This document shows positions 1 through 64,000 of a stretch of 64,000 nt of DNA, piece after piece (the stretch's first letter is position 1; every line of letters begins with the position of its first letter). Under the pieces are notes generated by a model, which worked only from the letters and a program-made list of their open reading frames with translations, searched no databases and had not been told where the DNA came from. The translations under genes and the position numbers were made by a program. Source of the stretch: Polyangium mundeleinium (GTDB lineage Bacteria; Myxococcota_A; Polyangia; Polyangiales; Polyangiaceae). The stretch covers positions 1,715,711 through 1,779,710 of the forward strand of contig NZ_JAQNDO010000001.1 in the NCBI RefSeq assembly GCF_028369105.1. Direction: 5' to 3'.

Positions 1-590
1 CGGCCCGGCGAGAGGCCGAGCGTGTCCTCGACCGTAGGGACGAGGTTCACCTTGCGGGAGACGCCGACGTGCCGGCCCGCGGGATTGAAGGTGTACGAGG
101 TGTTGTAGACGCGCCCCTCGGCCGGCGAAAACGAATCGGCGAGGTTGCCGTGCGCATTGCGCGGCAAGAGCGCGCTGCCGGCCACGGTCCACGCCTCGTA
201 GCGCCGCGCGAATCGAGCGAAGGCGTCACGATAGAGGCGCTGCACGTCGGGGGCGACCGCGAGGAGAAAACCGACGCTCGTACGGGCCGTCTTGCCGCGG
301 AGCATCGCGGACGCCATGCGGAAGGGAGAACGGATCGCGACCTTTTTGAGCGCCTCGTCGACAGAGCGCGCGCCACGGACGGCGTCGAGCCGGCCGGCGA
401 GCGGCAAGAAGGCGCCGATCATCTCGGGGAAGACGGCGAGGCAAGGGTGCTCGTAAGCGCCGTGCGCGAGCCGCGTCCGAGCGTTCGCGAGTTTTTCGCC
501 GACGCGATCCAGCATCGCCTCGAAGGCCTCGGCGGACGCGTAGTCCTCGGGCGTGACGTGGACCTGGCAGGCCGCGAGCTCGACCTTCAC
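1..590 (-). CDS. Carbon-nitrogen hydrolase (nitrilase superfamily) protein, N-terminal portion. The gene runs off the left edge of the window and is not in the ORF track because its stop lies outside the window.
   Basis: Hand translation of the minus strand starting at a GTG at 588-590 gives VKVELAACQVHVTPEDYASAEAFEAMLDRV...GAYEHPCLAVFPEMIGAF..., which is typical of a CN-hydrolase N-terminus. Third-position GC is high in this frame. The GTG overlaps the TGA of the upstream gene (GTGA, 587-590). Confidence 0.5.
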   Translation of the reverse strand, partial: MKVELAACQVHVTPEDYASAEAFEAMLDRVGEKLANARTRLAHGAYEHPCLAVFPEMIGAFLPLAGRLDAVRGARSVDEALKKVAIRSPFRMASAMLRGKTARTSVGFLLAVAPDVQRLYRDAFARFARRYEAWTVAGSALLPRNAHGNLADSFSPAEGRVYNTSYTFNPAGRHVGVSRKVNLVPTVEDTLGLSPG

Positions 591-1594
591 GAAGGCCCCT
601 TGTCCCGCTCCACGCGGAAGGCAGGCACGCCCTTCGGCACGAGGACGGCGTTCGGCGCGCGATACCCGCCGGGCACCTCCGGATCCACCTCGCGTTCGAG
701 CGCGCCGAAGACACGAACCCGATCGCCCGGACGAACCACGACCTCGTCCACGGTGTCGTACGGGAATGCATCGAGGCCCTCGTCCTCGGGGTCGTCCTCG
801 GGCGAGATCGTCTGGACGAACTCTTCGAGGGACGGCGCGTCCGAACGATCGACCCGCTTCTTCGGGCCTTCGAGGCGGATGCGGCCCCCGGGGACGCGCA
901 GGAGGGTGCCGTCGTCGAGCTTCACCTCGAAGCCCGAGGTCTCCGCGTCGTGCAGCATGAGGTCGGTCCCGAGGAAGCGCTCGTTGCGGAGATCGAGGGC
1001 CCAGGCGACACATTCCTTGCCCGTCGCGGGCGCGAGCATGTTGGTTTGTCCGATCACGACACCGGTCGGCCCGGCCCTGCGCCCGAGCGAGGGAGGCTTC
1101 GTGAGCCCGCCGTTCGGCCGAGGCCGGTTCTGGTAGGCGCGGATGGCCTCGACGATCTTCGCGACGATCCAGTAGAGCAAGGCGCCGGCCGCCGCGATGA
1201 GCGCGATCACGGCGACGACAACGATGAATTCGCCCTCGAGCGCGACCGTGCCGCAGTCGCCGCAGCCGCTACACCCCTCGAAGATCGTGCCTGCGCCGAG
1301 CGAGGTGCCGCCGGCCTTCGCGAGCTGTTTGGCGCGCCTTCGCACGGACGGCGGGCCCCACACCTCGGTGCGCAGCGCGTTGCGCCCCGTGGGGGTCTCG
1401 ATCGAGGTCACCCGGTGCTTGGGGCCCCCATCACACGTCTCTTTCGGGCCGAGGAGCGTGCGGCAGTCGATGCAAACGCGGACGCGGGGAAATGCGGCGC
1501 GCGGGGCGAGCGCTGCCGACGTTTTGGCCTTGGGCGCCGTGAGGGACGTGGACGACATCGCGGCGCATCGTACTACGGGGGCACGTCGAGACAC
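587..1594 (-). CDS. Hypothetical membrane-anchored protein with an N-terminal Cys-rich (zinc-ribbon-like) segment, one TM helix and an acidic C-terminal domain.
   Basis: The track ORF is 335 aa and not Arg-biased. It has CIDC...C and CSGCGDC motifs, then the hydrophobic stretch FIVVVAVIALIAAAGALLYWIVAKIV, then a C-terminal domain. It is translationally coupled to the nitrilase-like gene downstream. The real start may be an internal Met near 1558. Confidence 0.5.
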   Translation of the reverse strand: MSRRAPVVRCAAMSSTSLTAPKAKTSAALAPRAAFPRVRVCIDCRTLLGPKETCDGGPKHRVTSIETPTGRNALRTEVWGPPSVRRRAKQLAKAGGTSLGAGTIFEGCSGCGDCGTVALEGEFIVVVAVIALIAAAGALLYWIVAKIVEAIRAYQNRPRPNGGLTKPPSLGRRAGPTGVVIGQTNMLAPATGKECVAWALDLRNERFLGTDLMLHDAETSGFEVKLDDGTLLRVPGGRIRLEGPKKRVDRSDAPSLEEFVQTISPEDDPEDEGLDAFPYDTVDEVVVRPGDRVRVFGALEREVDPEVPGGYRAPNAVLVPKGVPAFRVERDKGPS

Positions 1595-1684
1595 CGCCCG
1601 AGCAGCATCCGAGCTTGCTTGACACGCATCCCCCCTCGCTTCGATCCTGCCGCCCCGGCCCTCGCCCGGGGGGAAGCCTTGTTC

Positions 1685-2794
1685 ATGACGCCGAGACTCG
1701 CCACGGTTCTGCGCTCCATCGTCCTCGTCCTCGTCGTGCTCGTCGCCGCGGCCTGCAGTAGCCGCAGCAAGGACGGGCCCGGCGCCTCCTCAGACAAACC
1801 TCGCGTCGCGGTTTCGATCTTTCCGCTCTGGGACATCGCGCGTCGCGTCGCGGGCGACGGGCTCGACGTCGTGCTCGTGCTGCCGCCGGGCCGCTCCGAG
1901 CATAGCTACGACCCGACGCCGAAGGAGATGGCGCAGGTCGCGAAGAGCAAGCTCGGCATCTCGGTCGGCCTCGGCATGGATGGATGGCTGGAGAAGATCG
2001 TGCGGGGCGCCGCGGGCACGGACGTGCCGATCGTGCAGCTCGGCCCGAAGGCGAACCCGCGGCGCATGACGGCCGAGGAGGTCGGCGCCGAGGCCGCCGA
2101 GGAGGGCGAAGACCACGACGAGAAGGGCCACGACGATCACCACGACGACAAGGCGAAGCACGAGCACGACCACGAGAAACATGCCGACGGCCGCGAGCAT
2201 GACGACGGTGATCACGCGCCGAAGCCCGAGCCCAAGGGCGCGGCGAAGGGCGAGCACGACCACCACGGCCATCACCACGCGCACGGCGCCGAGGACCCGC
2301 ATTTCTGGCTGGATCCGGTGCGCATGAAGTCGGTCGTGCCCGAGCTCGTCGCGGCGTTCGAGAAGCTCGATCCGAAGGGCGCCGAGGGCTACCGGGCGCG
2401 TGGCAAGGCGTTGGAGGCGGAGCTCGACAAGCTGCACGCGGACCTCGAAGCGCGCGCGAAGGGCTGGACGAAGAAGACGATCGTCACGTTCCACGGCTCG
2501 ATGGGTTATTTCGCCGAGCGCTACGGCCTCTCGATCGCGGCCGTGATCGAGCCGTTCCCGGGCAAGGAGCCGACGGCGCGGTACGTGAAGGACGTGCTCG
2601 CCGCGGTCGAGAAGACCAAGCCCGCGGCGCTCTTCTCCGAGCCGCAGCTCGATCGCAGGCCCGCGCAGGTGATCGCCGATCAGGGGAAGCTGCCGCTCTT
2701 CGAGCTCGATCCGATCGGCGGCAGCGCCGGCGCCGAGACGTACGAGAAGCTCCTCCTGAAGAACGCCGACGTCCTCGACAAGGCCTTGAAATGA
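1685..2794 (+). CDS. znuA: Zinc ABC transporter substrate-binding lipoprotein ZnuA with a long His/Asp/Glu-rich loop.
   Basis: The real start is MTPRLATVL, computed from the track ORF 950..2794. The signal peptide and lipobox LVAAAC|SS are present. The His-rich loop reads HDDHHDDKAKHEHDHEKH...HDHHGHHHAHG. Conserved ZnuA/TroA-like blocks (FHGSMGYFAERYGL) follow. Confidence 0.85.
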   Translation: MTPRLATVLRSIVLVLVVLVAAACSSRSKDGPGASSDKPRVAVSIFPLWDIARRVAGDGLDVVLVLPPGRSEHSYDPTPKEMAQVAKSKLGISVGLGMDGWLEKIVRGAAGTDVPIVQLGPKANPRRMTAEEVGAEAAEEGEDHDEKGHDDHHDDKAKHEHDHEKHADGREHDDGDHAPKPEPKGAAKGEHDHHGHHHAHGAEDPHFWLDPVRMKSVVPELVAAFEKLDPKGAEGYRARGKALEAELDKLHADLEARAKGWTKKTIVTFHGSMGYFAERYGLSIAAVIEPFPGKEPTARYVKDVLAAVEKTKPAALFSEPQLDRRPAQVIADQGKLPLFELDPIGGSAGAETYEKLLLKNADVLDKALK

Positions 2795-3618
2795 GCGCGG
2801 TGCACGCCGAAGCGGACGGGATGCCGCAAGGGCATTTCACGCTGCCCGATCCCTCGCTGTCGCGGGTTTTGGAGGTGGAGAACCTCATCGTCGACGTGCC
2901 CGGGCGGAGGCTGCTCGACGGGATCTCGTTCTGGGTGCCGAAGGGCGAGTTCGTGTGCCTCTGCGGCCCGAACGGCGCGGGCAAGAGCACGTTCCTGAAG
3001 ACGGTGCTCGGCCTGATGCCGCCGACGAGCGGCTCGATCCGCATCCTGGGCAAACCCGCGCAAAAAGCGCTGCGGGACGTGGGCTACGTGCCGCAGCGCA
3101 AGACGAGCGATATGACCTTCCCTGCCCGCTCGATCGACCTCATCGTGGCGAGCATGCGCGGGAGCTGGCCTTTGCGCATCCGCGAGGAGGAGCGCGCCCG
3201 CGCGATCGAGATCCTGCGGCACGTGGGCGGGGAGAAGCTGCTCGAAAAGGAGATCGCGCGGCTCTCGGGCGGCGAGACGCAGCGGGTCTTTTTGGCGCGG
3301 GCGCTCGTGAACAAGCCGTCGCTCGTGATCCTGGACGAGCCGACGGCAGGCGTCGACGTGAAGGGCCGAGCTGAGTTCCTCGATTTGCTGGCGGAGATCT
3401 CGGCGAGCGACGAGCTCGCGGCGATCCTCGTGACACACAACCTGGCGGCGGTCGCGCGTTGCGCCGAGCGGGTGGTGTACCTCGACGCGGGGCGCGTCTC
3501 TGCGTGGGGATTGCCGAGCGAGCTGCTCGGCCAGGCGTCGCTTTCGGCGATATCGGCCGTGGCGGGCGGCGACCACGCGGCGCATTCGCATCACCACAAA
3601 TTGCCGGACGAGGAGTGA
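2791..3618 (+). CDS. znuC: Zinc ABC transporter ATP-binding protein ZnuC.
   Basis: Walker A (GPNGAGKST), ABC signature (LSGGETQRV) and Walker B (LVILDEPTAGVD) are all present. The start ATG overlaps the znuA stop (ATGA). Confidence 0.9.
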   Translation: MSAVHAEADGMPQGHFTLPDPSLSRVLEVENLIVDVPGRRLLDGISFWVPKGEFVCLCGPNGAGKSTFLKTVLGLMPPTSGSIRILGKPAQKALRDVGYVPQRKTSDMTFPARSIDLIVASMRGSWPLRIREEERARAIEILRHVGGEKLLEKEIARLSGGETQRVFLARALVNKPSLVILDEPTAGVDVKGRAEFLDLLAEISASDELAAILVTHNLAAVARCAERVVYLDAGRVSAWGLPSELLGQASLSAISAVAGGDHAAHSHHHKLPDEE

Positions 3619-3624
3619 ACGTTC

Positions 3625-4446
3625 GTGGACGGATTGCTCGAGCCCTTGCTGGTGCCCTTCATGATGCGGGCGATGATCGCCGGCGCGGTGGTGGGCGGTC
3701 TCTGCGCGATGATCGGCGTCTTCGTGGTGCAGCGGGGCCTCTCGTTCATCGGCGACGGCCTGGCGCACGCGGCGTTCGGCGGCATCGCCCTCGGCCTTCT
3801 GCTCGGCGTGTCGCTGGAGCGAATGACGTGGGTGGCGCTGCCGTTCACGGTGCTGATCGCGCTCGGAATCGGTTATGTCCTGCGGCGCGGGAGCCTGCGC
3901 GGGGACGTGGCGACGGGCGTGTTTTCGGCGGTGTCGTTCGCGCTCGGCGTGCTCCTTCTGGGGCTCCGGTCGACGGACGGTCCGCAGGTGAACGTGGAGA
4001 CGGTGCTCTTCGGGAGCATCTTGGCGATATCCCCGGACGATCTGATCACGGTGGGCGTGGTCGGCGTGGTGACGACGCTGCTCATGGCATTCACGTGGAC
4101 GAAGCTCGCGTATGCGACGTTCGACCCGGAGCTCGCGGCGCTGTCGGGCGTGAAGGTGGCCGCGCTCGATTACATGTTGCTCGCGCTGACGGCCGTGGTG
4201 ATCGTGGTGGCCGTGAAGACGGTGGGGATCGCGCTGGTGAGCTCGTTCGTGGTGATCCCGGCCGCGACCGCGAAAATGGTGGGCCGGAGCATCGGGCGCG
4301 TGGCGCTGCTCGCGGTGGCCATCGGGGTCGTCGGGTCATCGATTGGATTGATGCTTTCGTACTACGCGGACGTGGCCAGCGGGGCGACGATCATCCTGAC
4401 GCTGGGGGGGGTGTTCGGACTCGCCCTTTTGTTCAAGAAAAAGTGA
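3625..4446 (+). CDS. znuB: Zinc ABC transporter permease ZnuB.
   Basis: It is a 273-aa polytopic membrane protein of the ABC-3 family. The start is a GTG 7 nt after the znuC stop, completing a znuACB operon. Confidence 0.85.
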   Translation: MDGLLEPLLVPFMMRAMIAGAVVGGLCAMIGVFVVQRGLSFIGDGLAHAAFGGIALGLLLGVSLERMTWVALPFTVLIALGIGYVLRRGSLRGDVATGVFSAVSFALGVLLLGLRSTDGPQVNVETVLFGSILAISPDDLITVGVVGVVTTLLMAFTWTKLAYATFDPELAALSGVKVAALDYMLLALTAVVIVVAVKTVGIALVSSFVVIPAATAKMVGRSIGRVALLAVAIGVVGSSIGLMLSYYADVASGATIILTLGGVFGLALLFKKK

Positions 4447-4498
4447 AGGAATCGGCGTGCACGGCGCGTGAAGATGAGCGAGGTCCGCGGGGCGAGCC

Positions 4499-5344
4499 TT
4501 GTCGGTTCGCCCGGGGATCGATACACTGCCTCTCATGGCTCTGTCGGCACGTCCCACGTGGCGGGTGAACCCGGCGGATCCCCGCGCTCCGAGCCAGGAA
4601 GAGTGGGATCTCATGTCGGAGGCGGAGCGGGCGCACGTGGAGGCGACCCTGCCGTCCGAGTTCGACCTCGGGCTGGAGCCGCCCGAGGGGGATCCGCACT
4701 GGACGGCCATTGCGAACGCGCGGAAGACGCTGGAGACGTTTTTCAGGCGGATCGGGCGCAAGATCTACATCTCGGGGGGGCTCGCGGTGTATTACCCCGG
4801 CGAGGAGATGTGCTCGCCCGATCTCCTGGCGGTGGTCGACGTGGAGCCGCGTCCGCGCACCTCCTGGGTGGTTTCCCGGGAGGGCAAGGGGCTCGACTGG
4901 GCGCTCGAGGTGCTGCACGCGGGGGACGCGGCGAAGGACCAGCGCAACATCGAGCGGTATGCGCGGCTCGGCATCCACGAGTATTTCATGTTCGATCGGA
5001 GGCGGCTGAGGCTCTCGGGGTTCCGATTGCCGCCCGCGGAGCACGGCGCGCGTTCCCGGGCTTATCGGCCGATCGTCCCCCAAGGCGGGCGGTATACGTC
5101 GGAGGTCCTCGGGCTGGAGTTGTTGGTGGAGGGCGAGAAGCTACGTTTCCTCTTCGGAGGTGCCGCGCTGCCGGACGCGGAGGAGACGATCGCCAAGCTG
5201 GAGAGCTTGCTGGGCGAGGCGCTCGCGCGGCACGAGGAAGATGCACGCAGGGCCGAGGAAGAGGCGAGGCGCCGGGAGGAGCTCGAAGCGGAGCTCGCCG
5301 CCATGCGCGTGGAGCTCGAACGGCTGAAGAAGGGGCAATCCTGA
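4499..5344 (+). CDS. Uma2-family (DUF820) putative restriction-endonuclease-like protein.
   Basis: Uma2-like blocks are visible (DLLAVVDVEPRP, YARLGIHEYFMFD), followed by a C-terminal coiled-coil EEARRREELEAELAAMRVELERL. The start could instead be the Met at 4535. Confidence 0.65.
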   Translation: MSVRPGIDTLPLMALSARPTWRVNPADPRAPSQEEWDLMSEAERAHVEATLPSEFDLGLEPPEGDPHWTAIANARKTLETFFRRIGRKIYISGGLAVYYPGEEMCSPDLLAVVDVEPRPRTSWVVSREGKGLDWALEVLHAGDAAKDQRNIERYARLGIHEYFMFDRRRLRLSGFRLPPAEHGARSRAYRPIVPQGGRYTSEVLGLELLVEGEKLRFLFGGAALPDAEETIAKLESLLGEALARHEEDARRAEEEARRREELEAELAAMRVELERLKKGQS

Positions 5345-5345
5345 G

Positions 5346-6263
5346 TCAGCTCTCGCCAAACCAAATCCGCGCGAACACCCGCGGCCGCGCCTTCTCGATC
5401 GGCCCCTGGGCTTCCTCGTCCGACACCAGGATCGCCGCCACGCCCGCCGCGTCGTCCCCCGCGAACGCGCGCAGCGCGACCCGCACCCGTTCGCCGGCGA
5501 AACTCGGCTTTCGGTAGGCGATCTCCGCGGCGCGTGCGATTTGCGGGTTTTTCCGGCCGTGGTCCCACAACCGGCGCAGCGCGGCTTCCACGAAGAGGCG
5601 CGGATAGACCAGCGAATTGACGTGCTGGTTCGAATCCGTATGGTCGAGACCAAAGAGCACGTGCGTCGCGTCGAGCGTGAATGCGTCGTCGAGCCAGCGC
5701 GCCCCCGGCGGCAGCTCGATCGAGGCCTCGGGCGGTCGCCACGCATGGCGGTCGGGCGGCACCTCGGGAAAACCCGGCACGGAGACGCGCGTGATCTTGC
5801 GCGCCTCCGGGGGGCCGAACGGGCGCGTGACCACGTGCTCGGCAAAGACGCGGCCCGCGAGCAGGCGCTCGCCCGCGTTCGCAGGCGCGGGCCCGTGCGT
5901 GCGGCCTGCTTCGCCGTACACGTTGCACCACATGTTCAGCATCAGCCGCTCGACCGCGCCGTCTGCGCCCACGGTGTGCGCGATCTGGAATCGTCCCTCG
6001 CCTTCGACCTTGGACATCACCGACAGCGGGCCCTCGCCGCCCTCGATCACGAAACGGCTCAGGATCGGGAGGATCCCCTCCGCCGCGAGCGCGGGCGCCG
6101 CGCCCCGCTGCCACACCGCTCGCCACACCGAAGGCCCGAGCACCACGGGCATCGCGTCGAGGAGGAGTTTTCCGTTCTGACTAATGTCCTCGTAACGTAG
6201 GACCAGCGGCCCCGACGCGCGTTGTGCCTCCGGAACCTCGGGTTCTGCGGGGATGAACGTCAT
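5346..6263 (-). CDS. Hotdog-fold thioesterase (acyl-ACP / 4HBT-like thioesterase family).
   Basis: This is the C-terminal 305 aa of the 1499-aa minus-frame track ORF; the rest of that ORF is antisense artefact. The start is MTFIPAEPEV and the thioesterase motif reads LDHTDSNQHVNSLVYPRLF. It is convergent with the Uma2 gene with a 1-nt gap. Confidence 0.6.
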   Translation of the reverse strand: MTFIPAEPEVPEAQRASGPLVLRYEDISQNGKLLLDAMPVVLGPSVWRAVWQRGAAPALAAEGILPILSRFVIEGGEGPLSVMSKVEGEGRFQIAHTVGADGAVERLMLNMWCNVYGEAGRTHGPAPANAGERLLAGRVFAEHVVTRPFGPPEARKITRVSVPGFPEVPPDRHAWRPPEASIELPPGARWLDDAFTLDATHVLFGLDHTDSNQHVNSLVYPRLFVEAALRRLWDHGRKNPQIARAAEIAYRKPSFAGERVRVALRAFAGDDAAGVAAILVSDEEAQGPIEKARPRVFARIWFGES

Positions 6264-6371
6264 GCGCGGCGATGTAGCAACGTTTGGGCGCCTCGCCCGT
6301 GACAATTGTCGAACGTCGGCGTTCCTGGTGGGGCAGAGCTCATGTAGAATGCTTCGCGTGGGAGGGTCCAC

Positions 6372-9300
6372 ATGCGCGCTCGTCTGACTCGCTCGCCTGT
6401 CTTGCGCCGTGTTCTTCGTTCGTTTGGCCTGGTCGCCACCGTCGCTGCGGCCGCGTCGTGCCACGAGGGCATCGATACCACCCGGATTGCGCCGCCGAAG
6501 GCCACGCTCGGCGACGACCTTTACGGTGTGCTCTGCGATCGTATCGGCGCGAGTTCGCTGACCGAAGATCTCACGGGCGGATCGTACCATGCGATCTGCC
6601 ACTACTCGAACCAGGGGATCTACGCGGACACAGTCGATACGAGCTTCCTGCCGCCCGCGCGCGGGGCCGAGCAGGAGACGGCGCGCGCGCTCGGCATCGC
6701 CAAGGTCGAGGCCATGGCGAAGCGGCGCAGCGACCTCGTGCAGGCGTTCAACGCGATCTTTCCCGACATCGAGATCGACGACGTCACGACCGAGGCCGAG
6801 GGCGACAAGGTGCGGCTGCACGACGCGCTCCTGTCGTTCAGTCAGAACCTCTCGCGCCTCTACGAGTCGAATCCGTTCGAGCCCCAAGGAACGCCCACGG
6901 TGCCCGCCTCGACACGCGCGCTCGGCGAGGTCTTCGCCTCGTTCATGCAGAGCGAGCCCGCACGTCAAGCCTTCTCGAAGATATGGGGACGGCAAGGGTA
7001 CAGGCCGACGGGCGCGGCGCTCGGCGCGGTGCGGCCCTTGCTCTCGTATCCGCGGCTGCGTCCGCTCCTCGGCAGCGCGCTCGATGTGCTCGCGCCCGAG
7101 GGCGTGATGGCGCCCGAGCTCGCGCAGATCCTTCGCGTCGTGGAGCGGGATCTCGCGACCTCGAAGCCGACGCTCGCGCCGCTCGTGCCGCTCGTCGTGG
7201 ACCCGGCGACGGCGCAGCCGAATCGGCCGATGGAGACGCTCGAGATGCTGTCGCGGATCCTGCTCGACCAGGACGCGCGGTACGCGAAGGACGAAGCCGC
7301 AGAGCCGACGTGGATCGCGCGGCGGGATCGGCGTGGGTTTGTCGTTCCGTTCGGCAATGTGCCGGGGCAGGCGGGCACGGTGCCCGCGCCGTTCGCGGAT
7401 ACGGACGGTGATGGGTTCGCGGACACGGACGAGTTCGGGCAGTTCGTCACGGACATCAACGTGCCCGTCGCGGCGCTCGCGCCGTTCAGCCCGCAAGGAA
7501 CGCCGGGCACGGACGCCTATGGCCGCGCCGAGCCGCAGATGTACGAATACGTCGACACGTCGCGCACGCTGATCGGCGCGGTCGCGCAGGATCTCGCGCC
7601 GCTCGTGGACGCGACGCAGTACGCGCCGAGCGCGGGCGACGACGCGTGGAAGGACGAGCGCGAGACGTTGATGTACGCGGTCGCGGGGGCGACGATGCTG
7701 CTCGGGGATCGCGAGGACGCGGTCTACGATCTGGAGACCGAGGAGGTCAAACCCGCGGGGACCGCGTGTGCGAGCTGTGTCCCGTATCGGCGTTTCAAGG
7801 CCGATACCTCGCCGCTGCCGGATCTCGCGCATGCGCTCGGGCAGATCCTCGCGGATCCGGAGTCGGATGCGCTCGTGCTCGGGCTCATCGATCTCGTGGA
7901 GAACCACGAGCAGGAGCTTTCGCGGCTGCTCGGCGCGGCGCTGAAGATCCGGAAGATCGCGGAGGGCCACGACGTGCTCGCGGCGCAGGGCAAGGAGAAG
8001 CTCGCGGAGATTCCGTACGAGGCGCCGATTTGGGACGAGATTGCGGCCGTGATGGGGCGGGTCACGCAGCGGCCGGGGCTTACGGCGAAGCTCATCGGAT
8101 CGTTCGCAGATCCGGCGTTCGTGACGCCGACGGGCGGCGTGTCGCACATGGGCGAGTCGCTCATGCGGCTCATGACGACCCGCGACGAGATGACGTATTA
8201 CGACGACGACCTCAATGGTCCGGCGTGGAACGTCACGACGAACAACACGCTCGATCCGTCGACGCCCGTCGATCGGACGAAGCCGCTCGCGGGGGAGAAC
8301 CGCTCGTGCTGGGAGCGGACGCTCGACATCATTCACCACGCGAACAACGTGAAGGCGTGTAACAAGCAGGGCGCGAAGGTGAAAGCGGCGCTCGGCAGCC
8401 TCACGGTGTCGTGGCCGCTCATCGGTAGCTACGACGAATGCGAGCTGCTCGCGTTCCCGAACCTCGGGGTGTTTTACCTCGACTCGGTCCTGCCGGCCAA
8501 TCACCCCAAGCGGGCCGAGTTCAAGATCAAATCGGGCACGCTCGAAGGCATTCTGAACTTCCTCGGTGCCTTCACGGACAAGGGCGCGCTCTTCGAGCAG
8601 TCGTCGGGCATCACGGGCCTGACGCTGAAGCCGGAACCGAAGGCGCTGAACCGGCTCGTCTTTTTCGGCGCGACGTCGGATCAGTTCAGCGTGCTGCCGG
8701 ACATCGACCTCTACATCCTCGGCGGCAACGCGAAGAACAAGAAGACGAACGATTTCATCTCGAACCTGATCGAGCCCGTCCCCACCGTGGTTTGTCCGCA
8801 GACGCAGATCGAGACGCGCAAGTGCCAGACGTCGGCCGACATTCTCCGCCTGCGCGGAGAGAACACACTGTTCGTCCTCGAACGGTTCGGCTTCTACGAT
8901 TACCTGCGACCCCTGGTGACCACGTTCGCGAACGCGACGTGCACCGACGCTGGGCAATGCCAGCAGCAGAACGGCGAGTTCGTGGCCGACGGCGAGGTCA
9001 TGCTGCTCGACCTCATCGAGATCCTGAAGCGCCACTGGCCGGGGCCCGATCACGGCGCGGAGTGCGATTCGAGCGGGGATGCCAAGACGAACCCGCTCTA
9101 TTGCTCGGGCGCGGGCGTGAACACGTACGAGCCGATCCTGGCGGACGCGTTCATGACCGACATCGTGCCCGCGCTGCACGAGTTCTCGAAGGCGATGCGC
9201 GACGTCTCGAAGATCACGGTCGCGCGTGGGCCGAACGCGGGCAAGGTGCTCACGGGCGCCGACGTGCTCGAAAAGACCGCGCAGCTCCTGTTCGACCCGG

Positions 9301-10316
9301 CGTACGCCGCGGCCGCGGGGATGACGGATCGGAAGGGGAACAAGGGCACGACGTGGGTGGACGGGACGCCGCAGGCGCAGCACACGGTGTTCACGTTGTT
9401 CGCCGACGGGCTCCACGGAATGGATCTGCGCTTCGACAACGCGTGTGGCTGCTCCGGGAAGACGGGGCAGGAGCTCTCCGATTGCCAGGCGGCGTACGAC
9501 ACGTGCAAGGCAGACGCGGAGCGGCGCAAGGGGCAATGGAAGCGGGCGCGCTCGCAGCTCGTGGATCAGTTCCTCGCCGTGGAGGGCGAGGGCGCGGCGG
9601 CGAAGTTCGCGAACCCGGCGATCCCGCGGGCGCTCTCGACGACGCTGCGCGTGTTCCGCGAGCAGGTGAACGCGCATTGCCCGGATCGCGAGAATGGGAC
9701 GCCGTGTACCTGGGCGAAAGACGAACTCGGCAAATCGCTCGCCGACGGGCTCGATAGCCCGATGGTGGCCGCGCTCGTGGACCTCTTGGAGAAGATCCGG
9801 CAGGACGAGACGGCGCGGCGTGAGCTCGAACGGCTGCTCGATCATCTCCTGTCGTCCGCGAGCGACGGGCAGGCGCTCGAAGCGACGCTCTCGTCACTCG
9901 CGGACGCCTTGCAAGCGCTGCTCGCCGATACCGAGATCGCGCCGCTCCTCAATGCGGCGGCCCCGGGCGCGCGGCCCGAGGACGAGGCGGGGAACAAGGG
10001 CGCATTGCCGGCGGCGCTGCAGCTCCTGAAGGCGCTCAATTCGGACGTGTACGACAAGTACCACGTGATGGATTACATCCTGCCGAACCTCGTGACGCCG
10101 ATGGATCCGGTGAACGGCGTGGCGAGGCTCTCGCCGCTGGAAATCATCATGGATACGGTGGCCGAGGTGAGCCGCATCGACGCGGCGGCGAACCCGGGGC
10201 CGCTCGCGCCCACCGATTACGAGACGATCTTCGGCTCCGCGCGTGATTTCCTGACGAGCCCGACCCGCGGCCTCGAGCAGATCTACACCATCGTCCAGAA
10301 GCGGCCGCGTCAATGA
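6372..10316 (+). CDS. Large (1314 aa) secreted Cys-rich lipoprotein of unknown function, carrying a thrombospondin-type-3-like calcium-binding motif.
   Basis: Signal peptide and lipobox (VAAAAS|CHEG) are present. The motif FADTDGDGFADTDEFGQ has the DxDxDGxxD shape. Many paired Cys are visible (CPQTQIETRKC, CGCSGKTGQELSDCQAAYDTC). Composition is non-biased over 4 kb. Confidence 0.8.
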   Translation: MRARLTRSPVLRRVLRSFGLVATVAAAASCHEGIDTTRIAPPKATLGDDLYGVLCDRIGASSLTEDLTGGSYHAICHYSNQGIYADTVDTSFLPPARGAEQETARALGIAKVEAMAKRRSDLVQAFNAIFPDIEIDDVTTEAEGDKVRLHDALLSFSQNLSRLYESNPFEPQGTPTVPASTRALGEVFASFMQSEPARQAFSKIWGRQGYRPTGAALGAVRPLLSYPRLRPLLGSALDVLAPEGVMAPELAQILRVVERDLATSKPTLAPLVPLVVDPATAQPNRPMETLEMLSRILLDQDARYAKDEAAEPTWIARRDRRGFVVPFGNVPGQAGTVPAPFADTDGDGFADTDEFGQFVTDINVPVAALAPFSPQGTPGTDAYGRAEPQMYEYVDTSRTLIGAVAQDLAPLVDATQYAPSAGDDAWKDERETLMYAVAGATMLLGDREDAVYDLETEEVKPAGTACASCVPYRRFKADTSPLPDLAHALGQILADPESDALVLGLIDLVENHEQELSRLLGAALKIRKIAEGHDVLAAQGKEKLAEIPYEAPIWDEIAAVMGRVTQRPGLTAKLIGSFADPAFVTPTGGVSHMGESLMRLMTTRDEMTYYDDDLNGPAWNVTTNNTLDPSTPVDRTKPLAGENRSCWERTLDIIHHANNVKACNKQGAKVKAALGSLTVSWPLIGSYDECELLAFPNLGVFYLDSVLPANHPKRAEFKIKSGTLEGILNFLGAFTDKGALFEQSSGITGLTLKPEPKALNRLVFFGATSDQFSVLPDIDLYILGGNAKNKKTNDFISNLIEPVPTVVCPQTQIETRKCQTSADILRLRGENTLFVLERFGFYDYLRPLVTTFANATCTDAGQCQQQNGEFVADGEVMLLDLIEILKRHWPGPDHGAECDSSGDAKTNPLYCSGAGVNTYEPILADAFMTDIVPALHEFSKAMRDVSKITVARGPNAGKVLTGADVLEKTAQLLFDPAYAAAAGMTDRKGNKGTTWVDGTPQAQHTVFTLFADGLHGMDLRFDNACGCSGKTGQELSDCQAAYDTCKADAERRKGQWKRARSQLVDQFLAVEGEGAAAKFANPAIPRALSTTLRVFREQVNAHCPDRENGTPCTWAKDELGKSLADGLDSPMVAALVDLLEKIRQDETARRELERLLDHLLSSASDGQALEATLSSLADALQALLADTEIAPLLNAAAPGARPEDEAGNKGALPAALQLLKALNSDVYDKYHVMDYILPNLVTPMDPVNGVARLSPLEIIMDTVAEVSRIDAAANPGPLAPTDYETIFGSARDFLTSPTRGLEQIYTIVQKRPRQ

Positions 10317-11815
10317 CCAGAAACACCTCCCCGCGGAAGCGCGCCCTCGCCTTGGGCGCGCTCGCCGCCGTTTCTCTCGGGCTCTTCTCCGAATCCGCCG
10401 GCGCAGCGGGCCTCTATCTGTCCGAGCGTGGCGTGCGCCCGCTCGGTCGGGGCGGGGCGTTCGTCGCGGGCGCCGACGATCTCGGGTCCGTCGTCTACAA
10501 CCCCGCGGGGCTTTACGACGCCGGGATGAGCGTGCTCTTCGACGCGAGTTACGTTCATTTTTCGAGCGAATACACGCGCCGCACGATCGTCCGGCAGACG
10601 GATCCGAACACGGGCGCGACCGTGAACGAGCGCGTGCAGACGTTCGATCCGGTCCGGGGGAGCGCGCCGTTTCTGCCGATCCCGACGCTCGGGTTTTCGT
10701 TTGTCCCGCACGATCAATGGGTCGTAGGCGTCGGGCTTTGGGCACCGTACGTGGGCGTCGCGACGTATCCCGAGACGTTGAACGGGCAGCCCGCGCCGCA
10801 GCGGTATTCGCTGCTCTCGCTGGAAGGCTCGATCCTCGCCGTGGGCGGCGCGTACGCGGCCTATGCGCCGACGCCGAATCTGCGGATCGGCGCGGGGGTT
10901 GAGGTGCTCGCGGGGACGTTCCGCAGCACGGTGGTCTTTTCGGGGTGCGTGCCGGACCGGTTCTTCTGCGCGCCGGAGCAGCCTTCGTGGGACGTGCTCG
11001 CGGAGCTCGCCGTCGGGCCGATCGTGGCGCCGTCGGCGAACGCGGGCGTGATTTACATCCCGCACCCGAAGGTGCGGGTGGGTTTGTCGGGGCATTTGCC
11101 GTTCTGGGTGCGGTCGAGCGGGACGATCCGGACGCGGCTCCCGTCGGCGGCGCCGTTCGCGACGGCGCGGCAGGAAGGCGAGGACGCGGACGTGGCCTTC
11201 GAGCTGCCGTGGAACGTGCGGCTCGGCGTGGAGGCGCGGCCAAGCGACAAGCTCCGGGCCGAGCTCGCGGTGGCCTACGAGGATTGGGGCGTGCACGATA
11301 GCATTCGCGTGAATCCGAACGGGGTCGCGCTGAAGAACGTGGTGGGGTTTCCCGAGACGTACCTCTTGCCGCCCGTGAACCTGCCGCGCAATTTCCGGGG
11401 CGCGTTCTCGGCGCAGGTCGGCGGCGAATACGCGATTCCCGTGGGGAAGATGCAGCTCGACGTGCGGGCGGGGCTCCGCTTCGAGACGAGCGCGGTGCCG
11501 AACGAGTACGTCTCGGTGCTGACGATCGATTCGAACAAGCTGACGCCTTCGGTTGGCGCGGGGCTCCACGTCGGGCCCTTCCGGTTCGACCTCGTGGTGG
11601 CGCACGCGATCATGTTCTCGCAGGACGTCGATCCACGGGAAGCGAAGATCCCGCAGGTGAGCCCGCTCGTGGCGAACCCCGCGCCGCAGCCGAACATCAT
11701 CAACGGCGGGACGTATTCGGCGAGCGCGACGATCGTGGGCCTCGGCGCGATGTACACGTTCGGGAAGGCGGCGCCGGCGAAGCCGAAGCCCGAGCCGGCG
11801 GGGAGCGGGACGTAG
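10313..11815 (+). CDS. FadL/TodX (OMPP1) family outer-membrane hydrophobic-compound transport barrel.
   Basis: After a signal peptide the N-terminal block reads AGLYLSERGVRPLGRGGAFVAGADDLGSVVYNPAGL, matching the FadL N-terminal hatch consensus. Alternating beta-strand patterns follow and the C-terminus ends in an aromatic residue. The ATG overlaps the stop of the upstream lipoprotein (ATGA). Confidence 0.8.
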   Translation: MTRNTSPRKRALALGALAAVSLGLFSESAGAAGLYLSERGVRPLGRGGAFVAGADDLGSVVYNPAGLYDAGMSVLFDASYVHFSSEYTRRTIVRQTDPNTGATVNERVQTFDPVRGSAPFLPIPTLGFSFVPHDQWVVGVGLWAPYVGVATYPETLNGQPAPQRYSLLSLEGSILAVGGAYAAYAPTPNLRIGAGVEVLAGTFRSTVVFSGCVPDRFFCAPEQPSWDVLAELAVGPIVAPSANAGVIYIPHPKVRVGLSGHLPFWVRSSGTIRTRLPSAAPFATARQEGEDADVAFELPWNVRLGVEARPSDKLRAELAVAYEDWGVHDSIRVNPNGVALKNVVGFPETYLLPPVNLPRNFRGAFSAQVGGEYAIPVGKMQLDVRAGLRFETSAVPNEYVSVLTIDSNKLTPSVGAGLHVGPFRFDLVVAHAIMFSQDVDPREAKIPQVSPLVANPAPQPNIINGGTYSASATIVGLGAMYTFGKAAPAKPKPEPAGSGT

Positions 11816-11833
11816 GCGCCGTACGCGCGTCCG

Positions 11834-12028
11834 TCATCGCGCCCCGCTTCCGCTGACCTTCTCCGCGACCTTCTCCAGCCGTTCGAGCGACCTGCGCAGG
11901 TCATCCCGGTACGCGTGATCGTCCGTGTGGACGAGTTCGTTTCGCATCTCCCGCAGCCGGATGTCGAGCGCGATCCTGAGCTCCCTTGCTTCTTCGTCCG
12001 CGATCTCGAGGTTCATGCTCGAAGGCAT
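11834..12028 (-). CDS. Small (64 aa) hypothetical coiled-coil protein.
   Basis: This is the unbiased C-terminal piece of the artefactual 1071-aa minus ORF: MPSSMNLEIADEEARELRIALDIRLREMRNELVHTDDHAYRDDLRRSLERLEKVAEKV. I have no homology call for it. Confidence 0.3.
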   Translation of the reverse strand: MPSSMNLEIADEEARELRIALDIRLREMRNELVHTDDHAYRDDLRRSLERLEKVAEKVSGSGAR

Positions 12029-12109
12029 GGAGCCCGCGCTCTCCGGCGAAAAGCGGGGCGCGCGCCGGGGCCGTGACGTCGGCGTGCGTGCGTGCTGAGA
12101 TGGCGCCGC

Positions 12110-13501
12110 ATGAGCGGGCGCGAGGACGAGGACGAGTTCGACGACAAGGTGGAGACGGAGCTCGTGCGCAGGCCCGACCGCGCGGCCTCGCCCGGGTTTT
12201 CGCTCGTGGTCGTCGCCGGCGCGAGCCGCGGACAGACGTTCACGATCGCGCCCGGTCACCCGTCGCGCGTGCTCGTCGGGCAGAGCCCGATGTGTGATCT
12301 CCGCGTCGACGATCGGCTGGTGTCGCGCAGGCACGCGGCCTTCGAGATCCTGCGCGGCAAGCTCCGCGTGACGGACCTCGAGTCGACGAACGGTACGTCG
12401 GTGCAAGGCGTGGCCGTCCTCGGCGCGCTGCTCACGGGTGGCGAGATCGTCACGATGGGCGAGACGCAGATCCGCATCGACAGGCTCGCCGATCAGGCGC
12501 CCGCGGCGATCCCGTCGGCCGTGCGGTTCGGCGCGATGTTCGGCGCGAGCCCGGAGATGCGCGCGCTGTATCCGCTCTGCGAGCGGCTCGCGAGCGCGGC
12601 CGTGCCCGTGCTCATCGAGGGCGAGACGGGCACGGGCAAGGAGGTGCTGGCCGAGTCGCTGCACGAGCTCGGGCCACGCAAGCAGGGGCCGTTCGTGGTG
12701 TTCGATTGCACGGCGGTCCCGCCGAACCTCGTCGAGTCCGCGCTCTTCGGGCACGAGCGCGGGGCGTTCACGGGCGCGACCGAGTCCCGCAAGGGCGTGT
12801 TCGAAGAGGCGCACGGCGGCACGCTTTTGCTCGACGAGATCGGCGATCTGGAGCTGCCGTTGCAGGCGAAGCTGCTTCGCGCGCTCGAGCGCTCGGAGGT
12901 GCAGCGCGTCGGATCGAACCGGTGGGTTCGCGTGGACGTGCGGATCCTGGCGGCGACGCGGCGCGACCTCGATCACGAGATCCAGGCGGGGAGGTTCCGC
13001 GACGATCTGTTTTACCGGCTCGCGGTGGCGCGGATCGAGCTGCCGCCGCTGCGGAGGCGATCGGGGGACGTGGTCGTCCTGGCGCAACACTTCTGGCGTC
13101 AACTGGCCGGCAAGGACACGCCGTTCCCGCCCGATTTCGCGCGGCGGATCGCGGACTACGCGTGGCCGGGCAACGTGCGCGAGCTCTACAACGCCGTCGC
13201 GCGTCGCGTGGCCCTCGGCGAGCTCGCGCCGATCGCGACGCTCCGGCCGAACACGCCGCGCGCGTCGGGCGTGCCGCGGCCGAGCACGCCGCCGAAGCCC
13301 GCGCCGGCGGATTTCACCGAGGAGATCCTCGCGCTCGATTTGCCTTTGCCGCGGGCGCGGGAGCGCGTGGTCGAGGAGTTCGAGCGGCGGTACGTGCAGC
13401 GGGTGCTCACGGCGCACGGCGGCAACGTGGGCGCAGCCGCGGCGGCGTCGGGGATTGCAAGGCGCTACTTTCAGCTCATCAAGGCGCGCCACAAGGGGTA
13501 G
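12110..13501 (+). CDS. Sigma54-dependent transcriptional activator with an N-terminal FHA domain (FHA - AAA+ - HTH).
   Basis: The FHA-like N-terminus (PSRVLVGQSPMCDLRVDDRLVSRRHAAF) is followed by Walker A (GETGTGKE), the GAFTGA sigma54-contact motif (ERGAFTGA) and a C-terminal Fis-type HTH. The start is MSGRED. Confidence 0.85.
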   Translation: MSGREDEDEFDDKVETELVRRPDRAASPGFSLVVVAGASRGQTFTIAPGHPSRVLVGQSPMCDLRVDDRLVSRRHAAFEILRGKLRVTDLESTNGTSVQGVAVLGALLTGGEIVTMGETQIRIDRLADQAPAAIPSAVRFGAMFGASPEMRALYPLCERLASAAVPVLIEGETGTGKEVLAESLHELGPRKQGPFVVFDCTAVPPNLVESALFGHERGAFTGATESRKGVFEEAHGGTLLLDEIGDLELPLQAKLLRALERSEVQRVGSNRWVRVDVRILAATRRDLDHEIQAGRFRDDLFYRLAVARIELPPLRRRSGDVVVLAQHFWRQLAGKDTPFPPDFARRIADYAWPGNVRELYNAVARRVALGELAPIATLRPNTPRASGVPRPSTPPKPAPADFTEEILALDLPLPRARERVVEEFERRYVQRVLTAHGGNVGAAAAASGIARRYFQLIKARHKG

Positions 13502-13513
13502 TCTCGGGGCTGA

Positions 13514-15019
13514 ATGGAAGGCGAACGCGGCGCGCCCCGGGTGCTCGTGCTGGGCCGTTATCGCGTGCACGACGAGATCGCGGCGGGCGGCATGGCCACG
13601 GTCCACCTCGGGCGGCTCGTCGGGGACGAGGGTTTTTTGCGGACGGTGGCGATCAAGCGCCTCCATCCCTGGCACGCGCGGATCGCCGAGGTCGTCGCGA
13701 TGTTCACGGACGAGGCGCGGATCGCCGCGCGGATCCGGCACCCGAACGTGGTGGGCACGCTCGACGTCGTGTCGCAGGAAGGCGAGGTCTTCCTGGTGAT
13801 GGAGTACGTGCACGGCGAGCCGCTGTCGCGGCTCATCAGCGCGGCGAGCAAGCGCAAGCAGAAGATCCCGCCGTCGATCGTGGCCGCGGTGCTCGCGAAC
13901 GCGCTGCGGGGGCTCCACGCGGCGCACGAGGCGAGGGACGCGCGGGGCGAGCCGCTCGGCGTGGTGCACCGCGACGTGTCGCCGCAGAACGTGCTCGTCG
14001 GCGCGGACGGCGTTGCGCGTGTGCTCGACTTTGGCATTGCGCGCGCGGCCGGGCGGGCGCACGTGACGAGCGACCATACGATCAAGGGAAAACTCGCGTA
14101 CATGTCGCCCGAGCAGCTCCGCGGGGAGGTGCTCGATCGGCGGGCGGACGTGTATGCGGCGGGCGTCGTGTTGTGGGAGACGCTCACGTGTCGGCGGCTT
14201 TATGCGGGCGCGTCGGAGGACCTCGCGCTCGTGCGCCTGCTCGAAGCCGAGGTCGAGCCGCCGAGCAAACGCGTGGCCGCGCTGCCCGCTTGTTTCGACG
14301 AGGTCACGTTGCGCGCGCTCCGGCGCGACGCGGACGCGCGTTTTCCCACGGCGCTCGAAATGGCGATGGCGCTCGAAGCGTGCGGGCCGCTGGCGACGCC
14401 GTCGGAGATCGCCGCGTGGGTCGAGGAAATGGCGGGGGATACGCTCGCCGAGCGCGCGCAGTTGATCCTGGCGATCGAGAGCGAGGAGCGCCGCTCGTTG
14501 CGGCCCATGCTTTCGAGCCCGTCCGCGCCGAGCCCCGAGGAGGCGACGTTGCTCCACGTGCAGCCGTCCCGAGAGGAGCCCCCGGCGGCGACGGTGGTGG
14601 CTTTGACGGCGAAAACGGAGGTGCCAAGTGCGGCGCCGATGCATGTGCCGGAGCGACGCGTGACGCCGGTGGTGCTCGGGCTCGTCGGGCTCGTTGGGCT
14701 CCTCGTGGTGGTGTTGATCGTCATTCTGCTCCGGGGTGTGCCGGCGAGCACCGCGTCCGCGCAGAGCGCGCCTTCGATCGCCATGAGCGTCGCCACGCCC
14801 GAATCCGTGGTCACGAGCGCGCCCTCCGCTGCGGCCGCGCCGGCGCCTTCCGCGACGAGCGTCGTTTCGGCGGCGCCGCCGAGCGTTTCGCCCAGCGGGA
14901 CCGCGTCGCCGCGCCCGACGACGCCGCGGGCGAAACCTGCCGCCGCGAGCGCCGGCTGCGATCCACCCTTCTTCATCGACGCGTCCGGTCGAAAAAAGTA
15001 CAAACGGCATTGCCTTTGA
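13514..15019 (+). CDS. Hanks-type Ser/Thr protein kinase with a TM helix and a Ser/Ala/Pro-rich extracytoplasmic tail.
   Basis: The catalytic motifs are intact: VAIKRL, HRDVSPQNVLV, LDFGIAR, YMSPEQ. A TM helix (VVLGLVGLVGLLVVVLIVILL) follows. It lies immediately downstream of the FHA-sigma54 activator. Confidence 0.9.
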   Translation: MEGERGAPRVLVLGRYRVHDEIAAGGMATVHLGRLVGDEGFLRTVAIKRLHPWHARIAEVVAMFTDEARIAARIRHPNVVGTLDVVSQEGEVFLVMEYVHGEPLSRLISAASKRKQKIPPSIVAAVLANALRGLHAAHEARDARGEPLGVVHRDVSPQNVLVGADGVARVLDFGIARAAGRAHVTSDHTIKGKLAYMSPEQLRGEVLDRRADVYAAGVVLWETLTCRRLYAGASEDLALVRLLEAEVEPPSKRVAALPACFDEVTLRALRRDADARFPTALEMAMALEACGPLATPSEIAAWVEEMAGDTLAERAQLILAIESEERRSLRPMLSSPSAPSPEEATLLHVQPSREEPPAATVVALTAKTEVPSAAPMHVPERRVTPVVLGLVGLVGLLVVVLIVILLRGVPASTASAQSAPSIAMSVATPESVVTSAPSAAAAPAPSATSVVSAAPPSVSPSGTASPRPTTPRAKPAAASAGCDPPFFIDASGRKKYKRHCL

Positions 15020-15456
15020 TGGCCGGACGTTCGTCGAGACAGACCCCATGCAACGAGCAGGCGCCTCGTCGCTCGCGGGGGCTGTACGCGGCGCTCGTGC
15101 TCGTGACGATCGGGCTCGGGCTCTTGTCGCGGAAGATTCCGGGCCTGCCGGCGTGGCTATCGAAGGGAGCGGGGGACGCGCTTTATGCCACGATGAGCTT
15201 CTGGCTCGTGGGGCTCTTCGTTCCCGCGTGCCGGACGGCTGCCGCGTCCGTCGTTGCGCTGCTCTTTTGTTACGCGATCGAGGCCAGTCAGCTTTATCAC
15301 GCGCCGTGGGTGGATGCGATCCGCGCGACGCGGCTCGGTGGGCTCGCGCTCGGATATGGATTCCATGTGATGGACCTCATTTATTATGCGGTCGGTGTGA
15401 GCGCCGGGGCCGGGATCGAGCGCGCGTGGAGGCTGCGGAGGGAGCGGCCGTCGTGA
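15019..15456 (+). CDS. DUF2809-like small polytopic membrane protein.
   Basis: This is the unbiased C-terminal segment of the 916-aa plus ORF: MAGRSSRQ...YAALVLVTIGLGLLSRKIPGLPAWLSKGAGDALYATMSFWLVGL.... The ATG overlaps the kinase stop (TGATG). Confidence 0.55.
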   Translation: MAGRSSRQTPCNEQAPRRSRGLYAALVLVTIGLGLLSRKIPGLPAWLSKGAGDALYATMSFWLVGLFVPACRTAAASVVALLFCYAIEASQLYHAPWVDAIRATRLGGLALGYGFHVMDLIYYAVGVSAGAGIERAWRLRRERPS

Positions 15457-15468
15457 TACGTTGTTGCA

Positions 15469-16470
15469 ATGCCAGACCTCTACGAAAGTCTCGCGGCAGT
15501 TTCCCAGAAGGATAAGCAGCGGCGGGAGCGTTGCCTCGCCTACGCGCGTGAGAACGCGGTGGGCCCGGTGGAGGGGCTCTTCGCGCAGGAAGGGATGGTG
15601 CGGCGAATTTGGCGGGAAGGGGCCATGCTGGCCGCCATTCCGCCGGCGGTGGTCCTGGAGGTGCTCCTGCCCGAGGTGGCCGAGGGCGTGGGGAGGTTCA
15701 GTGATTATCAAACGAAGCTGATGGCGAGGACGCGGCGGACGGTGTACGCGACCCACGCGCTCGTTTTCGGCGATCTGTCGATGTCGATCGAGGTGGGGGG
15801 GCGGATCTTTCAGCTCCACGAGCGGGTCCGTGGTTCGATTTCGGCGCGTTCGAGCGAGGGGCGGGCAGGCACGCGGTATCGCGCGAACGATCCGGCCGCC
15901 CTGCAATGGGTGTTCGCCACGCTGGTGCAGGGGGCGCTGATGACGTACGAGGCGGCCGTGGAGCCGCTCGATCGGGACGAGCGGGCGCGTTTTTACGAGG
16001 AGTCGAAGCGATGGGGCGCCGTGGTGGGTTTGCCCCCGGAGCAATTGCCGCCCGACTGGGAGAGCTTCGAGCGTTATTTCGAGGGGATGGTGGAGGGGGC
16101 GCTGGAGCTCGGGGACATGGCGCGGGATATCCTGCGGGTGCTTTTTGGTCCGCCGTACATGCGCGGGGTCGCGAGGCTCTGCGCGGGGCTCTTGCCAGAG
16201 CGGTGGCGGAGCGCGGTGGGTTTGCCCTGGGACGCAGACGCAAAACGGGCGTACGAGCTCGCGCTCGGCACACTTCGTGGAGCGAGGTTTTTGCCGCCGG
16301 CCTTGCGGTACGTGCCTGCGTGGCACCAGGCGGCGGCGCGAATCGAGGCGGCGCGGGGAGAAGGGGTTTCGAGGACGACGCGGATCGTGCAGGCGCTCGA
16401 CGCGCGCGGGTGGATCCCCGCGGGGCTCGCGCCGCCGGAAGAGGTGATGCGGAGGTGCCCGCGCGGTTAG
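15469..16470 (+). CDS. MpaB/DUF2236-family putative oxygenase.
   Basis: The 333-aa protein is unbiased and carries the conserved DUF2236 blocks (RANDPAALQWVFATLVQGALMTYE, FERYFEGMV). Confidence 0.55.
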   Translation: MPDLYESLAAVSQKDKQRRERCLAYARENAVGPVEGLFAQEGMVRRIWREGAMLAAIPPAVVLEVLLPEVAEGVGRFSDYQTKLMARTRRTVYATHALVFGDLSMSIEVGGRIFQLHERVRGSISARSSEGRAGTRYRANDPAALQWVFATLVQGALMTYEAAVEPLDRDERARFYEESKRWGAVVGLPPEQLPPDWESFERYFEGMVEGALELGDMARDILRVLFGPPYMRGVARLCAGLLPERWRSAVGLPWDADAKRAYELALGTLRGARFLPPALRYVPAWHQAAARIEAARGEGVSRTTRIVQALDARGWIPAGLAPPEEVMRRCPRG

Positions 16471-18647
16471 TCTTCGGCGATGGCCTGGAGGAACGTGCGG
16501 GCGGCCATCGGCCCGGACAAACGGTAGGCGGCGCGGCTCGGGCGCGGGCCGACGTGCATGGCGACGTGCGGGGGCGGAAGCGCGGCGAACATCTCCTCGT
16601 CGAGGAGGTCGTCGCCGAGCGCGACGAGGCGGGCGCCGGAGGGAGCGCCTTCGACGAGCGAAGCCACGAGCGCGCCGCTCCCCGCGCCCATGGGGCGAAT
16701 CTCGACGATTTTATCGCCGGGGAGGATCTCGACGGGCGTGTTTTTGAGCAGGTCGCCGAGGTGGAGCCGTAGCTCCTTGGCCTGGAGCACGCCGAACTCG
16801 GGGTCGGCCATGCGGTAATGGAAGGTGAGGGAGGCGCTCTTTTCTTCGAGCAAGGTGCCCGGGGTGCGGGCGACGAACTGGCGGAGCAGGGGCAGGAATT
16901 TCGCATTCCAATCGGAGGGGATGTCCGTGCGGGGGCGCCATTCTCGCGCCGAGGCGTCGCGCGTCCAGAAGCCGTGCTCGGCGGCGAGCGCGATGGGCAG
17001 GTCGCCGAGCCAGCGCTCGAGGACGTCGCGCGTCCGGCCGCTGACGACGTGGACGCGCGTGCCGGGGCGGCGCGCGAGGGCCGTGAGCAGGTGCCGGAGG
17101 TCCGCATCGGGCGCGGCGTCGTTGGGGGCGCGGGCGAACCGGACGAGGGTGCCGTCGTAATCGAGGAGCAAGGTGAGACGCGGCGCTTTGCGGAGGTCCG
17201 AGGTGAGGCTTTCGAGGGCCGCGGACGTGGTCGCGCCGAGCGAGCGCCCGCTCGACGCATCGGATTGCTCTTCGAGCGTGGAGAGGAAGCTCTGCGCCCA
17301 GTTGTGGACGTCGTCCTCGAGGACCCGCTGCCGGAGGTTTTGCATGCGCTGCCGCCGCTCGCCCTGAGGCATCGTGAGGGCTCGCTTGAGCGTGGCCGCG
17401 ACGCCGCCGATGTCGTACGGATTGACGAGCAAGGCGTCGGCGAGCTCCGAGGCGGCGCCGGCGAACTCGCTGAGGACGAGCACGCCGTCCTCGTCGGTGC
17501 GGGACGCGACGAACTCCTTGGCGACGAGGTTCATGCCGTCGCGCAAGGGCGTGACGAGCATGACGTCGGCCGCGCGATACAGGGCGGCGAGCTGGCGCTC
17601 GTTGAACGAGCGATACATGGAGTGAATCGGCACGGAATGCACCGTGGCGTAGGCGCCGTTGATGCGGCCCACGAGCTCGTCGACCCGGCTGCGGAATCCC
17701 TGGTAGGCCTCGACGTTGGTGCGCGAGGGGACGGTGACCTGGACGAGGCGGACCTTGCCGCGGAGCGAGGGTTCGCGTTCGAGGAGGCGCTCGACGGCGA
17801 GGAGGCGGCGCGGGATGCCTTTCGTGTAATCGAGGCGGTCGATGCCGAGCAGGATGCGCTGGCCGGGCTGGCGGAAGGTTTGCGCCTCGGCGGTGACCTC
17901 GGGCGAGCCGGCGAGCGCGGAGAGCGCGGCGGCGTCGATGCCCATGGGGAAGGCGCCGAGCCGGACTTCGCGTCCTTCCGTGAAGACACGATCGACGTTG
18001 GCTTCGAGGCCGAGCACGTGGAGGAGCGACGACGCGAAATGGCGCAGGTACGAGAGCGTATGAAACCCGAGGAGGTCGGCGCCGAGCAGGCCTTCGAGGA
18101 TCTGCGTGCGCCAGGGGAGGATGCGAAAGACCTCGGCGGAGGGGAAGGGGATGTGGAGGAAAAACCCGATCCGCGCGTTCGGAATTTTCTTTCGCAGGAG
18201 GCCGGGGACGAGCATGAGCTGATAGTCGTGGATCCAGACGAGGTCGCCTTCGCGGTGGTGCGCGGCGATGAGGTCGGCGAATCGCTCGTTCACGCGGCGG
18301 TAGCTCTCCCAGTCGCGCTCGCCGATGGGGACCTGGTCGAGCAGGTAATGGAAGAGGGGCCAGAGGACGCCATTGGAGAATCCCTCGTAAAACCTGGAGA
18401 CCTCGCCCGGGGAGAGGTGGAGCGGGACGTACCGGAGATCTTCGAGGCGCGCTTCGAGGGCGGCGCGCTGTTCGGGCGGGAGGCGCGAGACGTCGCCGGG
18501 ATAGCCGAGCCAGAGGCCTCCCGAGCGCTCGTGGGGCCCCTTCATGCCGGTCGCGAGGCCTCCGGCGCTCCGGGTGACGTGGACCTCGCCATGCTCGACC
18601 TTCACGGTGACGGGCAGGCGGTTCGAAACGAGGAGCAGGCGAGCCAT
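16467..18647 (-). CDS. otsA: Bifunctional trehalose-6-phosphate synthase / trehalose-6-phosphate phosphatase (OtsA-OtsB fusion).
   Basis: The GT20 synthase blocks are present ([40 protein letters not shown]). A C-terminal HAD phosphatase domain follows ([10 protein letters not shown]...). The start is [12 protein letters not shown], computed from the track ORF. Confidence 0.85.
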
Positions 18648-18677
18648 GGCGGGGGAGGGTGGCACCGACAGAAAGTT

Positions 18678-18702
18678 TTGTCCACCAACGATATGCGGAC
18701 AA
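18678..18702. promoter_or_regulatory. Perfect 6-bp palindrome pair TTGTCC-N13-GGACAA in the 5' region of the otsA fusion gene.
   Basis: The sequence ttgtccaccaacgatatgcggacaa lies about 30 to 55 nt upstream of the otsA start (minus strand), inside the 315-bp divergent intergenic region. That region is locally lower in GC. Confidence 0.3.
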
Positions 18703-18961
18703 ATACTGCTTTCCCGGACGAACGGCACCAGGGAGATTCGGAAACTTCTTGCAAGGCCCTGGGGACGTGGGTAAGGTGGCCGCGACGCTGACGAAGCGTC
18801 GCCCTATGGTCTCCTCGCGCTGAGCACGAACCCCCGCCATTGCGACGCCGCTGCTCCTCATTGGAGTCGAGTTCCGGTCGTTCGCTCGTGGCGGATCAGA
18901 AAACGTGGTTGCTGCCTGCTCGGACGTCGGCTTCGCGGCCGGCGTGTGTCTGGAGATCGGT

Positions 18962-19510
18962 ATGAGAAAACTCGTGTATCACGTCGCCATCACGGCGGAC
19001 GGCCGCATCGCGCGCGAAGATCATTCGTTCGATTTTTTCGTGATGGAAGGGGAGCACGCCGCCGATTACCTCGCATCCCTCGCGGGGTACGGCGCCGTCG
19101 TGATGGGCCGGCGCACGTATGAGCTCGGGCTGAAGGTGGGGGTCACGGACCCGTATCCGACGCTGGAGACGTACGTCTTCTCGCGGACGTTGAAGGAGAG
19201 CCCGAATCCACGCGTGAAGGTCATCGCGGAGGATGCCGTCGGCGTCCTCCGGAAGCTGAAGGCGCAGGAGGGCAAGCCCATGTACCTGTGCGGCGGCGGG
19301 GATTTCGCGGCGATGCTCCTCGCCGAGGGGCTCGTCGACGAGGTGCTGTTCAAGCTGAATCCGGTGCTGCTCGGCGCGGGGATCCCGGTGGTGTCGCGGC
19401 TCGCCGCGCCGGTGAACCTCACGCTCGTGTCGACGAAGGTGTACCGCAATGGAGTGTTGCTGCTCCAGTACGAGGTCCGTCCCTCGGCGCAAGCCGCCGG
19501 GAGCGTATGA
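18962..19510 (+). CDS. Dihydrofolate-reductase-like (RibD C-terminal domain / YwjB-like) family protein.
   Basis: MRKLVYHVAITADGRIA...MGRRTYE...YLCGGGDFAAMLLAEGLVDEV matches the RibD_C reductase family. The start is the internal Met of the track ORF. Confidence 0.7.
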   Translation: MRKLVYHVAITADGRIAREDHSFDFFVMEGEHAADYLASLAGYGAVVMGRRTYELGLKVGVTDPYPTLETYVFSRTLKESPNPRVKVIAEDAVGVLRKLKAQEGKPMYLCGGGDFAAMLLAEGLVDEVLFKLNPVLLGAGIPVVSRLAAPVNLTLVSTKVYRNGVLLLQYEVRPSAQAAGSV

Positions 19511-19587
19511 CCCTGGCGTGATGCAATCGCTGTGAAACAAGGGCGGGGGCGCGGGGCCCCCGTCCGTCCGTTTGCAAGCGAAGCGCC

Positions 19588-21009
19588 TCAGATTCGCTTC
19601 ATCTGCGTCGGCGCGAGGCGCGCGAACCGGAGGACGAGCGCCGTCGCGACGGCGAAGAGCGCCGCCGTGAGCCCCCACCAGATCCCGACCGCGCCCATCC
19701 CGACGGCAAACCCGAGCAAGAGCGCGAGCGGAATGCCGAACGCGTAATACCCGACCACGTTCGCATTTCGCGCCGACGTCGTATCCCCCGCACCCCGGAG
19801 CGCGCCCGCCGCGACCGCCTGCGCGCCGTCCGCGAGCTGGAAGATCGCGGCGATGCGAATGAGCGGGACCGCCGCCGCGATGACGTTGGGTTTGTCCGAG
19901 AGGATCCGCGCGCAGAACGCGGGCGCCGCGGCGAAGACGACGGCCGAGAGGCTCATCACGGCGCAGGTCGAGGCGATGCCGAGGAGGCCGGCTTGGCGAG
20001 CGCCCGTGGAATCCCCACGGCCGACGGCGCGGCCGACGAGGACCGAGGTCGCATTCGACATGCCGAGCGCGATGGTGAACGAGAGGCTCGCGAGGGAGAG
20101 CGCGACCTGATGGCCCGCGGCAGCCTCGGGGCCGATCCACCCAGCGAAGATGCCCGCGATCGAGAAGGCGCCGACCTCCGCGAGCAGGTGCGTGCCGATG
20201 GGCCAGCCGACCTGGACGATGGAGCGCGTGGTCTCGCGATCGGCGCGGAGCTCCTCGGCGCGGACCCTGCCCTCACGCCGGACGATGTCCCGGAACACGA
20301 CGCCAAAGGAGACGAGCGAGGCGATGCTCGACGCGAGGCCCGAGCCGAGGACGCCGAGCGCAGGCAAACCGACCCGCGGGAGGCCGATGTAGGCGAGGCC
20401 CTCGTCGCCGTAGATGAGGAGGACGTTGCCGACGATGTTCGTGGCGTTCGCCCATACGGCCGACCACACGAGCGCGCGCGTGTACCCGCGGGCCTGGAGG
20501 TACACGCGGCAGGCCGTGACCAGGAGGAAAGGCACGACGTTGAGGAGGCGGCCGAGCAAGAAGTGCAGGACGTTGCGCGAGGTCTCGGCGTCGATGCCGG
20601 CGCGGCCGACGAGGAGGCCGGCGAGGACGATGATCGCCATGCACGGGATCGACAAAACGAGGCCGAGGCGCGCGGCCTGGCCGAGCACGGCGCGGGCGCG
20701 GCTGCGATCGCCCGCGCCCTCGGCCTGGGACACGAGCGGATCCATGCCCAGGATGAGGCCCATGAAGAGCACGGTGATCGAGAAAAAGATGCCGTTGCCG
20801 ATGCCGACGGCGGCGAGCGCGGTGGCGTCGAGGCGGCCGACCATGGCGGTGTCGACGAAGCCGAGGAGCTGATTGGCGACGAAGCTCAGCGTGATGGGTC
20901 CGCCGAGGGCGGCGATCTCGCGCAGCTCCGCGCTCCGCGTCCGCGGTCCTGCGGCCACCGTCTCGTCCACGATGCGCGAAGCACTGGGAATCGGGGCCAC
21001 GTCACTCAT
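19588..21009 (-). CDS. MATE-family multidrug/oligosaccharidyl-lipid efflux transporter.
   Basis: The 473-aa protein has 12 predicted TM helices with a MATE-like repeat organisation. Confidence 0.85.
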   Translation of the reverse strand: MSDVAPIPSASRIVDETVAAGPRTRSAELREIAALGGPITLSFVANQLLGFVDTAMVGRLDATALAAVGIGNGIFFSITVLFMGLILGMDPLVSQAEGAGDRSRARAVLGQAARLGLVLSIPCMAIIVLAGLLVGRAGIDAETSRNVLHFLLGRLLNVVPFLLVTACRVYLQARGYTRALVWSAVWANATNIVGNVLLIYGDEGLAYIGLPRVGLPALGVLGSGLASSIASLVSFGVVFRDIVRREGRVRAEELRADRETTRSIVQVGWPIGTHLLAEVGAFSIAGIFAGWIGPEAAAGHQVALSLASLSFTIALGMSNATSVLVGRAVGRGDSTGARQAGLLGIASTCAVMSLSAVVFAAAPAFCARILSDKPNVIAAAVPLIRIAAIFQLADGAQAVAAGALRGAGDTTSARNANVVGYYAFGIPLALLLGFAVGMGAVGIWWGLTAALFAVATALVLRFARLAPTQMKRI

Positions 21010-21067
21010 GGAGGGCCCCGGTATACCTCGCCTGCGCGGGCGCGCCCGACGATTCCGTGCCTGGATC

Positions 21068-21532
21068 TCAGGCGGCGATTCGTTCGGCGATCGTGCGCAC
21101 GTCGAGCTGCGTGTAGTCCTTCTCGTGAGACGCGACGACAGCCTCGGCGACGTGGTTCGTGTGCGCGGCGAGCATGCTGCGCAGGAGGCCGAGGAACTTC
21201 GGCGGCGCGGCGAGGACGAGCTTGTGGAAGGCTTGCGTGTCGTAGAGCGCGGCGAGCCGGTCGGCGAGGCTACGCGCGAATTTCTCGGCCTCGACGTCCT
21301 TCGGATCGGTCCGGTAGTCCGGCGCGCTCTGGCCGCGTTTCCAGAACGTGCGGCCGGGTTTGTCCGCCATGAGATCGCGGGCCATCGCGCGGCTCTCGGG
21401 GTGCTCGAACTCCTCGACGAGCTCGAGCGGCGCGTTCTCCTCGAGGCCCTGCCGGAACAGGCGGGCTCGGCTCGCGTCGGCGACGAGGACGAACGTGATC
21501 CGTTCCGTTTCTTGCACGCGTTTTTCTTGCAC
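21068..21532 (-). CDS. Host-attachment-protein (Hap, PF10116) family protein.
   Basis: ERITFVLVADASRARLF...LELVEEFEHPESRAMARDLMADKPGR matches the Hap family fold. The start is uncertain: the family normally begins near the ITFVLVAD block. Confidence 0.55.
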   Translation of the reverse strand: MQEKRVQETERITFVLVADASRARLFRQGLEENAPLELVEEFEHPESRAMARDLMADKPGRTFWKRGQSAPDYRTDPKDVEAEKFARSLADRLAALYDTQAFHKLVLAAPPKFLGLLRSMLAAHTNHVAEAVVASHEKDYTQLDVRTIAERIAA

Positions 21533-21683
21533 GCGTCCCTCCTCTCGCGCCTCGTCGGCGCGACGCGCGGAACATGGAGGGGTCGGGTGCGTCCGGCAAT
21601 GGAGCGAGGGCGCGCTTGACGTGGAGGAGCCGGGGGACTAGGCCGGCCGTCCCTCGACCGAGTCGGCCGAGAAAGAGGACCGC

Positions 21684-21986
21684 ATGAGCCTGACAGGAAA
21701 GCAGCGCCGCCACCTGCGCGCGCTCGGCCATCACCTGGATCCCGTGGTCCAGCTCGGCAAACACGGGCTGACCGACGGGATTGTCTCCGCCGTGAACGAC
21801 GCGCTCGAGCAGCATGAGCTGGTCAAGGTGCGGGTCGGGACGGAGTGCCCCGACGAGCGCGGCGATCTCGCCGAAAAGATCCCGCCCGCCGTGCGCGCCG
21901 AGCTCGTGCAGGTGCTCGGTCGGACGATCTTGCTCTACCGGCGTCACCCGAAGGAGCCGAAGATCACGCTCCCGAAGGCCGGCTGA
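21684..21986 (+). CDS. yhbY: YhbY/CRS1 (CRM-domain) RNA-binding protein.
   Basis: The 100-aa protein reads LTGKQRRHLRALGHHLDPVVQLGKHGLTDGIVSAVNDALEQHELVKVRV, a canonical CRM domain with the GxxG loop. Confidence 0.8.
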   Translation: MSLTGKQRRHLRALGHHLDPVVQLGKHGLTDGIVSAVNDALEQHELVKVRVGTECPDERGDLAEKIPPAVRAELVQVLGRTILLYRRHPKEPKITLPKAG

Positions 21987-21999
21987 GCGCGGCCGGCCG

Positions 22000-22241
22000 T
22001 CAGGGCTTGCCGCGGGTATTTTCCTGCGGAGCGGCCAGGCGGGCGAGGATACGCTGAAGCTCCTCGACGCTCATGTCGATGTATTCGACGACGCGGCCGT
22101 AGAGCATCGCCGTGGGCACGTTGCGGCCCCCGCGCTCCTCCTGCGTCTTGTGGAGGACATAGAGCACGATGCGCTCCTTGCGGGTCAAGCCATCCCGCAC
22201 GTCGGGGAGGTTGTCGTAGGGGCCGGGCTGGTAGCGCTTCA
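22000..22241 (-). CDS. Small (80 aa) hypothetical protein.
   Basis: This is the unbiased C-terminal end of the 486-aa minus artefact ORF: MKRYQPGPYDNLPDVRDGLTRKERIVLYVLHKTQEERGGRNVPTAMLYGRVVEYIDMSVEELQRILARLAAPQE. It is divergent from the pseudokinase gene. Confidence 0.4.
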
Positions 22242-22347
22242 TGGTGCGGGAGCGTGGGCGTCTCTCGCCCAGACGCACGCTCCTACCCCTCCCGCCGAGG
22301 GCATGCAAGAATGGGCGCGCGATCCGGTTCGCCGACAACGACGAGTC

Positions 22348-24333
22348 ATGCGCTCCGCCAACGACATCCATCCCGGCGCCCTGATCGGCGGTAAATACCG
22401 CGTTCGCGCCATCCTCGGGCGTAAACATGGCCTCACGGTGGACGCGTTCCACACCGCGTTCGACCAGCGGGCCATCATCAAGCTGCTCCTGCCGCACCAG
22501 GCCGATGCGCGCGAGATCGAGCGCTTCCGCCGCGAGGCGCGCGCCCTCTCGAAGATCGCCTCCGAGCACGTCGCCCGCATCATCGACGTCGGCAACGAGG
22601 CCGACGGGACGTTTTACCTCGTCCGGCAGTACCTCGAAGGCATCGACCTCGAACGGCACGTCCGCAAGACCGGCCCGCTGCCGCTGCACGACGCGATCCT
22701 GTTCGCGCTGCAAGCCTGCGAGGCCGTGGCCGAGGCGCACGCGAACAGCATCGTCGTGCGTGATCTGGAGCCGTCGCACCTCTTCCTCACGCAGCGGACC
22801 GGCGGCGCGCCGCTCATCAAGATCACGGAGTTCGGCACGGCGAAGCTGCTCGGCGGCGCGCAGGACGCGACGGGCGAGCTCACGGGGACGGCGATGTTCG
22901 GGCTCACGCCGTACGCGTCGCCGGAACTCGTGCGAAAGGCGAAGGACGTCGACGCGCGCACGGATGTGTGGTCGCTCGGGACGATCCTCTACGAGATGCT
23001 CGCAGGTCGTCCGCCGTTCCAGGGTGAAGCCGCGTACCTGATGCTGCAGATCACGCGCGAAGAGCCGATGCGCGTGTCGCAACTGCGCGGCGATGTGCCT
23101 GCGGAGCTCGACACGGTGATCGGCTGGGCGCTCGCGAAGGACGTGGAGGCGCGCTTCCGGAGCGTGCACGCGTTCGCGCACGCGCTTTTGCCGTTCTCGC
23201 CGCCCGAGGGCCGGCTGCTCGTGGATCGGATCGGGCAGATCGCGCAGGCCGCGCGGGAGAGGAAGACGACCGGATCGGTGCCGCCGCCCGCGCCGCCGCC
23301 GTCGTCCCCGGCCACCGCGTCCGCGTGGCTGCCCGCGCCGACGCCGCCGCCCATGGGCGGGGGCATCGTGAACCCCGAGTTCGCGCACCTGCCCGCCGAC
23401 GACGACGCCGAGACAGGCGTGCACCTCGGCTCGGGGATCTACGGAGCGCCGGTGCCGCAAAGGTACATGGCTTCGGCGCTTCAGCAGGCTGCACCCGCGC
23501 AGGTGCCGATGGACGAGCCGATGACGGAGGTGTTCTCCGGGCCGGTCGTCATGCCTGCGGCTGCACCAGCGCCTGCGCCTGCGCCCGTTGCAGCGCCTGC
23601 GCCCGCTGTCGCTGCCGCACCTGCGCCCGCACCCGCGGCGGAGCCTGCGCCTGCACCGGCTGCCGCACCTGCACCTGCTCCCGCTGCCGCACCTGCACCT
23701 GCGCCCGCCGTCGCGCCCGACAGCTCGCGCATGATCCGCGTGCTCCTCGCGTTCTGCGCGGTCGGCTTGCTCGGCGTCGTCGTGCTCATGGTCATGCTCC
23801 TGCGCAAGCAGTCCGGCGAGCCGTCCGCCTCGACGACTTCGCAGTCCCAGGAGAACGGGCCCATCGCGATTCCCACGCCTCCGCCCGTCGCCACGCCCGC
23901 TCCATCGGCCGTCGCCGCGCCCCCGAGCACGCCAGCTCCTTCGGCCGCGCCCCCTCCGGCCGAGACCGCCTCCGCGGCGGCGTCTGCCGAGCCGCCCGCG
24001 TCCTCCGCGTCGGCCGTCGCGGCCGCCACGCCGCCGCCCTCGGGTGGGGACGAAGCGCCGAAGGGCGGCAGCGCCGGCGCGTCCGAGCCGACGAGCAAAG
24101 CGGCCCCGACGCCCGCGCCGGCCGCGGCGACCGGAACCCTCGTCGCCGTGGCGGTCGGCGGTCCGTGTTCGTTCACCGTGAACGGGGCCTCGAAGGGGAA
24201 GTCGTCGTCGCTGCGTTTGTCGCTGAAGGCCGGCACCTACTCGGTGACGTGCAAACCCACGAGCGGCGCCGCGAAGTCGAAGAGCGTGACCGTTCGACCG
24301 GGCGAAACGGCCATGGCCATGTTCAAGCTCTGA
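22348..24333 (+). CDS. Degenerate Hanks-type Ser/Thr kinase (probable pseudokinase) with an (Ala-Pro)n linker, one TM helix and a Ser/Ala/Pro-rich C-terminal tail.
   Basis: The kinase fold is recognisable but three catalytic motifs are altered. The HRDLKPxN motif reads VRDLEPSH, DFG reads TEFG, and the Gly-rich loop is weak (GGKYRVRA). The AxK Lys is kept (IIKLL) and the APE-like ASPEL is present. After the domain come APAPAPAPVAAPAPAV... repeats and then a TM helix (MIRVLLAFCAVGLLGVVVLMVMLL). Confidence 0.75.
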   Translation: MRSANDIHPGALIGGKYRVRAILGRKHGLTVDAFHTAFDQRAIIKLLLPHQADAREIERFRREARALSKIASEHVARIIDVGNEADGTFYLVRQYLEGIDLERHVRKTGPLPLHDAILFALQACEAVAEAHANSIVVRDLEPSHLFLTQRTGGAPLIKITEFGTAKLLGGAQDATGELTGTAMFGLTPYASPELVRKAKDVDARTDVWSLGTILYEMLAGRPPFQGEAAYLMLQITREEPMRVSQLRGDVPAELDTVIGWALAKDVEARFRSVHAFAHALLPFSPPEGRLLVDRIGQIAQAARERKTTGSVPPPAPPPSSPATASAWLPAPTPPPMGGGIVNPEFAHLPADDDAETGVHLGSGIYGAPVPQRYMASALQQAAPAQVPMDEPMTEVFSGPVVMPAAAPAPAPAPVAAPAPAVAAAPAPAPAAEPAPAPAAAPAPAPAAAPAPAPAVAPDSSRMIRVLLAFCAVGLLGVVVLMVMLLRKQSGEPSASTTSQSQENGPIAIPTPPPVATPAPSAVAAPPSTPAPSAAPPPAETASAAASAEPPASSASAVAAATPPPSGGDEAPKGGSAGASEPTSKAAPTPAPAAATGTLVAVAVGGPCSFTVNGASKGKSSSLRLSLKAGTYSVTCKPTSGAAKSKSVTVRPGETAMAMFKL

Positions 24334-24537
24334 GGCGGTTCGGGCAAGCGTCCATCCCCGTTCGTACGGGACGGCCCGGCTGCGGGATGGGCGCGCGGCT
24401 TGCTTTCGTGGGTGGCGGACCGTGCGGCATCAGGCCCGCACCTCCGGGGCAAGACGGTGAACCATCAAGAAGCGTTGCGGATCGAACCCGACCGTAGCAG
24501 CAGCCCACACCTTCCCGATCTGCGCGGGCCGCGGCGC

Positions 24538-25587
24538 GTGGACGGAGCGGAGAGCCGAGTCGGACAGCTCCTCGAAGCGCTGCGAAAGCACGAAGGCAGG
24601 CACGTCGTCGTCATCCGGGGATACCCGGACCCCGACAGCCTGGCGAGCGCATGGGCCCATCAAAGGCTCGCCGCGAGCGTGGGCATCGAGTGCGACATCG
24701 CGCACCTGCCGCTCGTGAGCCGAGCGGAAAATCGGGCGATGGTGAATTTGCTCGATCTCCCGCTCGTCCGCGTGACCGCGGCGGAAGACCTCGACCGGTA
24801 CAGCGCGCTGAGCCTGGTCGACGCAAACTCGATCGAGCTGCCGAGCAGCGCAGGGCTGCCTTGCGTATCCATCGTGGATCATCACGCCATTCAGGGAAAA
24901 CTCAACGCGGATTTCGTGGACATCCGGCTCGGCGTGGGCGCGGCGAGCACGATCTACACAGAGTACGTGATCGAGGCGCCGACGCGGGTCCTGGAGAGCG
25001 GGGCGATCGCGACGAGGCTCGCGACCGCGCTCGCGTACGGGATCCGGAGCGATACGGATGATCTGCTGCACGCGAGCGCCGACGATCTGCGGGCGCTCGC
25101 GAGCATCATCGAGCTCGTGGACACGGACGTGCTGAGCGCGCTGTCGCGGTACGCGATCCCGTCGAGCTCGATGCGGATCATGCGGCGGGCGCTGGAGGCG
25201 ATGCAGGTGGAGGGGACGTGGGTCTTCGCGGGCGTGGGGCAGGTGCGCTCGCAGGACCGAGACGCGATCGGGCAAGCCGCCGACTTCCTCCTCCGGCGCG
25301 AGGGGATCAAGACGGCGATCACGTTCGGCCTGGTCGAGGGGTGGATCGACGGCTCGCTGCGCACGAACGACGCGTCGCTGGATCCGGCGACGTGGCTGCG
25401 CGACGCGTTCGGCATCGGCCCGCTCGGGATGCCCTACGGCGGCGGGCGGCGCGGCAAAGGCGGCTTCCAGATCCCGCTCGGGCCGCTCGCGGCCTGCCCG
25501 AACCAGGACGCGCTGTGGCAGGTTGTCCGGGAAATGGTCGAGGACACGATCCGGAAACGGATCGGCACGTCGGACGAAGGCGGCTGA
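24538..25587 (+). CDS. DHH-family phosphoesterase (NrnA-like oligoribonuclease / pAp phosphatase).
   Basis: The DHH motif (SIVDHH), the DHHA1-like C-terminus and GGGRRGKGGFQ (the GGGH-like motif) are present. I place the start at a GTG; the track ORF begins at 24400, so the 5' end is uncertain. Confidence 0.65.
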   Translation: MDGAESRVGQLLEALRKHEGRHVVVIRGYPDPDSLASAWAHQRLAASVGIECDIAHLPLVSRAENRAMVNLLDLPLVRVTAAEDLDRYSALSLVDANSIELPSSAGLPCVSIVDHHAIQGKLNADFVDIRLGVGAASTIYTEYVIEAPTRVLESGAIATRLATALAYGIRSDTDDLLHASADDLRALASIIELVDTDVLSALSRYAIPSSSMRIMRRALEAMQVEGTWVFAGVGQVRSQDRDAIGQAADFLLRREGIKTAITFGLVEGWIDGSLRTNDASLDPATWLRDAFGIGPLGMPYGGGRRGKGGFQIPLGPLAACPNQDALWQVVREMVEDTIRKRIGTSDEGG

Positions 25588-25644
25588 GCGAATCGTCGTC
25601 GTCGTCGAAATCGAGGAATCTTGGGAAATCGAGGGGCGTCCGGG

Positions 25645-26133
25645 TCAAACCGGGCGCCCTTCGTGTCCGCGGGGGACGGCGACGAGGGTCGGCTCGGCGG
25701 GCGGTTTGTCCTTGGCGGGCTCGCTGTCCGCGGCGCCGTCGCTGAAGGCGGCCGAGAGCTCGTTCACGAGGGCGAGCGCGTCGAAGGGCTTGGGGAAGAC
25801 ACGGCGGACGTCGAGGCCCATGATGCGCCGGCGGAGCTCGACGTGCGCCGAGACGACGATGATCACGCCCGGCCGCGTCTCGGGGGGTTTGCCGAGCAGC
25901 GCCCGAATGACGCCCACGCCGTCGAGGCGCGGCATCATCAAATCGATGACGAGCGCGTCGACACGATGGCGCTCGAGCAGCTTGAGGGCCTCGACGCCGT
26001 CGGCGGCGAGCAAGACGTCGAAGTCCGATACGACCAGGAGGTTGCGCATCGAATATCGAATCTCGTCGTCGTCATCGACGATCAGAACGGTTGGTCGCGA
26101 GCGCTTTCCCAATTTCGTGCCCCCCACTGGCAA
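25645..26133 (-). CDS. Single-domain response regulator (CheY-like receiver).
   Basis: TVLIVDDDDEIRYSMRNLL..VLLAADGVEAL....DALVIDLMMPRLDGVGV...VIIVSAH contains the phospho-acceptor Asp and the conserved Lys. The start is TTG or GTG and uncertain. Confidence 0.8.
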   Translation of the reverse strand: MPVGGTKLGKRSRPTVLIVDDDDEIRYSMRNLLVVSDFDVLLAADGVEALKLLERHRVDALVIDLMMPRLDGVGVIRALLGKPPETRPGVIIVVSAHVELRRRIMGLDVRRVFPKPFDALALVNELSAAFSDGAADSEPAKDKPPAEPTLVAVPRGHEGRPV

Positions 26134-27290
26134 TGAACCACTCCGTCCCTAATGAAGCCACCGTCGACGAACGCAAGGTGGTAACCGTGCAGGAGACGAC
26201 GATCGATTGGACCGAAGTGATCGCGCGGGCGCCCGATGGGGTGGTCTGCGCGGACGAACGTGGGCGGATCGTGTACGCCAATCCCGCGGCAGAGCGTCTC
26301 CTCGGGCGCTCGCCCGGAGAGCTCGTCGGAGAGTCGTTCCCCGAGCTCGTGGCGCTTCCCGACGGGGAAGGGCTTCGCTGGGACGAGGCGACGGTCGCGC
26401 CGGAGCGAGCCATCGGGCATCGAAAGGACGGGACGAACGTGCCGCTCGAGGTCTCGCTCGTGCCGCCCGGGGGCCACGCGTTCGCGACAGCCTTCGTGCG
26501 GGATCTGTCGGCGAGTGATCGGTCGGTCACGACGAAGTTGCTCGCCGCCGAGCGCGAGTCGTTCCTGTCGATGGCCGCGCATCAGCTCCGCGCGCCGATC
26601 CAGCCGGTGCTGAACTCGCTACGGACGATCGAGCGCGCGCTCGCCATCGGGACGACGCCGCCCGACGGGACGATGGCGCGCGCGCTGCGGCAGACGCTCC
26701 GGCTCGGGCGGCTCGTGGACGCGATCCTGAGCGACGCCGCGGCGATCGAGCGCGGGACGCTGGAAGTGCATGTGTCGCCCTTCGACCTCGCGGTCTTCAC
26801 GCGCGAGGTGGTGGAGGACTTCCGCCTGGCCGCGCCGTCGCAGCGGCTCGAGTACCACGGGCCCGGCGATGGGGTGCCCGTGACGTCGGATCCGGATCGG
26901 GTGCACCAGATCCTGATCAGCCTCATCGACAACGCGATGAAGTACTCGGGGCGGCAGCGCGTGGTGACGGTGGAGGTCGAGGGGACGGAGTCACGCGTGC
27001 GGGTGCGCGTGATCGATCAGGGGATCGGGATCCCGGCGGCGGAGCAGGCCAGCGTGTTCGGCAAGTTTTACCGCGGCTCGAACGTGCCGACGTCGGCGAG
27101 CGGGCTCGGTGTGGGGCTCTATCTCGCGCAAGGGCTCGCGAAGCGTCTGCACGGCAGCTTGACGGTCGCGAGCGAGGTGGGGCGAGGGAGCGCCTTCTCG
27201 CTGGTGCTGCCGAGGCATTGGCCGGAGGGCAAGGGCGTAGCGGCGCCGGCCCAACGAGGGAACCGCGATGAAAGCCGCCCGCCGCATTGA
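26133..27290 (+). CDS. PAS-domain sensor histidine kinase (PAS - HisKA - HATPase_c).
   Basis: The PAS block (APDGVVCADERGRIVYANPAAERLLG) is followed by the H-box (AAHQLRAPI), N-box (LISLIDNAMKYS), G1 (IDQGIGIP) and G2 (GLGVGLYLA). The ATG abuts the start of the divergent receiver gene. Confidence 0.8.
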   Translation: MNHSVPNEATVDERKVVTVQETTIDWTEVIARAPDGVVCADERGRIVYANPAAERLLGRSPGELVGESFPELVALPDGEGLRWDEATVAPERAIGHRKDGTNVPLEVSLVPPGGHAFATAFVRDLSASDRSVTTKLLAAERESFLSMAAHQLRAPIQPVLNSLRTIERALAIGTTPPDGTMARALRQTLRLGRLVDAILSDAAAIERGTLEVHVSPFDLAVFTREVVEDFRLAAPSQRLEYHGPGDGVPVTSDPDRVHQILISLIDNAMKYSGRQRVVTVEVEGTESRVRVRVIDQGIGIPAAEQASVFGKFYRGSNVPTSASGLGVGLYLAQGLAKRLHGSLTVASEVGRGSAFSLVLPRHWPEGKGVAAPAQRGNRDESRPPH

Positions 27291-28101
27291 GCCGAGCTAC
27301 GAGGCGCTCGCGGCCAGGCTCGCCGAGGCCCAGGCGGAGAACACGCGCCTCCGACAGGAAAACGAGTGCTTCGCGCACGAGCGCGCCGAGAGGGAGGCCG
27401 CCGAGGAAGAGGCGCGGCTGGAGATGAGGACGTTCTTCGCGCTGATCGCGCATCAGCTCAAGAACCCGCTTCTGCCGCTGGAGGTCTCGCTCATGACGCT
27501 CGCGCGGGCGCTCGAGCGAGGGACGAGCGTCCCGCCCGACACGTTCCCGCGGACGATGCGGCAGGCGCGCAGGCTGGGCCGTTTGATCGACGCGTTGCTC
27601 GTGGACCTGCCCCGTATCGAGGACGGATCGCTGCACGTGGCGGCGCTCTCGTTCGACCTCCGCGAGCCGGTGCGGCGGGCGGTGGGCGAGGCGCGGCTGA
27701 TGCTGGAGTCGCGGACGTTCACGCTTCACGAGCCCGCCTCGCCGGTGCGCGTGCGGGGCGACCCGGAGCGGGTGGAGCAGATCGTGGTGTCGCTCGTGGA
27801 GAACGCGGTGAAGTACTCGCCGCCCGAGGCGCCGATCTGCGTGCGGGTGATCTCCGAGGACGCGGCAAGCGCGATGGTGGTCGTGGAGGACCGGGGGATC
27901 GGCATCCCGGCGCGCGAGCTCGGCCAGGTGTTCACGAAGTTCTATCGGGGTTCCAACGCGCCGAGCTACCTGTATCGCGGGCTGGGTGTAGGTCTGTACC
28001 TGGCACACCACTTGGCGACGCTCTGCCGAGGTCGTTTGTCGGTCGAGAGCGTGGAAGGCCAGGGGACGATCTGTCGGCTTTGCATCCCGCTCGACGCGTG
28101 A
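27268..28101 (+). CDS. Histidine kinase lacking a sensor domain (coiled-coil - HisKA - HATPase_c).
   Basis: The H-box (AHQLKNPL), N-box (VVSLVENAVKYS), G1 (EDRGIGIP) and G2 (GLGVGLYLA) are present. It is a paralogue of the upstream kinase and overlaps its 3' end by 23 nt. Confidence 0.8.
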   Translation: MKAARRIEPSYEALAARLAEAQAENTRLRQENECFAHERAEREAAEEEARLEMRTFFALIAHQLKNPLLPLEVSLMTLARALERGTSVPPDTFPRTMRQARRLGRLIDALLVDLPRIEDGSLHVAALSFDLREPVRRAVGEARLMLESRTFTLHEPASPVRVRGDPERVEQIVVSLVENAVKYSPPEAPICVRVISEDAASAMVVVEDRGIGIPARELGQVFTKFYRGSNAPSYLYRGLGVGLYLAHHLATLCRGRLSVESVEGQGTICRLCIPLDA

Positions 28102-28169
28102 TCACGCGCCTCGACCGTGCGGGCCTTGCTCAGGCCGCGTGGCGCGCCCGTTGCTGGGAGCGCGAGGCG

Positions 28170-28370
28170 ATGATCGAAGATCCTCACAAATCGGAAATGG
28201 GCGGCGCCCACCTGAACGGTCACGCGAGCGGGGCGGCGCGGATGGTTCGTCAGGTGAAACGGGCCGACGACAAGCTGGTCGCCTTCGTCGAGGAGCGGCC
28301 GCTCGTCGCGCTCGGCGTGGCGCTCGCGTTCGGGTACGTGCTCGGCCGCGTGATGACGCGTCAGGGATGA
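28170..28370 (+). CDS. ElaB/YqjD/DUF883-like small tail-anchored stress protein (66 aa).
   Basis: MIEDPHKSEMGG...ADDKLVAFVEERPLVALGVALAFGYVLGRVM shows the DUF883 C-terminal TM pattern. Confidence 0.5.
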   Translation: MIEDPHKSEMGGAHLNGHASGAARMVRQVKRADDKLVAFVEERPLVALGVALAFGYVLGRVMTRQG

Positions 28371-28702
28371 GAACGGAGGGGTTCATGGTTGGGGAGAGAC
28401 AAGCGGGGCAGGGCAGCACGACAGAACAAGGGGCGGACCGTGGTCCCCTCGCAGCGCTCGGCGGAGTCGATCCGAACGAGGTGCTCACGATGGTGAGCGA
28501 CGTGGCGCGGGCGAACCCGCATGCGGCGCTCGCCGGCGCGGTCGCGGTGGGCTTTTTGCTCGGCGGCGGGCTGACGCCGCGGCTGCTCGGCGCGGCGGCG
28601 CTCTTCACGGCGCGACGTTACTTCCGCGCGACGGTGGAGGAGACGCTGGCAGGGCTCGAGCACGGGCTGGCCGAGCGGATGGGCAACGCAGGCGCGCGCT
28701 GA
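28367..28702 (+). CDS. ElaB/YqjD/DUF883-like tail-anchored protein (111 aa).
   Basis: The C-terminus reads ANPHAALAGAVAVGFLLGGGL and the ATG overlaps the preceding stop (ATGA). It is the internal-Met portion of track ORF 28139..28702. Confidence 0.5.
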   Translation: MRTEGFMVGERQAGQGSTTEQGADRGPLAALGGVDPNEVLTMVSDVARANPHAALAGAVAVGFLLGGGLTPRLLGAAALFTARRYFRATVEETLAGLEHGLAERMGNAGAR

Positions 28703-28735
28703 GCGCCCGGAGGACGGCGAGGGAGAAGGCCGGGC

Positions 28736-29245
28736 TCAGGGCTCGGCCTCCTGCCGCCTCACGAAACTCGCGCCGCGCGCCTCGAGGAGGCGCTCGACGG
28801 CGCCTGCCGCCGCAGACGAGGCGCGGACCGCGACGAGCGAGCCGCCCATGCCGACGGCATCATCGAGCAAGCGCGCCTCGAACTCCGGGTGACGCGCCCC
28901 CAAGAGCCCGCCCACCGCCACGCCGATCGCGCCGATGACGCCGGCGCCCGCAGCCGCCGCGACAACGGGGCCCGCGAAGACGGAGCCAGTCGCGGGCACG
29001 ACGAGCGAGCCCGCGGCGCCGAGCGCGCCCACGATCGCGCCAAGCAGTCCGCCCATCGCAGCGCCGATCGCGGCGCCCTCGGAGGCCTTGCTGCCGAGGT
29101 GAAGGCCGAGGTCGCCTCGATGGCCGACGTGCTTGGGGATGACGCTGACGTCGCCGGGCAGGACGCCGAGCTCGGCGAGCGAGGCGAGCGCGCCATCTGC
29201 CTGCGCGCGTTCGAAAAAGAAAGCGATGAGGATCTCGTGTTTCAT
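28736..29245 (-). CDS. Glycine-zipper (GxxxG-rich) membrane stress protein, DUF1269-like.
   Basis: This is the unbiased C-terminal 169 aa of the track ORF. It begins MKHEILIAFFFERAQADGALASL and continues with Gly-zipper repeats (GAAIGAAMGGLLGAIVGALGAAG...GAGVIGAIGVAVGGLLG). Confidence 0.5.
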   Translation of the reverse strand: MKHEILIAFFFERAQADGALASLAELGVLPGDVSVIPKHVGHRGDLGLHLGSKASEGAAIGAAMGGLLGAIVGALGAAGSLVVPATGSVFAGPVVAAAAGAGVIGAIGVAVGGLLGARHPEFEARLLDDAVGMGGSLVAVRASSAAAGAVERLLEARGASFVRRQEAEP

Positions 29246-29384
29246 GATGCCGGGACTTTCGCGCGGACGAACCGCGCAGGAGCTTCGAGGCCCCAAAGCG
29301 TGCAAACCGTGCACGCAGCGCGTACACGGTTCGCACGTGAGGTGTGTGTGGAGCGCGCCACGAAAGCTGGCGCGCGCCTCGGCG

Positions 29385-29693
29385 CTAACGGCTCTGGCCC
29401 ACCTCGTTCGATGTGGCGAACGAGCGCTCGCGGATCTGGTTCGCGGCTGACTCGAGCTCGCCCCGGACGCGCCCGGCGGCGAAGCGCGCGCGGTCTTTGA
29501 CCCGATCGGCGCCCTGGCGGAGCCGCTCCCGGGTCTCTTCGCCCGTGCGCGGCGCGTAGAGCAGGCCGATGCCCACGCCGAGGGCCACGCCGACGCCGAC
29601 CCCGATCGAGGCTGGCACAAGCCAGCTCGCCGTGGTCTTGCGCTCGTAAGGGAACGACTCCGACAAACGCTGGAGGAAACCGTAGTTCTTCAT
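29385..29693 (-). CDS. YtxH-like (DUF948) small membrane-anchored protein.
   Basis: A TM helix (IGVGVGVALGVGIGLLYAP) is followed by RTGEETRERLRQGADRVKDRARFAAGRVRGELE, the typical YtxH helical region. Confidence 0.5.
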   Translation of the reverse strand: MKNYGFLQRLSESFPYERKTTASWLVPASIGVGVGVALGVGIGLLYAPRTGEETRERLRQGADRVKDRARFAAGRVRGELESAANQIRERSFATSNEVGQSR

Positions 29694-29929
29694 CGTTCAG
29701 GCTCTCCGTCGGGGATGGATCGGAGCCTCACGTGGGGCCGGGAGCGGGAGGTCGCTGCGGGCGACCTGGAGCTCCGAGCGGGAAACGAACCACGTAAACG
29801 CTCGATCGAATCCGCGCGGGAGGGCCAGGCAGCACGCATGCCACGGCGGGAGCGGGCAGGGGGAGCGCACACGGCGCCGCGGGGATGTCCGCGGCGCCGT
29901 GCGAGGGGAGGATGCGAGAAGGCGGGGAG

Positions 29930-31060
29930 CTATTTGCAGAAGCCGTCGATGCAGATCTTGCCCGACGCGCAGGCGAGCCCGGCCGTGGGATCGCACTCAT
30001 TGCCGAGGTTGTCGTTCGAGCCGCAGACCTGGTGGTCGCCGGACATCGTCGAGACGGGCTTGCAGACGTCGAACGACGGCAGGTTGTTGCAGGCGTTGTC
30101 GTTCGGCGGGGCGCACGAGATGTAGCAGGCGTGGTGCAGGCAGATGGAGCCCACGGCGCAGGCGTCCTGCACGCCATCCTGGTTGCAGTAGAACGCGGCC
30201 GTCTGGTTCGGGATGCAGCCGTTCTCCACCCAGACGTCGCCCGGCGGGCACATGCCCATCTGGCTGCGCGGGACGCACGCGCCGTCGACGCAGACCTCAT
30301 CGGCCGAGCCGCAGTCGTTCGTGATGGTGCAGGGCTTGGCCGGCACGGTGCAGACGCCGACGGGGTCGCAGGTGTACCCGCCGTCGCAGTCGGCGTTGTC
30401 GTTGCACGCCGGGGTGCATTTGCCGTCGACGCACTTGTTGTTCGCCGGGCACTGGGTCTGGTCCGTGCACTGATCCGCGGGCGCGGTGCACACGCCGCTG
30501 ACGCAGGCGTAGCCGGCGCCGAGCGCGCTGCAGTCGGCGTCCGTGCCGCACGCCGCGGGGTTCTGCGGGACGCACTGCGAAGCCTCGCAAGCGTAGCCGT
30601 AGATGCAGCCGACGGTGTCGCAGGTGCCCGGCTGGCAGGTGCCGTCGGGCGCGCAGGTCTCGCCCATGGGGCAGTCGTCGGGGTTGCCGCACCAGGTGAC
30701 CGAGCCGCCGGAGCCACCGGAGCCGCCCACGCCTCCCGTGCCGCCGGTCCCGCCCGTGCCGCCTGTGCCGCCTGTGCCGCCTGTGCCACCTGTGCCGCCA
30801 GGCTGGCAGCTCGCCTGCATGCCTTCGATCACGCACTCGAAGTCCGAGGTGCATCCCCAGACCGTGCAGTCGCCCGTGTGGCACTGGTTGTCCCGGCCGC
30901 ACGTCTCGTTCACGCCGCAGTCACCGGAGTCGTTGCAGCCGTCTGGATTCGAGCAGTCCCCGGAGGGGCACGGTCCCTCGTTCCAACCGCCGTCGTCGTC
31001 GTAGATGGGACAGCCAGCGAGCAACGTCGCCATCATGCCGATGAAGCCCAGCAGAGAAAG
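29930..31060 (-). CDS. Secreted Cys-rich lipoprotein (376 aa) with a (GGT)7 Gly-rich linker.
   Basis: The start is MKRLSLLGFIGMMATLLAG|C (lipobox). The protein has more than 60 Cys in repeated C-x-C / CxxxxC patterns and a (GGT)7(GGS)3 tract encoded by 9-bp tandem repeats at about 30710-30810. The rest of the 671-aa track ORF is artefact. Confidence 0.75.
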   Translation of the reverse strand, partial: LSLLGFIGMMATLLAGCPIYDDDGGWNEGPCPSGDCSNPDGCNDSGDCGVNETCGRDNQCHTGDCTVWGCTSDFECVIEGMQASCQPGGTGGTGGTGGTGGTGGTGGTGGVGGSGGSGGSVTWCGNPDDCPMGETCAPDGTCQPGTCDTVGCIYGYACEASQCVPQNPAACGTDADCSALGAGYACVSGVCTAPADQCTDQTQCPANNKCVDGKCTPACNDNADCDGGYTCDPVGVCTVPAKPCTITNDCGSADEVCVDGACVPRSQMGMCPPGDVWVENGCIPNQTAAFYCNQDGVQDACAVGSICLHHACYISCAPPNDNACNNLPSFDVCKPVSTMSGDHQVCGSNDNLGNECDPTAGLACASGKICIDGFCK

Positions 31061-31172
31061 TCGCTTCATACCGTCTCCCAATAAGCATCGACCACGCCGC
31101 GAAGCAGGTCCTCCCGGGCCTTGACGAAGGCCTGGGCAGCAGGAGGAGCCTAGCAAGCAGCATGCCCTGTAC

Positions 31173-31216
31173 AAGGCCGCGGTTCGCGCCGGGTAAGGCC
31201 GCGGATCGCGCCGGGT
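31173..31216. repeat. Perfect-spacing tandem 22-bp direct repeat (x2): AAGGCCGCGG(T/A)TCGCGCCGGGT.
   Basis: aaggccgcggttcgcgccgggt aaggccgcggatcgcgccgggt sits in the 410-bp divergent intergenic region between the Cys-rich lipoprotein gene and the zinc-ribbon/TPR gene. Confidence 0.5.
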
Positions 31217-31471
31217 TTTGTCGCGCCGATCCGCCTCGGAGAGAGGTGGGCGGGCGCGGCGCGTGGGGTCGGACCGTGAAAGGGCGTTCACGATCGGCTG
31301 TGGCATCCAGGATCCGGCGGGCCGAGCGCGTAGGATCCACGGGCCTCGCGTGTCGAACAGTGGAGCACGACAGGGCAAGCGCGGTAGAAGTAGGGAGCCT
31401 GATGCGCCGCAGCGCTGGCCTTTGCGGCCGTTGCGTCCCGGTGCACAAAGAGGAAAGCTGCCAAGTTCCCC

Positions 31472-33910
31472 ATGGAAGTCACCTGCGAGCGCTGCGGCAC
31501 GGTGTACGACTTCGACGACGCTCTCGTCTCCGAGCGCGGCACCTCCGTGAAGTGCACGACCTGCGGGCACCAGTTCAAGGTGCGTCGCGCATCCGTGGGG
31601 ACGGTCCCCGACACGTGGGTCGTACGCACCGTCGACGGGCGCGAGATCGAGTTCTCCGCCCTGCGCGAGCTCCAGGGCGCGATCCACGACGGGAAGGTGA
31701 CCCGCGACGACGTGCTTTCCCGTGGCAACAGCCGGCCGCGCAGGCTCGGGTCGATCGCCGAGCTCGATCCGTTCTTCAACCGCATCGGCATGACGGTGCC
31801 CGGCACCGGGACGACGACGCCGCCGCCGCCGGCCGCGCGGACCCGAACGAGGACGCCCGCAGGCCTCGGGGGCGGGACGGCGCAGCCCCCGCGGCAAGAA
31901 GGATCGGTCGTGTTCGCGTTGCCCGGACGCCAGCAGCAGGCCCAAGCGGCTGCGGCGCCGCCCATGGCGATGGGCGGTGCGCTGCTCGGGCGTCGGCCGG
32001 CATCGGTGCGCCCGCCCGCGGCGGCCGGGGCCGACAAGGGCTCGGACATGCCGGCCCTCGCGGCGCCGCGTGTGCCGGGCGGGCTCGAAGAGCTGAACAC
32101 GATGGACGTCGTGGAGGCGCCCATCTCGACGCGGAACAACGGTGGCTTCGGGTCGCCGCCGCCGATGCGCGCGCAGGCCGGTTCGTCGCCGGACGAGCGG
32201 GGAGGGACGGTGGAGCGGATCAGCGCGCTTCCGCCGCCTCCGCCGCCGCCGCGCAAGCCCGCGGGTTCGTCACCGATGTTCCCGCCGCCGCCGTCGGAAG
32301 GGCCGCCCTTGCCGCGAAAAACCGCGTCGTCGTCGCCGATGTTTCCGTCGCCGGAGCCTCCGCCGCCGCCCCGAAAGGCCGCGGCGTCCGCGCCGATGTT
32401 CCCGCCGCCGGAGGCCCCGTCGCCGCCGCGAAAGGCCACGCCCGAGCCGCCGAACGTGCAGGAAGCGGGGCCTTCGAGCGGCGACGATCCGACGCTCATG
32501 ATGGAGCGGCCGCCGACGAGCGAAGGGCCGACGCTGATGATGGATCGTCCGCCGGCGCTCACGGCGGGCAAGGCGACGCCCGCGCCGCCGCGGGCCGAGG
32601 CAGCGAAGCCGATCTCCTCGAAGTCGCCGCCGGCGACGCCGCCGTCGAGCGGGCCGACGTCATTGCCGCCGTCGTCGGCGCTGCTGAACAGCGACGATGT
32701 GCTCTCGGTCTCGGGCGTGCCGCCGCGTCGTCCGCATGCAGCGCGCTGGATCGTGGGGGTTTTGCTGCTCGGCGCGGGCGCGCTCGGCGCGGTGATGGTC
32801 GGGCGCGAGTACTTGCCGAAGGGGAGCGGGGCGTCCGCGTCGACGCCAGGCGACGCGCGGCTCGGGGCGTTGCTCGATCAGGGCGATCGTGATCTGCGGG
32901 ATGGGGATCTCGACGCGGCGAACGAGTCGTACGTGAAGGCGAGCGCGATCGCGGACGCGGATGTGCGCGTGGCGGTGCGGCTCGCGCGCCTCGCGGTCGT
33001 GCGCGCGGACGTGGCGTGGCTCAAGGTGCGGCTGCTTGGCGCGTCGGATCCGGATCTGCCGAACGCGCGGCGTGAGCTCGATCTGGTGGTGGGGCGCGCG
33101 AAGCAGGCGGCGGACCGGGCGCAGTCGATCGCGGCGGCCGACGCGGACGTGGCGCGCTGTCGGATCGATGCGCTTCGCCTCGCGGGAGACGTGGACGGCG
33201 CGCGGAAGCTCGTCGCGACGCTGCCGAAGTCGACCCCGCAGGCGAGCGACGAGCTCTTGTTCGCGACGCTCGATCTGGCCGAGGCCGCGCCGGTGTGGGC
33301 GACGGTGATCGAGCGGCTGAGGGCCGCGGCGCGGGACGAGCAGAACCTCGGGCGCGCGCGGTCGATGTTGATCTACGCGCTCGCCCGATCGGGGGATACG
33401 GCCGGGGCGAAGGTCGAGCTCGACAGGCTCGCGGCGATGCCGAGGCCCCACCCGCTCGTGGCGTCGCTGCGCGCGTTCGTGGCGAGCGCGGAGGGCGCGA
33501 AGAAGCCCGAGGTCGAGGCCGCGAGCCTCAAGGTGGAGGCGGGGGACGACGCGCTGAAGTCTGCGATCGAGGCGATCCAGAAGGGTGAGCTCGACAAGGC
33601 CGAGCCCCTCTTGAAGGAGCTCGCGGAGAAGACGCCGAAGGACACGAAGGTGCTGAAGGCGCAGGGGGATCTCGCGCAGAAGAAGCGCGACCGCGCCGCG
33701 GCGATCCGGTTCTACGAGCAGGCCGTGGCCGCGGACAACACGAACCTGGATGCGGTCGCCGCGCTCGCGGATCTCCGGTGGGAGAACGGCGAACGCATGA
33801 CGGCGAGCACGCTCTACCGCAAGATCATCGAGAAGGGCGGCGACGCGAACCCGCACACGAAGCGCGCGAAAGAGCGGCTCGCCAAGTTCGCGGATTCCTG
33901 GGAGCCCTGA
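31472..33910 (+). CDS. Zinc-ribbon (MJ0042-type) + GYF-like domain + Pro-rich linker + TM helix + TPR-like C-terminal protein. The architecture resembles the gliding-motility protein GltJ (AgmX).
   Basis: The zinc ribbon reads MEVTCERCGTVYDF...KCTTCGHQFKV (CxxC...CxxC). A GYF/DUF4339-like block follows (TWVVRTVDGREIEFSALRELQGAIHDGKVTRDDVL). A long PPPPPP-rich low-complexity region comes next, then a TM helix (WIVGVLLLGAGALGAVMV), then about 330 aa of Ala/Leu-rich TPR-like repeats. Confidence 0.8.
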   Translation: MEVTCERCGTVYDFDDALVSERGTSVKCTTCGHQFKVRRASVGTVPDTWVVRTVDGREIEFSALRELQGAIHDGKVTRDDVLSRGNSRPRRLGSIAELDPFFNRIGMTVPGTGTTTPPPPAARTRTRTPAGLGGGTAQPPRQEGSVVFALPGRQQQAQAAAAPPMAMGGALLGRRPASVRPPAAAGADKGSDMPALAAPRVPGGLEELNTMDVVEAPISTRNNGGFGSPPPMRAQAGSSPDERGGTVERISALPPPPPPPRKPAGSSPMFPPPPSEGPPLPRKTASSSPMFPSPEPPPPPRKAAASAPMFPPPEAPSPPRKATPEPPNVQEAGPSSGDDPTLMMERPPTSEGPTLMMDRPPALTAGKATPAPPRAEAAKPISSKSPPATPPSSGPTSLPPSSALLNSDDVLSVSGVPPRRPHAARWIVGVLLLGAGALGAVMVGREYLPKGSGASASTPGDARLGALLDQGDRDLRDGDLDAANESYVKASAIADADVRVAVRLARLAVVRADVAWLKVRLLGASDPDLPNARRELDLVVGRAKQAADRAQSIAAADADVARCRIDALRLAGDVDGARKLVATLPKSTPQASDELLFATLDLAEAAPVWATVIERLRAAARDEQNLGRARSMLIYALARSGDTAGAKVELDRLAAMPRPHPLVASLRAFVASAEGAKKPEVEAASLKVEAGDDALKSAIEAIQKGELDKAEPLLKELAEKTPKDTKVLKAQGDLAQKKRDRAAAIRFYEQAVAADNTNLDAVAALADLRWENGERMTASTLYRKIIEKGGDANPHTKRAKERLAKFADSWEP

Positions 33911-35766
33911 TGAAAAAGAGGCGGGACCGACGTGTTCGTATAGGGGCGCTCGGCCTTTCAATCGCGGCGCTCGTGGTCGCGGGCGCGGGCTGCGAGGGGA
34001 GGCCGCGGAGCACCACGAACGCGCGGGTTTCGCCGGCGCTGAGCGGGCCGGCGGTGGTCGAGATCGATCTGTCGCGTGGGGCGCCCGAGTCGTCACAGGG
34101 TGGGCTTTTCGGCTCGTCGCGCGGACGCACGCACGCCGAGCTCGTGCAGGTGATCGGCGCGGCGAACGAGCGCGAGACGACGAAGGGGTTTTTCGTGAAG
34201 CTCGGGACCGCGGGGCTCGGGCTCGCGCGGGCGAACGAGGTCGGGCGCCTGCTCGCGTCGATCCGCAAGGCGAAGAAGCCCGTGGTTTGTCACGCCGACG
34301 ATCTCGGCAACGCGACGCTGCTGCTCGCGTCCATGGGCTGTGATCGCGTTTGGGTGAGCCCGGCCGGAGGCGTGGAATCGGTGGGCATCGCGGCCGAGCT
34401 CGTGTTCGGCAATCGCCTGCTGGAGAAGCTCCACGTCGAGGTGAACTTCCTGCAGGTCGGCAAGTACAAGGGCGCGCAGGAGCCGTTCACGCGCGACAGC
34501 GCGAGCCCCGAGGCGAGGCAGTCGGTCGAGGGCGCGCTGCGCGGGCTGCGCTCGGCGTGGCTGTCGGCGATCACGGAGGGGCGCGGCAAGCCCGAGCTCG
34601 CGGACCTCGTGGAGGATGGGCCGTTCGCGCCGGAAGAGGCGAAGGCGAAGGGGCTGGTCGACGAGATCGGGTACGCGGACGAGGCGCGCGAGGAGGCGAA
34701 GAAGCTCGCGGGCGCAGAGCGCGTGAGCGTGCGGTTCGGCGGAAGCGCGTCGCCGGAGCCGGTGTCGGGCGGGATCATCGACGTGATCCGCGTGCTCGCG
34801 GGGCCGGGCTCGGGCGGGGAGCCGCACGTGGCGATCGTGCCGGCGACAGGGGCAATCTCGATGGGCGGCGCGCCGTCGTCGCCGCTCGGTGGGAGCGACG
34901 GGATCAACGAGCGTGATCTCGGGAAGACGATCGCGCGGCTGGAGAAGGACGAGTCGACGAAGGCGGTGGTGCTGCGGATCGACTCGCCCGGCGGATCGGC
35001 GCTCGCGTCGGATCTTTTGTGGAAGCGGCTGATGAAGCTGCGCGGGGACAAACCGCTCGTCGTGTCGGTCGGGGGCATGGCCGCGAGCGGCGGGTATTAC
35101 CTGGCCTGCGCGGGGACGAAGATCGTCGCCGAGCCGACGAGCATCCTCGGGTCGATCGGCGTCGTGTCGGGAAAACTCGCCGTGGGCAAGACGCTCGCGG
35201 AGATCGGCGTGACGACCGAGACGATCGCAGCCGCGCCCGATCCGCTGAAGGCGAAGCGCGCGACGTACATGTCGCCGTTTCAGGGGTGGGACGAGCCGAC
35301 GCGGCAGAAGGTGCTCGGGTCGATGCAGTCGATCTACGATGTGTTCGTCCGGCGCATCTCGGAGGGGCGCGGGATGGCGGTCGAGAAGGTCGCCGAGAGC
35401 GCCGAGGGTCGAATTTTTGGCGGGGTCGAGGCCAAGGAGAGAGGCCTCGTCGACGAGCTCGGCGGGCTCGTGGACGCCGTGACGCTCGCGCGAAAGCTCG
35501 CGCATCTGCCGGATGATGCGCCGGCGGAGGTGGTGGGCGAGGGATCGGGGCTCCTTGATTTGCTCGAAGCCGCAGAGGATGGAGATGCGGGCGCGGCGCA
35601 GGAGAGCAAGGCCGCGAAGGCGGCGCGGCAAGCCGCCGTGGACGCTCTTTTGCCCGAGGTGGGCGCGCTCCTGCCCGAGGTCGCCCGATATCTGGGGTCG
35701 ATGGCGCCTTTCCTGTCGGGCGAGCGTACGCTGGCGGCCATGCCGTTCGGTCTGATCGTGCGTTGA
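33910..35766 (+). CDS. sppA: Signal peptide peptidase SppA (67K type, tandem S49 domains).
   Basis: A lipobox (VVAGAGC) is followed by two S49 ClpP-fold halves, with the catalytic-Ser region MAASGGYYLA and a Lys-containing block. The ATG overlaps the upstream stop (TGATG). Confidence 0.8.
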   Translation: MKKRRDRRVRIGALGLSIAALVVAGAGCEGRPRSTTNARVSPALSGPAVVEIDLSRGAPESSQGGLFGSSRGRTHAELVQVIGAANERETTKGFFVKLGTAGLGLARANEVGRLLASIRKAKKPVVCHADDLGNATLLLASMGCDRVWVSPAGGVESVGIAAELVFGNRLLEKLHVEVNFLQVGKYKGAQEPFTRDSASPEARQSVEGALRGLRSAWLSAITEGRGKPELADLVEDGPFAPEEAKAKGLVDEIGYADEAREEAKKLAGAERVSVRFGGSASPEPVSGGIIDVIRVLAGPGSGGEPHVAIVPATGAISMGGAPSSPLGGSDGINERDLGKTIARLEKDESTKAVVLRIDSPGGSALASDLLWKRLMKLRGDKPLVVSVGGMAASGGYYLACAGTKIVAEPTSILGSIGVVSGKLAVGKTLAEIGVTTETIAAAPDPLKAKRATYMSPFQGWDEPTRQKVLGSMQSIYDVFVRRISEGRGMAVEKVAESAEGRIFGGVEAKERGLVDELGGLVDAVTLARKLAHLPDDAPAEVVGEGSGLLDLLEAAEDGDAGAAQESKAAKAARQAAVDALLPEVGALLPEVARYLGSMAPFLSGERTLAAMPFGLIVR

Positions 35767-35812
35767 GCTCACCGCTCGTCCGCGGCCTCTGGTAGCCTGG
35801 CCGCGCCCTTCC

Positions 35813-38800
35813 ATGAGCTATTTTTCCGCGACGGATGAAGACGCCGCGCCGGTCGCGCGGCGAGCCACCATGCCGCCGCCCGAGCTCGCCGATCGATCGG
35901 CGCCCACCTCGGCAGGTTCCCTCGTGCTGGAGGCGAACCGCACGGAAGAGCCGATCCAGCGGCATCACGGCCCACGCGCGGAGATCGCCCACCTGCGCGG
36001 CGTGGTCGCGCGTTGTCGAGAGGCCGGCGACGTGGCCGGCGAGCGCGAGGCAGCGTCGACGCTGGCGCGGCTGCTCGCGTCACGCGAGACGGAGCTCGAC
36101 ACGGCCGTGAACGTGGCGCGGCGCGCGCTCGAACTCGGAGAGGACGAGGCGCTGCGTTCGGAGCTCGCCGAGTGGCTCGCAGGGCTCGGGGAGCCGATCG
36201 CAGCAGCGGATGTGCTGCGCGCGTCGTGTGATCCATCGCGGCCCGCTTCGTCGGCGCAGGCGCTCTTGAAAATCGCGGTGCTGCTCGCGCGAGGCGCCAA
36301 CCCGAAAGGCGCGGCGGAGGCGCTGAAGGAAGCGGCGGCGTTCGATTCGAGCCAGCCGATGCCGCTCGAGCTCGTCGGCACGATCGCGGCGTGGGCGCAG
36401 GACGCGATCCCGAAGGCGGACGCGGCGGCAGGGTATCTGACGGCGGCGGCGCGGCACGAGGCGCTCGAGGACGCGGACAGCGCGCTCGAGGATCGGCTGC
36501 GTGCGTTCGAGATCGCGCCCGAAGACGAGATGGCGGCGAACACGATGGTCGACGCCCTCGCCGCGCGCGGCGCCGCAGGCGCGGCCGACGAGGCGCTGCG
36601 TGATCATGCGCTCGCCGCCTTCCAGACGAACCGGTACCGCGCGCGGCAGGTGCACCTGCGCCGCGTGTCGCGGGCGCTCGACGAGGGGAACGCGGCGCGC
36701 GCGATCGCGGCCGTGCTCGACGCGGGGATCGTGGCCGAGGTCGAGAGTGATCTCGGGCTGCTCGCGGATCGCGCCGTCGCGCTTGCGTCGCTCGACGGGA
36801 TCGCTTCGGTGCGGCGTGAGCTCCGGCAGAAGGGCGGGAGCATCGCGTCGATCGCGGCGCGCGCAAAGGGTTCGGAGGTCGCGGCGGCGGCGTTGCTCCA
36901 GGCGACGCTCGGCGCGTCGAAGGAGCGCGAGCGCGCCGATGCGCTCGTGCAGATCGCGGCGGAGACGAGCGGAGAGATCAGCGCGAGCCTGCTCGCGGTG
37001 GCCGCGGAGGGCTACCTCGGGCTCGGGATCGCGTCGCTCGCGCGGAGGACCGCGGAGGACGCGTGCCTCACGGATCCCGGGTCGGCGCGCGCTCTGTCTG
37101 CGCTGGCGAAGGCGACGATCGCGATGCCGGACCTCGACGCGGCGATGGCGGTCGAGGGCGGCGCTTCGACGATGCTGATCCGCTCGTCGCTCTGCGAGGG
37201 GCTCGCGAAGTCGTTCGAAGCGGTCGGGGAGATGGCGCTCGCGGTGACGTGGACGCAGCGCTGGCTCGCGCTTCGTCCGGGATGCCCGAACGCGATGCGC
37301 GAGCTCGTCCGGCTTGCTTCGCAGGCGTACGATCCGGACCGGCTGGAGGACGCGCTCGGGTGGGTGCTCGCGCAGCCGCGGCCGCTCGACGACATGGCGA
37401 GCCTCTTCGGCGACGCGCTCGCGCTGCTCTTCGAGCTCGATGCGCCGCGGGCGATCGACGTCGGGAGGCGTGCGCTCGACATGTACGGTCCGCGCGTGCC
37501 GGGGCTGCGAGGTCGGCTGCTCGCGATGAGTGATCGCGCAGAGGACGTGGCGCTCGGAGTGATCTTGCTGGAGCGGCTCGTCTCGGCGGACACGAAGAAC
37601 GAGCGCACGATCGAGCGGCTCTTCGATCTGGCGCAGCGGCGCGCAGTCGCGGAGGACTGGGACGGCGCGGCGGCGGAGCTCGCGCGCGCGGCGGCGAAGG
37701 GCGCGGAGTCGCGGCACCTGCACGAGCACCTCGACGCGCTCGACGACAAGATGCAGCAGAGCGGCGCGTCGCTCGGCTCGGACGGGCTCGTCGCGTTCGT
37801 CGAGGCGAGGGTGCACGCGCTCGGCGATCTCGTGGACGGGCCGGAGCAGTCGGCCCTCGAGAACCTGTCGAGCGGGCTCCGGGATCTCGGGGCCGTGCGC
37901 TGGGATCTCGCGCAGGATTCGGCAGGCGCGGAGGATGCATTCTGGCGGGCCGCGGTGGCCGCGCCGCGCGGCGGGATGGAGCGGTACGCGCGGGACCTCG
38001 TGACGTTCGCGGGCCCTGCGGCCGCGCTCGACGCGATCGTGCGGCGCTCGGAGACGCTCACGTCCGAGCCGCGCCGTCGTGCGAGCCTGCTCATCGAGGC
38101 AGCGAACCTGGCCGTCGCGAACGGGCTGCCGAAGCGCGCGCTCGAGATCGGCGCGAGCGCGATCCAGATCGACCCGTCGCGCGCCGAAGCGGTGGCGATC
38201 GTCGAGCGATCCTCCGCCGTGGAGGGCGGCATCGACGTGCTCGATCGCACGTACGACGTGCTCGCCGCAGCCGCCCTCGGTTGTTACGGGCGGCGCGCGG
38301 CGCATTACCGCGGCGCGCGTCAGCTCGAACGGAGAGGTGCCATCGAAGCGGCGCTCCGCCACGCCGTCGCGTGTTTCGAGGCCGTCCCCTCCGAGGGCAC
38401 GTCGTACTTCTTGATGGCGCGCCTCGCGGAGCGCGGCGGCAACCCGACCGAGGCCATCCGCGCGATCGAGCGCGTCGCCGAGTCGGTCGACGGGGGCGTG
38501 CGGGCCGCGTGGCTCAAGCGCGCCGCCTCGCTCGCGAAGGCTGCGGGCGAGGGCAGCCGCATGCGTTTCGACCTGCTCCTGCGCGCCCTCTCGGCGCGGC
38601 CGGACCTCGGGACCGTCGAGGAGATCGGCGAGGCGCTACGCAAGCTCATCGCGTCCGTGAGCCACGTCGGGCCGCTCGTCGCCCGCTTCGAGACCGCGGC
38701 CCTCGCCGCGCTGAAGCGCACCGACGGGCCGGATGGCGCGCGTGCGGCCGTGGCGCTCGCCAGGGTCGCGCTCGGCATCCTCGGCGCACACGCGTTTGGG

Positions 38801-41800
38801 CTTTCGCTCGTCGAGCGCGCCGTGGCCGCAGACGGCGACATCGACGAGTACGACACGCTCGTCGAGCTTGCGCCCGTGGCCGCCGCGGGCGACGCGGCGG
38901 CGACCCGCGCCTTTCTCGAATCCTTGCTGCTCGCCGTCGCGAAGCCGTACGCCAGCGTCGGCGTCGCGCTCCTTCGCCTCGGCGGCAAGCTCGCGCATGC
39001 GCTCGGTGATCCGCTGATCACGGGCACGCTCTTCGTGCAGGCGGCGCGCCGCGATCCGGAGGACGAGCTCCTCGTGAGCGACGCCGACGCGGCCGTGTTC
39101 GCCTCGGGCGACGCGGCGCTGGCGCGTGACCTCGACGCGGCTGTCGCTCCGGATGCCCGGCTCGCGGCCCTGCTCCATGTCGCCGAGCGCAAGGAGCGCG
39201 AGGGCAACTTTGCCGAGTCGATCGAGACGCTCGAGCGCGCCTTGCGATCCCCGAGCATCACGCCCGAGCAACGCGAGGCCGCGCTCTCCAGCATGCGCCG
39301 GCTCTTCGTCCTGTCCGAGCGCGCGAGCGAGGCCGAGGCCGTGCTCGCCTCCGAGCTCGCGCGCCAGGACCTCGGTCCGATGTCCCGCGTGCGCATCGCG
39401 GTCGACCTCTCGACCATGCTCGCGGGCCGCGGCGAGGACGCGGCCGCGCTCGACGTCCTGAAGCGCATCCTCCAGGACAGCGAGCCGACCGACGAGCTCC
39501 TCGCGACCACGTTGCGCCTCGCGCGCCGCACGGGCGATCGCCCCGCGCAGGTCGCGCTCTTGAACCTCCAGCTCCAGCGAACCGACGACGCCGTCGCGCG
39601 CGCGGCCATCCTGCGTGAGCTCGCGGCGCTGCTCGAAGCGCTCGGTGATCACAAGGCCGGCGTTGCGCACCTCAAGGCTGCGAGCGAGCTCGCGCCCGAC
39701 AACGAGGAGGCCCTCGAAGGGCTCGAAGCACACGCGGCCTCGCAGGGCGATCACGCCGCTGTCGCCGACATCCTTGGCAAGCGTATCGCCGCTGCATCGA
39801 CGCCCGATCTTCGCCGCACGCTCCGCCTGCGCCGCGCCGCCGTCCTCGAGCAGCGCCTCGGCCGCCTGGAGGACGCCTGCGCCGAGCTCGACGCGCTCCT
39901 CGCGGAGACGCCCGACGATCCGAGCGCGCTCCGCTTCCTCGCCGACATCCACGAGCGACTCGGATCGCCCCTCCGGGCTGCACCCCTCTGGCAGCGCCTC
40001 GGCGAGCTCTCCGCGAAGACCGACGAGCGCGCCGAGTACGGCATCCGTGCCGCGAACGACTGGCTCGCGGGCGGCAATGCCCAGGCCGCGCGCAACATCC
40101 TGGAGAGCATCGCGCCCATCGCCGCGCGGGACGCCGTGATCGAGCTGCGCGTCGCGATCGCGCGCCACCAGGGCGATGCCCGCACCCTCTCCGAAGCCCT
40201 CGATCAGCTCGCCACCGCCTCCCGCGAGCCCGCGGACAAACGCGCGAGTTACCTCGTCGAGGCGGCGCGCGCCTCCTCCTCGACCGGCGACGAGGCCACC
40301 GCCCTCGACCGCGTCCGCCGCGCCGTTCGTCTCGCTCCGCACTCGGCCGAGGCTGTCCTCGAAGCGCGCCGCCTCGAATACCGCGCGCGTGGCGGCGGCA
40401 CGCCTCGCGAAGCGCAACACGCCATCGACGAGCTCATGCGCATCGCCGAGCACCTCACGCCCGAGCAGATGGAGCTCCAGGCGTTCCTGCTCGCCGAGGA
40501 GCTCGACGTCATCCAGGGCGGCGGCGCCGGCATGCGTGAGCTCTCGCGCCGACATGCCGCGTTCGGCCCGGCTCCGCTCATCGCCCTCGGCATGGCCGAG
40601 CGCCTCGTGCGCAACAAGAACTTCGACGCGGCCTTGCCCCTCTTCGAACGCGCCTTGAGCGGCGACCTCCGTGGCCTCCGCAGCCGTGGCCGTGTCGCCC
40701 TCGCCGCGGCGGATGCGGCCCTCTCTGCGGGCCAGCTCGAGACCGCCTCGCGCCTCCTCGACACGGCCGCCGTCGAGCCCGACACCCGCCCGATCGCGAT
40801 GCGCAAGAAGCTCGAGTTCGTCGCGGGATACGGCGAGCCCGAGGCCGCGCGCGCCGCCCTCTTCGACCTCATCCGCCAGAGCGCCGGCCTCGATCGCGCC
40901 CGCTTCCTCTACCAGCTCGGCCGCCTCGTCGTCGCCACCGATCCCGACGAGGCCATCCGCCTCTACGCCGACGCCTTCCCGCTCGCCGCTCCCGATCGCA
41001 ACCTCGCCGCGCAGATCGCCGAGGAGCTCGCCCATGCGCGGAAGCCGCGCCTCATCGTCGAGCCCTCCGAGCCGCCGCCTCCTCCTCCTCCGCCCCACGC
41101 GCCCATCGCCGACGACGGCCAGGCTCTCGTCTTCGACCTCGAAGAGGCCTTCGACAACGCGTTCGACGACGCGGTCGACGACGACGACGACATCCCGATC
41201 CCCCTCGCGGCGAGCGCGATCCGCTCCATGCCGACGGGCCTCCGCCCGCCGCCGCCCGCGGAAAAGCCTCCTCCCGCGCCGATCGTCGAAGAGCCTCCGC
41301 CGCCCGCGCAGCCCCGTGCTCGCACCGCGCCTCCGGCCCCGGCCCCGGGCGGCGGACCTGCGCGCGAGACGGCGCTCTTCGAGCAGCTCATGGCCGGCTC
41401 GTACGACGCGGGCGAGCGCCTCGTCGAGCTCTACGGCGCGAACGCCGAGGCGCGCTCGCGTGACCTCCTCGTCGTCCGCAAGCACCAGGCGTCGCTCCGT
41501 CCCGGCGATCGAACCACGCTCCAGAAGCTCCACGAGGCTGCGCTGCTCGACCGCAACGGCGCCTATGCCCGCGCCGTCGACCACGTCCTCGCCGGCTTCG
41601 ATCCGGCTGGCCGCGCCGTCGCGCCTCCTGCGCTCTCGGCCCTCGCTTCTGCGCCCGAGCTCGTCCTCGCGCTCCTCTTCCGCAACGTCGAGAGCCCCAT
41701 CAACGAGGCCCTCGCCATCACCTGGGAGACCGGCCGTTACCGCCGCGAGCCGAGCCACTACGGCCTCACCGGCGCCCTCCGCGTCCAGCCTGGCGCGCCC

Positions 41801-42511
41801 ACCGTCCTCGGCGACGTGTGGGGCTCCGTCACGCGTGTTTTCGGCGCTGCCCGCACCCCGCTCTTCCATCGCCGCGCGCCCGCCGGCGCCCCGAGCCAGG
41901 CCGCCGCCCTTGGCGTCCAGGTCGCGCTCCTCGCGCCGCCGGCCGTCGTCCTTTCCGGCGAGATCCGCGAGGAGACCCCGGAGCTTCGTTACCTCCTCGG
42001 CGCCTCCATCGCCGGCGCCATGCCCGAGCACGTCCTCGTCCGCCTCCCCGAGGAGCACCTCCTCACGCTCATCGAGGCCCTCCGCGCCGCCTTTGGCCCC
42101 GTGGGCCCCACCGGCGGCACCGACCCCGGCGTCGCGCGCCTTGGCCAGGACCTCTGGCAAATCGTCCCACCCCGTGGGGACCGCCGCCTCCGCGAGATCT
42201 TCGCCCAGCCCGACGGCATCACCTACGAGGCCGCCATGGAAAGCGCCCGCCGCGCCGCCCGCCGCGCCGGCCTCTTTGCGAGCGGCGACCTCCCCACGGC
42301 GCTTCGCCTCGTCGTCGCCGAGCTCAAGCTCGAGCTCGACGCGCCTCTCACCGCCGAGGGGGGCCTCGCGCGGGCTTGCGCGGCGCACCCGGCCCTCGCC
42401 GATCTCGTTCGACTCGCCACGCGTAGCGAGTATGCCGAGGCCCGCTTCCGCGCGGCGCCTTCCACCGAAGGGAACAAGAACGGACCGCCGAGCCGCTTTC
42501 GTGGCACTTGA
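35813..42511 (+). CDS. Giant (2232 aa) cytoplasmic Ala/Leu-rich helical-repeat (TPR-like) protein with an internal poly-Pro/acidic segment. Possibly an AgmK/GltI-like scaffold.
   Basis: The 6.7-kb ORF is continuous with high GC3. It has no signal peptide or TM helix. TPR-like WLAGLGEP...-type repeats occur throughout. Around residue 1750 the segment reads SEPPPPPPPPHAPIADD...DDAVDDDDDIPIP...PPPPAEKPPPAPIVEEPPPPAQP. The antisense ORFs across it are Arg-rich artefacts. Confidence 0.8.
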   Translation: MSYFSATDEDAAPVARRATMPPPELADRSAPTSAGSLVLEANRTEEPIQRHHGPRAEIAHLRGVVARCREAGDVAGEREAASTLARLLASRETELDTAVNVARRALELGEDEALRSELAEWLAGLGEPIAAADVLRASCDPSRPASSAQALLKIAVLLARGANPKGAAEALKEAAAFDSSQPMPLELVGTIAAWAQDAIPKADAAAGYLTAAARHEALEDADSALEDRLRAFEIAPEDEMAANTMVDALAARGAAGAADEALRDHALAAFQTNRYRARQVHLRRVSRALDEGNAARAIAAVLDAGIVAEVESDLGLLADRAVALASLDGIASVRRELRQKGGSIASIAARAKGSEVAAAALLQATLGASKERERADALVQIAAETSGEISASLLAVAAEGYLGLGIASLARRTAEDACLTDPGSARALSALAKATIAMPDLDAAMAVEGGASTMLIRSSLCEGLAKSFEAVGEMALAVTWTQRWLALRPGCPNAMRELVRLASQAYDPDRLEDALGWVLAQPRPLDDMASLFGDALALLFELDAPRAIDVGRRALDMYGPRVPGLRGRLLAMSDRAEDVALGVILLERLVSADTKNERTIERLFDLAQRRAVAEDWDGAAAELARAAAKGAESRHLHEHLDALDDKMQQSGASLGSDGLVAFVEARVHALGDLVDGPEQSALENLSSGLRDLGAVRWDLAQDSAGAEDAFWRAAVAAPRGGMERYARDLVTFAGPAAALDAIVRRSETLTSEPRRRASLLIEAANLAVANGLPKRALEIGASAIQIDPSRAEAVAIVERSSAVEGGIDVLDRTYDVLAAAALGCYGRRAAHYRGARQLERRGAIEAALRHAVACFEAVPSEGTSYFLMARLAERGGNPTEAIRAIERVAESVDGGVRAAWLKRAASLAKAAGEGSRMRFDLLLRALSARPDLGTVEEIGEALRKLIASVSHVGPLVARFETAALAALKRTDGPDGARAAVALARVALGILGAHAFGLSLVERAVAADGDIDEYDTLVELAPVAAAGDAAATRAFLESLLLAVAKPYASVGVALLRLGGKLAHALGDPLITGTLFVQAARRDPEDELLVSDADAAVFASGDAALARDLDAAVAPDARLAALLHVAERKEREGNFAESIETLERALRSPSITPEQREAALSSMRRLFVLSERASEAEAVLASELARQDLGPMSRVRIAVDLSTMLAGRGEDAAALDVLKRILQDSEPTDELLATTLRLARRTGDRPAQVALLNLQLQRTDDAVARAAILRELAALLEALGDHKAGVAHLKAASELAPDNEEALEGLEAHAASQGDHAAVADILGKRIAAASTPDLRRTLRLRRAAVLEQRLGRLEDACAELDALLAETPDDPSALRFLADIHERLGSPLRAAPLWQRLGELSAKTDERAEYGIRAANDWLAGGNAQAARNILESIAPIAARDAVIELRVAIARHQGDARTLSEALDQLATASREPADKRASYLVEAARASSSTGDEATALDRVRRAVRLAPHSAEAVLEARRLEYRARGGGTPREAQHAIDELMRIAEHLTPEQMELQAFLLAEELDVIQGGGAGMRELSRRHAAFGPAPLIALGMAERLVRNKNFDAALPLFERALSGDLRGLRSRGRVALAAADAALSAGQLETASRLLDTAAVEPDTRPIAMRKKLEFVAGYGEPEAARAALFDLIRQSAGLDRARFLYQLGRLVVATDPDEAIRLYADAFPLAAPDRNLAAQIAEELAHARKPRLIVEPSEPPPPPPPPHAPIADDGQALVFDLEEAFDNAFDDAVDDDDDIPIPLAASAIRSMPTGLRPPPPAEKPPPAPIVEEPPPPAQPRARTAPPAPAPGGGPARETALFEQLMAGSYDAGERLVELYGANAEARSRDLLVVRKHQASLRPGDRTTLQKLHEAALLDRNGAYARAVDHVLAGFDPAGRAVAPPALSALASAPELVLALLFRNVESPINEALAITWETGRYRREPSHYGLTGALRVQPGAPTVLGDVWGSVTRVFGAARTPLFHRRAPAGAPSQAAALGVQVALLAPPAVVLSGEIREETPELRYLLGASIAGAMPEHVLVRLPEEHLLTLIEALRAAFGPVGPTGGTDPGVARLGQDLWQIVPPRGDRRLREIFAQPDGITYEAAMESARRAARRAGLFASGDLPTALRLVVAELKLELDAPLTAEGGLARACAAHPALADLVRLATRSEYAEARFRAAPSTEGNKNGPPSRFRGT

Positions 42512-42541
42512 TGGAGGGGCTCGCGCGGCGACCGTTACGCC

Positions 42542-43309
42542 GTGCCCCTGCCCGAAAAGGAGGTGCCCTTGCTCGTCGCTCGTCCGCTCTCGCCCGCCCT
42601 CTCGCCCGCGCTGGAGGCTCTCCACGACCTGACAGCGCTGTCAGGGGTGCGGCGCCGTCCGTCTTTGCCTGAAGGCCATTTCCTGGGCCTCGGTGCGCTG
42701 GCCCGAAGATCGCTTCAGGCGTTCTTGCTCGCCGTGCTCGCGCCGGGTTGCCTCGTCACCGCGGAGCCCGTCACGTACGAGCCTCAGCAGACACCGCCGA
42801 TTCTCGTCGCCTCGGGCCTCGACCCCGATCCGCGCTCCATCTTGCTCGTGGGCGGCGACCTCGGCTTGCCCGAATTTCCGATCGCCGCGTCGGTCGCGTC
42901 CGAGGACGCGGGTGAATCCGTCAAGGTCGCCCTTTACGTCGATTACGGTGAAATGAACCCCGTCAACCAACCGTTTCGGTTTTCATTTCCGAATTTCCAG
43001 GAGCTACCGGCGGCGACCCTGGCGGATGGCCCACGCCCGCTCGTGGGGGTTCGTTGGAACTCCAAGGTTTATCCGCTCGATCCGGGCTGCCATCGGCTCA
43101 CGCTCGTGGTCACGCACGAGTTCGACACGCGGACGGGCTGCCCCAAGGATCTCCGGGATTCAAGCCAGATCACCTGGCAATTTCGGCAATGCGGCGTGGG
43201 GGACTGTCCTCCGATTCTGGAAAACTGCCCCTCCACCACAGCTAGCTGTCCGCTCGATCCCACGGCGGTGACGAGCGACATGAACGACGCCGGGACCACG
43301 GGAGGTTGA
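42542..43309 (+). CDS. Hypothetical lipoprotein (255 aa).
   Basis: The lipobox is LAVLAPG|C. Composition is unbiased, with a Cys-rich C-terminus (CGVGDCPPILENCPSTTASC). It lies 31 nt downstream of the giant gene. Confidence 0.55.
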   Translation: MPLPEKEVPLLVARPLSPALSPALEALHDLTALSGVRRRPSLPEGHFLGLGALARRSLQAFLLAVLAPGCLVTAEPVTYEPQQTPPILVASGLDPDPRSILLVGGDLGLPEFPIAASVASEDAGESVKVALYVDYGEMNPVNQPFRFSFPNFQELPAATLADGPRPLVGVRWNSKVYPLDPGCHRLTLVVTHEFDTRTGCPKDLRDSSQITWQFRQCGVGDCPPILENCPSTTASCPLDPTAVTSDMNDAGTTGG

Positions 43310-45087
43310 CCTTGAAACGCGCCTTCTTCTTGACTTCAACTATCTTCCTGCTAACAGCCGTGCCCGCCCTCTCTGGATGCTTCGTGCTCGGGGGGGCCGA
43401 CGCGGAAGCCGTGAATGCTTGCTCCTCCGACGAGGACTGCGAAGGCGGCGGCGTCTGCGCCAGCGTCGACGGCCTCCAGACCTGCGTCGGGACCAAGGCC
43501 GATCTCCCCGGGCTCATCCTCGAAGTGCGCCCCACGGCCGAGGCGAACTCTGGCGCCAACACGCCCTACCTCGTGCCTTTCGGCGGCGAGGGCTTCGTCG
43601 CGCAGTCGAGCGCGGGCCTCGTCGTCGATCACGACATCGCGCTCTCGCACGTCGTCGTCTCGCCGATCGAGCTCTTCGTCGACTACGACTACAAGGGCTG
43701 CCCCGTCTCGCCCGAGGGCAAACTCGAAGCGGATTTCACCTTCTACCGCGACGCGCAGCACGCGGGCCTGCCCGATCACGAGGCCAAGGCCGTCATCCAG
43801 CCGGGCAGCACGAACGCCTACTCGGTCGAGATCCCACCCGGCATCTACGACGTGCACGTCGTCCCGCGCGCCCCCGAGAACTGCCCCGCGCCTCCGCCGC
43901 CGCCCATGTACTACCGTGGCATCGACCTCTCGCAGGGCGGCAAGATCGACCTCCACCTCTCCGCCGCGCCGCGCGTCATCTCCGGCAGCATCGCCTTCCC
44001 CGAGGGCAAGGACTTGAACGGCTGGTCGATCGAGGTCGTCGAGCCCAAGCACGGCATCCCCGTCTCGCGCACGCAGGTCCTCACGGTCGATCCGCCCTTC
44101 GCGCTCTTCACGACCTACAACCTCGAATACTACTGGGACTTCAGCCTCGAAAGCTCGCCCATCCTCCGCCTCCGGCCGCCGCCCGACGACCCCGACGCGC
44201 CCAAGTTCTTCTGGCAGGTCGCCTCGCTCAGCCCCCTCAACCCCGACAGCAAGAACATCCAGGCCGACCTCACCCTCATCGACCTCGACGCCGTCGGCCG
44301 CAGCGTCATGTCGACCGTCGTCGATGCCCACGGCGCGCCCGTCGTCGCGACCGTCTCCTTCCGCAGCCTCGAGCTCTCCGGCAACGCCTCGAACAGCGCC
44401 ATCTACAGCGCCGTCGTCGACACCGACACCGAGGGACGCTTCACCGCGCTCCTCCCGCCCGGCAAGTACCGCGTCACCACGCACCCCACGTTCGACCTCA
44501 CGAAGGCCGTCACCACCGAGGACGGCTTCGAGGTCCCCGCCGATGGCGACTGCGTCTGCGGCAAGGGTTTTACGGTCCGGGACAAGTCCGTCGTCTCCGG
44601 CGAGGTCGTTCTGCCGAACGGCAGCCCGCTCTCGTTCGGCTCCGCCTCCGTCTTCCCCTCGCGCACGCCTGCGCGCCCGTACCTCTCGCGCAGCCTCCTC
44701 GCCGACGCGCCTGCCTCGCAGCCCATGTCGACGCCGCTCGGCTTCGTGGGCGAGTTCTCCTTGCTCGCCGATCCGGGGCTCGCGGATCTGGTCGTCATCC
44801 CGCCGCCCGACTCGCTCTACCCGTGGATCGCGAATCCGCAGGTCAAGATCCTCGTCGGCCAGCCCTTCGACTTCAACACGCTCGTCCTCCCGTACCCCGT
44901 CGTGCTCCGCGGCGAGGTCCGTGATCCTCTTGGCAAGATCGTACCGAACGCGACCGTCCGCGCGTGGATGCCCGTCACGGCCTCGGGCACCCAAGAGACC
45001 GTGGTGATTCAGATTGCGGAGGGAGCCACGGATTTCGCGGGCCGCTACAAGTTGCCTCTCGCTCCGTCCCTCGCGCTTTCGAGGTAG
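43306..45087 (+). CDS. Hypothetical lipoprotein (593 aa) with carboxypeptidase-regulatory-like / Ig-like beta domains.
   Basis: The signal peptide and lipobox read TAVPALSG|CFV. The N-terminal region is Cys-rich, and repeated PPGxYxV blocks occur (IPPGIYDVHVVP, LPPGKYRVTTHP). The ATG overlaps the upstream stop. Confidence 0.65.
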   Translation: MTLKRAFFLTSTIFLLTAVPALSGCFVLGGADAEAVNACSSDEDCEGGGVCASVDGLQTCVGTKADLPGLILEVRPTAEANSGANTPYLVPFGGEGFVAQSSAGLVVDHDIALSHVVVSPIELFVDYDYKGCPVSPEGKLEADFTFYRDAQHAGLPDHEAKAVIQPGSTNAYSVEIPPGIYDVHVVPRAPENCPAPPPPPMYYRGIDLSQGGKIDLHLSAAPRVISGSIAFPEGKDLNGWSIEVVEPKHGIPVSRTQVLTVDPPFALFTTYNLEYYWDFSLESSPILRLRPPPDDPDAPKFFWQVASLSPLNPDSKNIQADLTLIDLDAVGRSVMSTVVDAHGAPVVATVSFRSLELSGNASNSAIYSAVVDTDTEGRFTALLPPGKYRVTTHPTFDLTKAVTTEDGFEVPADGDCVCGKGFTVRDKSVVSGEVVLPNGSPLSFGSASVFPSRTPARPYLSRSLLADAPASQPMSTPLGFVGEFSLLADPGLADLVVIPPPDSLYPWIANPQVKILVGQPFDFNTLVLPYPVVLRGEVRDPLGKIVPNATVRAWMPVTASGTQETVVIQIAEGATDFAGRYKLPLAPSLALSR

Positions 45088-45156
45088 GCGCGCGTGCTGT
45101 CTCGCGCCTGCGTCCCGGGGGTACACGCTCGCCTCGGTCCGGGATAGGCTGGAGGC

Positions 45157-46320
45157 GTGGCGGAGTCCGACACCGGTGGTAAGGACGAGACGGCGCGCGG
45201 ACGAGGGTCATCGCAGGAGGCGAGCCGCGGGCCCTTGGCCGACAAAGAGAGCCTGCGGATCGACGTCGAGCAGGCGTTGCGACGCCCGACCGATCGAGAC
45301 CTCGCGGGCGTCCTCCATGAGGTCTCGAACGCGCTCACCGTGGTGCTTGGATGGATCGATCGCGCGCGTGGCGAGATCGACTCTCTCCCCACCGTCGAGG
45401 ACGCGCTCGCCATCGCGGCATCACGCGCGCGTCACGCAAGGCAGATCGTTCGTCGCGCCATCGGCGCCGACGTACCGGACGATGCGCCCGCGTCGGTCGC
45501 GACGATCCTCGCCGAGGCGGCGAAGGGCTGCGAGCCCGAGGCCAAGCGTGGCGGCGTCGAGCTCCGCACCTCGCTCGACCCTGCGCTCGAAGCTGCGCAC
45601 CTGCCGGGCACCTCCGTCATCTTGCAGATCCTCACGAACCTCCTGCTGAACGCCGTCGCCGTCTCGCCATCGCGTGGCGCCGTGCTCCTCGACGCGACGC
45701 TCGACGGACCTGACGACGTCGTCTTCGGCGTGACCGACGAAGGCCCCGGCGTGCCTGTCGAGCGCCGCGCGAACTTGCTCGACGCGGGCGTCACCACGCG
45801 CGCGGGCGGCGCGGGCATCGGCCTTCGTTACGCGGCGGCGCTCGCGCGCGAGTCGGGTGGTTCGCTCTTGCTCGTGCGGGCCGAACCTTCGGCGCGGTTC
45901 GAGCTGCGCTGGCCTCGCCGTCCTTCCTCGCCGCCTGCGCCGCCGCACTCGAACCGCAAGCCGGCGATGGTCCTTGCGGGCCAACGTATCCTCGTCGTCG
46001 AGGACGACGACGCCGTCTTCGATCTGCTCGAAGCGGCGCTCGCGGCGCGTGGCGCGACCATCGTGCATGTGCGTAGGCGCGCTGAGCTCGCGGGCGCCTT
46101 GAAGACCGGCCGCGTCGACGCGGCTCTCTGCGACCTCTCGCCGTTTGGCGCGGACGTGCACGGCGCGCTCGACGAGATCCGCGAGACGAACCCTTCGGTG
46201 CGGATCGTCCTCATCTCGGGCAACGTGCGTGACCTGTCGGGTTTGCCCGCGTCCTTCGAGGTCAAGGCCGTGCGCAAGCCCTTCGAGATCGGCGAGATTG
46301 TCGCAGTGCTCACGGCATGA
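45157..46320 (+). CDS. Hybrid histidine kinase (HisKA-like - HATPase_c - receiver).
   Basis: The H-box reads LHEVSNALTVVLGW. The ATPase G-boxes are VTDEGPGVP and GIGLRYAAA. The C-terminal receiver has ILVVEDDDAVFDLL...AALCDLS. Confidence 0.75.
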   Translation: MAESDTGGKDETARGRGSSQEASRGPLADKESLRIDVEQALRRPTDRDLAGVLHEVSNALTVVLGWIDRARGEIDSLPTVEDALAIAASRARHARQIVRRAIGADVPDDAPASVATILAEAAKGCEPEAKRGGVELRTSLDPALEAAHLPGTSVILQILTNLLLNAVAVSPSRGAVLLDATLDGPDDVVFGVTDEGPGVPVERRANLLDAGVTTRAGGAGIGLRYAAALARESGGSLLLVRAEPSARFELRWPRRPSSPPAPPHSNRKPAMVLAGQRILVVEDDDAVFDLLEAALAARGATIVHVRRRAELAGALKTGRVDAALCDLSPFGADVHGALDEIRETNPSVRIVLISGNVRDLSGLPASFEVKAVRKPFEIGEIVAVLTA

Positions 46321-46352
46321 CGGACGACCTTGGGGGCCTCGAAAAAAAGTGG

Positions 46353-46380
46353 TTGACATTGGGGGCGAAGCGGGTAGGTT
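46353..46380 (+). promoter_or_regulatory. Putative sigma70-type promoter of the tRNA-Leu gene (TTGACA-N16-TAGGTT).
   Basis: ttgacattgggggcgaagcgggtaggtt lies in a locally AT-richer stretch about 25 nt upstream of the tRNA 5' end. Confidence 0.4.
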
Positions 46381-46407
46381 CCGTCGCCTCGAAGCAAGCG
46401 GTTCCGA

Positions 46408-46492
46408 GCGAAGGTGGCGGAATTGGCAGACGCACTAGCTTGAGGTGCTAGCGGGTAACACCGTGGGGGTTCAAGTCCCCCCCTTCGCACCC
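46408..46492 (+). tRNA. tRNA-Leu (anticodon GAG), class II with a long variable arm.
   Basis: The acceptor stem gcgaagg/ccttcgc is 7 bp. The D-arm is tggcggaattggcagacgc, the anticodon stem-loop is ctagc-ttGAGgt-gctag, and the T-arm is ggggg-ttcaagt-ccccc with discriminator A. It is near-identical in layout to E. coli tRNA-Leu. Confidence 0.9.
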
Positions 46493-46537
46493 CGAAGCGG
46501 CCCACACGGGCCGCGAGCCTGGTAAAGAAAGTGAAAA

Positions 46538-46568
46538 GGGCCGGTCACCGTAAGGTGCCGGCCTTTTT
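46538..46568 (+). terminator. Rho-independent terminator downstream of tRNA-Leu.
   Basis: The hairpin gggccggtcacc-gtaa-ggtgccggcc is followed by ttttt. It lies inside the artefactual N-terminal extension of track ORF 46531..47139. Confidence 0.6.
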
Positions 46569-46587
46569 CGCGTTTGGGGGTTTCGAC

Positions 46588-47139
46588 ATGTCCTTGCGTC
46601 TCCTGCGTCCGGCGTCCTTGTTCCTTGCGCTCGTGCCCCTCGCGCTCGTCGCTTGTGCGGCGGCCCCGCCGCCCGCGGAGGCCCCGACGACGGCGGTTGA
46701 CGTCGCGGCCGAGCCTGCTCCGCCGCCGCCCCCGTCGGCCACGGCATCGGCGAAGATCGCGTCGGATGACCTCCGGACCCCGGACGACGCCGAGACGGAG
46801 CTTGCTCGCTGGGAGATCTCCTTCCTCAACGTGATGGTCGTGGCGGACGAGGCAAAATCCTCCGCGGGGGGGGCTGCGCCGCCAGCGGCGCCCACGGATG
46901 CAGCGCGCAAGGCGCCCACCAAGCCCGTCACGCCCGAGTCGATGTCGGCGACGGGCAGCGAGGATTCGCCCTGCCATGGCGCGTGCCGCGCCTACGCCTC
47001 GATGAAACGTGCGGCCACGCGCCTCTGCGATCTCGCTGGAAAAGAGGACGATCGTTGCGCGGCTGCGCAGGCGCGCATCGATCGCGCGAACGAACGGCTC
47101 AAGGCGGCTTGCCCGCGGTGCGAGAGCCTTCGCGACTAG
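46588..47139 (+). CDS. Hypothetical lipoprotein (183 aa) with a Cys-rich C-terminal domain.
   Basis: The start is MSLRLLRPASLFLALVPLALVA|C (lipobox). A Pro/Ala-rich linker follows, and the C-terminus reads CHGACRAYASM...CDLAGKEDDRCAAAQARIDRANERLKAACPRC. Confidence 0.6.
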   Translation: MSLRLLRPASLFLALVPLALVACAAAPPPAEAPTTAVDVAAEPAPPPPPSATASAKIASDDLRTPDDAETELARWEISFLNVMVVADEAKSSAGGAAPPAAPTDAARKAPTKPVTPESMSATGSEDSPCHGACRAYASMKRAATRLCDLAGKEDDRCAAAQARIDRANERLKAACPRCESLRD

Positions 47140-47276
47140 TCAATTTTCCGTCGCTACATTCTCGTCGGACGATTCCAATCGTTGCTCTCGCTTTCGGGGG
47201 TTCCTAGGATTGCATTCGGACGCGCCCTCCCGTGCGTGTCCCCACGTCCTCGGACTTCCCAAAGCAAGGGTCAACG

Positions 47277-49649
47277 ATGCGCTTTTTCTCCTCCTTCTCG
47301 GCAAGCTTGATGGTCCTCGCGCTCGGCGGGACGGCGTTCGCCGCCTCCGGGCCGCGTACACTGCTCGAGGTGGGCGCGTTCTCGCCCGCCGCGCAGAAGC
47401 CGCTCGTCGCGGCCAAGGATGCGGAGCCCCAGGCGCTCGAAGCCTCGGCGCGTACCATCCTCGCGGAGCGCGCGCCCTGGTCGCAGAGCCTCTCGCTCGG
47501 CACCGCGCGTGATGCGACGCTGCGTGACGGCCGGCGCATCGTCAAGATGCCGCAGATGCACCAGGGCGTGCCCGTGCTTCACCGTGGCGCCACGGTCTCG
47601 TTCGGCGAGAACGGCGTCGCGCGGATCGTCGCGGCGCGCCTTGCCGAGGACCTGCCCGCGAGCGTCGTGCCCGCGCTGTCGGCCGAGGACGTCGCCGAAA
47701 AGGCCTCCAAATCGTCCGGCGTCGACATGGACCCCAAGAAGGCCCAGCTCGTGATTTGGCCTTCGGGCGGCGGCAATGTCCTCGCCTGGCATTTTTATAC
47801 GCCGGGCCTCACCATTCCGTATGCGCCCGTCGTCGTCGTCGACGCGCAGACCGGCGACATCGTGGCGCGCTACAATGCCGCGGTCTCGATGCACCAGGCC
47901 AACGTGTTCCCCTCGAACCCCGTCAAATCTCCGCAAACGGAGACCGTCACGCTGAATTTGCCGGACGGGGCCACCAAACTCTCGAGTCCCCTCGTCGTCG
48001 CGCGCAATTGCATCGACATGAAGACGACGAAGAACATCATGGGTATCAACATCCACACCTGTGAGCTCGTGCAGACGGTGACGGCGGCCCAGGGAACGCT
48101 CGATTTCACGTCGACGACGCCGGCCGAGGACACGGCGTTGGAGGATCCGTTCTCGGAGCTGCACATCTATGCGCACACCGATATCGCATACCGGTTTTTC
48201 CGGGCCTTCAAGTCCGATTTCCTCGTCCAGCAGGGCCCGCTCGACGCGGTCGCGAACCTCCGTATGCCCGACGGCCTCTTCGGCGGCAACCCGGCCAACA
48301 TCGGCAATCCCAACGTTCCCCTCGTTCCTTTCCAGAACGCCTTCTTTTCGCCGCCGGAGTCCTTGGGCGCGCTCTTCGACATCTCGGGCGGCGCCATGAT
48401 GTTCGGCCAGGGCCCGGTCAAGGATTACGCGTACGACGGCGACGTCATTTACCACGAGTTCACGCACGCCGTCGTCAATGCGACGATCCAGCTCGTTGGC
48501 ACCCCGCACCGCGATGCGTACGGCATCGTCTTCTCGCCGGGCGGCATGAACGAAGGCCTCGCCGATTACTTCTCGTCGGCCATCACGGGTGACCCCGACG
48601 TCGGCGAATATGCCGTCCTCGACGCCGATCCGAGCGGCAAGGCCATTCGCAGCCTCGCGGCCCCCGACGCTTGCCCCACGGCCATCGCCGGCGAGTCCCA
48701 CCAGGACGCGACCCTCTTCTCCGGCGCGCTCTGGGACGTCCGCAAGGGTTTGACCGAGGTCCAGAAGCCCGAACTCGACCTCGCCGTCTTCGCCGCGATG
48801 GAGGCCGCGCCCTCGGGTGACCTCCATTATCACGACATGGCGGACCTCATCCTCGCGCAGATCAAAACCTCCTCGCTCGGCGACGCCGTCGCCGCCCAGC
48901 TCGAGGCGGCGTTCACCACGCGCGGCATCCTGCCCGAGTGCAAGCGCATCCTCGAATTCACGGGTTCCACGATGGAGGGCCCGCTCCCCGTGGGCACGGC
49001 CGGCGGCACCGTTGGCGTCTGGTTCGCGCCGAGCGTGGGTGCGGCGAACATCGGCTCGAACCAGCAAGGCTACGTGCCCGGCGTCGTCCAGGTCCGCGTT
49101 CCCCTGCCCGAGAACACCGAATCGCTCACCATCGATTTCGACGGCGCGACCACGGGCAGCAGCTCTCCGTTCGGCGGCGGCAGCTTCGCGCCCAAGGTCC
49201 TCGTCCGCTACGGCGAGGAGCCTCTCCAGTTCACGTATGGGCCCTTCAAGCCCACGGCCGACACCGTCGTCCTCACGCCCGACGGCGGCGGTTCGCAGGG
49301 CATCAATGCCTACAACACCACCGCGATGGTCCCGGCCGGCATGAAGACCGCTTACGTGATGATCGCCAATGCTGGCGAGGGCGACGGCCTCTTCACGAAC
49401 CTGACGTTCACCCCGGTCCAATCGTCCGGCGTGGGCGGCGCGGGTGGCGCCGGTGGCGCCGGTGGTGCCGGTGGCGCGGGCGGCTCGGGCGGCTCGGGCG
49501 CGGGTGGCAACCCGGCCACCCCGCCCGTCACGGACCCGGACGGCTGCGGCTGCGCCGTCCCCGGCTCCTCCAGCGTCCCCGCGGGCGCTTCGCTCGCCGC
49601 CTTCGCGGCCGTCGCGGCCCTCTTCGCGCGTCGCCGCCGGCAGAGCTGA
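47277..49649 (+). CDS. Secreted thermolysin-like (M4/M36-type HExxH) zinc metallopeptidase with a Gly-rich linker and a MYXO-CTERM sorting domain.
   Basis: The signal peptide is MRFFSSFSASLMVLALGGTAFA. The zinc-binding motif reads YHEFTHAVVNAT (HExxH), with a downstream E in GMNEGLADYF. The C-terminus carries (GGA)n then GCGCAVPGSS...AAFAAVAALFARRRRQS, the MYXO-CTERM signature. Confidence 0.75.
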   Translation: MRFFSSFSASLMVLALGGTAFAASGPRTLLEVGAFSPAAQKPLVAAKDAEPQALEASARTILAERAPWSQSLSLGTARDATLRDGRRIVKMPQMHQGVPVLHRGATVSFGENGVARIVAARLAEDLPASVVPALSAEDVAEKASKSSGVDMDPKKAQLVIWPSGGGNVLAWHFYTPGLTIPYAPVVVVDAQTGDIVARYNAAVSMHQANVFPSNPVKSPQTETVTLNLPDGATKLSSPLVVARNCIDMKTTKNIMGINIHTCELVQTVTAAQGTLDFTSTTPAEDTALEDPFSELHIYAHTDIAYRFFRAFKSDFLVQQGPLDAVANLRMPDGLFGGNPANIGNPNVPLVPFQNAFFSPPESLGALFDISGGAMMFGQGPVKDYAYDGDVIYHEFTHAVVNATIQLVGTPHRDAYGIVFSPGGMNEGLADYFSSAITGDPDVGEYAVLDADPSGKAIRSLAAPDACPTAIAGESHQDATLFSGALWDVRKGLTEVQKPELDLAVFAAMEAAPSGDLHYHDMADLILAQIKTSSLGDAVAAQLEAAFTTRGILPECKRILEFTGSTMEGPLPVGTAGGTVGVWFAPSVGAANIGSNQQGYVPGVVQVRVPLPENTESLTIDFDGATTGSSSPFGGGSFAPKVLVRYGEEPLQFTYGPFKPTADTVVLTPDGGGSQGINAYNTTAMVPAGMKTAYVMIANAGEGDGLFTNLTFTPVQSSGVGGAGGAGGAGGAGGAGGSGGSGAGGNPATPPVTDPDGCGCAVPGSSSVPAGASLAAFAAVAALFARRRRQS

Positions 49650-49667
49650 TCCCGCAAGGCGCGGGCG

Positions 49668-50315
49668 CTACGGCAACCGCACGAGCGCCCGCGCCTCTTC
49701 CAAGCTCCTCACCACCACGTCCGCGATCTCCTCGAACGCGGCCCCATCCCCCTCGGGCACCGCGATCACCGCCATCCCCGCGGCCTTCGCGGCCCGCACG
49801 CCGTTCTTCGAATCCTCCAGCGCGAGACACCCCTCGGCCCCGACCGACAGCCGCTCCGCCGCGCGCAGATACACATCCGGCCACGGCTTCGCCTTCGGCA
49901 CCTCCTGCCCGGACACCGTCACGTCGAAATGGTCCGTCAGGCCAAACCTTTTCAGGCTCGCGTCGATGAGCCGCCGCGGCGACGACGACGCGAGCCCGAT
50001 CGGCAATCGCCCCCGCGCCTCGTCCAGGAACGCGCGGGCGAACGGCTTGAGGGAAAGACTCTCCACGTGGGCGAGGAAGCGATCCTCCAGCTCGGCCACG
50101 TCGCGCGCCTCGTCCACTTCGAAGCCGATGTGCTCCCCCATGATGTGCACGATCCGCCCGATTCCCTGCCCCGTGCAGGCGAGCGCCATCTCGTCGGTCC
50201 ACTCGCCCCCGCGCGCGCGTGCAAATGCGCGCTCCACGTGGTGCCAGAGCGGCTCCGAGTCGACGAGCAGCCCATCCATGTCGAAGATCAACGCGCGCGG
50301 CGAGAAACGGCTCAT
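49668..50315 (-). CDS. HAD-superfamily hydrolase (beta-phosphoglucomutase-like, subfamily IA).
   Basis: Motif I is LIFDMDGLLVDSE. A motif II Ser/Thr is present. Motif III/IV reads ...KPWPDVY... ALEDSKNGVRAAKAAGM. Confidence 0.75.
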   Translation of the reverse strand: MSRFSPRALIFDMDGLLVDSEPLWHHVERAFARARGGEWTDEMALACTGQGIGRIVHIMGEHIGFEVDEARDVAELEDRFLAHVESLSLKPFARAFLDEARGRLPIGLASSSPRRLIDASLKRFGLTDHFDVTVSGQEVPKAKPWPDVYLRAAERLSVGAEGCLALEDSKNGVRAAKAAGMAVIAVPEGDGAAFEEIADVVVRSLEEARALVRLP

Positions 50316-50358
50316 GTCGAGCGGCCGACTAGCACGACACGCCGCCCCGGCAAGCGCT

Positions 50359-51903
50359 TCACTTCGGGGCGGTCGTCGTCGCCGCCGGCGTGACCGGCCC
50401 GGAGCCAGGCTGCTTCGGACCCACGTCCGACGTCCCCACGGCCGCGGGCGGCGCCGGCGGCGAATGGGTTTGTCGGAACCGAAGGGCCACGAACGCGCCC
50501 ACCGCTGCGGCGAGCACCACCACGAGCGTCACGAGCAGGCGAACGCGGTCCGACCCTCCCGACGACTCGGGCGCCGCCTCGACCAGATCCGCCGGCGCCT
50601 CGACGGGCGCTCGTTCCTTCGTCCGCGCCGCGGGTGGCTCGGTCTTTGGCCCAGGGTTCCGGTCGAGCGTCGGCGTCACCGGCGGCGGCTCGATCGCCCC
50701 CGTGGACGGCAGGCTCGGGGGCGGCGGGATCTCCGGCGCGAGCGCGTCGGGCGCCTCCATCGACGGCGGCATGCTGCGCAGGTTCGGCAGACTCGCCCCC
50801 ACGCCCGGCTCGCTCCCGCCGTGCGCCGTATCCCCGCGCAGCACGCGCATCGACGACGCGGGCGCGTCCTCGGCCGACGGCGACGCCGCCTCGCTCTGCC
50901 GCAGCTTCGCGATCTGCCGCTCGATGATCTTCCGGATCTCGGTGCGTTTGTCCGCGTAGACCGACGTGACGTATTTGCCGATGTCCTCCGGCGTCACGCG
51001 CAGCCCCGCGCCGTCGAGGTAGCCGAGGATCGCCGCGCGCATCTCGGCCGCGGTCGCATATCGTTCCGCTGGATCGTACGCCAGCGCCTTCGCGCAGATC
51101 TTCGCGAGCGCCGGGGGTACGTCGGGACGAACCGACTCGATCGGCTCCATCTCGCCGGTCGCCAGCTTGTGGAGCACCTCCATGTCGGCGGCCTTGTCCC
51201 ACATCTTCCGGCCGGCGAGCATTTCCCACAGCACGATCCCTGCGACGAACACGTCGGCGCGCCGATCGAGCGGCCTGCAACGCACCTGCTCGGGCGCCAT
51301 GTACCCGAGCTTGCCTTTCATGATGCCCGTGCGTGTCTCCATCAGACGCACGTCGGCCTTCGCGATCCCGAAATCGAGCAGCTTGGCCTGACCGTCGTAC
51401 GAGACGATCACGTTGTGCGGGCTCACGTCGCGGTGGACGATGTTCAAGGGCTTGCCGTCGTAATCGGCGAGCTCGTGCGCGTAGTGCAGCCCTGCGAGCA
51501 CGTCGGCGAGGATCCTGAGCAGCACCCCGGGCGGCGGCGGCGTCTTCGTCCGCGAGGACCGGTTGATCAGCCGGTTCAGCGGCGCGCCTTCGAGGTACTC
51601 CATCGTGATGAAGTACACGTCGTTGTCCGCGTGCACCTCGAACGTCTGCACCACGTTCGGGTGATTGAGGCGCGTCGCGATCCGCGCCTCGTCGAGGAAC
51701 ATCTCCCGGCGCTCGGGATCCTCGGCGAACTCGGCGCGCAGCCGCTTCACGACCTGCAGCTTGTTCACGCCGAGAGGCCCCGCGACCACGGCGAGGAACA
51801 CGTCGGCCATGCCTCCACGGCCGAGGTTCGCGATCAGCTTGTACTTGCCGACGCTCACCGGCTCCTTATCGGCTAGGCTCTGCGCGGCAGACACAGAGCC
51901 CAT
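50359..51903 (-). CDS. Hanks-type Ser/Thr protein kinase with a TM helix. It is a paralogue of the kinase at 13514.
   Basis: The catalytic motifs are VVKRL, HRDVSPHNVIV, LDFGIAK and YMAPEQ. A Pro-rich linker and a TM helix (LLVTLVVVLAAAVGAFVAL) follow. The start is MGSVSAAQ. Confidence 0.85.
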   Translation of the reverse strand: MGSVSAAQSLADKEPVSVGKYKLIANLGRGGMADVFLAVVAGPLGVNKLQVVKRLRAEFAEDPERREMFLDEARIATRLNHPNVVQTFEVHADNDVYFITMEYLEGAPLNRLINRSSRTKTPPPPGVLLRILADVLAGLHYAHELADYDGKPLNIVHRDVSPHNVIVSYDGQAKLLDFGIAKADVRLMETRTGIMKGKLGYMAPEQVRCRPLDRRADVFVAGIVLWEMLAGRKMWDKAADMEVLHKLATGEMEPIESVRPDVPPALAKICAKALAYDPAERYATAAEMRAAILGYLDGAGLRVTPEDIGKYVTSVYADKRTEIRKIIERQIAKLRQSEAASPSAEDAPASSMRVLRGDTAHGGSEPGVGASLPNLRSMPPSMEAPDALAPEIPPPPSLPSTGAIEPPPVTPTLDRNPGPKTEPPAARTKERAPVEAPADLVEAAPESSGGSDRVRLLVTLVVVLAAAVGAFVALRFRQTHSPPAPPAAVGTSDVGPKQPGSGPVTPAATTTAPK

Positions 51904-51987
51904 GTTCGTTCCGATCGCGCATCCGCGCAAGCGGGATCCGCCGTGCCGGAACGGCAGGTTTTCGACGCACGGCGCCCGGATCCGCGA

Positions 51988-52971
51988 TTAACCTGCGAAC
52001 ATGCGATCCAGCATGGCCTGCGGGCGCCCGCCAGCGAGGATCTCCGACAGCGCCCGGAACGTGTTCGCGTCGACCCGGCGCTCCTCCGCGAACCGCACGA
52101 TCCGCGGGATCAGCGGGATCGCCTCCACCCGGAGCTTCGCCATCGTGATCGCCTGATCGAGCGGCACCTTCCGCGCGAGCGCCTTGCCGAGCACCACCTC
52201 CGGCCGGTCTTCGAGCGCGATCGACGCGAGCAGATCACCGTACCCGCCGAGCCCGAGCATCGTCCGCTCCTCGCAGCCCGCGGCGGCCATCAGCCGCGCC
52301 GCCTCGTCGACCCCGCGCGAGATCAGCGCCGCCAAAAGCCCCGGCCCTGCGCCTGCCTCCTCCGCGTAGCCGACGCCGATCGACAGACAACCGACGAGCG
52401 CCGACGCCCACTCGAGCCCGCGCAGATCGTTTGTCCCGTACACCCGGAGGCTCGGGCCCTGGAACGCCCGTGTCGCGGCCGCGATCACCTCGGGGAACCG
52501 CGACCCGATCACCATCGCCGACGGCCGCCCCTCGATGAGCTCGCCGGCCTGCACCGGCCCCCCGAGCGCGCCGAGGCGCCGCGCGGGCGTCTCCTCGCGC
52601 ACGAGATCACTCACCGTCTCCAGCCCCTCGACCCCGAGCCCGCGCACCCCGTGCACCACGAGGTGCTGACCGCCGAGGTAATCCCCGAGCGCCCGGAGCA
52701 CGCTCCGCGCGACCGACGAGGGCACCGCGATCACCACGAGCCGCGCCTTCGCGACCTCCGCGTAATCGACCGTCACGTGCAGGCCTGGATCGGCGGTCGA
52801 CGCTTGAGGGCTACGCTCCGACGAGCGGAGCTGCGCCCCCAAACCCCCCGCCTGATCTCGCCGCGAGTGCAGCACGACCTCGGCGCCTGTCCGGCGCGCC
52901 GCCGTCGCGAGCGCTTGCCCCCAGGGCCCTCCGCCCACGACCCCCACGCTCGGCGTCTGACGTTCTGTCAC
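51988..52971 (-). CDS. gpsA: NAD(P)H-dependent glycerol-3-phosphate dehydrogenase.
   Basis: The start is a GTG. The Rossmann motif reads VGVVGGGPWGQALA, with the GpsA C-terminal helical domain after it. It overlaps the start of the downstream acyltransferase gene by 4 nt. Confidence 0.8.
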   Translation of the reverse strand: MTERQTPSVGVVGGGPWGQALATAARRTGAEVVLHSRRDQAGGLGAQLRSSERSPQASTADPGLHVTVDYAEVAKARLVVIAVPSSVARSVLRALGDYLGGQHLVVHGVRGLGVEGLETVSDLVREETPARRLGALGGPVQAGELIEGRPSAMVIGSRFPEVIAAATRAFQGPSLRVYGTNDLRGLEWASALVGCLSIGVGYAEEAGAGPGLLAALISRGVDEAARLMAAAGCEERTMLGLGGYGDLLASIALEDRPEVVLGKALARKVPLDQAITMAKLRVEAIPLIPRIVRFAEERRVDANTFRALSEILAGGRPQAMLDRMFAG

Positions 52972-54650
52972 GACAAACCTCCCTGCGCCGCCTCCTGCGC
53001 CGCGGGTTTGGCGAAGACCGGCGGCCGCGCCGGCGGCATGCCCGGCGGCGCGATGACGTCCCAGGCCATCCCGTGGGCCGCGAGCCGGTTCTGGTAATAA
53101 AACAATAGATTCGTGTCCATGATCGCGAGCCCCTCCGGCCGTGACGCGAGCACGGGCGAGGCGTGGTAGCCCGCGAAGGCCCGCAGCGCCCGCTCCACGA
53201 TGTCGCCGCCCGAGGCGGTCCGTAGAAACCCGCCGACCACGATCTCGCCGCGATCCGCGAGCTCCACCAGCCGATCCCGGAGCTTCACCACGTCCTTGGC
53301 GAGATCGTCGCGCGGCACCACGACGACGTCGCGCTGCCGGAGCACCGTGAAGAGATCCGAGGCGGGCGAGGCGCGCCGCAGCCGTTCGAAGCTCGCGGCC
53401 GCGACCACGTGCGTCTCCAGCACCACCGTGTCGCGCAGGTAGGCCTTGCAGATCTCGTCGCCGAGCTCGCGCGTGTACTGCGCGTCGCGCACGGGATCGA
53501 GCGTCACGCGCCCGCCTTCGTCCTTCACGTAGCTCGCGGGATCGACCTCGCGCCCGCGCCGATCGAACGACCGGCAGCGCTCGTCGACCATGTTGCCGAA
53601 GGGATCGATGGGTTTGCCGAAGCGGATCACCACGGCGCCTTGCATGTCGAACATCTTGCGCATGAACGCGGTCACGCGACCGACGCGCGACGACTCGTCG
53701 TCCTCGATGATGAAGCGCCCCTTGCCGGCCTCGGCGAGGAAGTCCGCGATCAGCGTCTCGGCCTCCAGCGTGATGAGGTAGTTGATCGTGGCGGGCACGA
53801 AGTACACGCGCCGCTCCCGGTTCGCGATCAACGTCCGCGCGTACGCCTCGATCGCCGTGCCCATGAGCCCGAGCTTCAGCCGCCGCTCGACGCCGCCCGA
53901 GCGCGAACGTGTCCCGCCCGGGAAAAACAGCGAGTGGTAGCCGCGCTCGAGCAGCACGCACGAGTACGTCTTCAGCACGTCCTTGTAGAGGTTGTGCCGG
54001 ATCCGCCGGTCGACGCGGTAAGCGCCGAGGTTGTGCATGAAGAACGACAGCACGGGGTTCGTGAACAGGTTCTTGCCTGCGCCGTAGGTCGCGGGCGGCA
54101 GCCCGGCGCGCTCGAGCGCGTAGCCGAACACGATCGAATCCATGTTCGACAGGTGCGTCGGGACGTACACCGCCGTCCCTTGCCGCGAAAGCTCACGCAG
54201 CTCCTCGACCGGCCCCTCGACGCGCACCTTGTCGTCGAGCGCCGACAGGCTCACGAGCTGCTTCGGATCGCGGGCCAAGCGCACGAGCGTCCGCGGCGCG
54301 AGCAGGTACGTCACGATCGGGGGCAGGAGCTTCGACGACACCTTGAACACGCGTGGATCGAAGTTCCCTGCGACGTCCCAGCCGACGTGCTCGACGATGG
54401 AGGCGAGCTTCTCGCGCCGCTCGCCGTCGGGCATGCGGCCGAGGGCGCGGGCGAGCCTTTGCCACTCGGCGAGCTCCTTCTGCTCCTCGGGCCCGCGCTT
54501 GCTGGCCTCGAGGCGCTTCGTCTCGTGGTAGGCCGCGTCGTTCAGCGCGAGCAGCGGGTCTTTCGTGGAGAGCACGACGCGTGAGACCACGGTCCGCACG
54601 ATGTCTTCCCGCGCCGCGTTGAACCCGAAGATGGGAGCGTCGTCCTGCAT
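52968..54650 (-). CDS. PlsB-like glycerol-3-phosphate O-acyltransferase (GPAT/LPLAT superfamily).
   Basis: The HxxxxD acyltransferase motif (VPTHLSNMDS) is present, followed by FFPGGTRSRSG (block III) and the conserved PlsB-like blocks VPATINY. Confidence 0.65.
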   Translation of the reverse strand: MQDDAPIFGFNAAREDIVRTVVSRVVLSTKDPLLALNDAAYHETKRLEASKRGPEEQKELAEWQRLARALGRMPDGERREKLASIVEHVGWDVAGNFDPRVFKVSSKLLPPIVTYLLAPRTLVRLARDPKQLVSLSALDDKVRVEGPVEELRELSRQGTAVYVPTHLSNMDSIVFGYALERAGLPPATYGAGKNLFTNPVLSFFMHNLGAYRVDRRIRHNLYKDVLKTYSCVLLERGYHSLFFPGGTRSRSGGVERRLKLGLMGTAIEAYARTLIANRERRVYFVPATINYLITLEAETLIADFLAEAGKGRFIIEDDESSRVGRVTAFMRKMFDMQGAVVIRFGKPIDPFGNMVDERCRSFDRRGREVDPASYVKDEGGRVTLDPVRDAQYTRELGDEICKAYLRDTVVLETHVVAAASFERLRRASPASDLFTVLRQRDVVVVPRDDLAKDVVKLRDRLVELADRGEIVVGGFLRTASGGDIVERALRAFAGYHASPVLASRPEGLAIMDTNLLFYYQNRLAAHGMAWDVIAPPGMPPARPPVFAKPAAQEAAQGGLS

Positions 54651-54726
54651 GGCGGATATTGTGTAGGAAATTTCGCGGCCCGGCGCGAGGGAGATGTGCG
54701 CGGGGAGCGTGCGCGCCCGGCGCTCG

Positions 54727-54760
54727 TTCGGGTCAGGCGGGAGATTTCGGGTCAGGCGGG
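54727..54760. repeat. Tandem 15-bp direct repeat TTCGGGTCAGGCGGG x2 with a 4-bp spacer.
   Basis: ttcgggtcaggcggg agat ttcgggtcaggcggg lies 77 to 110 bp upstream of the PlsB-like gene start (minus strand). Confidence 0.5.
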
Positions 54761-54849
54761 CGAGGGGGGATCAGGGGAGCGGCTTGATGGGGTCGTGGTG
54801 CAGGGTCACCCATTCGTAAGTAGCTTTGAATGTCGCTTCGCCCGGTTCA

Positions 54850-54895
54850 ATCTTGCTCCAAGCAATAGAATTTATTGCCAAGAAGCAAGCATTCG
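54850..54895. promoter_or_regulatory. AT-rich (about 35% GC) island with three overlapping palindromes (TTGCTCCAAGCAA, GCAATAGAATTTATTGC, TTGCCAAGAAGCAA).
   Basis: The sequence is tcttgctccaagcaatagaatttattgccaagaagcaagcatt, in a 70% GC background. It is also flanked by ttgaa-N15-ttcaa. Confidence 0.35.
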
Positions 54896-54994
54896 CCCAC
54901 GCCCATGGTGAAAGCAAAGGGGTGGGGCTTGTCCCCCCCACTCCTTTTCGTGTTGGATCGATTCGGGGACGCGCCCCTCCCACGCAACCCCGCG

Positions 54995-55200
54995 GTCTCG
55001 TCCACGCGACCTGGAGATGCGTCGGGTGAGCCTCCATGCCTCGCCCACGCGTCTCGGAGTCTCGTGGACGCGTCTCGAAGTCTCGTCCACACGACCTGAA
55101 GACGCGTCGGGTGAGCTTCCATGCCTTGTCCACGCGCCTCGAAGTCTCGTGGGCGCGTCTCGAAGTCTCGTCCACGCGCCTCGCAGACGACCACGAGCGA
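54995..55200. repeat. About 85-bp tandem direct repeat, 2.4 copies at about 88% identity, with nested 16-bp sub-repeats (CGTCTCGAAGTCTCGT) and inverted GTCCAC/GTGGAC cores.
   Basis: Unit 1 spans 54995-55079, unit 2 spans 55080-55164, and a partial unit 3 runs to about 55200. The overlapping track ORFs (for example 54847..55284 minus, with RGRDFETRPRD peptide repeats) only mirror the DNA repeat. Confidence 0.6.
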
Positions 55201-55305
55201 CCCCGTGGATGCAGCTTGCGGTATGCTTTCTCTCGACGAGCGGAGGGGGCGCAGGGATCCGGCGGCGTCGGCGGCGAGCGCCACGGGCCCGAGGTTCGGT
55301 AAAAC

Positions 55306-55355
55306 GCCAAAAAACAGGGCTTCGTCCGATCGGCGCCCGTCGACGCCCCTGCATT
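55306..55355 (-). terminator. Putative intrinsic terminator of the Gly-rich lipoprotein gene (minus strand).
   Basis: The minus-strand RNA would fold a GC-rich hairpin (caggggcgucgacgggcgccgaucggacgaagcccug) followed by UUUUUUGG. The motif begins about 18 nt after the stop at 55373. Confidence 0.35.
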
Positions 55356-55372
55356 CTATCCGTTTCGCCGGC

Positions 55373-56590
55373 TCAAGGCAGGCACGGATCCGGCGGCGGC
55401 GGCGCGGCCGGCACCACGGCCCCGAGCTGCGCCGATTTCATCGTGAAGCCGACGCCGATCGAGATCGCGTCGCATGGCTTCGTCGGATCCTGCGTCCCGT
55501 CGCTCATGATGTCCGAGGCCTGGCGGAGCTGCTTCAAAATGCTCTGCAGCGTCGGGCTGTTCGGGTCGCAGAACGATTCGTCGAACCGCGCTGCCAGCTT
55601 GGCCACCTCGTCGCTCAGGTCTTGCGTGTAGATGACGCCCGAGATCTGCCCGGCCGTGGCGCCCTGCAGATCCGCGTCGAGGTGCATTGCGATGCGCGCC
55701 AGGTGAATGGGCAGCCTCAGGTCGAGGTCCTGGAACGTGAGCAGCAGCGTGAACTGGCTCGGCGGGCTCGCGTCGACGAAGCCCTGCGTGATGGTCGTGG
55801 ACGAGAACGAGCAGACCGCCGACGTCGGGTCGGCCGGGTCCGTGACCGAGGACGCGTCGATCGGCCAGACGTCGCTCCCGTCGAAGGCCGGCTCCTGGCC
55901 CAGGCTCCCCCCGAGGAAGAACTTGCTCGACGTCGCGCATTCCTCCGAACCTACGTTCGCCATCGAGAGCAGGTACGTGAACTCGCCGCTCGCGATGTGC
56001 ACGTTCATCTGTTCGCCGAAATCCGAGGACAGGCCCAGGAAAATGGGCAGCACGTTCCGCCCGAACGAGTTGTCGATGCCATTGTTCCCGTCGGGATACA
56101 CCGCCACCGGCGACCCGCCGTCCACGGGCTTGCAAAGACCGGTCGACTCCTTCGTGGATACGAGCCCGTCGATGTTCCTTCCGTATTGCTTCCACCCATT
56201 CGTCGGGTTCGGCGTCCCGTCCGGATTCGTATCCCCGATCAGGATACGATCCATGGCGAGCACCACCTCCGGGCCGCCGCTGCATTCGGGCAAGCTCCCG
56301 CCGCCGCCGCCCTGTCCGCCTTGCCCGCCCCCGCCGACGCCGCCGGTGCCGCCCGTCCCACCGATGCCGCCGCCGGTGCCGCCCGTCCCGATGCCGCCGG
56401 TGCCGCCCGTCCCGATGCCGCCGGTGCCGCCGGTACCACCCGTTCCAATGCCGCCCGTACCGCCTTGCGCGCCGGATCCGCCGGACCCGCCGCCTCCGCC
56501 TCCCGTGACCGTCGTCCCACACGCCGTGAGCGTGAGCGCCGCGGCTGCCATCACCACACCACCCAAGCGAACCAAGCCAAAACGAAGCAT
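55373..56590 (-). CDS. Lipoprotein (405 aa) with a long Gly/Thr-rich (GGTGGIGT)n linker and a C-terminal globular domain.
   Basis: The start is MLRFGLVRLGGVVMAAAALTLTA|CG (lipobox). Residues about 30 to 110 are almost pure Gly/Thr/Ser/Ile, encoded by 24-bp tandem DNA repeats at about 56290-56510. The C-terminal domain is unbiased. Confidence 0.7.
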   Translation of the reverse strand: MLRFGLVRLGGVVMAAAALTLTACGTTVTGGGGGGSGGSGAQGGTGGIGTGGTGGTGGIGTGGTGGIGTGGTGGGIGGTGGTGGVGGGGQGGQGGGGGSLPECSGGPEVVLAMDRILIGDTNPDGTPNPTNGWKQYGRNIDGLVSTKESTGLCKPVDGGSPVAVYPDGNNGIDNSFGRNVLPIFLGLSSDFGEQMNVHIASGEFTYLLSMANVGSEECATSSKFFLGGSLGQEPAFDGSDVWPIDASSVTDPADPTSAVCSFSSTTITQGFVDASPPSQFTLLLTFQDLDLRLPIHLARIAMHLDADLQGATAGQISGVIYTQDLSDEVAKLAARFDESFCDPNSPTLQSILKQLRQASDIMSDGTQDPTKPCDAISIGVGFTMKSAQLGAVVPAAPPPPDPCLP

Positions 56591-56728
56591 GAAGTCCTCC
56601 GATCGGCGTCCGGGGTACGGACGCCGGCTCACACTGTACCATGCCTTTCCACCCGTCACGACCCGCGGTATGTTGACGGCAAGAATCTGACAGCCTCTCG
56701 GGCCCCCGGACTTTCGGCGGATGAGACA

Positions 56729-57802
56729 ATGATACGCTTCGCCAAACTCCGTATCGTCGCGTCCCTCTTGCTCGCCGCCTGCTCGGCGCCCGCCGTGCCC
56801 TCGGACCAGGCACCCGCGGCCGCGAGCGCTTCCGCCGCCCCGCCCGCACCCGCCTCCGCCTCCGCCTCCGCGCCCGCTCCCGCGCCCGCCTCCGCGCCCG
56901 CCTCCGCCTCCGCGCCCGCTCCCGCTCCCCCCTCCCTTTCAGCGGACGACGCCGTGACGCTGCTTTTCCCCGGCGATGCGTCCGCCGCAGCCGCTTGCAC
57001 CGAAATCGACCCACGGGCGCGCATTCGTTGCCTGATCGGAAAACGCTACGAAGGGCACACGTCTGCGCGGGCCACCGTGCTCTCGCTTTACGAAAAGACC
57101 GGTAGCGTCGTCGGCGTCGAGGAGCCTTACGTCATGGCGGGCGGCTTCCGCGGCTCGATTCGTATCGTCCCTGAGCTGCCCGTGGGCCGGTACGAAAAAC
57201 ACCTCACCTGGGTCGCCGAGGCGAGCGCCGATTTCGACGCCTTCTTCGACGGCGTCGCCGCCCGCGCGAAGGCAGGCGTCCACTATCGACATCGCGCCCT
57301 TTCCTGGAAGTTTTTTCGCTCTGTCGGCCGCACGACCCCTTCCGCGTACGCGAGCGGCTGGAGCATCGGCTACAACGTCTCGGGCTCGCTCCACGGCTCT
57401 GCGGAGGCCGTACGGGAAACCCTGTTCCACGAGATTTTCCACCTGAACGACGCCGCGCGGCTCTCGGGGCCCGAGCAATGGTCCCGCAAGAAGCTCGGAT
57501 CGATCCACGACGCCATCCTCCAGAAATGCAGCACGAAGCCCTCGTGCCTCGCGCCGTACGCGCCCATGCCCACGATGGTCCGCGGCGGGACCTATTACGC
57601 GTTCCAGCCGAACAACGGCGACGCCGTGAACGAGTACGGCGCCGACCTCGCCGCCCGGTACTATCGCGAGACGCGCGCCGTGCTCCGCGGCGAAAAACCG
57701 ATCAAGCCGGCGTTCAAATGCGGACCCGAGGAGAATGGCCGAGCCTGGAGAATCCTGGTGGACGAGTTCTTCGGCGGCGTGGACCTCGTCGCGGAATGTT
57801 AG
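56729..57802 (+). CDS. Lipoprotein with an Ala/Pro/Ser-rich linker and a putative HExxH metallopeptidase-like domain.
   Basis: The start is MIRFAKLRIVASLLLAA|CS. The linker reads (ASAPAPAP)n. The C-terminal domain carries TLFHEIFHLND (HExxH). Confidence 0.65.
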   Translation: MIRFAKLRIVASLLLAACSAPAVPSDQAPAAASASAAPPAPASASASAPAPAPASAPASASAPAPAPPSLSADDAVTLLFPGDASAAAACTEIDPRARIRCLIGKRYEGHTSARATVLSLYEKTGSVVGVEEPYVMAGGFRGSIRIVPELPVGRYEKHLTWVAEASADFDAFFDGVAARAKAGVHYRHRALSWKFFRSVGRTTPSAYASGWSIGYNVSGSLHGSAEAVRETLFHEIFHLNDAARLSGPEQWSRKKLGSIHDAILQKCSTKPSCLAPYAPMPTMVRGGTYYAFQPNNGDAVNEYGADLAARYYRETRAVLRGEKPIKPAFKCGPEENGRAWRILVDEFFGGVDLVAEC

Positions 57803-57807
57803 AACGT

Positions 57808-58308
57808 TCAATCCCAGTGGTTGAACACCACGTGGCCGAGCTGCGCGGGATCCCAGGATGATGCCTGCGCGAGCTCGTCCTGGTCGAGCAGGCCGCGGCG
57901 CTCACACGTCTTCCCATCGAACGGGGCTTGCAGGTCCTCCGCAGCCGCGATCTCGTAAGCGCCGTAAAATCCTGCCGCGAGCGCGGGCGCGTCGAGGAAC
58001 GTGTACAGCAGGTTCCCGGGCCCGTCCTCGCTCGCCCGCGCGAATGCGACGATCGGGAAGACTTCATTGAGCAGCACGAGGACGTGCGCCGGGAGCCCCG
58101 CATGCCCGAGCAGAAGCCGCGCGCGGTGGTGATTTCGACCGGCATTCGGGGCGTCGAACCAGAGGATCTGGTTCTTGCCGTGCAGCCCGCGCAGCGCCGC
58201 GTGGCAGGACGCCCGGAAGGTCGCCGCGTCGGGGGGCGGCCCGGGATATCCGCCAAAGCCGGTGATCCCCGGCCGGAGCAACACGCCCATCGCGTCCCGC
58301 GCGCCCAT
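57808..58308 (-). CDS. Hypothetical protein (166 aa).
   Basis: Composition is unbiased, unlike the overlapping Arg-rich ORF 57714..58256. I have no recognisable family for it. It is convergent with the upstream lipoprotein gene with a 5-nt gap. Confidence 0.35.
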   Translation of the reverse strand: MGARDAMGVLLRPGITGFGGYPGPPPDAATFRASCHAALRGLHGKNQILWFDAPNAGRNHHRARLLLGHAGLPAHVLVLLNEVFPIVAFARASEDGPGNLLYTFLDAPALAAGFYGAYEIAAAEDLQAPFDGKTCERRGLLDQDELAQASSWDPAQLGHVVFNHWD

Positions 58309-58454
58309 CTTCTTCGCCCTCGCCCTGCTGGATCCTACCGCCGATTCCGTTGCGTTCCGTCATCATCCTCGCACGCTGTCTGCACAATGTCATCGCCTCC
58401 CGCGCGAGGCTCTGGTTTGATGGCGCCCGGACCCACCGATCGGAGGGAGCTGCC

Positions 58455-60164
58455 ATGAATGCGACGAACACCCGATACGCGCGGAGCGCAGGCATCTTGC
58501 TGCTCCTTTGGCCCCTCGGTGTTTCCTGCGGGGAGACACCGCCCGGCGGCGGGCCCGGACCCGGGCCCGAGCCCGAGCCCGAGGTCGTGCTCCCTCCGCC
58601 GCTCGATTCGCTCCCGCCCGTCATGCCCACGAACACCGATCGCTTCGCGACCAGCGGCCAGTGCGGGCAATGCCACTTCGCCGGCCCGGAATCGACCGTG
58701 ATGCACGACACCGCCGGTAACGACATTTCGCCGGTGTATCTATGGCGAAGCTCGATGATGGCCTTCGCCGCGCGGGATCCTTATTACCTCGCGGTCTTCG
58801 GCGAGGAGCTCGTCAAGCATTCCGGCCGCGAGGCGTTCGTCGAGGAGACGTGCACGCGTTGCCACGCGCCGGCCGGGTCCGAGGAGCAAGCGCAGGCGGG
58901 CGCGCATTTGACGTTCGACGCCCTGGTCGCGGGCGACGGCGAAGAGGCGCACCTCGCCCGCGACGGGGTGACGTGCACCTTGTGCCACCAGATCGCCGAC
59001 GACGGGCTCGGAAAAACGCAGAGCTTCGCGGGCGGCTTCGTCATTGGATACGAGCGGAAGATCTATGGCCCGCACCTCGTGCCCAAGGTCGACCCGATGG
59101 AGCTCATCGTGAATTACACGCCCACCGCCTCCGCGCACATCACGAAGAGCGAGGTCTGCGCCACGTGTCACACGGTGCTCGTGCCCGTCATGAAGGGCGA
59201 CCAGCGCGTGGGGGATTTCCTGGAGCAGGCGCCCTACCTGGAATGGAAGAACTCCACGTTCGCGTCGGGGGTTCCATGCGCCACCTGCCATTTGCCCACG
59301 CAGGACGAGGCGAAGGTCGACATTTCCTCGCCCATTGCCAAGTTCCCCGCGGGGCTCGGCGCGCGCACGCCGTACGGTCAGCATCGGTTCAGCGGAGGCA
59401 ATTCGTACATGCTGCGGATCCTCGCGGACAACGTCGAATGGACGGGCGCGAACGTGGCGCCGGAGGAGCTCGAGCAATCGGCGGCGCGGGCCGAGGCGCA
59501 CATCGCCGAGGGAGGGGTCGTCAAGATTCTCTCTGCGTCGATGGCGGGCAGCGCGCTCTCCGTCGAGGTGCAGGTCGAGAACCACGCGGGGCACAAGTTC
59601 CCCACGGGGTATCCGAGCCGGCGCGCGTGGATTCATTTGCGCGCCGAGGGCGCGGGCGGCGAGGTGCTCTTCGAATCGGGCGGGTTCGACGCGACGGGCG
59701 CCCTCGTGGACCGCGCGGGTGCGCGGCTCGATCGCGCCGATACGGTCCTGCCGCACCTCGACCTCGTCACGAAGGAATCCGAGGTGCAGGTCTACGAGGC
59801 CGTCGCGAAGGACGCCACGGGCGCGCCCACGCATCGGCCGCTCGCGTCGGTCGGGTTTGTCAAGGACAATCGCCTCCTGCCCCTGGGCTGGTCCAGCGCG
59901 GATACGTGGATCGACTGGATCGGGCCCGTGGGCGTTTCGGGCGACGGCACGTTTCAGGCCGGCTTCGACCGCGTCACGTACAAGATCGAAGGCGGCGCGG
60001 CGGTCCGGCGCGTGAAGGTGGAGCTTTTGTATCAATCGGTGCGTCCCACCGAGCTCGATTCGCTCGCGCGGGTGCCCCACCCTGCCGCGGTGCGTTTCTC
60101 CAGCATGGCGAGCGCGAGGCCGTCGATTCCCGTGGTCGCCGCGCAGGCGCTGATCGAACTCTGA
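58455..60164 (+). CDS. Pentaheme c-type cytochrome lipoprotein.
   Basis: The signal peptide and lipobox read LLLLWPLGVS|CG. Five CxxCH motifs are present (CGQCH, CTRCH, CTLCH, CATCH, CATCH). The start is the internal Met of the track ORF. Confidence 0.75.
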   Translation: MNATNTRYARSAGILLLLWPLGVSCGETPPGGGPGPGPEPEPEVVLPPPLDSLPPVMPTNTDRFATSGQCGQCHFAGPESTVMHDTAGNDISPVYLWRSSMMAFAARDPYYLAVFGEELVKHSGREAFVEETCTRCHAPAGSEEQAQAGAHLTFDALVAGDGEEAHLARDGVTCTLCHQIADDGLGKTQSFAGGFVIGYERKIYGPHLVPKVDPMELIVNYTPTASAHITKSEVCATCHTVLVPVMKGDQRVGDFLEQAPYLEWKNSTFASGVPCATCHLPTQDEAKVDISSPIAKFPAGLGARTPYGQHRFSGGNSYMLRILADNVEWTGANVAPEELEQSAARAEAHIAEGGVVKILSASMAGSALSVEVQVENHAGHKFPTGYPSRRAWIHLRAEGAGGEVLFESGGFDATGALVDRAGARLDRADTVLPHLDLVTKESEVQVYEAVAKDATGAPTHRPLASVGFVKDNRLLPLGWSSADTWIDWIGPVGVSGDGTFQAGFDRVTYKIEGGAAVRRVKVELLYQSVRPTELDSLARVPHPAAVRFSSMASARPSIPVVAAQALIEL

Positions 60165-60178
60165 AAGAGAGGAACCAG

Positions 60179-60913
60179 ATGGGTAGCCAATACGACACAC
60201 TCGCAGCGATCACGAACCTCACGGCCGAACTGCCATTGCGAAAGTATTACGAGGAGTACACGTTCTTCCAGGCGCTCGGCGACATCAAGGGCCGCTCGGT
60301 GCTCGACGTCGCCTGCGGCACGGGGCTCTACAGCCGTCGATTCCAGCAGCGCGGCGCGGCGCGTGTCGTGGGCATCGACAACTCCGAGGGCATGATCGAC
60401 TATGCGCGCCACCTCGAAGCGTCGCAGCCGCTCGGCATCGAGTACCACGTGCTCGACGCCGCGAGCGCCCGCGGCCTCGGCACCTTCGACGTCGTCGCCG
60501 CGACCTACCTCCTGCATTACGCGCCGACGCGGGAGGTGCTGCGCGACATGTGCGCGAGCCTGTTCGCCTCCCTCGCGCCGGGCGGCCGACTCGTGTCCAT
60601 TTGCATGAGCCCCGGCATCGAGCTCGCGGACGCCTCGTATTATCGGAAATACAGCTTCGAAGTGGCGTCGCACGGCGAGGGAGACGGCGACGTCGCCACC
60701 CTGACGAGCGTCGCGCCGGGGCTGCCGTTCACGATCGCCGCGCATCACTGGAGCCGCGCCACCTACGAGGAAGCCCTGCGGGGAGCCGGCTTGCGCGAGA
60801 TCGTCTGGCACCCGCCGCAGATCGCCCCGGAGGGGATCACGGCGCTCGGGACCGAATTCTGGGCCGAATACCTCCGCCGCCCGCACGCCGAAGTTTTTTC
60901 TTGCGTGAAGTGA
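60179..60913 (+). CDS. Class I SAM-dependent methyltransferase.
   Basis: Motif I (VLDVACGTGLYS) and the post-I acidic residue (GIDNSE) are present. The 244-aa protein starts at an ATG 15 nt after the cytochrome stop. Confidence 0.75.
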   Translation: MGSQYDTLAAITNLTAELPLRKYYEEYTFFQALGDIKGRSVLDVACGTGLYSRRFQQRGAARVVGIDNSEGMIDYARHLEASQPLGIEYHVLDAASARGLGTFDVVAATYLLHYAPTREVLRDMCASLFASLAPGGRLVSICMSPGIELADASYYRKYSFEVASHGEGDGDVATLTSVAPGLPFTIAAHHWSRATYEEALRGAGLREIVWHPPQIAPEGITALGTEFWAEYLRRPHAEVFSCVK

Positions 60914-60914
60914 A

Positions 60915-61196
60915 TCAACGCGGGCGCACCGCGAACCGGCGGGGCTGGCGCCGGTTCTTGTCGACGATGCCCGCGATGAGGATTGCGAACGCCAGGAGCC
61001 GCACGAGAAAGATCCAATGCCTGCTTTCGTAGTCCCCGCGCACGAACGCGAGGACCGAGCGCTCGACGGAGAGGAGCGCGAAGACCAGCGAGAGCAGCGC
61101 GAACAGCCGCTCGCGGCTCTTTCGCCAGAATCGAAGGAAAAACAGGCTGACGGCCAGGGCCATGCCCACGAACACGCCTGAGAGAAGCTGGATCAC
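60915..61196 (-). CDS. Small 3-TM membrane protein (93 aa). Second member of a translationally coupled pair.
   Basis: The GTG start overlaps the upstream stop (GTGA). The sequence is VIQLLSGVFVGMALAVSLFFLRFWRKSRERLFALLSLVFALLSVERS...WIFLVRLLAFAILIAGIV. Confidence 0.5.
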   Translation of the reverse strand: MIQLLSGVFVGMALAVSLFFLRFWRKSRERLFALLSLVFALLSVERSVLAFVRGDYESRHWIFLVRLLAFAILIAGIVDKNRRQPRRFAVRPR

Positions 61197-61450
61197 GTGA
61201 CCTCCGTGATCATCCCGTACAGGAGGAGACCTACTGCGATGACCGCGGTCACGACGCGCGGGATCGACAGATCGGCGAGCGGCCCGATCAGGAGATCGGT
61301 GAGGAGCAGCAGGTTGTTCAGGGCCATCGCGGAGAAACTGAGGCCCGTCCACAGAATGAGCCGCAGGCGGGTATGTCGGTAGTTCTTGAGCAAAAGCGCC
61401 GCGCAGACCAGGCTGGTCAGCAGGCAGAGCGCATAAACGGTCTCAGCCAT
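61193..61450 (-). CDS. Small 3-TM membrane protein (85 aa). First member of the pair.
   Basis: MAETVYALCLLTSLVCAALLLKNYRHTRLRLILWTGLSFSAMALNNLLLLTDLLIGPL...VVTAVIAVGLLLYGMI. It is the unbiased C-terminal part of track ORF 61193..61891. Confidence 0.5.
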   Translation of the reverse strand: MAETVYALCLLTSLVCAALLLKNYRHTRLRLILWTGLSFSAMALNNLLLLTDLLIGPLADLSIPRVVTAVIAVGLLLYGMITEVT

Positions 61451-61844
61451 CCCGATCCTTTCTGAACCGGAACCCCTCGGCGTACACGTGCAGGTCGGAG
61501 ATCGGGTTCGAAAAAATGCTCTCAAGCACCTTGTAACGGAGCTCCGTGTACGCCGCCGATAACTGCGCGACGCCCTCGTCGAGCGAGGGCGTCGCGGGGG
61601 CGTACCTGTAGACGAGCACCTTGGAGCCGGGGCGCGACGTGACGAGCCCGCTCGCCTCCAGATCCGCGAGACGGCGGATGACCGATTGCTCGCTCGTGCG
61701 GAGCGCCTCGCAGATCCCGCGGGCGGTCCACTCGTCGTCCGGCGCGCCGCGCAGGAGGAGCAGAATCTCCAGCTGCTCCACCGAAGTGATGTGGTCGGCG
61801 ATGAACCGCGCGACCTCGTCGGGTAATCGCCGCTCTTCGGCCAA
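61443..61844 (-). CDS. Winged-helix (MarR/ArsR-like) transcriptional regulator, about 133 aa.
   Basis: VEQLEILLLLRGAPDDEWTARGICEALRTSEQSVIRRLADLEASGLVT reads as a wHTH. The TTG start is uncertain. It overlaps the downstream small membrane gene by 8 nt. Confidence 0.45.
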   Translation of the reverse strand: MAEERRLPDEVARFIADHITSVEQLEILLLLRGAPDDEWTARGICEALRTSEQSVIRRLADLEASGLVTSRPGSKVLVYRYAPATPSLDEGVAQLSAAYTELRYKVLESIFSNPISDLHVYAEGFRFRKDRDG

Positions 61845-62061
61845 TGTCTCTCCCGATCGTGGGACGTACCATTCGTGCGAACACCTCGCAACCGGACGGC
61901 GACAATCTTGGAGGACGGGCAAGCCGTGCAATCGCGGACGTGACGGACTCATGCATGATGATGCAAGCGTGCTGTCCCAAACAAAGCTATGCCAGGTCCT
62001 TGACCACACTGGGTGAAGACCGCTCATACAGCGGACCAAGGACGTCCCTGGGGAACGAGGA

Positions 62062-64000
<1,939 letters not shown>

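Follow-up and report, generated by a model that had tools for sequence, protein, structure and literature searches.

Several outer-membrane uptake systems combine a surface lipoprotein with an outer-membrane barrel encoded by an adjacent gene, as exemplified by TbpB/TbpA, HpuA/HpuB and SusD/SusC. The barrels of these systems have 22 strands and are TonB-dependent, so that transport is energised, and they handle hydrophilic ligands. In contrast, members of the FadL family, a family of passive channels, move hydrophobic substrates across the outer membrane through a 14-strand barrel, in which a kink in strand S3 creates a lateral opening. FadL-type barrels have long been treated as stand-alone passive channels and, to our knowledge, the solved members of the family (FadL, TodX, TbuX and CymD) work alone. 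That such barrels can act as platforms for surface lipoproteins is a recent finding, made on the BAM complex of Bacteroidota: the surface lipoprotein BamH docks on the FadL-like protein BamG, and BamG2 and BamH2 are encoded in a putative operon (PMC12578637). In this complex, the large lipoprotein is held by the extracellular loops of the barrel, with its conserved N-terminus positioned at the barrel (PMC12578637). The other precedent is VolA of Vibrio, a surface lipoprotein lysophospholipase whose gene is transcribed together with a fadL homologue; in the proposed scheme, hydrophobic substrates are processed by the lipoprotein at the surface, and FadL imports the product (PMC3656444).

Here we describe a gene pair of Polyangium mundeleinium, found in a 64,000-nucleotide stretch of DNA (hereafter the window, from whose first letter positions are counted; features lie on the forward strand unless indicated otherwise). 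The gene of an uncharacterised lipoprotein family, referred to as BIG (6372–10316, 1314 aa), is followed by that of a 500-aa FadL/TodX-family outer-membrane barrel (10313–11815). Both reading frames begin with ATG, and the coordinates given in the first-pass annotation were confirmed. Both carry a coding signature (GC3 of 0.886 for BIG and 0.894 for the barrel, with GC2 near 0.47–0.51, in a host genome of 69.6% GC), by which the reverse-strand reading frames 5346–9845 and 10310–11605 were judged to be shadows. The NCBI model places the BIG start 10 codons further downstream, giving 1304 aa; ATG 6372 and the Shine-Dalgarno-like, purine-rich block GGGAGGG located 5–11 nt upstream of it (6361–6367) are kept in an alignment of 10 Polyangium loci. 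A promoter-like element, TTCCTG-N17-TAGAAT (6322–6350), was tentatively read by eye upstream of the gene; the consensus scanner made no call there, and TTCC and TGTAG.AT are invariant in 10 aligned upstream regions of the Polyangium clade.

The two genes share an ATGA start/stop overlap (10313–10316), from which translational coupling had been proposed at the outset. The FadL orthologue lies immediately 3′ of the BIG gene in all 62 Polyangiaceae loci; when the start codon closest to the upstream stop is chosen, a possible 4-nt (NTGA) overlap is found in 41 of them, and the gap is at most 23 nt in 60. This recurrence of a 4-nt overlap with an in-frame start is not chance, and coupling of this kind is typical of the subunits of one complex. 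Among five distant relatives, whose BIG proteins display 26–31% identity, the FadL gene adjoins in four (L064, L065, L066 and L070, with the 4-nt overlap again present in L064 and L070) and a barrel of the same subfamily is encoded 3.2 kb off in the fifth (L067). No third gene is conserved: the Pfam families of the first downstream gene each occur in at most 3 of 50 loci. Since no other neighbour is conserved family-wide, the unit consists of the BIG and FadL barrel genes, and this two-gene operon occurs throughout the class Polyangia. The first-pass annotation had envisaged that the pair might prove not to be co-conserved in other genomes, or that the large protein might belong to a known enzyme family; the pair is co-conserved, in the Polyangiaceae as well as in distant relatives, and BIG matches no enzyme family. 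Note that the most remote BIG-like proteins (23–24% identity) have a non-barrel protein in place of FadL as their coupled partner, indicating that the lipoprotein fold is not intrinsically FadL-dependent.

The assignment of the barrel to the FadL/TodX family is borne out by Pfam: residues 25–483 match Toluene_X (PF03349) with 83.6 bits for a cut-off of 29.7, covering positions 4–421 of the 421 in the profile. Besides, a profile built from the barrel orthologues matches TbuX (3bry, 8.4e-8) as well as CymD and E. coli FadL (1t16), both at about 1e-3. A putative Sec signal peptide (aa 1–31, 10313–10405), whose cleavage between ...SAGA and AGLY was read from the AxA motif, precedes the hatch-domain N-terminus delineated by orthologue alignment, AGLY.SERGVRPLGRGGAFVAGADD...YNPAG (10406–10513), with the NPA motif at aa 63–65. 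This region is highly conserved in 20 barrel orthologues and in 5 distant partners. Hatch and NPA motif are shared with E. coli FadL, with TodX and TbuX of Pseudomonas and Ralstonia, and with CymD, and their spacing presumably matches that of E. coli FadL. Compared to the solved FadLs, members of the subfamily are longer by about 40 residues, carry an invariant Cys-stapled loop and are encoded next to an obligate giant lipoprotein; some also have a C-terminal tail. The Cys pair C212/C219, in the segment FSGCVPDRFFCAPEQPxWD (10946–10969), is found in 20/20 orthologues and in four of the five distant partner barrels, and likely staples this loop through a disulfide. The Pro/Lys/Ala-rich tail (aa 484–500, 11762–11812) comes after a terminal ...MYTF, the expected position of the barrel C-terminal signal, and its length varies, from none in L047 and L060 to about 100 aa in L014; it is absent in the distant partners. 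More importantly, long non-strand segments of the barrel (DPNTG, CVPDRFFCAPEQPxWD and RLPxxPxFxxAxQEGxDA) are highly conserved, which is, as far as we know, unusual for the FadL family. These segments would be extracellular loops, and their conservation fits a fixed protein–protein interface.

In this respect the barrel differs from BamG, which comes from a different phylum, whose loops contacting BamH are unconserved and whose lateral opening is plugged by a conserved N-terminal extension of about 10–12 residues (PMC12578637). No such extension is present in the window barrel, the mature form of which opens with the FadL-type hatch motif, and its score for the BamG family (NF053685) is 14.3 bits for a cut-off of 250. 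The PorV/PorQ family (NF033709) fares no better, with 19.8 bits for a cut-off of 90 and a match extending over 46 residues only. With its complete Toluene_X profile, its hatch/NPA region, the lack of an extension and scores that fall far short of both the BamG and the PorV threshold, the barrel resembles a transporter.

BIG displays the sequence signals of a secreted lipoprotein, in agreement with the first-pass annotation. Its N-terminus, MRARLTRSPVLRRVLRSFGLVATVAAAAS followed by C30, comprises a basic n-region, a hydrophobic core and a lipobox Cys (aa 1–30, ...AAAS-C30, 6372–6461), giving a predicted mature form of 1284 aa (138.7 kDa, pI 4.8). Cys30 is invariant in 26/26 diverse family members, including relatives with 27–39% identity, and AASC, ASSC, VASC and LASC are among the lipobox variants of the homologues. 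Lys at position +2, the inner-membrane retention signal in M. xanthus (PMC3222651), is absent from the 41 homologues examined, which under this rule argues against inner-membrane retention while being silent on the face of the outer membrane; we found no surface-sorting rule for Polyangia. The protein had been called Cys-rich, which is an overstatement for 20 Cys (about 1.5% of residues); the informative point is that these Cys are gained and lost in pairs across the family, in keeping with the disulfide-type pairs also put forward. A calcium site had been suggested too, and a DxDxDG-type loop is indeed present (aa 343–356, DTDGDGFADTDEFG, 7398–7439), in which the motif D343-T-D-G-D-G-F-A-D-T-D353 is found and D343, D347, D351 and G356 are invariant family-wide. 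It is a motif, not an EF-hand or TSP3-type domain, EF-hand_1 scoring 12.6 bits for a cut-off of 25.4. Altogether, the lipobox, the missing +2 Lys, the covariation of the Cys and the calcium loop suggest a protein built for an oxidising, extracytoplasmic site.

Pfam and NCBIfam searches with the window BIG and 26 diverse members of the family, whose length is about 1,050–1,350 aa, returned nothing significant; in particular, BIG has no significant Pfam match to the SusD and TbpB families. An AlphaFold2 model of residues 115–1314 (pLDDT 89.8, pTM 0.85) found no match and no structural relative in a PDB fold search. The first-pass annotation could name no family for BIG, and searching known families and PDB folds, as it had proposed, left BIG without a relative. 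A VolA-type lipase or α/β-hydrolase was discarded on these grounds, neither BIG nor the 26 members having a hydrolase match and the model no fold match. BIG represents a new family without fold match in the libraries searched, and this large family seems to merit a family and fold definition of its own.

How, then, does the pair relate to the systems described above? The gene for the lipoprotein comes first and that for the barrel second, as in the Tbp and Hpu loci, the barrel being here of the FadL type. VolA and FadL of V. cholerae (VCA0863/VCA0862) are likewise encoded side by side, although in reverse order, fadL coming first with a gap of 16–23 bp (PMC3656444), whereas BIG comes first and overlaps. 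The two pairs are unrelated in sequence and taxon, and VolA, annotated as a lipase, was shown to be a lysophospholipase (PMC3656444), whereas neither a hydrolase domain nor a hydrolase fold was recognised in BIG. Because VolA–FadL (PMC3656444) and BamH–BamG (PMC12578637) exist, the initial claim that a lipoprotein partner of a FadL barrel had not been described is too strong; the partner is new in its size, its family and a model matching no fold. Closer to Polyangium, MXAN7039, a putative lipoprotein, and MXAN7040, a FadL, were identified in the outer-membrane proteome of M. xanthus with 34 and 13 peptides, respectively (PMC3222651). Adjacent according to their locus-tag numbers, they recall the BIG–FadL pair by description; none of the taxon-named BIG matches, a minority of all matches, is from Myxococcia. 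MXAN7039/MXAN7040 is a lead only, as a possible counterpart.

The reading that we favour, to which we give a probability of roughly 0.4, is a 1:1 outer-membrane complex of BIG and the FadL channel that captures or handles hydrophobic molecules. From the two-gene operon, a FadL/TodX-type channel and the lipid-anchored BIG of 139 kDa would be made in equimolar amounts and would assemble stably in the outer membrane. BIG, possibly stabilised by about nine disulfides and one bound calcium ion, would rest on the long, conserved barrel loops, most likely facing the cell surface, and capture or handle a hydrophobic ligand. The latter would then cross through the hatch and lateral-gate pathway of FadL, presumably inwards. 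Such a logic would be that of lipoprotein-first bipartite receptors like TbpB/TbpA and of VolA–FadL, and the initial suggestion of capture and import at the cell surface in the manner of SusCD is plausible. Since BIG has no recognisable lipid-binding or hydrolase fold, it is only the FadL partner that points to a hydrophobic ligand.

A serious rival, if on balance rather unlikely, is a machine for outer-membrane biogenesis or homeostasis, in which the barrel would be a platform or lateral gate and BIG a scaffold placing lipids or lipoproteins; the pair would then be a functional analogue of BamG–BamH or LptD–LptE instead of serving nutrient import. The distribution of the pair speaks for it: the 63 genome loci belong to 63 different assemblies, one each, the taxon-named family members are all Myxococcota, mostly Polyangia, and the housekeeping gene glmU adjoins the pair in about 40 Polyangiaceae loci, within a long-standing synteny with glmU and ribA. 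One locus per assembly next to glmU is what one would expect of a core envelope function rather than of an accessory for scavenging nutrients. However, the glmU adjacency is lost in Polyangium itself and in the distant clades, and may therefore be mere synteny. The neighbourhoods surveyed are otherwise unrelated and hold no conserved fatty-acid catabolic gene, as a biogenesis role would have it, but neither did the pair show any link with BamA, with Lpt or with genes of lipid synthesis. BIG is a large, non-repetitive protein devoid of an enzyme-like fold, features compatible with a scaffold, but it matches no PDB chain, in a library presumed to include the 2025 BAM structures. The precedent of BamG, in which a FadL homologue serves as the anchor of surface lipoproteins (PMC12578637), is weakened by the absence of the hallmark extension and the score of about 14 bits for 250, and by a hatch/NPA region conserved as in transporting FadLs. 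Finally, the genus Sorangium carries the BIG–FadL pair, and one of its members, Sorangium cellulosum So ce56, reportedly lacks LPS (Keck et al. 2011, cited in PMC12971839).

Alternatively, the barrel might translocate BIG or anchor it at the surface, like Slam or PorV with their cargo, BIG having an independent function there, e.g. in motility, in adhesion or in contact with matrix or prey. The adjacency of the genes and their stoichiometric coupling agree with this idea, as do the calcium loop and disulfides, which are typical of extracellular proteins. So does a conserved motif right after the lipid anchor (6462–6602), C-x3-4-(I/L/F)DTTR...TLGDD.YG.LCDR.GA...D(L/V)(S/T)G.S(Y/F)...C(H) in the alignment of homologues, where a sorting or docking signal would be expected. 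G47, C55, D66 and C76 are invariant in 26 aligned members (27–50% identity to the window protein), the tether to the anchor is just 3–5 residues, and the motif, with C55 missing, is retained in the most remote relatives, which are coupled to a different partner. Nevertheless, we know of no FadL-family member that translocates a folded lipoprotein of 139 kDa, the lumen is occupied by a conserved hatch domain, the PorV-family score is far below its cut-off, and the sequence of BIG contains no adhesin-type repeats or domains, which together make such an export role improbable.

Slightly less probable again is co-expression without a stable complex, BIG being a periplasm-facing outer-membrane enzyme or binder that acts before or after passage through FadL. 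Operon linkage by itself does not prove contact, the M. xanthus +2 rule (PMC3222651) leaves the membrane face undefined, and further invariant polar residues (R318/D319/R321, N643/S645, R761, H888 and E920) could form an active site; yet no enzyme fold was detected in BIG, most lineages keep the 4-nt overlap, which speaks for equimolar production, and it is difficult to see why the long barrel loops should be so strongly conserved if there were no fixed partner. The least probable proposal is a Polyangia-specific core machine in which the lateral-gate barrel and BIG build or maintain the outer leaflet; in myxobacteria such as Sorangium, reported to be without LPS, it might insert non-LPS lipids (sphingolipids, ornithine lipids) or surface lipoproteins, and would be a counterpart of LptD–LptE or BamG–BamH made from unrelated parts.

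Coupled to a FadL-type barrel and matching no family library or structure searched, BIG is probably part of an undescribed outer-membrane machine. A whole class, Polyangia, keeps such a barrel tied to a giant lipoprotein that is devoid of known domains yet confidently predicted. The outer membrane of this lineage has barely been studied, and some of its members reportedly have no LPS. The BIG–FadL pair provides a clean, testable two-gene unit and, if the proposed complex is real, it would represent a new outer-membrane architecture, and this in bacteria whose genomes are very large and whose secondary metabolism is rich.

The large lipoprotein and the FadL-type barrel are encoded on the forward strand by two open reading frames (ORFs), at 6372–10316 (1314 aa) and 10313–11815 (500 aa), which share the ATGA at 10313–10316, as reported in the first-pass annotation. 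The third (0.886 and 0.894, respectively) and second (0.47 and 0.51) codon-position GC contents of these ORFs, in a sequence of 69.6% GC, are a coding signature; by the same codon-position criterion, 5346..9845(-) and 10310..11605(-), long ORFs on the opposite strand, are shadows. The proposed coupling of the two genes was borne out when their co-occurrence was surveyed across Myxococcota. In a locus scan using one genome per species, we found 63 loci, every one in a separate assembly, belonging to Polyangiaceae, Polyangia or MAGs labelled Myxococcales, Myxococcota or Deltaproteobacteria. A FadL orthologue (45–98% identity) lies immediately downstream of the lipoprotein gene in all 62 loci with downstream DNA; a 4-nt start/stop overlap with an in-frame start is possible in 41 of the 62, and the gap is at most 23 nt in 60 of them. 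There is no conserved third gene downstream of the pair, no Pfam family being present in more than three of 50 first-downstream genes. What is conserved is an operon of two genes that yields the lipoprotein and the FadL-type barrel in equimolar amounts. Note that in Chondromyces apiculatus about 250 nt separate the lipoprotein stop codon from the onset of FadL homology (L048:11840-12092); read in the FadL frame, this junction gives GCV/PCV repeats, a translation that indicates insertion of a short tandem DNA repeat.

The family extends further. A profile built from trimmed lipoprotein sequences and run against 1.84 billion cluster representatives retrieved 891 members at E ≤ 1e-3 and 361 at ≤ 1e-30; the 150 full-length proteins listed are mostly ~1,040–1,450 aa long. 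All taxon-named members are from Myxococcota (Polyangiaceae, Sandaracinus, Kofleriaceae and Haliangiales among them), with none from Myxococcia, and the others are from MAGs labelled only Myxococcales or Deltaproteobacteria. Distant members keep the arrangement: the lipoprotein-family gene overlaps a Toluene_X gene (Pfam PF03349, the FadL/TodX/OmpP1 family) by 4 nt in L064, a Haliangiales locus, and in L070, and adjoins one in L065 and L066; in L067, a gene of the same FadL subfamily lies 3.2 kb away on the opposite strand. The remotest relatives, encoded within L068:6001-11147 and L069:477-5674, are ~1045-aa proteins of 23–24% identity that retain the lipobox and the C-x3-(I/L)DTTR motif. Their genes overlap by 4 nt a gene for a 670–683-aa non-barrel protein whose N-terminus carries a hydrophobic segment and which gives weak TPR-like matches; Pfam and inspection of the sequence ruled out a barrel for the L068 partner.

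The lipoprotein starts with a basic n-region followed by a hydrophobic core and AAAS-C30. The lipobox Cys30 is invariant in an alignment of 26 diverse members sharing 27–50% identity with the window protein, and Lys at position +2, reported as an inner-membrane retention signal in M. xanthus (PMC3222651), is found in none of 41 homologues. The lipid-anchor cysteine stands only 3–5 residues before a conserved block, (I/L/F)DTTR...TLGDD.YG.LCDR.GA...D(L/V)(S/T)G...C. As for the start codon, the ATG at 6372 and the GGGAGGG upstream of it are conserved in 10 Polyangium-clade loci, and we prefer it as the probable start over that annotated by NCBI 10 codons later. The mature protein would have a mass of 138.7 kDa and a pI of 4.8. 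Its earlier description as Cys-rich with disulfide-type pairs stands for the pairs but not for the richness, the protein having 20 cysteines, too few to count as rich in absolute terms: across homologues, cysteines come and go only as pairs (55/76, 466/469, 663/690, 808/818, 857/863, 898/911, 1025/1045, 1027/1038 and 1103/1112), a signature of predicted disulfides. The DxDxDG calcium-type loop that had been pointed out is located at residues 343–356 and is invariant across the family.

No family could be named for this protein at first sight, and systematic searches led to the same result. Pfam and NCBIfam returned only sub-threshold EF-hand and noise matches, no weak Pfam match recurred over the 26 diverse members, no sequence relative was found in the PDB, profile search included, and profile–profile comparison of four segments disclosed no internal repeat or duplication. 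The AlphaFold2 model of residues 115–1314, built with 71 sequences, is a mixed alpha/beta structure predicted confidently, with a pLDDT of 89.8 and a pTM of 0.85. Modeled alone, the N-terminal half gives a poor result (pLDDT 69, pTM 0.30), which we take to mean that the predicted protein is a single interdependent body whose halves rely on each other, and not a string of separate domains. The 115–1314 model had no match at E ≤ 0.001 in a Foldseek search of 350,542 PDB chains, and none in BFVD. The lipoprotein represents a new family, with a predicted fold that has no match in the PDB and BFVD.

The barrel matches Toluene_X with 83.6 bits over the whole profile, and a profile made from 20 of its orthologues matches TbuX, CymD and E. 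coli FadL. Its mature N-terminus, AGLY.SERGVRPLGRGGAFVAGADD...YNPAG, comprises the FadL hatch and the NPA motif; since the hatch begins directly after the signal peptide, a BamG-type extension is absent, and the protein scores far under the cut-offs of the NCBIfam models for the FadL-like subfamilies BamG and PorV. Three features are specific to the subfamily: (i) invariant Cys212 and Cys219, within FSGCVPDRFFCAPEQPxWD; (ii) several further long and highly conserved non-strand segments; (iii) in some lineages, a C-terminal tail, described below. Long connections in barrels of the FadL kind are normally extracellular loops, so that their strong sequence conservation here may point to a fixed partner on the extracellular side. 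The C-terminal signal of an outer-membrane barrel is expected at the terminal aromatic residue, and a tail beyond this residue is unusual. Such a tail, of low complexity and rich in Pro, Lys, Ala and Glu, is present in the window (17 aa, 11762–11812); it reaches ~100 aa in one relative (L014:11843-13534), was also noted in L021 and L035, and is absent in other lineages.

The genes around the pair were assigned by the codon-position GC criterion and Pfam. Upstream lie a zinc ABC transporter operon, znuA, znuC and znuB (950–4446, +), and a Uma2-family gene (4499–5344). In the longest znuA ORF (614 aa), the ZnuA domain is confined to residues 286–612, and the ORF runs into another one on the minus strand (587–1594) whose GC3 is good, so that the true znuA start probably lies much later than 950. 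The immediate upstream neighbor, divergent from the pair, is a 305-aa gene (5346–6263, -) whose CAT start at 6261–6263 is kept in the genus and whose only family match, to the thioesterase-like 4HBT_2, is weak (E 0.022). It is concealed inside a 1499-aa antisense shadow ORF, 5346..9845(-), that crosses the lipoprotein gene, and a 187-aa ORF at 5617–6180(+) is in turn its own shadow. Directly downstream are genes for a 469-aa FHA-domain sigma-54 activator (12092–13501, +) and, 12 nt further, a 501-aa Ser/Thr protein kinase (13514–15019, +); their place beside the pair is restricted to the closest Polyangium genomes (L001–L003, L006 and L043). Visual inspection of the sequence upstream of 6372 gave no convincing GG-N10-GC element, and conservation of the activator and kinase is limited to the genus; the idea of a sigma-54 promoter was therefore dropped. 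Further on, an MpaB/Lcp-type oxygenase gene (rubber-oxygenase catalytic domain family; 15469–16470, +) and a gene for a 753-aa OtsA-OtsB fusion, trehalose-6-phosphate synthase/phosphatase (16467–18728, -), are convergent, with 3' ends overlapping by 4 nt. The sole Rfam or ARAGORN match within the 64-kb window is a tRNA-Leu(GAG) at 46408–46491 (+).

Lipoproteins paired with FadL-type barrels already exist in VolA-FadL of Vibrio (PMC3656444) and in BamH-BamG and BamH2-BamG2 of Bacteroidota (PMC12578637). The first-pass claim of novelty was therefore too broad; the observation itself stands, and its interpretation is supported in part. The present pair is of the same lipoprotein–barrel type on a FadL scaffold, but neither VolA nor BamH nor BamH2 is related to its lipoprotein. 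Two abundant members of the M. xanthus outer-membrane proteome are MXAN7039, a putative lipoprotein detected with 34 peptides, and MXAN7040, a FadL protein detected with 13 (PMC3222651). Their locus tags are consecutive, and they may form an analogous pair in class Myxococcia.

The best-supported reading, to which we give a probability of about 40%, is that the lipoprotein and the barrel would be joined stably in one outer-membrane complex, the lipoprotein acting together with a FadL channel that is competent to transport hydrophobic molecules; we infer the surface location, the ligand and the direction. A serious rival, if a less likely one, is a role of the pair in envelope biogenesis or homeostasis, with which the single locus per assembly across the sampled Polyangia, the scaffold-like nature of the lipoprotein and the BamG-BamH precedent are consistent. 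The gene neighborhood also points that way: in ~40 Polyangiaceae loci (among L010–L063), a glmU-like gene (NTP_transferase and hexapeptide repeats) lies upstream of the lipoprotein gene at a distance of ~1.5 kb, nearly always divergent, and is preceded in most of them by ribA, encoding GTP cyclohydrolase II (e.g. L013:6431-7837:- and L013:5396-6241:+). However, this synteny is absent from the distant clades and from the genus Polyangium, the window having znuACB, Uma2 and the 305-aa gene upstream, and we therefore count glmU adjacency as weak evidence of a functional link. A display or export role of the barrel appears distinctly improbable, and mere co-expression of the two proteins without a complex is the least probable reading. 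Whichever its function, the pair joins a known type of outer-membrane partnership. Among the papers searched, none describes the lipoprotein family, and what is new here is the partner of the FadL-type barrel, which is unexpectedly large, matches no fold in the PDB or BFVD and is kept throughout class Polyangia.

Follow-up and report, generated by a model that had tools for sequence, protein, structure and literature searches.

The gene at positions 22348-24333 (plus strand) of the window, the 64,000-nucleotide stretch of Polyangium mundeleinium DNA analysed here, raises the question of whether its product is a working kinase or a pseudokinase. The 661-aa product crosses the membrane once, has a kinase-like domain at its N-terminus and is 100% identical, from end to end, to a P. 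mundeleinium protein at NCBI annotated as "serine/threonine protein kinase". A sequence-only reading of the same DNA had described it as a catalytically impaired pseudokinase. The ORF extends from an ATG at 22348 to a TGA at 24331-24333, and as homologues share the same initial methionine in the alignment consensus, the start codon chosen in that reading is correct. A scan of 21900-24600 found neither a promoter nor a terminator. From the N- to the C-terminus, the protein consists of the kinase-like domain, a tandem-repeat Ala-Pro spacer, one transmembrane helix, a Pro/Ala/Ser linker and a 67-aa β-sandwich with two invariant cysteines. The transmembrane helix and the C-terminal domain are present in nearly all members of a family found in Polyangia.

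The kinase fold, which had been called clear from the sequence, is borne out by profile, model and structure comparison. The cytoplasmic kinase-like domain comprises aa 1-305 (22348-23262; all features of the gene lie on the plus strand) including a conserved C-terminal helix at aa 286-304. It matches Pfam Pkinase (PF00069) over aa 27-279 and profile positions 12-261 of 263, with E=6.8e-33 and 114.6 bits against a cut-off of 31.7. With this gathering threshold passed and a bilobal kinase fold in the AlphaFold2 model (pLDDT 89.1, pTM 0.88), the domain belongs to the Hanks-type (eukaryotic-like) protein kinase superfamily. The activation loop has its full length (aa ~160-193) and is predicted to be disordered at aa 169-183, where pLDDT is below 50. 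The best Foldseek matches are Mycobacterium tuberculosis PknB (1mru and 5u94, E~1e-19), and the matches to PknB, PknA and Stk1 structures all have a probability of 1.00 and TM scores of 0.76-0.89. A sequence search of the PDB gave StkP and PknB, with E~1e-35 to 1e-32 and about 30% identity.

The question of activity depends on the catalytic motifs, which were placed by alignment to M. tuberculosis PknB, Streptococcus pneumoniae StkP and the two other kinases of the window, at 13514 and 50359. As three independent alignments give identical motif placement, the losses are real and do not come from motifs being offset in a manual reading. The Gly-rich loop L23-GRKHGLTV-31 (22414-22440) is degenerate; it reads G24-R-K-H-G-L, with a lysine for the second glycine of GxGxxG. 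The β3 lysine, K45 of AIIK (22480-22482), is retained as had been claimed, with isoleucine at the alanine of VAIK, a position that is valine in most of the family. Both K45 and the αC glutamate E63 align with PknB K40 and its conserved glutamate, which suggests that the Lys-Glu salt bridge can form. In the catalytic loop, V136-VRDLEPSH-144 (22753-22779) replaces (I/V)HRDLKPxN, so that Arg138 and the catalytic Asp139 are kept but the histidine has become valine, the γ-phosphate lysine Glu141 and the Mg-binding asparagine His144. The metal-ligand aspartate of DFG is replaced as well, since the motif is E161-F-G (22828-22836, codon GAG). SPE, D206 and R269 are kept, and the activation loop carries T179-G-T181 (22882-22890), a TxT motif of candidate phospho-acceptors. 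Both VRDLEPSH and the loss of the DFG aspartate had thus been read correctly from the letters.

A bacterial pseudokinase has been defined as a kinase-like protein in which at least one of the VAIK lysine, the HRD aspartate and the DFG aspartate is missing (bioRxiv 10.1101/2025.01.12.632604). The window protein falls under this definition through the exchange of the DFG aspartate for glutamate. Its closest orthologues are nominally active by the three-residue rule because the lysine and both aspartates are present, and most of the wider family fails at the HRD aspartate (glutamate), a third of it also at the lysine (arginine). The description as a catalytically impaired pseudokinase therefore holds in part: EFG satisfies the definition, and the lysine and asparagine of the catalytic loop and the second glycine are lost too, changes that suggest impaired catalysis, but EFG is no hallmark of the family.

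In species-representative genomes, tblastn confirmed 412 loci of the family. Of these 412, the best 80 come from Polyangium, Byssovorax, Chondromyces, Minicystis, Polyangiaceae or unclassified myxococcotal and deltaproteobacterial MAGs; no named Myxococcus-type genus is among them. Those of the 80 that are assigned below phylum level are Polyangia, with several MAGs labelled only as Myxococcales, Myxococcota or deltaproteobacterium. Many genomes contain two distinct paralogues (at least two).

Residue counts from 186 non-identical kinase domains separate the positions that hold the fold from those that carry out the reaction. Roughly one in four columns of the kinase domain is essentially invariant. 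The fold-holding residues are all kept, with the αC glutamate (E63), the HRD arginine (R138), the phenylalanine and glycine of DFG (F162, G163), the APE glutamate (E193), the aspartate of subdomain IX (D206) and the arginine of subdomain XI (R269) invariant in all 186. T181 is found in 183 and T179 in 178 of 184 sequences. The residues for ATP phosphates, metal and chemistry are lost or drifting across the family. The second glycine position of the Gly-loop is the most variable of the domain (entropy at the 98th percentile). The β3 position is lysine in 121 sequences, arginine in 64 and glutamine in one, and position 139 is glutamate in 164 and aspartate in 22. At position 141, equivalent to K168, glutamine, serine or glutamate is found, and position 144, equivalent to N171, is histidine in 127, threonine in 20 and asparagine in 18, with aspartate, serine, alanine, glutamine and arginine in others. 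The DFG aspartate is present in 179 of 185 sequences, with glutamate in five and histidine in one.

The hallmarks of the family are hence a degenerate Gly-loop, a hydrophobic residue in place of the HRD histidine, glutamate for the catalytic aspartate in most members, Gln/Ser/Glu at the lysine position and histidine at the asparagine position, while the clade of the window protein keeps the catalytic aspartate. The common form is RE(L/I)QPxH together with a histidine inside the Gly-loop (GRxHGL); this histidine and the residue at position 144 differ between subfamilies. By contrast, EFG is lineage-specific. The codon is GAG in the window and in P. fumosum, and GAC (aspartate) in P. jinanense and Polyangium sp. 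y55x31; this exchange of one base is recent and belongs to the P. mundeleinium/fumosum lineage.

Loss of catalytic residues could also mean that the gene is a decaying paralogue, a relic among the hundreds of myxobacterial kinases without a selected function. The very large number of kinase paralogues in myxobacterial genomes, the lost residues and the repeat-rich, variable low-complexity linkers would all fit such a relic. The ORF, however, is intact, and 412 loci share the same architecture. Compared with Polyangium orthologues, dN/dS is 0.02-0.16 for the kinase-like domain, 0.04-0.21 for the C-terminal domain and 0.23-0.38 for the linkers. Strong purifying selection acts on both folded domains of this Polyangia-wide family. 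Together with the near-invariant columns, this leads to the rejection of the pseudogene explanation, which is extremely improbable. The gene is a member of a strongly conserved family, restricted to Polyangia by the taxonomy of the best 80 of the 412 loci, and not an isolated product of decay.

A rival reading is that of a working but atypical Ser/Thr kinase, in which K45, E63 and D139 perform phosphotransfer, E161 and H144 ligate Mg2+ or Mn2+ (or the reaction is metal-independent as in CASK) and the changes in the Gly-loop alter nucleotide affinity only. The β3 lysine, the αC glutamate, the HRD arginine and the catalytic aspartate are indeed all present in the window protein, and in the nearest orthologues K, D and DFG are all intact. 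Across the family, DFG is as widely kept as described above, the position of the catalytic base is acidic in 186 of 186 sequences, and the substitutions are conservative and not random. A TxT motif combined with the RD arginine is also typical of kinases activated by loop phosphorylation. These points have to be weighed against the replacement of the key second glycine at the most variable position of the domain and against isoleucine or valine at the VAIK alanine, as either residue narrows the adenine pocket. Furthermore, the catalytic-loop lysine that binds the γ-phosphate is charge-reversed to glutamate, and the position of the lost Mg-binding asparagine accepts eight different residues, unlike a conserved metal ligand. 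In the wider family, the catalytic base is changed from aspartate to glutamate in 164 of 186 members and the β3 lysine to arginine in 64 of 186, which are changes made experimentally to kill kinases. An atypical kinase is thus a possible reading, if a doubtful one.

A further possibility is that the fold has been repurposed, either for another nucleotide-dependent reaction such as the AMPylation of SelO or the glutamylation of SidJ, or for a switch that only binds nucleotide or metal through the conserved Glu, His and Asp. Precedents of the SelO and SidJ type have been summarised (PMC12599244). The charge-preserving and fairly well conserved replacements, RE(L/I)QPxH and the Gly-loop histidine of GRxHGL, would agree with this, as would the very strong purifying selection across the whole domain. 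On the other hand, the domain resembles SelO and SidJ in its general fold only, and the nearest structures and sequences are ordinary PknB-type kinases. The residues that might form a new active site are themselves variable, with differences between subfamilies at both the Gly-loop histidine and the His144 position, and no partner domain points to a new chemistry. Repurposing therefore appears quite improbable.

The best reading, and a fairly probable one, is that of a non-catalytic receptor or scaffold that is regulated by other kinases through phosphorylation or dimerisation. Variable catalytic positions within an invariant scaffold fit a non-catalytic role, and the lineages differ in which catalytic positions are altered, as would be the case if selection were not for catalysis. 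The gene is accordingly a probable non-catalytic signalling receptor and not a decayed gene.

Some features speak against this reading. In the window protein, K45, the αC glutamate and the catalytic aspartate are kept, and the closest orthologues keep the DFG aspartate as well. Several of the family's changes (Lys to Arg, Asp to Glu) preserve the charge, and a histidine at the asparagine position could still ligate a metal. Judged by these residues, family members could have residual or atypical activity or bind nucleotides.

A receptor needs the parts outside the kinase-like domain, and these differ strongly in conservation. The cytoplasmic linker contains a short acidic-Thr motif, D351-DDAET-356 (23398-23415); the alignment consensus shows "EDSxT". 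In the family, it takes the form [ED][ED]S[VFL]T.[VIL][RK], of which the Polyangium clade has a variant. A comparably placed match to the pattern [DE][DES].T is present in 85 of 119 homologue linkers, and the rest of the linker is unconserved. The (Ala-Pro)n spacer on the cytoplasmic side of the membrane (aa 403-456, 23554-23715) is 57% alanine and 35% proline and is encoded by a tandem repeat at 23553-23708 with a period of 24 and 5.7 copies (TRF). It varies in length between relatives, with close orthologues having 586-669 aa in total. The spacer had been called rigid; its presence stands, but the rigidity is an assumption, as this cytoplasmic spacer is the least conserved part of the protein.

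The transmembrane helix proposed earlier is confirmed as a single hydrophobic segment at aa ~462-485 (MIRVLLAFCAVGLLGVVVLMVMLL; 23731-23802), with a 19-residue Kyte-Doolittle maximum of 2.95 at aa 465-483 and an equivalent in the 60 homologues examined. The extracytoplasmic Ser/Ala/Pro-rich region and the small globular C-terminus that had been expected beyond it are likewise found. The former is a low-complexity linker at aa 486-594 (23803-24129; A 28%, P 23%, S 16%) that is not conserved in the family. The latter (aa 595-661, 24130-24330) carries the two invariant cysteines, C607 and C635, and models as a seven-strand β-sandwich (pLDDT 88.7) with a small transthyretin-like/carboxypeptidase-regulatory-like fold. 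Pfam PEGA (PF08308) matches it with 16.2 bits against a threshold of 20.8 (E=0.01), and three relatives score 12-13 bits or give no match. As the score is under the gathering threshold, Pfam PEGA membership is rejected and the domain is referred to as PEGA-like. A literature search for PEGA-domain kinases found nothing relevant. Stand-alone lipoproteins with the same extracellular domain exist; they have no conserved neighbourhood, and neither the window nor the flanks of the family loci contain a copy.

These lipoproteins are part of another reading, in which the active-site changes re-tune the pocket for another ligand, metal or reaction, and the proteins of the Polyangia-wide family are receptors with a nucleotide- or metal-gated switch or a non-canonical enzyme as their kinase-like domain. 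On this reading, the glutamate for the catalytic base, the histidine for the asparagine, the arginine for the lysine in one paralogue and the Gly-loop histidine would not be decay; the two paralogues of a genome might work only as a heterodimer, and the extracellular domain might have ligands or decoys in homologous periplasmic lipoproteins with two domains. As a whole, this alternative is unlikely.

For the preferred reading, a non-catalytic receptor or scaffold, the following mechanism can be proposed. The protein would be a single-pass, receptor-like pseudokinase of the inner membrane that does not signal by phosphorylating substrates and acts instead as a regulated scaffold or allosteric partner. 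The extracytoplasmic PEGA-like β-sandwich, probably stabilised by a disulfide, would bind a ligand or protein of the envelope or periplasm. The kinase-like domain would then pass the signal on by dimerising via the "back-to-back" surface of the N-lobe, for which K16, F38 and D80, the equivalents of PknB R10, L33 and D76 by alignment, are invariant or nearly so in the family. One of the many active Hanks kinases of the organism may also phosphorylate the domain in trans, with the activation-loop TxT, able to dock on the retained HRD arginine, and the acidic Ser/Thr motif conserved in the juxtamembrane linker as candidate sites. The linker motif would thus be a putative phospho-site. For T179 and T181, phosphorylation may be expected by analogy with PknB T171 and T173. 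We infer the TxT and linker-motif phosphorylation, the dimerisation, the disulfide and the link to the downstream DHH gene described below as candidate steps of this mechanism.

Receptor Hanks kinases of the PknB/StkP/Stk1 type are the closest known proteins in structure and sequence. Like PknB, the window protein has a cytoplasmic kinase domain, a juxtamembrane linker, one transmembrane helix and an extracytoplasmic sensor domain, and it shares the activation-loop TxT and the dimer residues of the N-lobe. Unlike PknB, it has a degraded Gly-loop, HRD histidine, catalytic-loop lysine and asparagine and DFG aspartate, and its extracellular module is a single PEGA-like sandwich instead of PASTA repeats. 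Membership of the PASTA kinases (NCBIfam NF033483, PknB_PASTA_kin) is rejected, with 180.3 bits against a cut-off of 450, a match restricted to aa 11-283 and no Pfam PASTA domain.

The best functional analogy for the proposed mechanism is MviN of M. tuberculosis (ActPs3), a membrane-tethered Hanks-type pseudokinase that acts as a scaffold, is phosphorylated by PknB, recruits FhaA and forms back-to-back dimers (PMC12599244). Like the window protein, MviN has a pseudokinase domain and an extracytoplasmic domain beyond a C-terminal transmembrane helix. In ActPs3, however, all three motifs are destroyed (VALT, LSID, DFG lost), about 40 residues of the activation loop are deleted and aromatic residues occupy the ATP site (bioRxiv 10.1101/2025.01.12.632604; PMC12599244). 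ActPs3 is also actinobacterial and fused to a MurJ-like flippase, whereas the window protein is stand-alone and from Polyangia. As the latter keeps Lys, Glu, Asp and a full-length activation loop, ActPs3 membership is rejected. The GLW family has GLW for HRD and leucine or tryptophan for the β3 lysine (PMC12599244), and ActPs2 has a β3 arginine, HRN, a DFG deletion and large insertions (bioRxiv 10.1101/2025.01.12.632604; PMC12599244). Both are rejected as well, GLW by VRD and K45 and ActPs2 by K45, VRD, EFG and the lack of large insertions. The β3 arginine of ActPs2 is also found in the paralogous branch of the Polyangia family, and GLW, ActPs2 and other named families are, as here, conserved bacterial pseudokinases in which a transmembrane helix often follows the kinase-like domain on its C-terminal side. 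Of the seven pseudokinase families with a name, none has been reported as Myxococcota-specific, and the two Myxococcota-specific families of the atlas are not among the seven (bioRxiv 10.1101/2025.01.12.632604). The Polyangia family is so far undescribed, being set apart from the seven by their descriptions in the atlas (bioRxiv 10.1101/2025.01.12.632604) and the review (PMC12599244).

A precedent for sensing by a small periplasmic domain is PpkA, a Hanks kinase of type VI secretion whose C-terminal periplasmic domain binds a periplasmic protein, with RtkS/TagR as activators (PMC6082577). PpkA is single-pass like the window protein but is an active kinase, which autophosphorylates and phosphorylates Fha, and its periplasmic domain is only about 10% identical to that of the window protein. 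No type VI secretion genes were seen next to the window gene. In Myxococcus xanthus, 11 of 99 STPKs are without a catalytic residue, and several predicted pseudokinases are developmentally regulated (PMC6791715). Predicted pseudokinases are a general phenomenon of myxobacterial kinomes. To our knowledge, no M. xanthus pseudokinase has this C-terminal domain or motif set.

The partner of such a receptor was sought in the genomic neighbourhood. A pairing with one of the two kinases of the window, at 13514 and 50359, had been suggested; it is unsupported, as these lie 7 and 26 kb away with unrelated genes between, and another kinase occurs within 6 kb at only nine of 85 related loci. Partnership by proximity is thus rejected, and the partner kinase cannot be identified from gene order. 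The only conserved neighbours are a DHH-family phosphoesterase-like gene (24400-25587, plus strand, true start probably near 24457) in the orthologue clade and a divergent 80-aa ORF (22000-22242, minus strand) within the Polyangium clade only. The former matches Pfam DHH weakly (23.9 bits against a cut-off of 28.1). At every Polyangium-clade locus for which there is enough sequence, it is the next gene downstream, as it is at one Byssovorax (L024) and one Minicystis (L025) locus; most paralogous loci lack it. No terminator-like site lies between the two genes; they may be co-transcribed, which would make the DHH protein a candidate output or co-functioning protein. The 80-aa ORF is found by tblastn at 63-100% identity in loci L003 and L005-L015, with gene calls of 72-80 aa, and has no match in Pfam, NCBIfam or the PDB. 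Searches of NCBIfam and PDB sequences with the DHH gene likewise gave nothing useful. The distant family loci L001, L002 and L004 have no shared neighbours.

Bacterial pseudokinases are poorly characterised according to a 2025 review (PMC12599244), in agreement with what the sequence-only reading had said of this layout. The Hanks-type members are only now being catalogued, and very few are of known function (MviN, EssB/YukC). Taken alone, the present result is a refinement of the annotation, from "serine/threonine protein kinase" to probable pseudokinase receptor, and establishes no new principle. The gene marks a family that is large, strongly conserved and confined to one lineage, that has the layout of a receptor and that many genomes carry in two or more paralogues. 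Its lineages with different catalytic losses, together with members that have the full Lys/Asp/Asp triad, form a natural series that would allow a test of how a receptor kinase becomes a non-catalytic signalling module. The family could also help to trace the wiring of the very large kinomes of Polyangia.

The 661-aa open reading frame lies on the + strand, with an ATG at 22348 and a TGA at 24331-24333, and its product is 100% identical over its full length to a database protein named "serine/threonine protein kinase [Polyangium mundeleinium]". The start Met is shared with the homologues, and the G+C content of the window, about 70%, would fit a myxobacterial origin. Pfam matches aa 27-279 to a protein kinase domain (E=6.8e-33), and no NCBIfam kinase equivalog scored above threshold (PASTA kinases, 180 vs 450 bits). 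The sequence-only reading had described the catalytic motifs as degenerate, which is correct and no offset artefact, as the motif positions are identical in every alignment: with Mtb PknB (its sequence confirmed by PDB matches), with the other two Ser/Thr kinases of the window at 13514-15019 (+) and 50359-51930 (-), and by HMMER with StkP. The Gly-loop reads L23-GRKHGLTV-31, the catalytic loop V136-VRDLEPSH-144 and the DFG position E161-FG, while the β3 Lys (K45), the αC Glu (E63), the SPE motif, D206 and R269 are kept. The remaining architecture is also as it had been described. An Ala-Pro run (aa 403-456; DNA tandem repeat 23553-23708, period 24) precedes a single hydrophobic TM helix (aa ~462-485), which is followed by a Pro/Ala/Ser linker and the conserved C-terminal domain; as there is one TM helix and no signal peptide, a single-pass, N-in/C-out topology is predicted.

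The protein belongs to a sizeable family, with 422 relatives in the database searched at E<=1e-10. The top 120 of them are ~580-810 aa long, apart from one fragment of 367 aa, and show identities of 40-86%. When a single genome of each species was scanned, 412 loci were confirmed by tblastn, the best 80 of which all come from Polyangium, Byssovorax, Chondromyces, Minicystis, Polyangiaceae or unclassified Myxococcota/deltaproteobacterial MAGs. Nearly all members with enough sequence share one layout, in which a variable Pro/Ala-rich linker joins the kinase-like domain to the TM helix and a second variable linker leads on to the conserved C-terminal domain of ~65 aa. Two clearly different paralogues each are found in P. 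fumosum, P. jinanense, three more Polyangium isolates, Minicystis rosea and many MAGs. The second Polyangium paralogue (loci L033, L036-L039 and L001) has Arg at the β3 Lys position (VAIRLL), IFRE(L/M)QPQH and DFG, and its gene context is unrelated, with for example DUF3570 and DHOR genes nearby in P. aurulentum.

Across 186 non-identical kinase-like domains of the family, the αC Glu, the HRD Arg, the DFG Phe-Gly, the APE Glu, the subdomain IX Asp and the subdomain XI Arg are invariant, all of them residues that build the kinase fold, and T179-x-T181 of the activation loop is nearly so. As read from these alignments, the residues for ATP binding, metal binding and catalysis are replaced and often variable. 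The second Gly of the Gly-loop lies at the 98th percentile of column entropy, the Ala of VAIK is Val, Ile or Ala, and the HRD His is Leu, Val, Phe or Ile; the catalytic Asp is Glu in 164 domains and Asp in 22, the catalytic-loop Lys is Gln, Ser or Glu, the catalytic-loop Asn is His (127), Thr (20), Asn (18) or others, and β3 carries Lys (121) or Arg (64). Of 185 domains, 179 retain the DFG Asp and only five have Glu there, among them the studied protein and that of P. fumosum. EFG is thus a lineage-specific trait rather than a family hallmark; where this gene has GAG, P. jinanense and Polyangium sp. y55x31 have GAC, which makes it a recent single-base change. The Polyangium clade is also atypical in having Asp, not Glu, at the catalytic-base position.

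These data bear on the main rival explanation, residual or atypical kinase activity. K45, E63 and D139 are present, the nearest orthologues retain the full Lys/Asp/Asp triad, and charge is conserved in several substitutions. With the other phosphotransfer residues lost or drifting across the family, such activity is considered unlikely, though it deserves to be taken seriously. Less probable still is that the domain has been repurposed for another enzymatic function or as a nucleotide switch. The low dN/dS measured against orthologues from four Polyangium genomes and from a more distant MAG excludes a decaying relic, with values of 0.02-0.16 for the kinase-like domain and 0.04-0.21 for the C-terminal domain; the linkers give 0.23-0.38.

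The most distant family members (loci L083 and L084) still have HRDLSP. This resembles the HRDVSPxN of the 13514 and 50359 kinases, in which the catalytic-loop Lys has become Ser while the VAIK Lys, the HRD Asp and DFG are intact, and it hints that the family may descend from, or share ancestry with, that kinase type.

An AF2 model of aa 1-305 from an 84-sequence alignment (pLDDT 89.1, pTM 0.88) is disordered only in the activation loop at aa 169-183, which contains the TxT, and has an additional conserved helix at aa 286-304. Its Foldseek neighbours are Mtb PknB, PknA and S. aureus Stk1 (E~1e-19, TM 0.76-0.89, ~30% identity). In the PknB alignment, K16, F38 and D80, each invariant or nearly so across the family, correspond to R10, L33 and D76 of PknB, residues of its back-to-back dimer interface; PDB structures titled "L33E mutant" and "D76A mutant" are consistent with this.

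Outside the membrane, both Cys of the C-terminal domain, C607 and C635, are invariant, which fits a putative periplasmic disulphide. A profile search with this domain returned 1690 cluster representatives in three groups: other kinase-like proteins carrying it at the C-terminus, short proteins predicted to be lipoproteins in which it occurs twice in tandem (e.g. the database proteins P0126, P0127 and Labilithrix P0268), and giant multi-repeat proteins. The tandem-pair proteins P0126, P0127, P0129 and P0268 (loci L086-L090) are ~190-280 aa long; the first three, read by eye, begin with a hydrophobic signal sequence that includes a Cys in a putative lipobox, and P0268 is a cluster-mate. Others come from myxobacterial MAGs. 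These lipoproteins could possibly be soluble partners or decoys; their genes showed no conserved context, and none was found near the loci of the family. P0171 (889 aa) is a distinct kinase-like protein with HGD and DFA for HRD and DFG, in which the kinase-like part is followed by a central region of ~500 residues and a C-terminal domain of the same type follows a TM helix. Several degenerate kinase architectures thus share the domain. By contrast, the 13514 kinase ends at 14950-15016 (+) in a short Cys-flanked motif, CDPPFFIDASGRKKYKRHCL, after a TM helix and a Ser/Ala/Pro linker, and this extracytoplasmic module is different and much smaller.

Upstream of the gene lie a trehalose-6-P synthase/phosphatase fusion (Glyco_transf_20 plus Trehalose_PPase; 16467-18728, -), a MATE transporter (19588-21009, -), a Host_attach/baeRF family-12 protein (21068-21532, -), a YhbY/CRM RNA-binding protein (21684-21986, +) and a divergent 80-aa ORF (22000-22242, -). 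The baeRF and YhbY genes are both present at the P. jinanense locus. Searches of Pfam, NCBIfam and PDB gave no match for the 80-aa ORF, whose position and sequence (63-100% identity) are conserved throughout the Polyangium-clade loci and not outside the clade. Downstream are a DHH-family phosphoesterase-like gene (24400-25587, +; Pfam DHH match below threshold), a response regulator (25645-26133, -) and a PAS histidine kinase (26091-27290, +). The DHH gene is directly 3' of the orthologue in all Polyangium-clade loci with enough sequence and in Byssovorax (L024) and Minicystis (L025); as no terminator-like site was seen between the two genes, they are possibly co-transcribed. Paralogous loci have no neighbours in common. 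The suggested pairing with the 13514 or 50359 kinase gains no support from gene order, with another kinase within 6 kb at only 9 of 85 loci.

The constrained, intact kinase fold, the lost or drifting phosphotransfer residues, the N-in/C-out layout and the conserved extracytoplasmic β-sandwich together suggest that the protein is probably a non-catalytic receptor or scaffold. Its outer domain would bind a ligand or protein of the periplasm or envelope, a role comparable to that in PpkA, whose periplasmic domain binds RtkS/TagR (PMC6082577). The kinase-like domain would then relay this by back-to-back dimerisation with itself, a paralogue or an active kinase. In addition, the relay may work through phosphorylation of the invariant TxT, in which case the HRD Arg, being retained, could dock a phospho-loop. 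A further candidate site for phosphorylation or docking is an acidic Ser/Thr short linear motif, DDDAET (aa 351-356; 23398-23415, +), which is conserved within a cytoplasmic linker that otherwise lacks conservation. Its family form is [ED][ED]S[VFL]T.[VIL][RK], and the looser pattern [DE][DES].T matches the linker in 85 of 119 homologues.

Myxobacterial pseudokinases are recognised in principle, with 11 of the 99 STPKs of M. xanthus predicted to be pseudokinases (PMC6791715). A 2025 atlas (bioRxiv 10.1101/2025.01.12.632604) and a review (PMC12599244) list seven bacterial pseudokinase families, ActPs1-3, GLW, CP1, DYD and DLHK; the two Myxococcota-specific families of the atlas are not among these seven (bioRxiv 10.1101/2025.01.12.632604). 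By their published descriptions, GLW, ActPs2 and ActPs3 are set apart by defining motifs that the studied protein lacks, and no description of its family was found in the part of the literature that was searched. The pseudokinase interpretation is upheld, and the gene represents an undescribed family of membrane-anchored bacterial Hanks-type pseudokinases. While the pseudokinase concept itself is already established, the pattern at the level of this family is clean and amenable to experiment.

Follow-up and report, generated by a model that had tools for sequence, protein, structure and literature searches.

Six genes on one strand of the Polyangium mundeleinium genome, at positions 31472-46320 of a 64-kb window (the whole stretch of DNA analysed, 64,000 nucleotides), raise the question of whether they encode a relative of the GltJ/GltI gliding apparatus, as an earlier note had proposed, or an envelope system of another kind. 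The cluster is not a GltJ/GltI module, and what it shares with that apparatus is limited to domain types and design logic. It is made up of two evolutionary modules, A and B, which are usually but not always joined.

Layout and boundaries

GC3-based gene calling and an ORF listing give six + strand genes in this interval, one fewer than the seven first described. Module A comprises a bitopic membrane protein with a zinc ribbon (ZnR) and a GYF-like domain, here called the adaptor, together with SppA and a divergent Cys-rich lipoprotein, whereas module B comprises a giant protein, two lipoproteins encoded downstream of it and then a hybrid histidine kinase that has no sensor domain. The Cys-rich lipoprotein, of ~369 aa (MKRLSLLGF...LLAGC; 29930-31038, - strand, by translation), adjoins the adaptor gene in divergent orientation and was outside the interval of the earlier note. 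It has no Pfam match. Its positional counterparts in Chondromyces (L001), Minicystis (L087) and a MAG (L005) are 56-65% identical to it, and its Cys-rich N-terminal part also recurs in L004 and L088. Synteny between Polyangium and Minicystis runs ~7 kb further upstream and includes unrelated DHH, RR and YtxH genes.

The adaptor and SppA genes meet in an ATGA, a 4-nt start/stop overlap visible in the sequence that suggests translational coupling of SppA to the adaptor. The gap between SppA and the giant is 46 nt, that between the giant and the small lipoprotein is 30 to ~150 nt depending on an uncertain small-lipoprotein start, and the two lipoprotein genes are separated by 2 nt or overlap by 4 nt, again depending on the start. 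Spacers had been put at 47 nt or less throughout, a limit exceeded at the junction of the large lipoprotein and the kinase (69 nt). On its 3' side the cluster is bounded by a tRNA-Leu (GAG) gene (46408-46491, +; ARAGORN, Rfam tRNA 54.7 bits).

The membrane adaptor and SppA

The first gene (31472-33910, +) encodes an inner-membrane protein of 812 aa, characterized by gene calling, Pfam, an AlphaFold2 (AF2) model and hydropathy, whose family is widespread in Polyangiaceae and in which zinc ribbon, GYF-like fold, short motif, Pro-rich disordered region, TM helix, periplasmic helical domain and TPR extension follow one another. The MJ0042-type zinc ribbon read earlier at its N-terminus (aa 1-37, CxxC...CxxC; 31472-31582, +) is confirmed by Pfam Zn_ribbon_4 (2.6e-13) and by TIGR02098, whose cut-off of 20.9 bits it passes with 29.5. 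The GYF-like block (aa 48-105; 31613-31786, +), assigned from the AF2 model and Foldseek, holds up in part. The model (pLDDT ~88, 86-92 over aa 48-105) has a beta-beta-alpha-beta-(beta)-alpha topology, and its PDB matches, all with weak E-values, are mostly GYF domains, among them those of GltJ (7z3c, prob 0.95, E 0.09), GIGYF1/2 and Smy2, but the block has no match to Pfam GYF_2 even at E<=10. The assignment is weakened because it is based on a predicted structure and on Foldseek E-values of 0.09 or worse. The GYF-like domain is 55-80% conserved over 106 family members, and no other part of the adaptor is as conserved as the head formed by the ZnR and the GYF-like domain (55-81% identity, versus 8-18% in the Pro-rich region), implying that the head has a conserved partner in the cytoplasm.

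Beyond the head, family alignment reveals a short linear motif, EGSVVFALP (31898-31924, +), in the cytoplasmic linker. Its family consensus is (R)TEGSVAIPLP, and AIPLP is found at the same position in 73 of 118 family members within a region that is otherwise unconserved. A Pro-rich linker, one TM helix and a C-terminal TPR region had also been predicted, and all are present. The cytoplasmic linker is 24% Pro; the single TM helix (aa 423-445; 32738-32806, +), detected by a hydropathy scan in a conserved segment, is preceded by PPRRPHAAR, and the N-terminus is cytoplasmic. Pfam and the conservation profile divide the remainder (32807-33907, +) into a periplasmic helical domain (aa 446-680), conserved throughout the family, and a TPR_19/TPR_14 extension (aa 681-812; TPR_19 at aa 739-799, 5e-13), found only in a subclade amounting to about half of the family.

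The sequence match of the zinc ribbon to the GltJ ZnR (7zok, E=1.4e-3) is no better than that to the zinc finger of Caulobacter ZitP (2nb9), which is the best structural match of adaptor residues 1-40 (Foldseek E=0.017, TM 0.70 on target; phmmer E=0.002). In Caulobacter, the polar organiser PopZ is a binding partner of the ZitP zinc finger. The cluster could thus be envisaged as a hub for polarity or cell organisation, in which a ZitP-like head anchors the giant and the kinase at a cellular site and the envelope proteins are cargo, and the extreme conservation of the head and the helical scaffold and disordered tether of the giant are in keeping with it. Such a hub is nonetheless improbable: zinc ribbons of the MJ0042 type are generic and occur in Myxococcota in very large numbers, the 40-residue ribbon is all that ZitP and the adaptor have in common, the remainder being unrelated, and no PopZ-like gene was found in the 64-kb window.

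The comparison with GltJ (AgmX, MXAN_4862) turns on the rest of the protein. Both proteins begin in the cytoplasm with an MJ0042 ZnR, have a GYF-type fold that lacks the G/Y/F residues of its name, have a long Pro-rich or disordered cytoplasmic stretch and a single TM helix, and are encoded near a very long TPR-like protein. The domain class ascribed to the adaptor is upheld to this extent, but its architecture is not that of GltJ: the linker and the periplasmic part differ. The ZnR-GYF spacer of GltJ is 95 residues long and carries an MglA-GTP/ZnR-binding motif, whereas that of the adaptor is ~10 residues; the periplasmic part of GltJ is a disordered segment with a TonB-CTD-like domain, whereas that of the adaptor is a conserved helical/TPR domain. 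Nor did a GltJ-like core survive profile comparison, as the adaptor reaches 20.2 bits with NCBIfam gliding_GltJ, whose cut-off is 450 bits, in a match limited to residues 1-48 (the zinc ribbon), while a true GltJ fragment scores 1.6e-19 with GYF_2 and 3e-44 with the GltJ model. Unlike GltJ, the adaptor is partnered with SppA and stands apart from glt and agl genes, none of which (aglRQS, gltA-K) were found within the 64-kb window.

The earlier note had the ZnR and GYF domains of GltJ contacting MglA and MglB, which is not how the contacts are described by Attia et al. 2024 (PMC11135422). There AglZ is the ligand of the GYF domain and MglA that of the linker, to which the ZnR also binds, and the part of that paper drawn on here describes no contact with MglB. 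The same part of the paper places the GltJ-type ZnR-GYF domain class in many myxobacterial and planctomycete proteins, with the ZnR N-terminal to the GYF domain reported mainly from these two groups, and proposes that members outside Glt are transmembrane switch modules with ligands other than MglA and AglZ. With these switch proteins the adaptor has in common the order of ZnR and GYF, a C-terminal membrane-associated module and conserved operons with genes for envelope proteins; it differs in its very short spacer and in a conserved short motif that follows, rather than precedes, the GYF domain. A family that combines a periplasmic helical domain, an SppA partner, a Cys-rich lipoprotein neighbour and frequent linkage to module B is not described in the portion of the ZnR-GYF literature considered here.

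The SppA assignment made earlier is secure. The protein (619 aa; 33907-35766, +) is of the 67K type with two S49 domains (Peptidase_S49 1.1e-63), scores 224 bits with TIGR00706 (cut-off 155), and aligns with E. coli protease IV (3bez, E=8e-47) through GKYK and GGMAASGGY. With the E. coli enzyme (3bez/3bf0) it has in common tandem S49 domains, a Lys/Ser dyad and an N-terminal membrane anchor, whereas its TIGR00705 score (270 bits) is under the equivalog cut-off of 311 and it may be lipid-anchored. It is periplasmic, with a membrane or lipid anchor (AGAGC), and the intact Ser/Lys dyad predicts a catalytically active protease. We know of no translational coupling of E. coli SppA to a ZnR-GYF adaptor.

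The giant protein, the lipoproteins and the kinase

The giant (35813-42511, +; gene calling and ORF listing) has the 2232 aa claimed for it, but its TPR-like character is only partly sustained, as all TPR matches are sub-threshold and scattered. They fall in an N-terminal region of ~1745 aa (35813-41047, +) that is presumed to be helical-repeat, and the sole match in a PDB sequence search is a designed TPR (E=0.0065). A hydropathy scan found neither a signal peptide nor a strong TM segment, and the protein is therefore presumably cytoplasmic. Over its entire length it is 45-76% identical to 25 homologues. Composition delimits a Pro-rich/acidic disordered linker (aa 1746-1850; 41048-41362, +; 30% Pro, 17% Asp/Glu) that contains the PPPPPPPP noted earlier (aa 1754-1761; 41072-41095), followed by an acidic run, and also DDDDDIPIPLA. 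The linker is Pro-rich (12-45%) in every homologue, with varying sequence and length; 26 of 90 linkers contain PPPLP, and DIPIPL occurs in those of the Polyangium clade. Because the linker is the least conserved part of the giant and its Pro motifs are not universal, it is a poor fit as a ligand for the adaptor head, which is very conserved. The C-terminal domain of ~380 aa (41363-42511, +) consists of five TPR-like helices and, after them, an alpha/beta subdomain, with no Pfam or PDB match.

Like GltI (AgmK, MXAN_4863), the giant is a very large, presumably cytoplasmic TPR-type protein with a distinct C-terminal domain, which in GltI is helical, but its 2232 aa amount to about half of the 4132 aa of GltI. 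The best 150 matches to a profile of its C-terminal domain are all 2.0-2.7 kaa, none ~4 kaa. The giant had been likened to GltI, yet no similarity at BLAST level was found to the C-terminal region of GltI as encoded on a verified gltI-gltJ contig, and the 10.8-bit profile match to that region is at the level of generic TPRs. GltI has been proposed to bind the FHA domain of GltG, and an FHA/TonB GltG-like gene is absent here. Published work on Sorangium cellulosum So ce56 places its GltI homologues, sce2920 and sce2921, in a glt cluster next to gltD-G, whereas the homologue of the giant is found at a separate locus, at 12.14 Mb, where its neighbours match those seen here (ZnR-SppA-...-kinase); no GltJ homologue is listed among the published Sorangium glt homologues.

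These data bear on the possibility of a divergent or paralogous focal-adhesion module, in which the ZnR-GYF region would be a docking site for MglA/MglB/AglZ-like factors, with the giant as a GltI-type scaffold. The host is a gliding myxobacterium, and the domain classes common to the adaptor and GltJ, the appearance of gliding_GltJ among the profile matches, and the general likeness of the giant to GltI speak for it. There is nevertheless only a slim chance that it is correct, given the low GltJ score, the missing GYF_2 match, long ZnR-GYF linker and TonB-CTD-like C-terminus, the merely generic resemblance to GltI, the separate Sorangium locus and the absence of aglRQS/gltA-K from the window. 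A lack of correlation between ZnR-GYF proteins and MglAB/AglZ outside Myxococcales, reported in the part of PMC11135422 drawn on here, has no direct bearing, the host being in Myxococcales.

Both downstream lipoproteins are verified by a conserved lipobox Cys, and like the kinase they have no Glt counterpart, as had been stated. The small lipoprotein (42542-43309, +; GTG 42647 or TTG 42665 suits the signal peptide better than 42542) has the lipobox ...LAPGC and a motif GCH(T/R)xT. Its Cys and GCH motif are invariant in an alignment of same-position genes from four loci, and no Pfam or NCBIfam match was found. The large lipoprotein (MKRAFF...ALSGC; 43306-45087, +) probably starts at 43312, downstream of GGGAGG. 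A Cys-rich knot at its N-terminus precedes beta-sandwich domains that resemble CarboxypepD_reg (Pfam CarboxypepD_reg 4.3e-7, under the cut-off). Conserved Cys residues and a DTDxxGRF...LPPGxY motif emerge from its alignment, and a sequence search found no PDB relative. The soluble hybrid kinase (387 aa; 45157-46320, +), also correctly called, matches HATPase_c (1.2e-11), Response_reg (3.4e-7) and, weakly, HisKA. An N-terminus of ~45 aa is followed by DHp (H54), CA (N, G1 and G2 boxes) and REC (D326), with neither a sensor domain nor a TM segment found, and the catalytic residues (H, N, G1, G2, Asp) are conserved in 58 orthologues.

Linkage of the two modules across Polyangiaceae

Conservation of gene order in related genomes, on which the earlier note had staked its reading, is found in most Polyangiaceae loci. 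The identical six genes occur in the same order in Chondromyces crocatus, Chondromyces apiculatus, Polyangium, Sorangium and MAGs; in MAG L005 the adaptor, SppA and giant genes are present and the locus then ends. Among Polyangiaceae species genomes, the giant, large lipoprotein and kinase are in order at 50 of 64 assessable loci, and the adaptor-SppA pair is directly upstream of the giant at 44 of 63, with SppA and the giant mostly separated by ~50-250 nt between tblastn matches at loci other than this one. As an envelope-related same-strand cluster the locus is thus genuine, recurring in dozens of species genomes, and as far as sampled it appears to be restricted to Polyangiaceae.

The reading tentatively preferred here, though held at somewhat less than even confidence, is of a Polyangiaceae-specific, uncharacterised two-module system for envelope-spanning scaffolding and signalling, separate from Glt. 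The adaptor would link a periplasmic assembly (its helical domain, SppA and the lipoproteins) to a cytoplasmic platform. Its ZnR-GYF head may bind short motifs that contain Pro, be it the EGSVAIPLP-type motif of the adaptor itself or those in the Pro-rich tether present in all giants, in a switch like that of GltJ. The giant would scaffold the hybrid kinase, which must be controlled by protein contacts because it is without an input domain, and envelope state would be converted into phosphorelay output through the scaffolded kinase. By analogy, such a system would resemble the GltJ/GltI/AglZ cytoplasmic platform in logic, yet be separate from it. Counting against the proposal, module B alone is without a membrane-spanning component to join its cytoplasmic and periplasmic members.

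The modules may instead be two independent units that inherited synteny has kept as neighbours, an SppA-adaptor-lipoprotein unit handling signal-peptide or envelope-protein proteolysis and a separate giant-lipoprotein-kinase unit. In the former, the bitopic protein would be a regulator or an adaptor of SppA, comparable to YteJ of Bacillus subtilis, a membrane protein that is co-transcribed with SppA and controls it. At 18 of 63 loci, including those of Minicystis rosea and Byssovorax, the giant, lipoproteins and kinase are together without the adaptor-SppA pair; in a Minicystis sp. that pair and the divergent Cys-rich lipoprotein are together away from the giant, and a looser ZnR-S49 pairing is found on a more distant contig without a nearby giant. 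Coupling of A and B is therefore not obligatory. Overlapping junctions are limited to adaptor/SppA and small/large lipoprotein, and because unrelated flanking genes keep their synteny too, conserved order alone is weak evidence of function in Polyangiaceae. Independence is still rather unlikely. No terminator-like site was found between SppA and the giant, albeit by a weak test, and same-strand adjacency of the modules, across a 46-nt spacer here, is kept in those 44 of 63 species, extending to the most divergent giants (45-55% identity; L064, L068, L078, L082), which argues for an ancestral, repeatedly retained linkage.

A six-gene block and its neighbourhood in Polyangiaceae

The genes of the block at 31472-46320 lie on the plus strand, in a window of about 70% G+C, and third-position GC and open reading frame analysis finds six of them where the earlier note had counted seven. 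The first (31472-33910) encodes an 812-aa zinc-ribbon protein, here called the adaptor, and overlaps through an ATGA junction with the gene for an SppA-type peptidase (33907-35766), which is followed after 46 nt by the gene for a giant protein of 2232 aa (35813-42511). The small lipoprotein gene, ending at 43309, begins 30 nt beyond the giant, or about 135-150 nt beyond it with a later start; a GTG (42647) or TTG (42665) start gives a normal signal peptide. It either overlaps the large lipoprotein gene (43306 or 43312-45087) by 4 nt or leaves a 2-nt gap, and a further 69 nt lead to a hybrid kinase gene (45157-46320), the last protein gene of a block that is closed by tRNA-Leu(GAG) (46408-46491). 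An RNA-family search returned nothing besides this tRNA, a defence-system search gave no match, and no promoter or terminator signals were informative.

Conservation of the gene order, which had been proposed as a check on the cluster, is borne out in relatives, with all six genes in identical arrangement in Chondromyces crocatus and one metagenome-assembled genome (MAG). With one genome scanned per GTDB species, 131 species have a homologue of the giant, and the best 80 of these all belong to Polyangiaceae/Polyangiales or to unclassified myxobacterial or delta-/proteobacterial MAGs, and include Polyangium, Sorangium, Byssovorax, Chondromyces, Minicystis and MAGs. When the six window proteins were compared by tblastn with these loci, the order giant, large lipoprotein, kinase was kept in 50 of 64 assessable loci; in 44 of 63 the zinc-ribbon and SppA genes lay directly upstream of the giant and on its strand, both being absent from 18 loci. 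One MAG locus (L005) ends after zinc-ribbon protein, SppA and giant; Minicystis rosea and another MAG possess only the giant, the two lipoproteins (small, then large) and the kinase; a Minicystis sp. pairs the zinc-ribbon and SppA genes elsewhere, apart from the giant; and a more distant zinc-ribbon homologue, lacking a giant, is followed at about 1 kb by an S49 peptidase. A Cys-rich lipoprotein gene (29930-31038, minus strand), 56-65% identical in three genera, is a constant divergent neighbour of the zinc-ribbon gene. Because the zinc-ribbon and SppA genes (with the Cys-rich lipoprotein) and the giant, lipoprotein and kinase genes persist apart in some genomes, the cluster is read as two modules, A and B respectively.

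The stretch upstream of the block is syntenic too, window 24334-31038 corresponding to positions 4534-9524 of the Minicystis locus L087 and 2902-5154 of the Chondromyces locus L001, and consists of a DHH-family protein, a divergent response regulator, a YtxH-like small protein (29385-29696, minus strand) and the Cys-rich lipoprotein. Since genes unrelated to the cluster (DHH, response regulator, YtxH) are thus also syntenic between Polyangium and Minicystis, synteny within Polyangiaceae alone is weak functional evidence, and modules A and B could be functionally independent neighbours. This is the main rival to the integrated model described below and is rather unlikely; the linkage of the two modules is frequent and probably ancestral, but dispensable.

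Two loci show local departures from this arrangement. In a Polyangiaceae MAG (L055, 14598-18235) the small lipoprotein, large lipoprotein and kinase genes lie 3' of the giant as an inverted block, and there the trio behaves as a unit. An apparent 2,989-aa SppA-giant fusion on a metagenome contig (L004, 8724-17693) was rejected as a domain fusion, the SppA stop codon having been lost and the spacer read through in frame; the likely cause is a recent mutation or an artefact of assembly or sequencing.

The adaptor and its relation to GltJ

The 812-aa protein, 96% identical to a Polyangium sorediatum protein, begins with the MJ0042-type zinc ribbon (aa 1-37) that had been recognized from sequence, now supported by Pfam Zn_ribbon_4 (2.6e-13), by TIGR02098 over its cut-off and by PDB entry 7zok (E=1.4e-3). 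For aa 48-105, Pfam GYF_2 gave no match even at E<=10, and the profile of the 812-aa family did not match the GltJ GYF domain. An AlphaFold2 model built with 28 homologues nevertheless predicts a beta-beta-alpha-beta-(beta)-alpha fold for this region at pLDDT 86-92. Setting aside the ZitP zinc finger, which the ribbon matched, nearly all PDB entries retrieved with the model are GYF domains (GltJ 7z3c, GIGYF1/2, Smy2). All GYF matches are weak, at E 0.09 or worse, the GltJ domain 7z3c matching with probability 0.95 and E 0.09, and the structural model therefore makes a GYF-like fold probable rather than proven.

Beyond this domain lie a disordered region with 24% Pro and, as the earlier note had it, a single transmembrane helix (aa 423-445) with a cytoplasmic N-terminus and an Arg-rich upstream flank. 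The periplasmic part is helical and matches TPR-type families alone (TPR_19, TPR_14, PrsT, BepA- and YbgF-type), with no match to TonB_C. Among 106 family members, conservation is highest by far in the zinc-ribbon-GYF head (55-81% identity); the transmembrane helix and aa 450-680 are also conserved, the Pro-rich part is not, and roughly half of the members lack the TPR_19 tail visible to Pfam (aa 681-812).

The likeness that suggested a GltJ/GltI-type module is one of domain class. In the published descriptions, Myxococcus xanthus GltJ (AgmX, MXAN_4862) is a 674-aa protein with a zinc ribbon (1-42), a GYF domain (138-222), a transmembrane helix (385-405) and a disordered periplasmic stretch leading to a TonB-CTD-like domain that binds GltD, and GltI (AgmK, MXAN_4863) is a 4,132-aa cytoplasmic TPR protein. 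Attia et al. (2024, PMC11135422) describe a disordered 95-residue linker between zinc ribbon and GYF domain that binds MglA-GTP and the zinc ribbon, with a motif at L86-T107, and binding of an AglZ Pro-rich sequence by the GYF domain. GltJ and the 812-aa protein have in common the N-terminal MJ0042 zinc ribbon, the single transmembrane helix and the cytoplasmic N-terminus. In contrast to the 95-residue linker of GltJ, however, the 812-aa protein has a spacer of only about 10 residues (zinc ribbon ending at aa ~37-40, GYF-like domain starting at 48-49, as measured by AlphaFold2 secondary structure and alignment), and a helical, TPR-type periplasmic part stands where GltJ is disordered and TonB-CTD-like.

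Database comparison likewise did not sustain the assignment to GltJ: the NCBIfam model gliding_GltJ (NF033761) scored 20.2 bits against a cut-off of 450 (E=2.7e-4), over aa 1-48 only. A metagenomic contig of 8.7 kb (L006, ENA contig_89823) served as Glt comparator; it is riddled with frameshifts, and on it lie the 3' portion of a gltI-like gene and a gltJ gene that the gene caller split into five or more pieces, the zinc ribbon of which is 78% identical to that of M. xanthus GltJ. As a positive control, its GYF fragment (L006:5727-6302) matched GYF_2 at 1.6e-19 and the GltJ model at 3e-44 (152 bits, model positions 122-218), and the 812-aa protein matched L006 in the zinc ribbon only (E=0.012). 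Nor did the giant prove to be a GltI: compared with the C-terminal ~1700 aa of this one frameshifted orthologue, in place of MXAN_4863 itself, it gave E>2 by tblastn, and the giant-family HMM scored 10.8 bits, over TPR-like positions only.

In Sorangium So ce56, Luciano et al. (2011) place two GltI homologues, sce2920 and sce2921 (1,774 and 2,081 aa), within a glt cluster at sce2906-2921 and list no GltJ homologue; aglRQS are sce2991-2996. The So ce56 homologue of the giant lies outside the glt cluster, at 12.14 Mb, with zinc-ribbon protein, SppA, lipoprotein and kinase as neighbours. Of the genes predicted and scanned across the 64 kb, none is an agl or glt gene, gltD-H (TPR, FHA-TonB) and aglRQS included. 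Because of the spacer, the periplasmic domain, the GltJ score, the L006 comparison, the So ce56 loci and the lack of agl/glt genes in the window, the cluster is a distinct system that has domain classes and design logic in common with GltJ/GltI. A Glt-like role in motility is very unlikely on the same evidence. The distinct-system reading agrees with the statement of Attia et al. (2024, PMC11135422) that zinc-ribbon-GYF proteins are common in myxobacteria and probably have other partners. To the class of bacterial zinc-ribbon-GYF membrane proteins outlined there the 812-aa protein conforms, the zinc ribbon by sequence and the GYF domain at fold level only, with a transmembrane helix and periplasmic domain following the head. 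Genome annotation in Polyangium, Sorangium and Chondromyces should accordingly not label these genes as orthologues of gltJ/gltI.

The giant, its neighbours and a possible trans-envelope unit

The giant, 100% identical to a P. mundeleinium 'tetratricopeptide repeat protein', has no signal peptide, no convincing transmembrane segment, only sub-threshold TPR matches and no PDB relative by sequence. Among 25 diverse homologues it is conserved end to end except for a Pro-rich, partly acidic linker (aa 1746-1850). Its last 380 residues form a separate predicted domain (AlphaFold2 pLDDT 89, pTM 0.87) of five TPR-like helices followed by an alpha/beta subdomain, for which no Pfam or PDB match was found. 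A profile of this domain retrieved 751 representative proteins among 1.84 billion; in the best 150 it is always C-terminal, in proteins of 2,000-2,670 aa or fragments, and none of these 150 is of GltI size. The 751 representative clusters make up a large family of proteins, its C-terminal domain predicted with confidence, for which no published description was found, and which is kept throughout a bacterial group valued for natural products and complex multicellular behaviour.

Short Pro-containing motifs occur in both the giant and the adaptor. The PPPPPPPP run to which the earlier note drew attention (aa 1754-1761) is real, but it is specific to Polyangium rather than family-wide; what all homologues of the giant possess is a Pro-rich linker, with 12-45% Pro, whose length and sequence vary. 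Of 90 linkers, 26 contain PPPLP, which is repeated in giants from outside the Polyangium clade; linkers of that clade contain DIPIPL, with an acidic run preceding DIPIPLA (window 41180-41210, giant aa ~1790-1800). In the adaptor, a motif (R)TEGSVAIPLP, here EGSVVFALP (aa 143-151, window 31898-31924), stands out in the linker ~40 residues past the GYF-like domain and is conserved in 73 of 118 zinc-ribbon-GYF family members. The motif types of the two proteins have a common (I/A)P(L/I)P core and might be competitors for a single binding site, but their co-occurrence across genera is inconsistent, the motif being absent from Sorangium giants.

SppA has two Pfam S49 stretches and scores 224 bits against TIGR00706 (SppA_dom, cut-off 155) and 270 bits against TIGR00705 (67K equivalog), under the cut-off of 311. 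Since the Ser/Lys dyad is in place on alignment to E. coli protease IV (Lys in GKYK, Ser in GGMAASGGY), and the N-terminus carries an anchor or lipobox-like AGAGC, the enzyme is expected to be active as a protease in the periplasm. The lipobox Cys is invariant in both lipoproteins, the small one having a GCH(T/R)xT motif and the large one an N-terminal Cys-rich knot and CarboxypepD_reg-like beta-sandwiches. The kinase consists of ~45 N-terminal residues, DHp (H54), CA (N, G1 and G2 boxes) and REC (D326) domains, with HATPase_c and Response_reg over their Pfam cut-offs and HisKA weak; LHEVSN (H54), NLLLNA, DxGPG, GGAGIGL, EDD, D326 and RKPF are conserved in 58 orthologues. Neither a sensor nor a transmembrane segment was found in it and, since it lacks an input domain, its regulation must come through contacts with proteins.

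The adaptor combines a strongly conserved cytoplasmic head with a conserved periplasmic domain and translational coupling to SppA, and the giant is presumably a helical, TPR-like scaffold with a flexible Pro-rich tether. In the simplest integrated model, put forward tentatively, the cluster would be a trans-envelope scaffold and signalling unit, in which the zinc-ribbon-GYF head would bind short motifs containing Pro, either in the adaptor itself or in the giant, and envelope events in which SppA and the lipoproteins take part would be relayed to the kinase on the giant. If this coupling is real, the zinc-ribbon-GYF 'molecular switch' recently established for GltJ would be a reusable adaptor, which myxobacteria would have wired to an entirely different set of partners: SppA and lipoproteins, the giant as scaffold, and the hybrid kinase. 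A more elaborate version is speculative and improbable as a whole: a previously unrecognised envelope-spanning machine of Polyangiaceae, with an adaptor that, accompanied by SppA and up to three lipoproteins outside, would reversibly dock a 2,200-residue scaffold and a sensor-less kinase inside through competing EGSVAIPLP (adaptor) and DIPIPL/PPPLP (tether) motifs, would constitute a second, Glt-independent 'focal-adhesion-like' or envelope-surveillance platform around the C-terminal domain that has no Pfam or PDB match.

Other features of the window

In the region ~36000-54000, GC skew is positive up to about the midpoint of the giant gene (~38 kb), where it turns negative and stays so for ~16 kb despite the genes remaining on the plus strand; the cumulative skew has its maximum near 37-38 kb. 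The switch may reflect the Ala/Arg/Pro-rich composition of the giant, or it may be replication-related. Just past the tRNA lies a 202-aa Ala/Pro-rich lipoprotein (46531-47139, LALVAC), and at 47232-49649 an 805-aa protein with weak thermolysin/fungalysin matches (M4/M36, FTP propeptide). Elsewhere, a 1,322-aa protein without Pfam match is followed, with slight overlap, by a FadL/TodX-type outer-membrane transporter (6348-11815). An FHA-domain sigma-54 activator (FHA, AAA and HTH_8) with a Ser/Thr protein kinase directly after it (12077-15019) is likely a kinase-FHA-enhancer-binding-protein signalling pair, of a kind typical of myxobacteria. At 58266-60164 a multihaem c-type cytochrome has MtrC/MtrF-like domain matches, all slightly under Pfam cut-offs (best 28.2 bits against 30); such a cytochrome is unusual in an aerobic soil myxobacterium.
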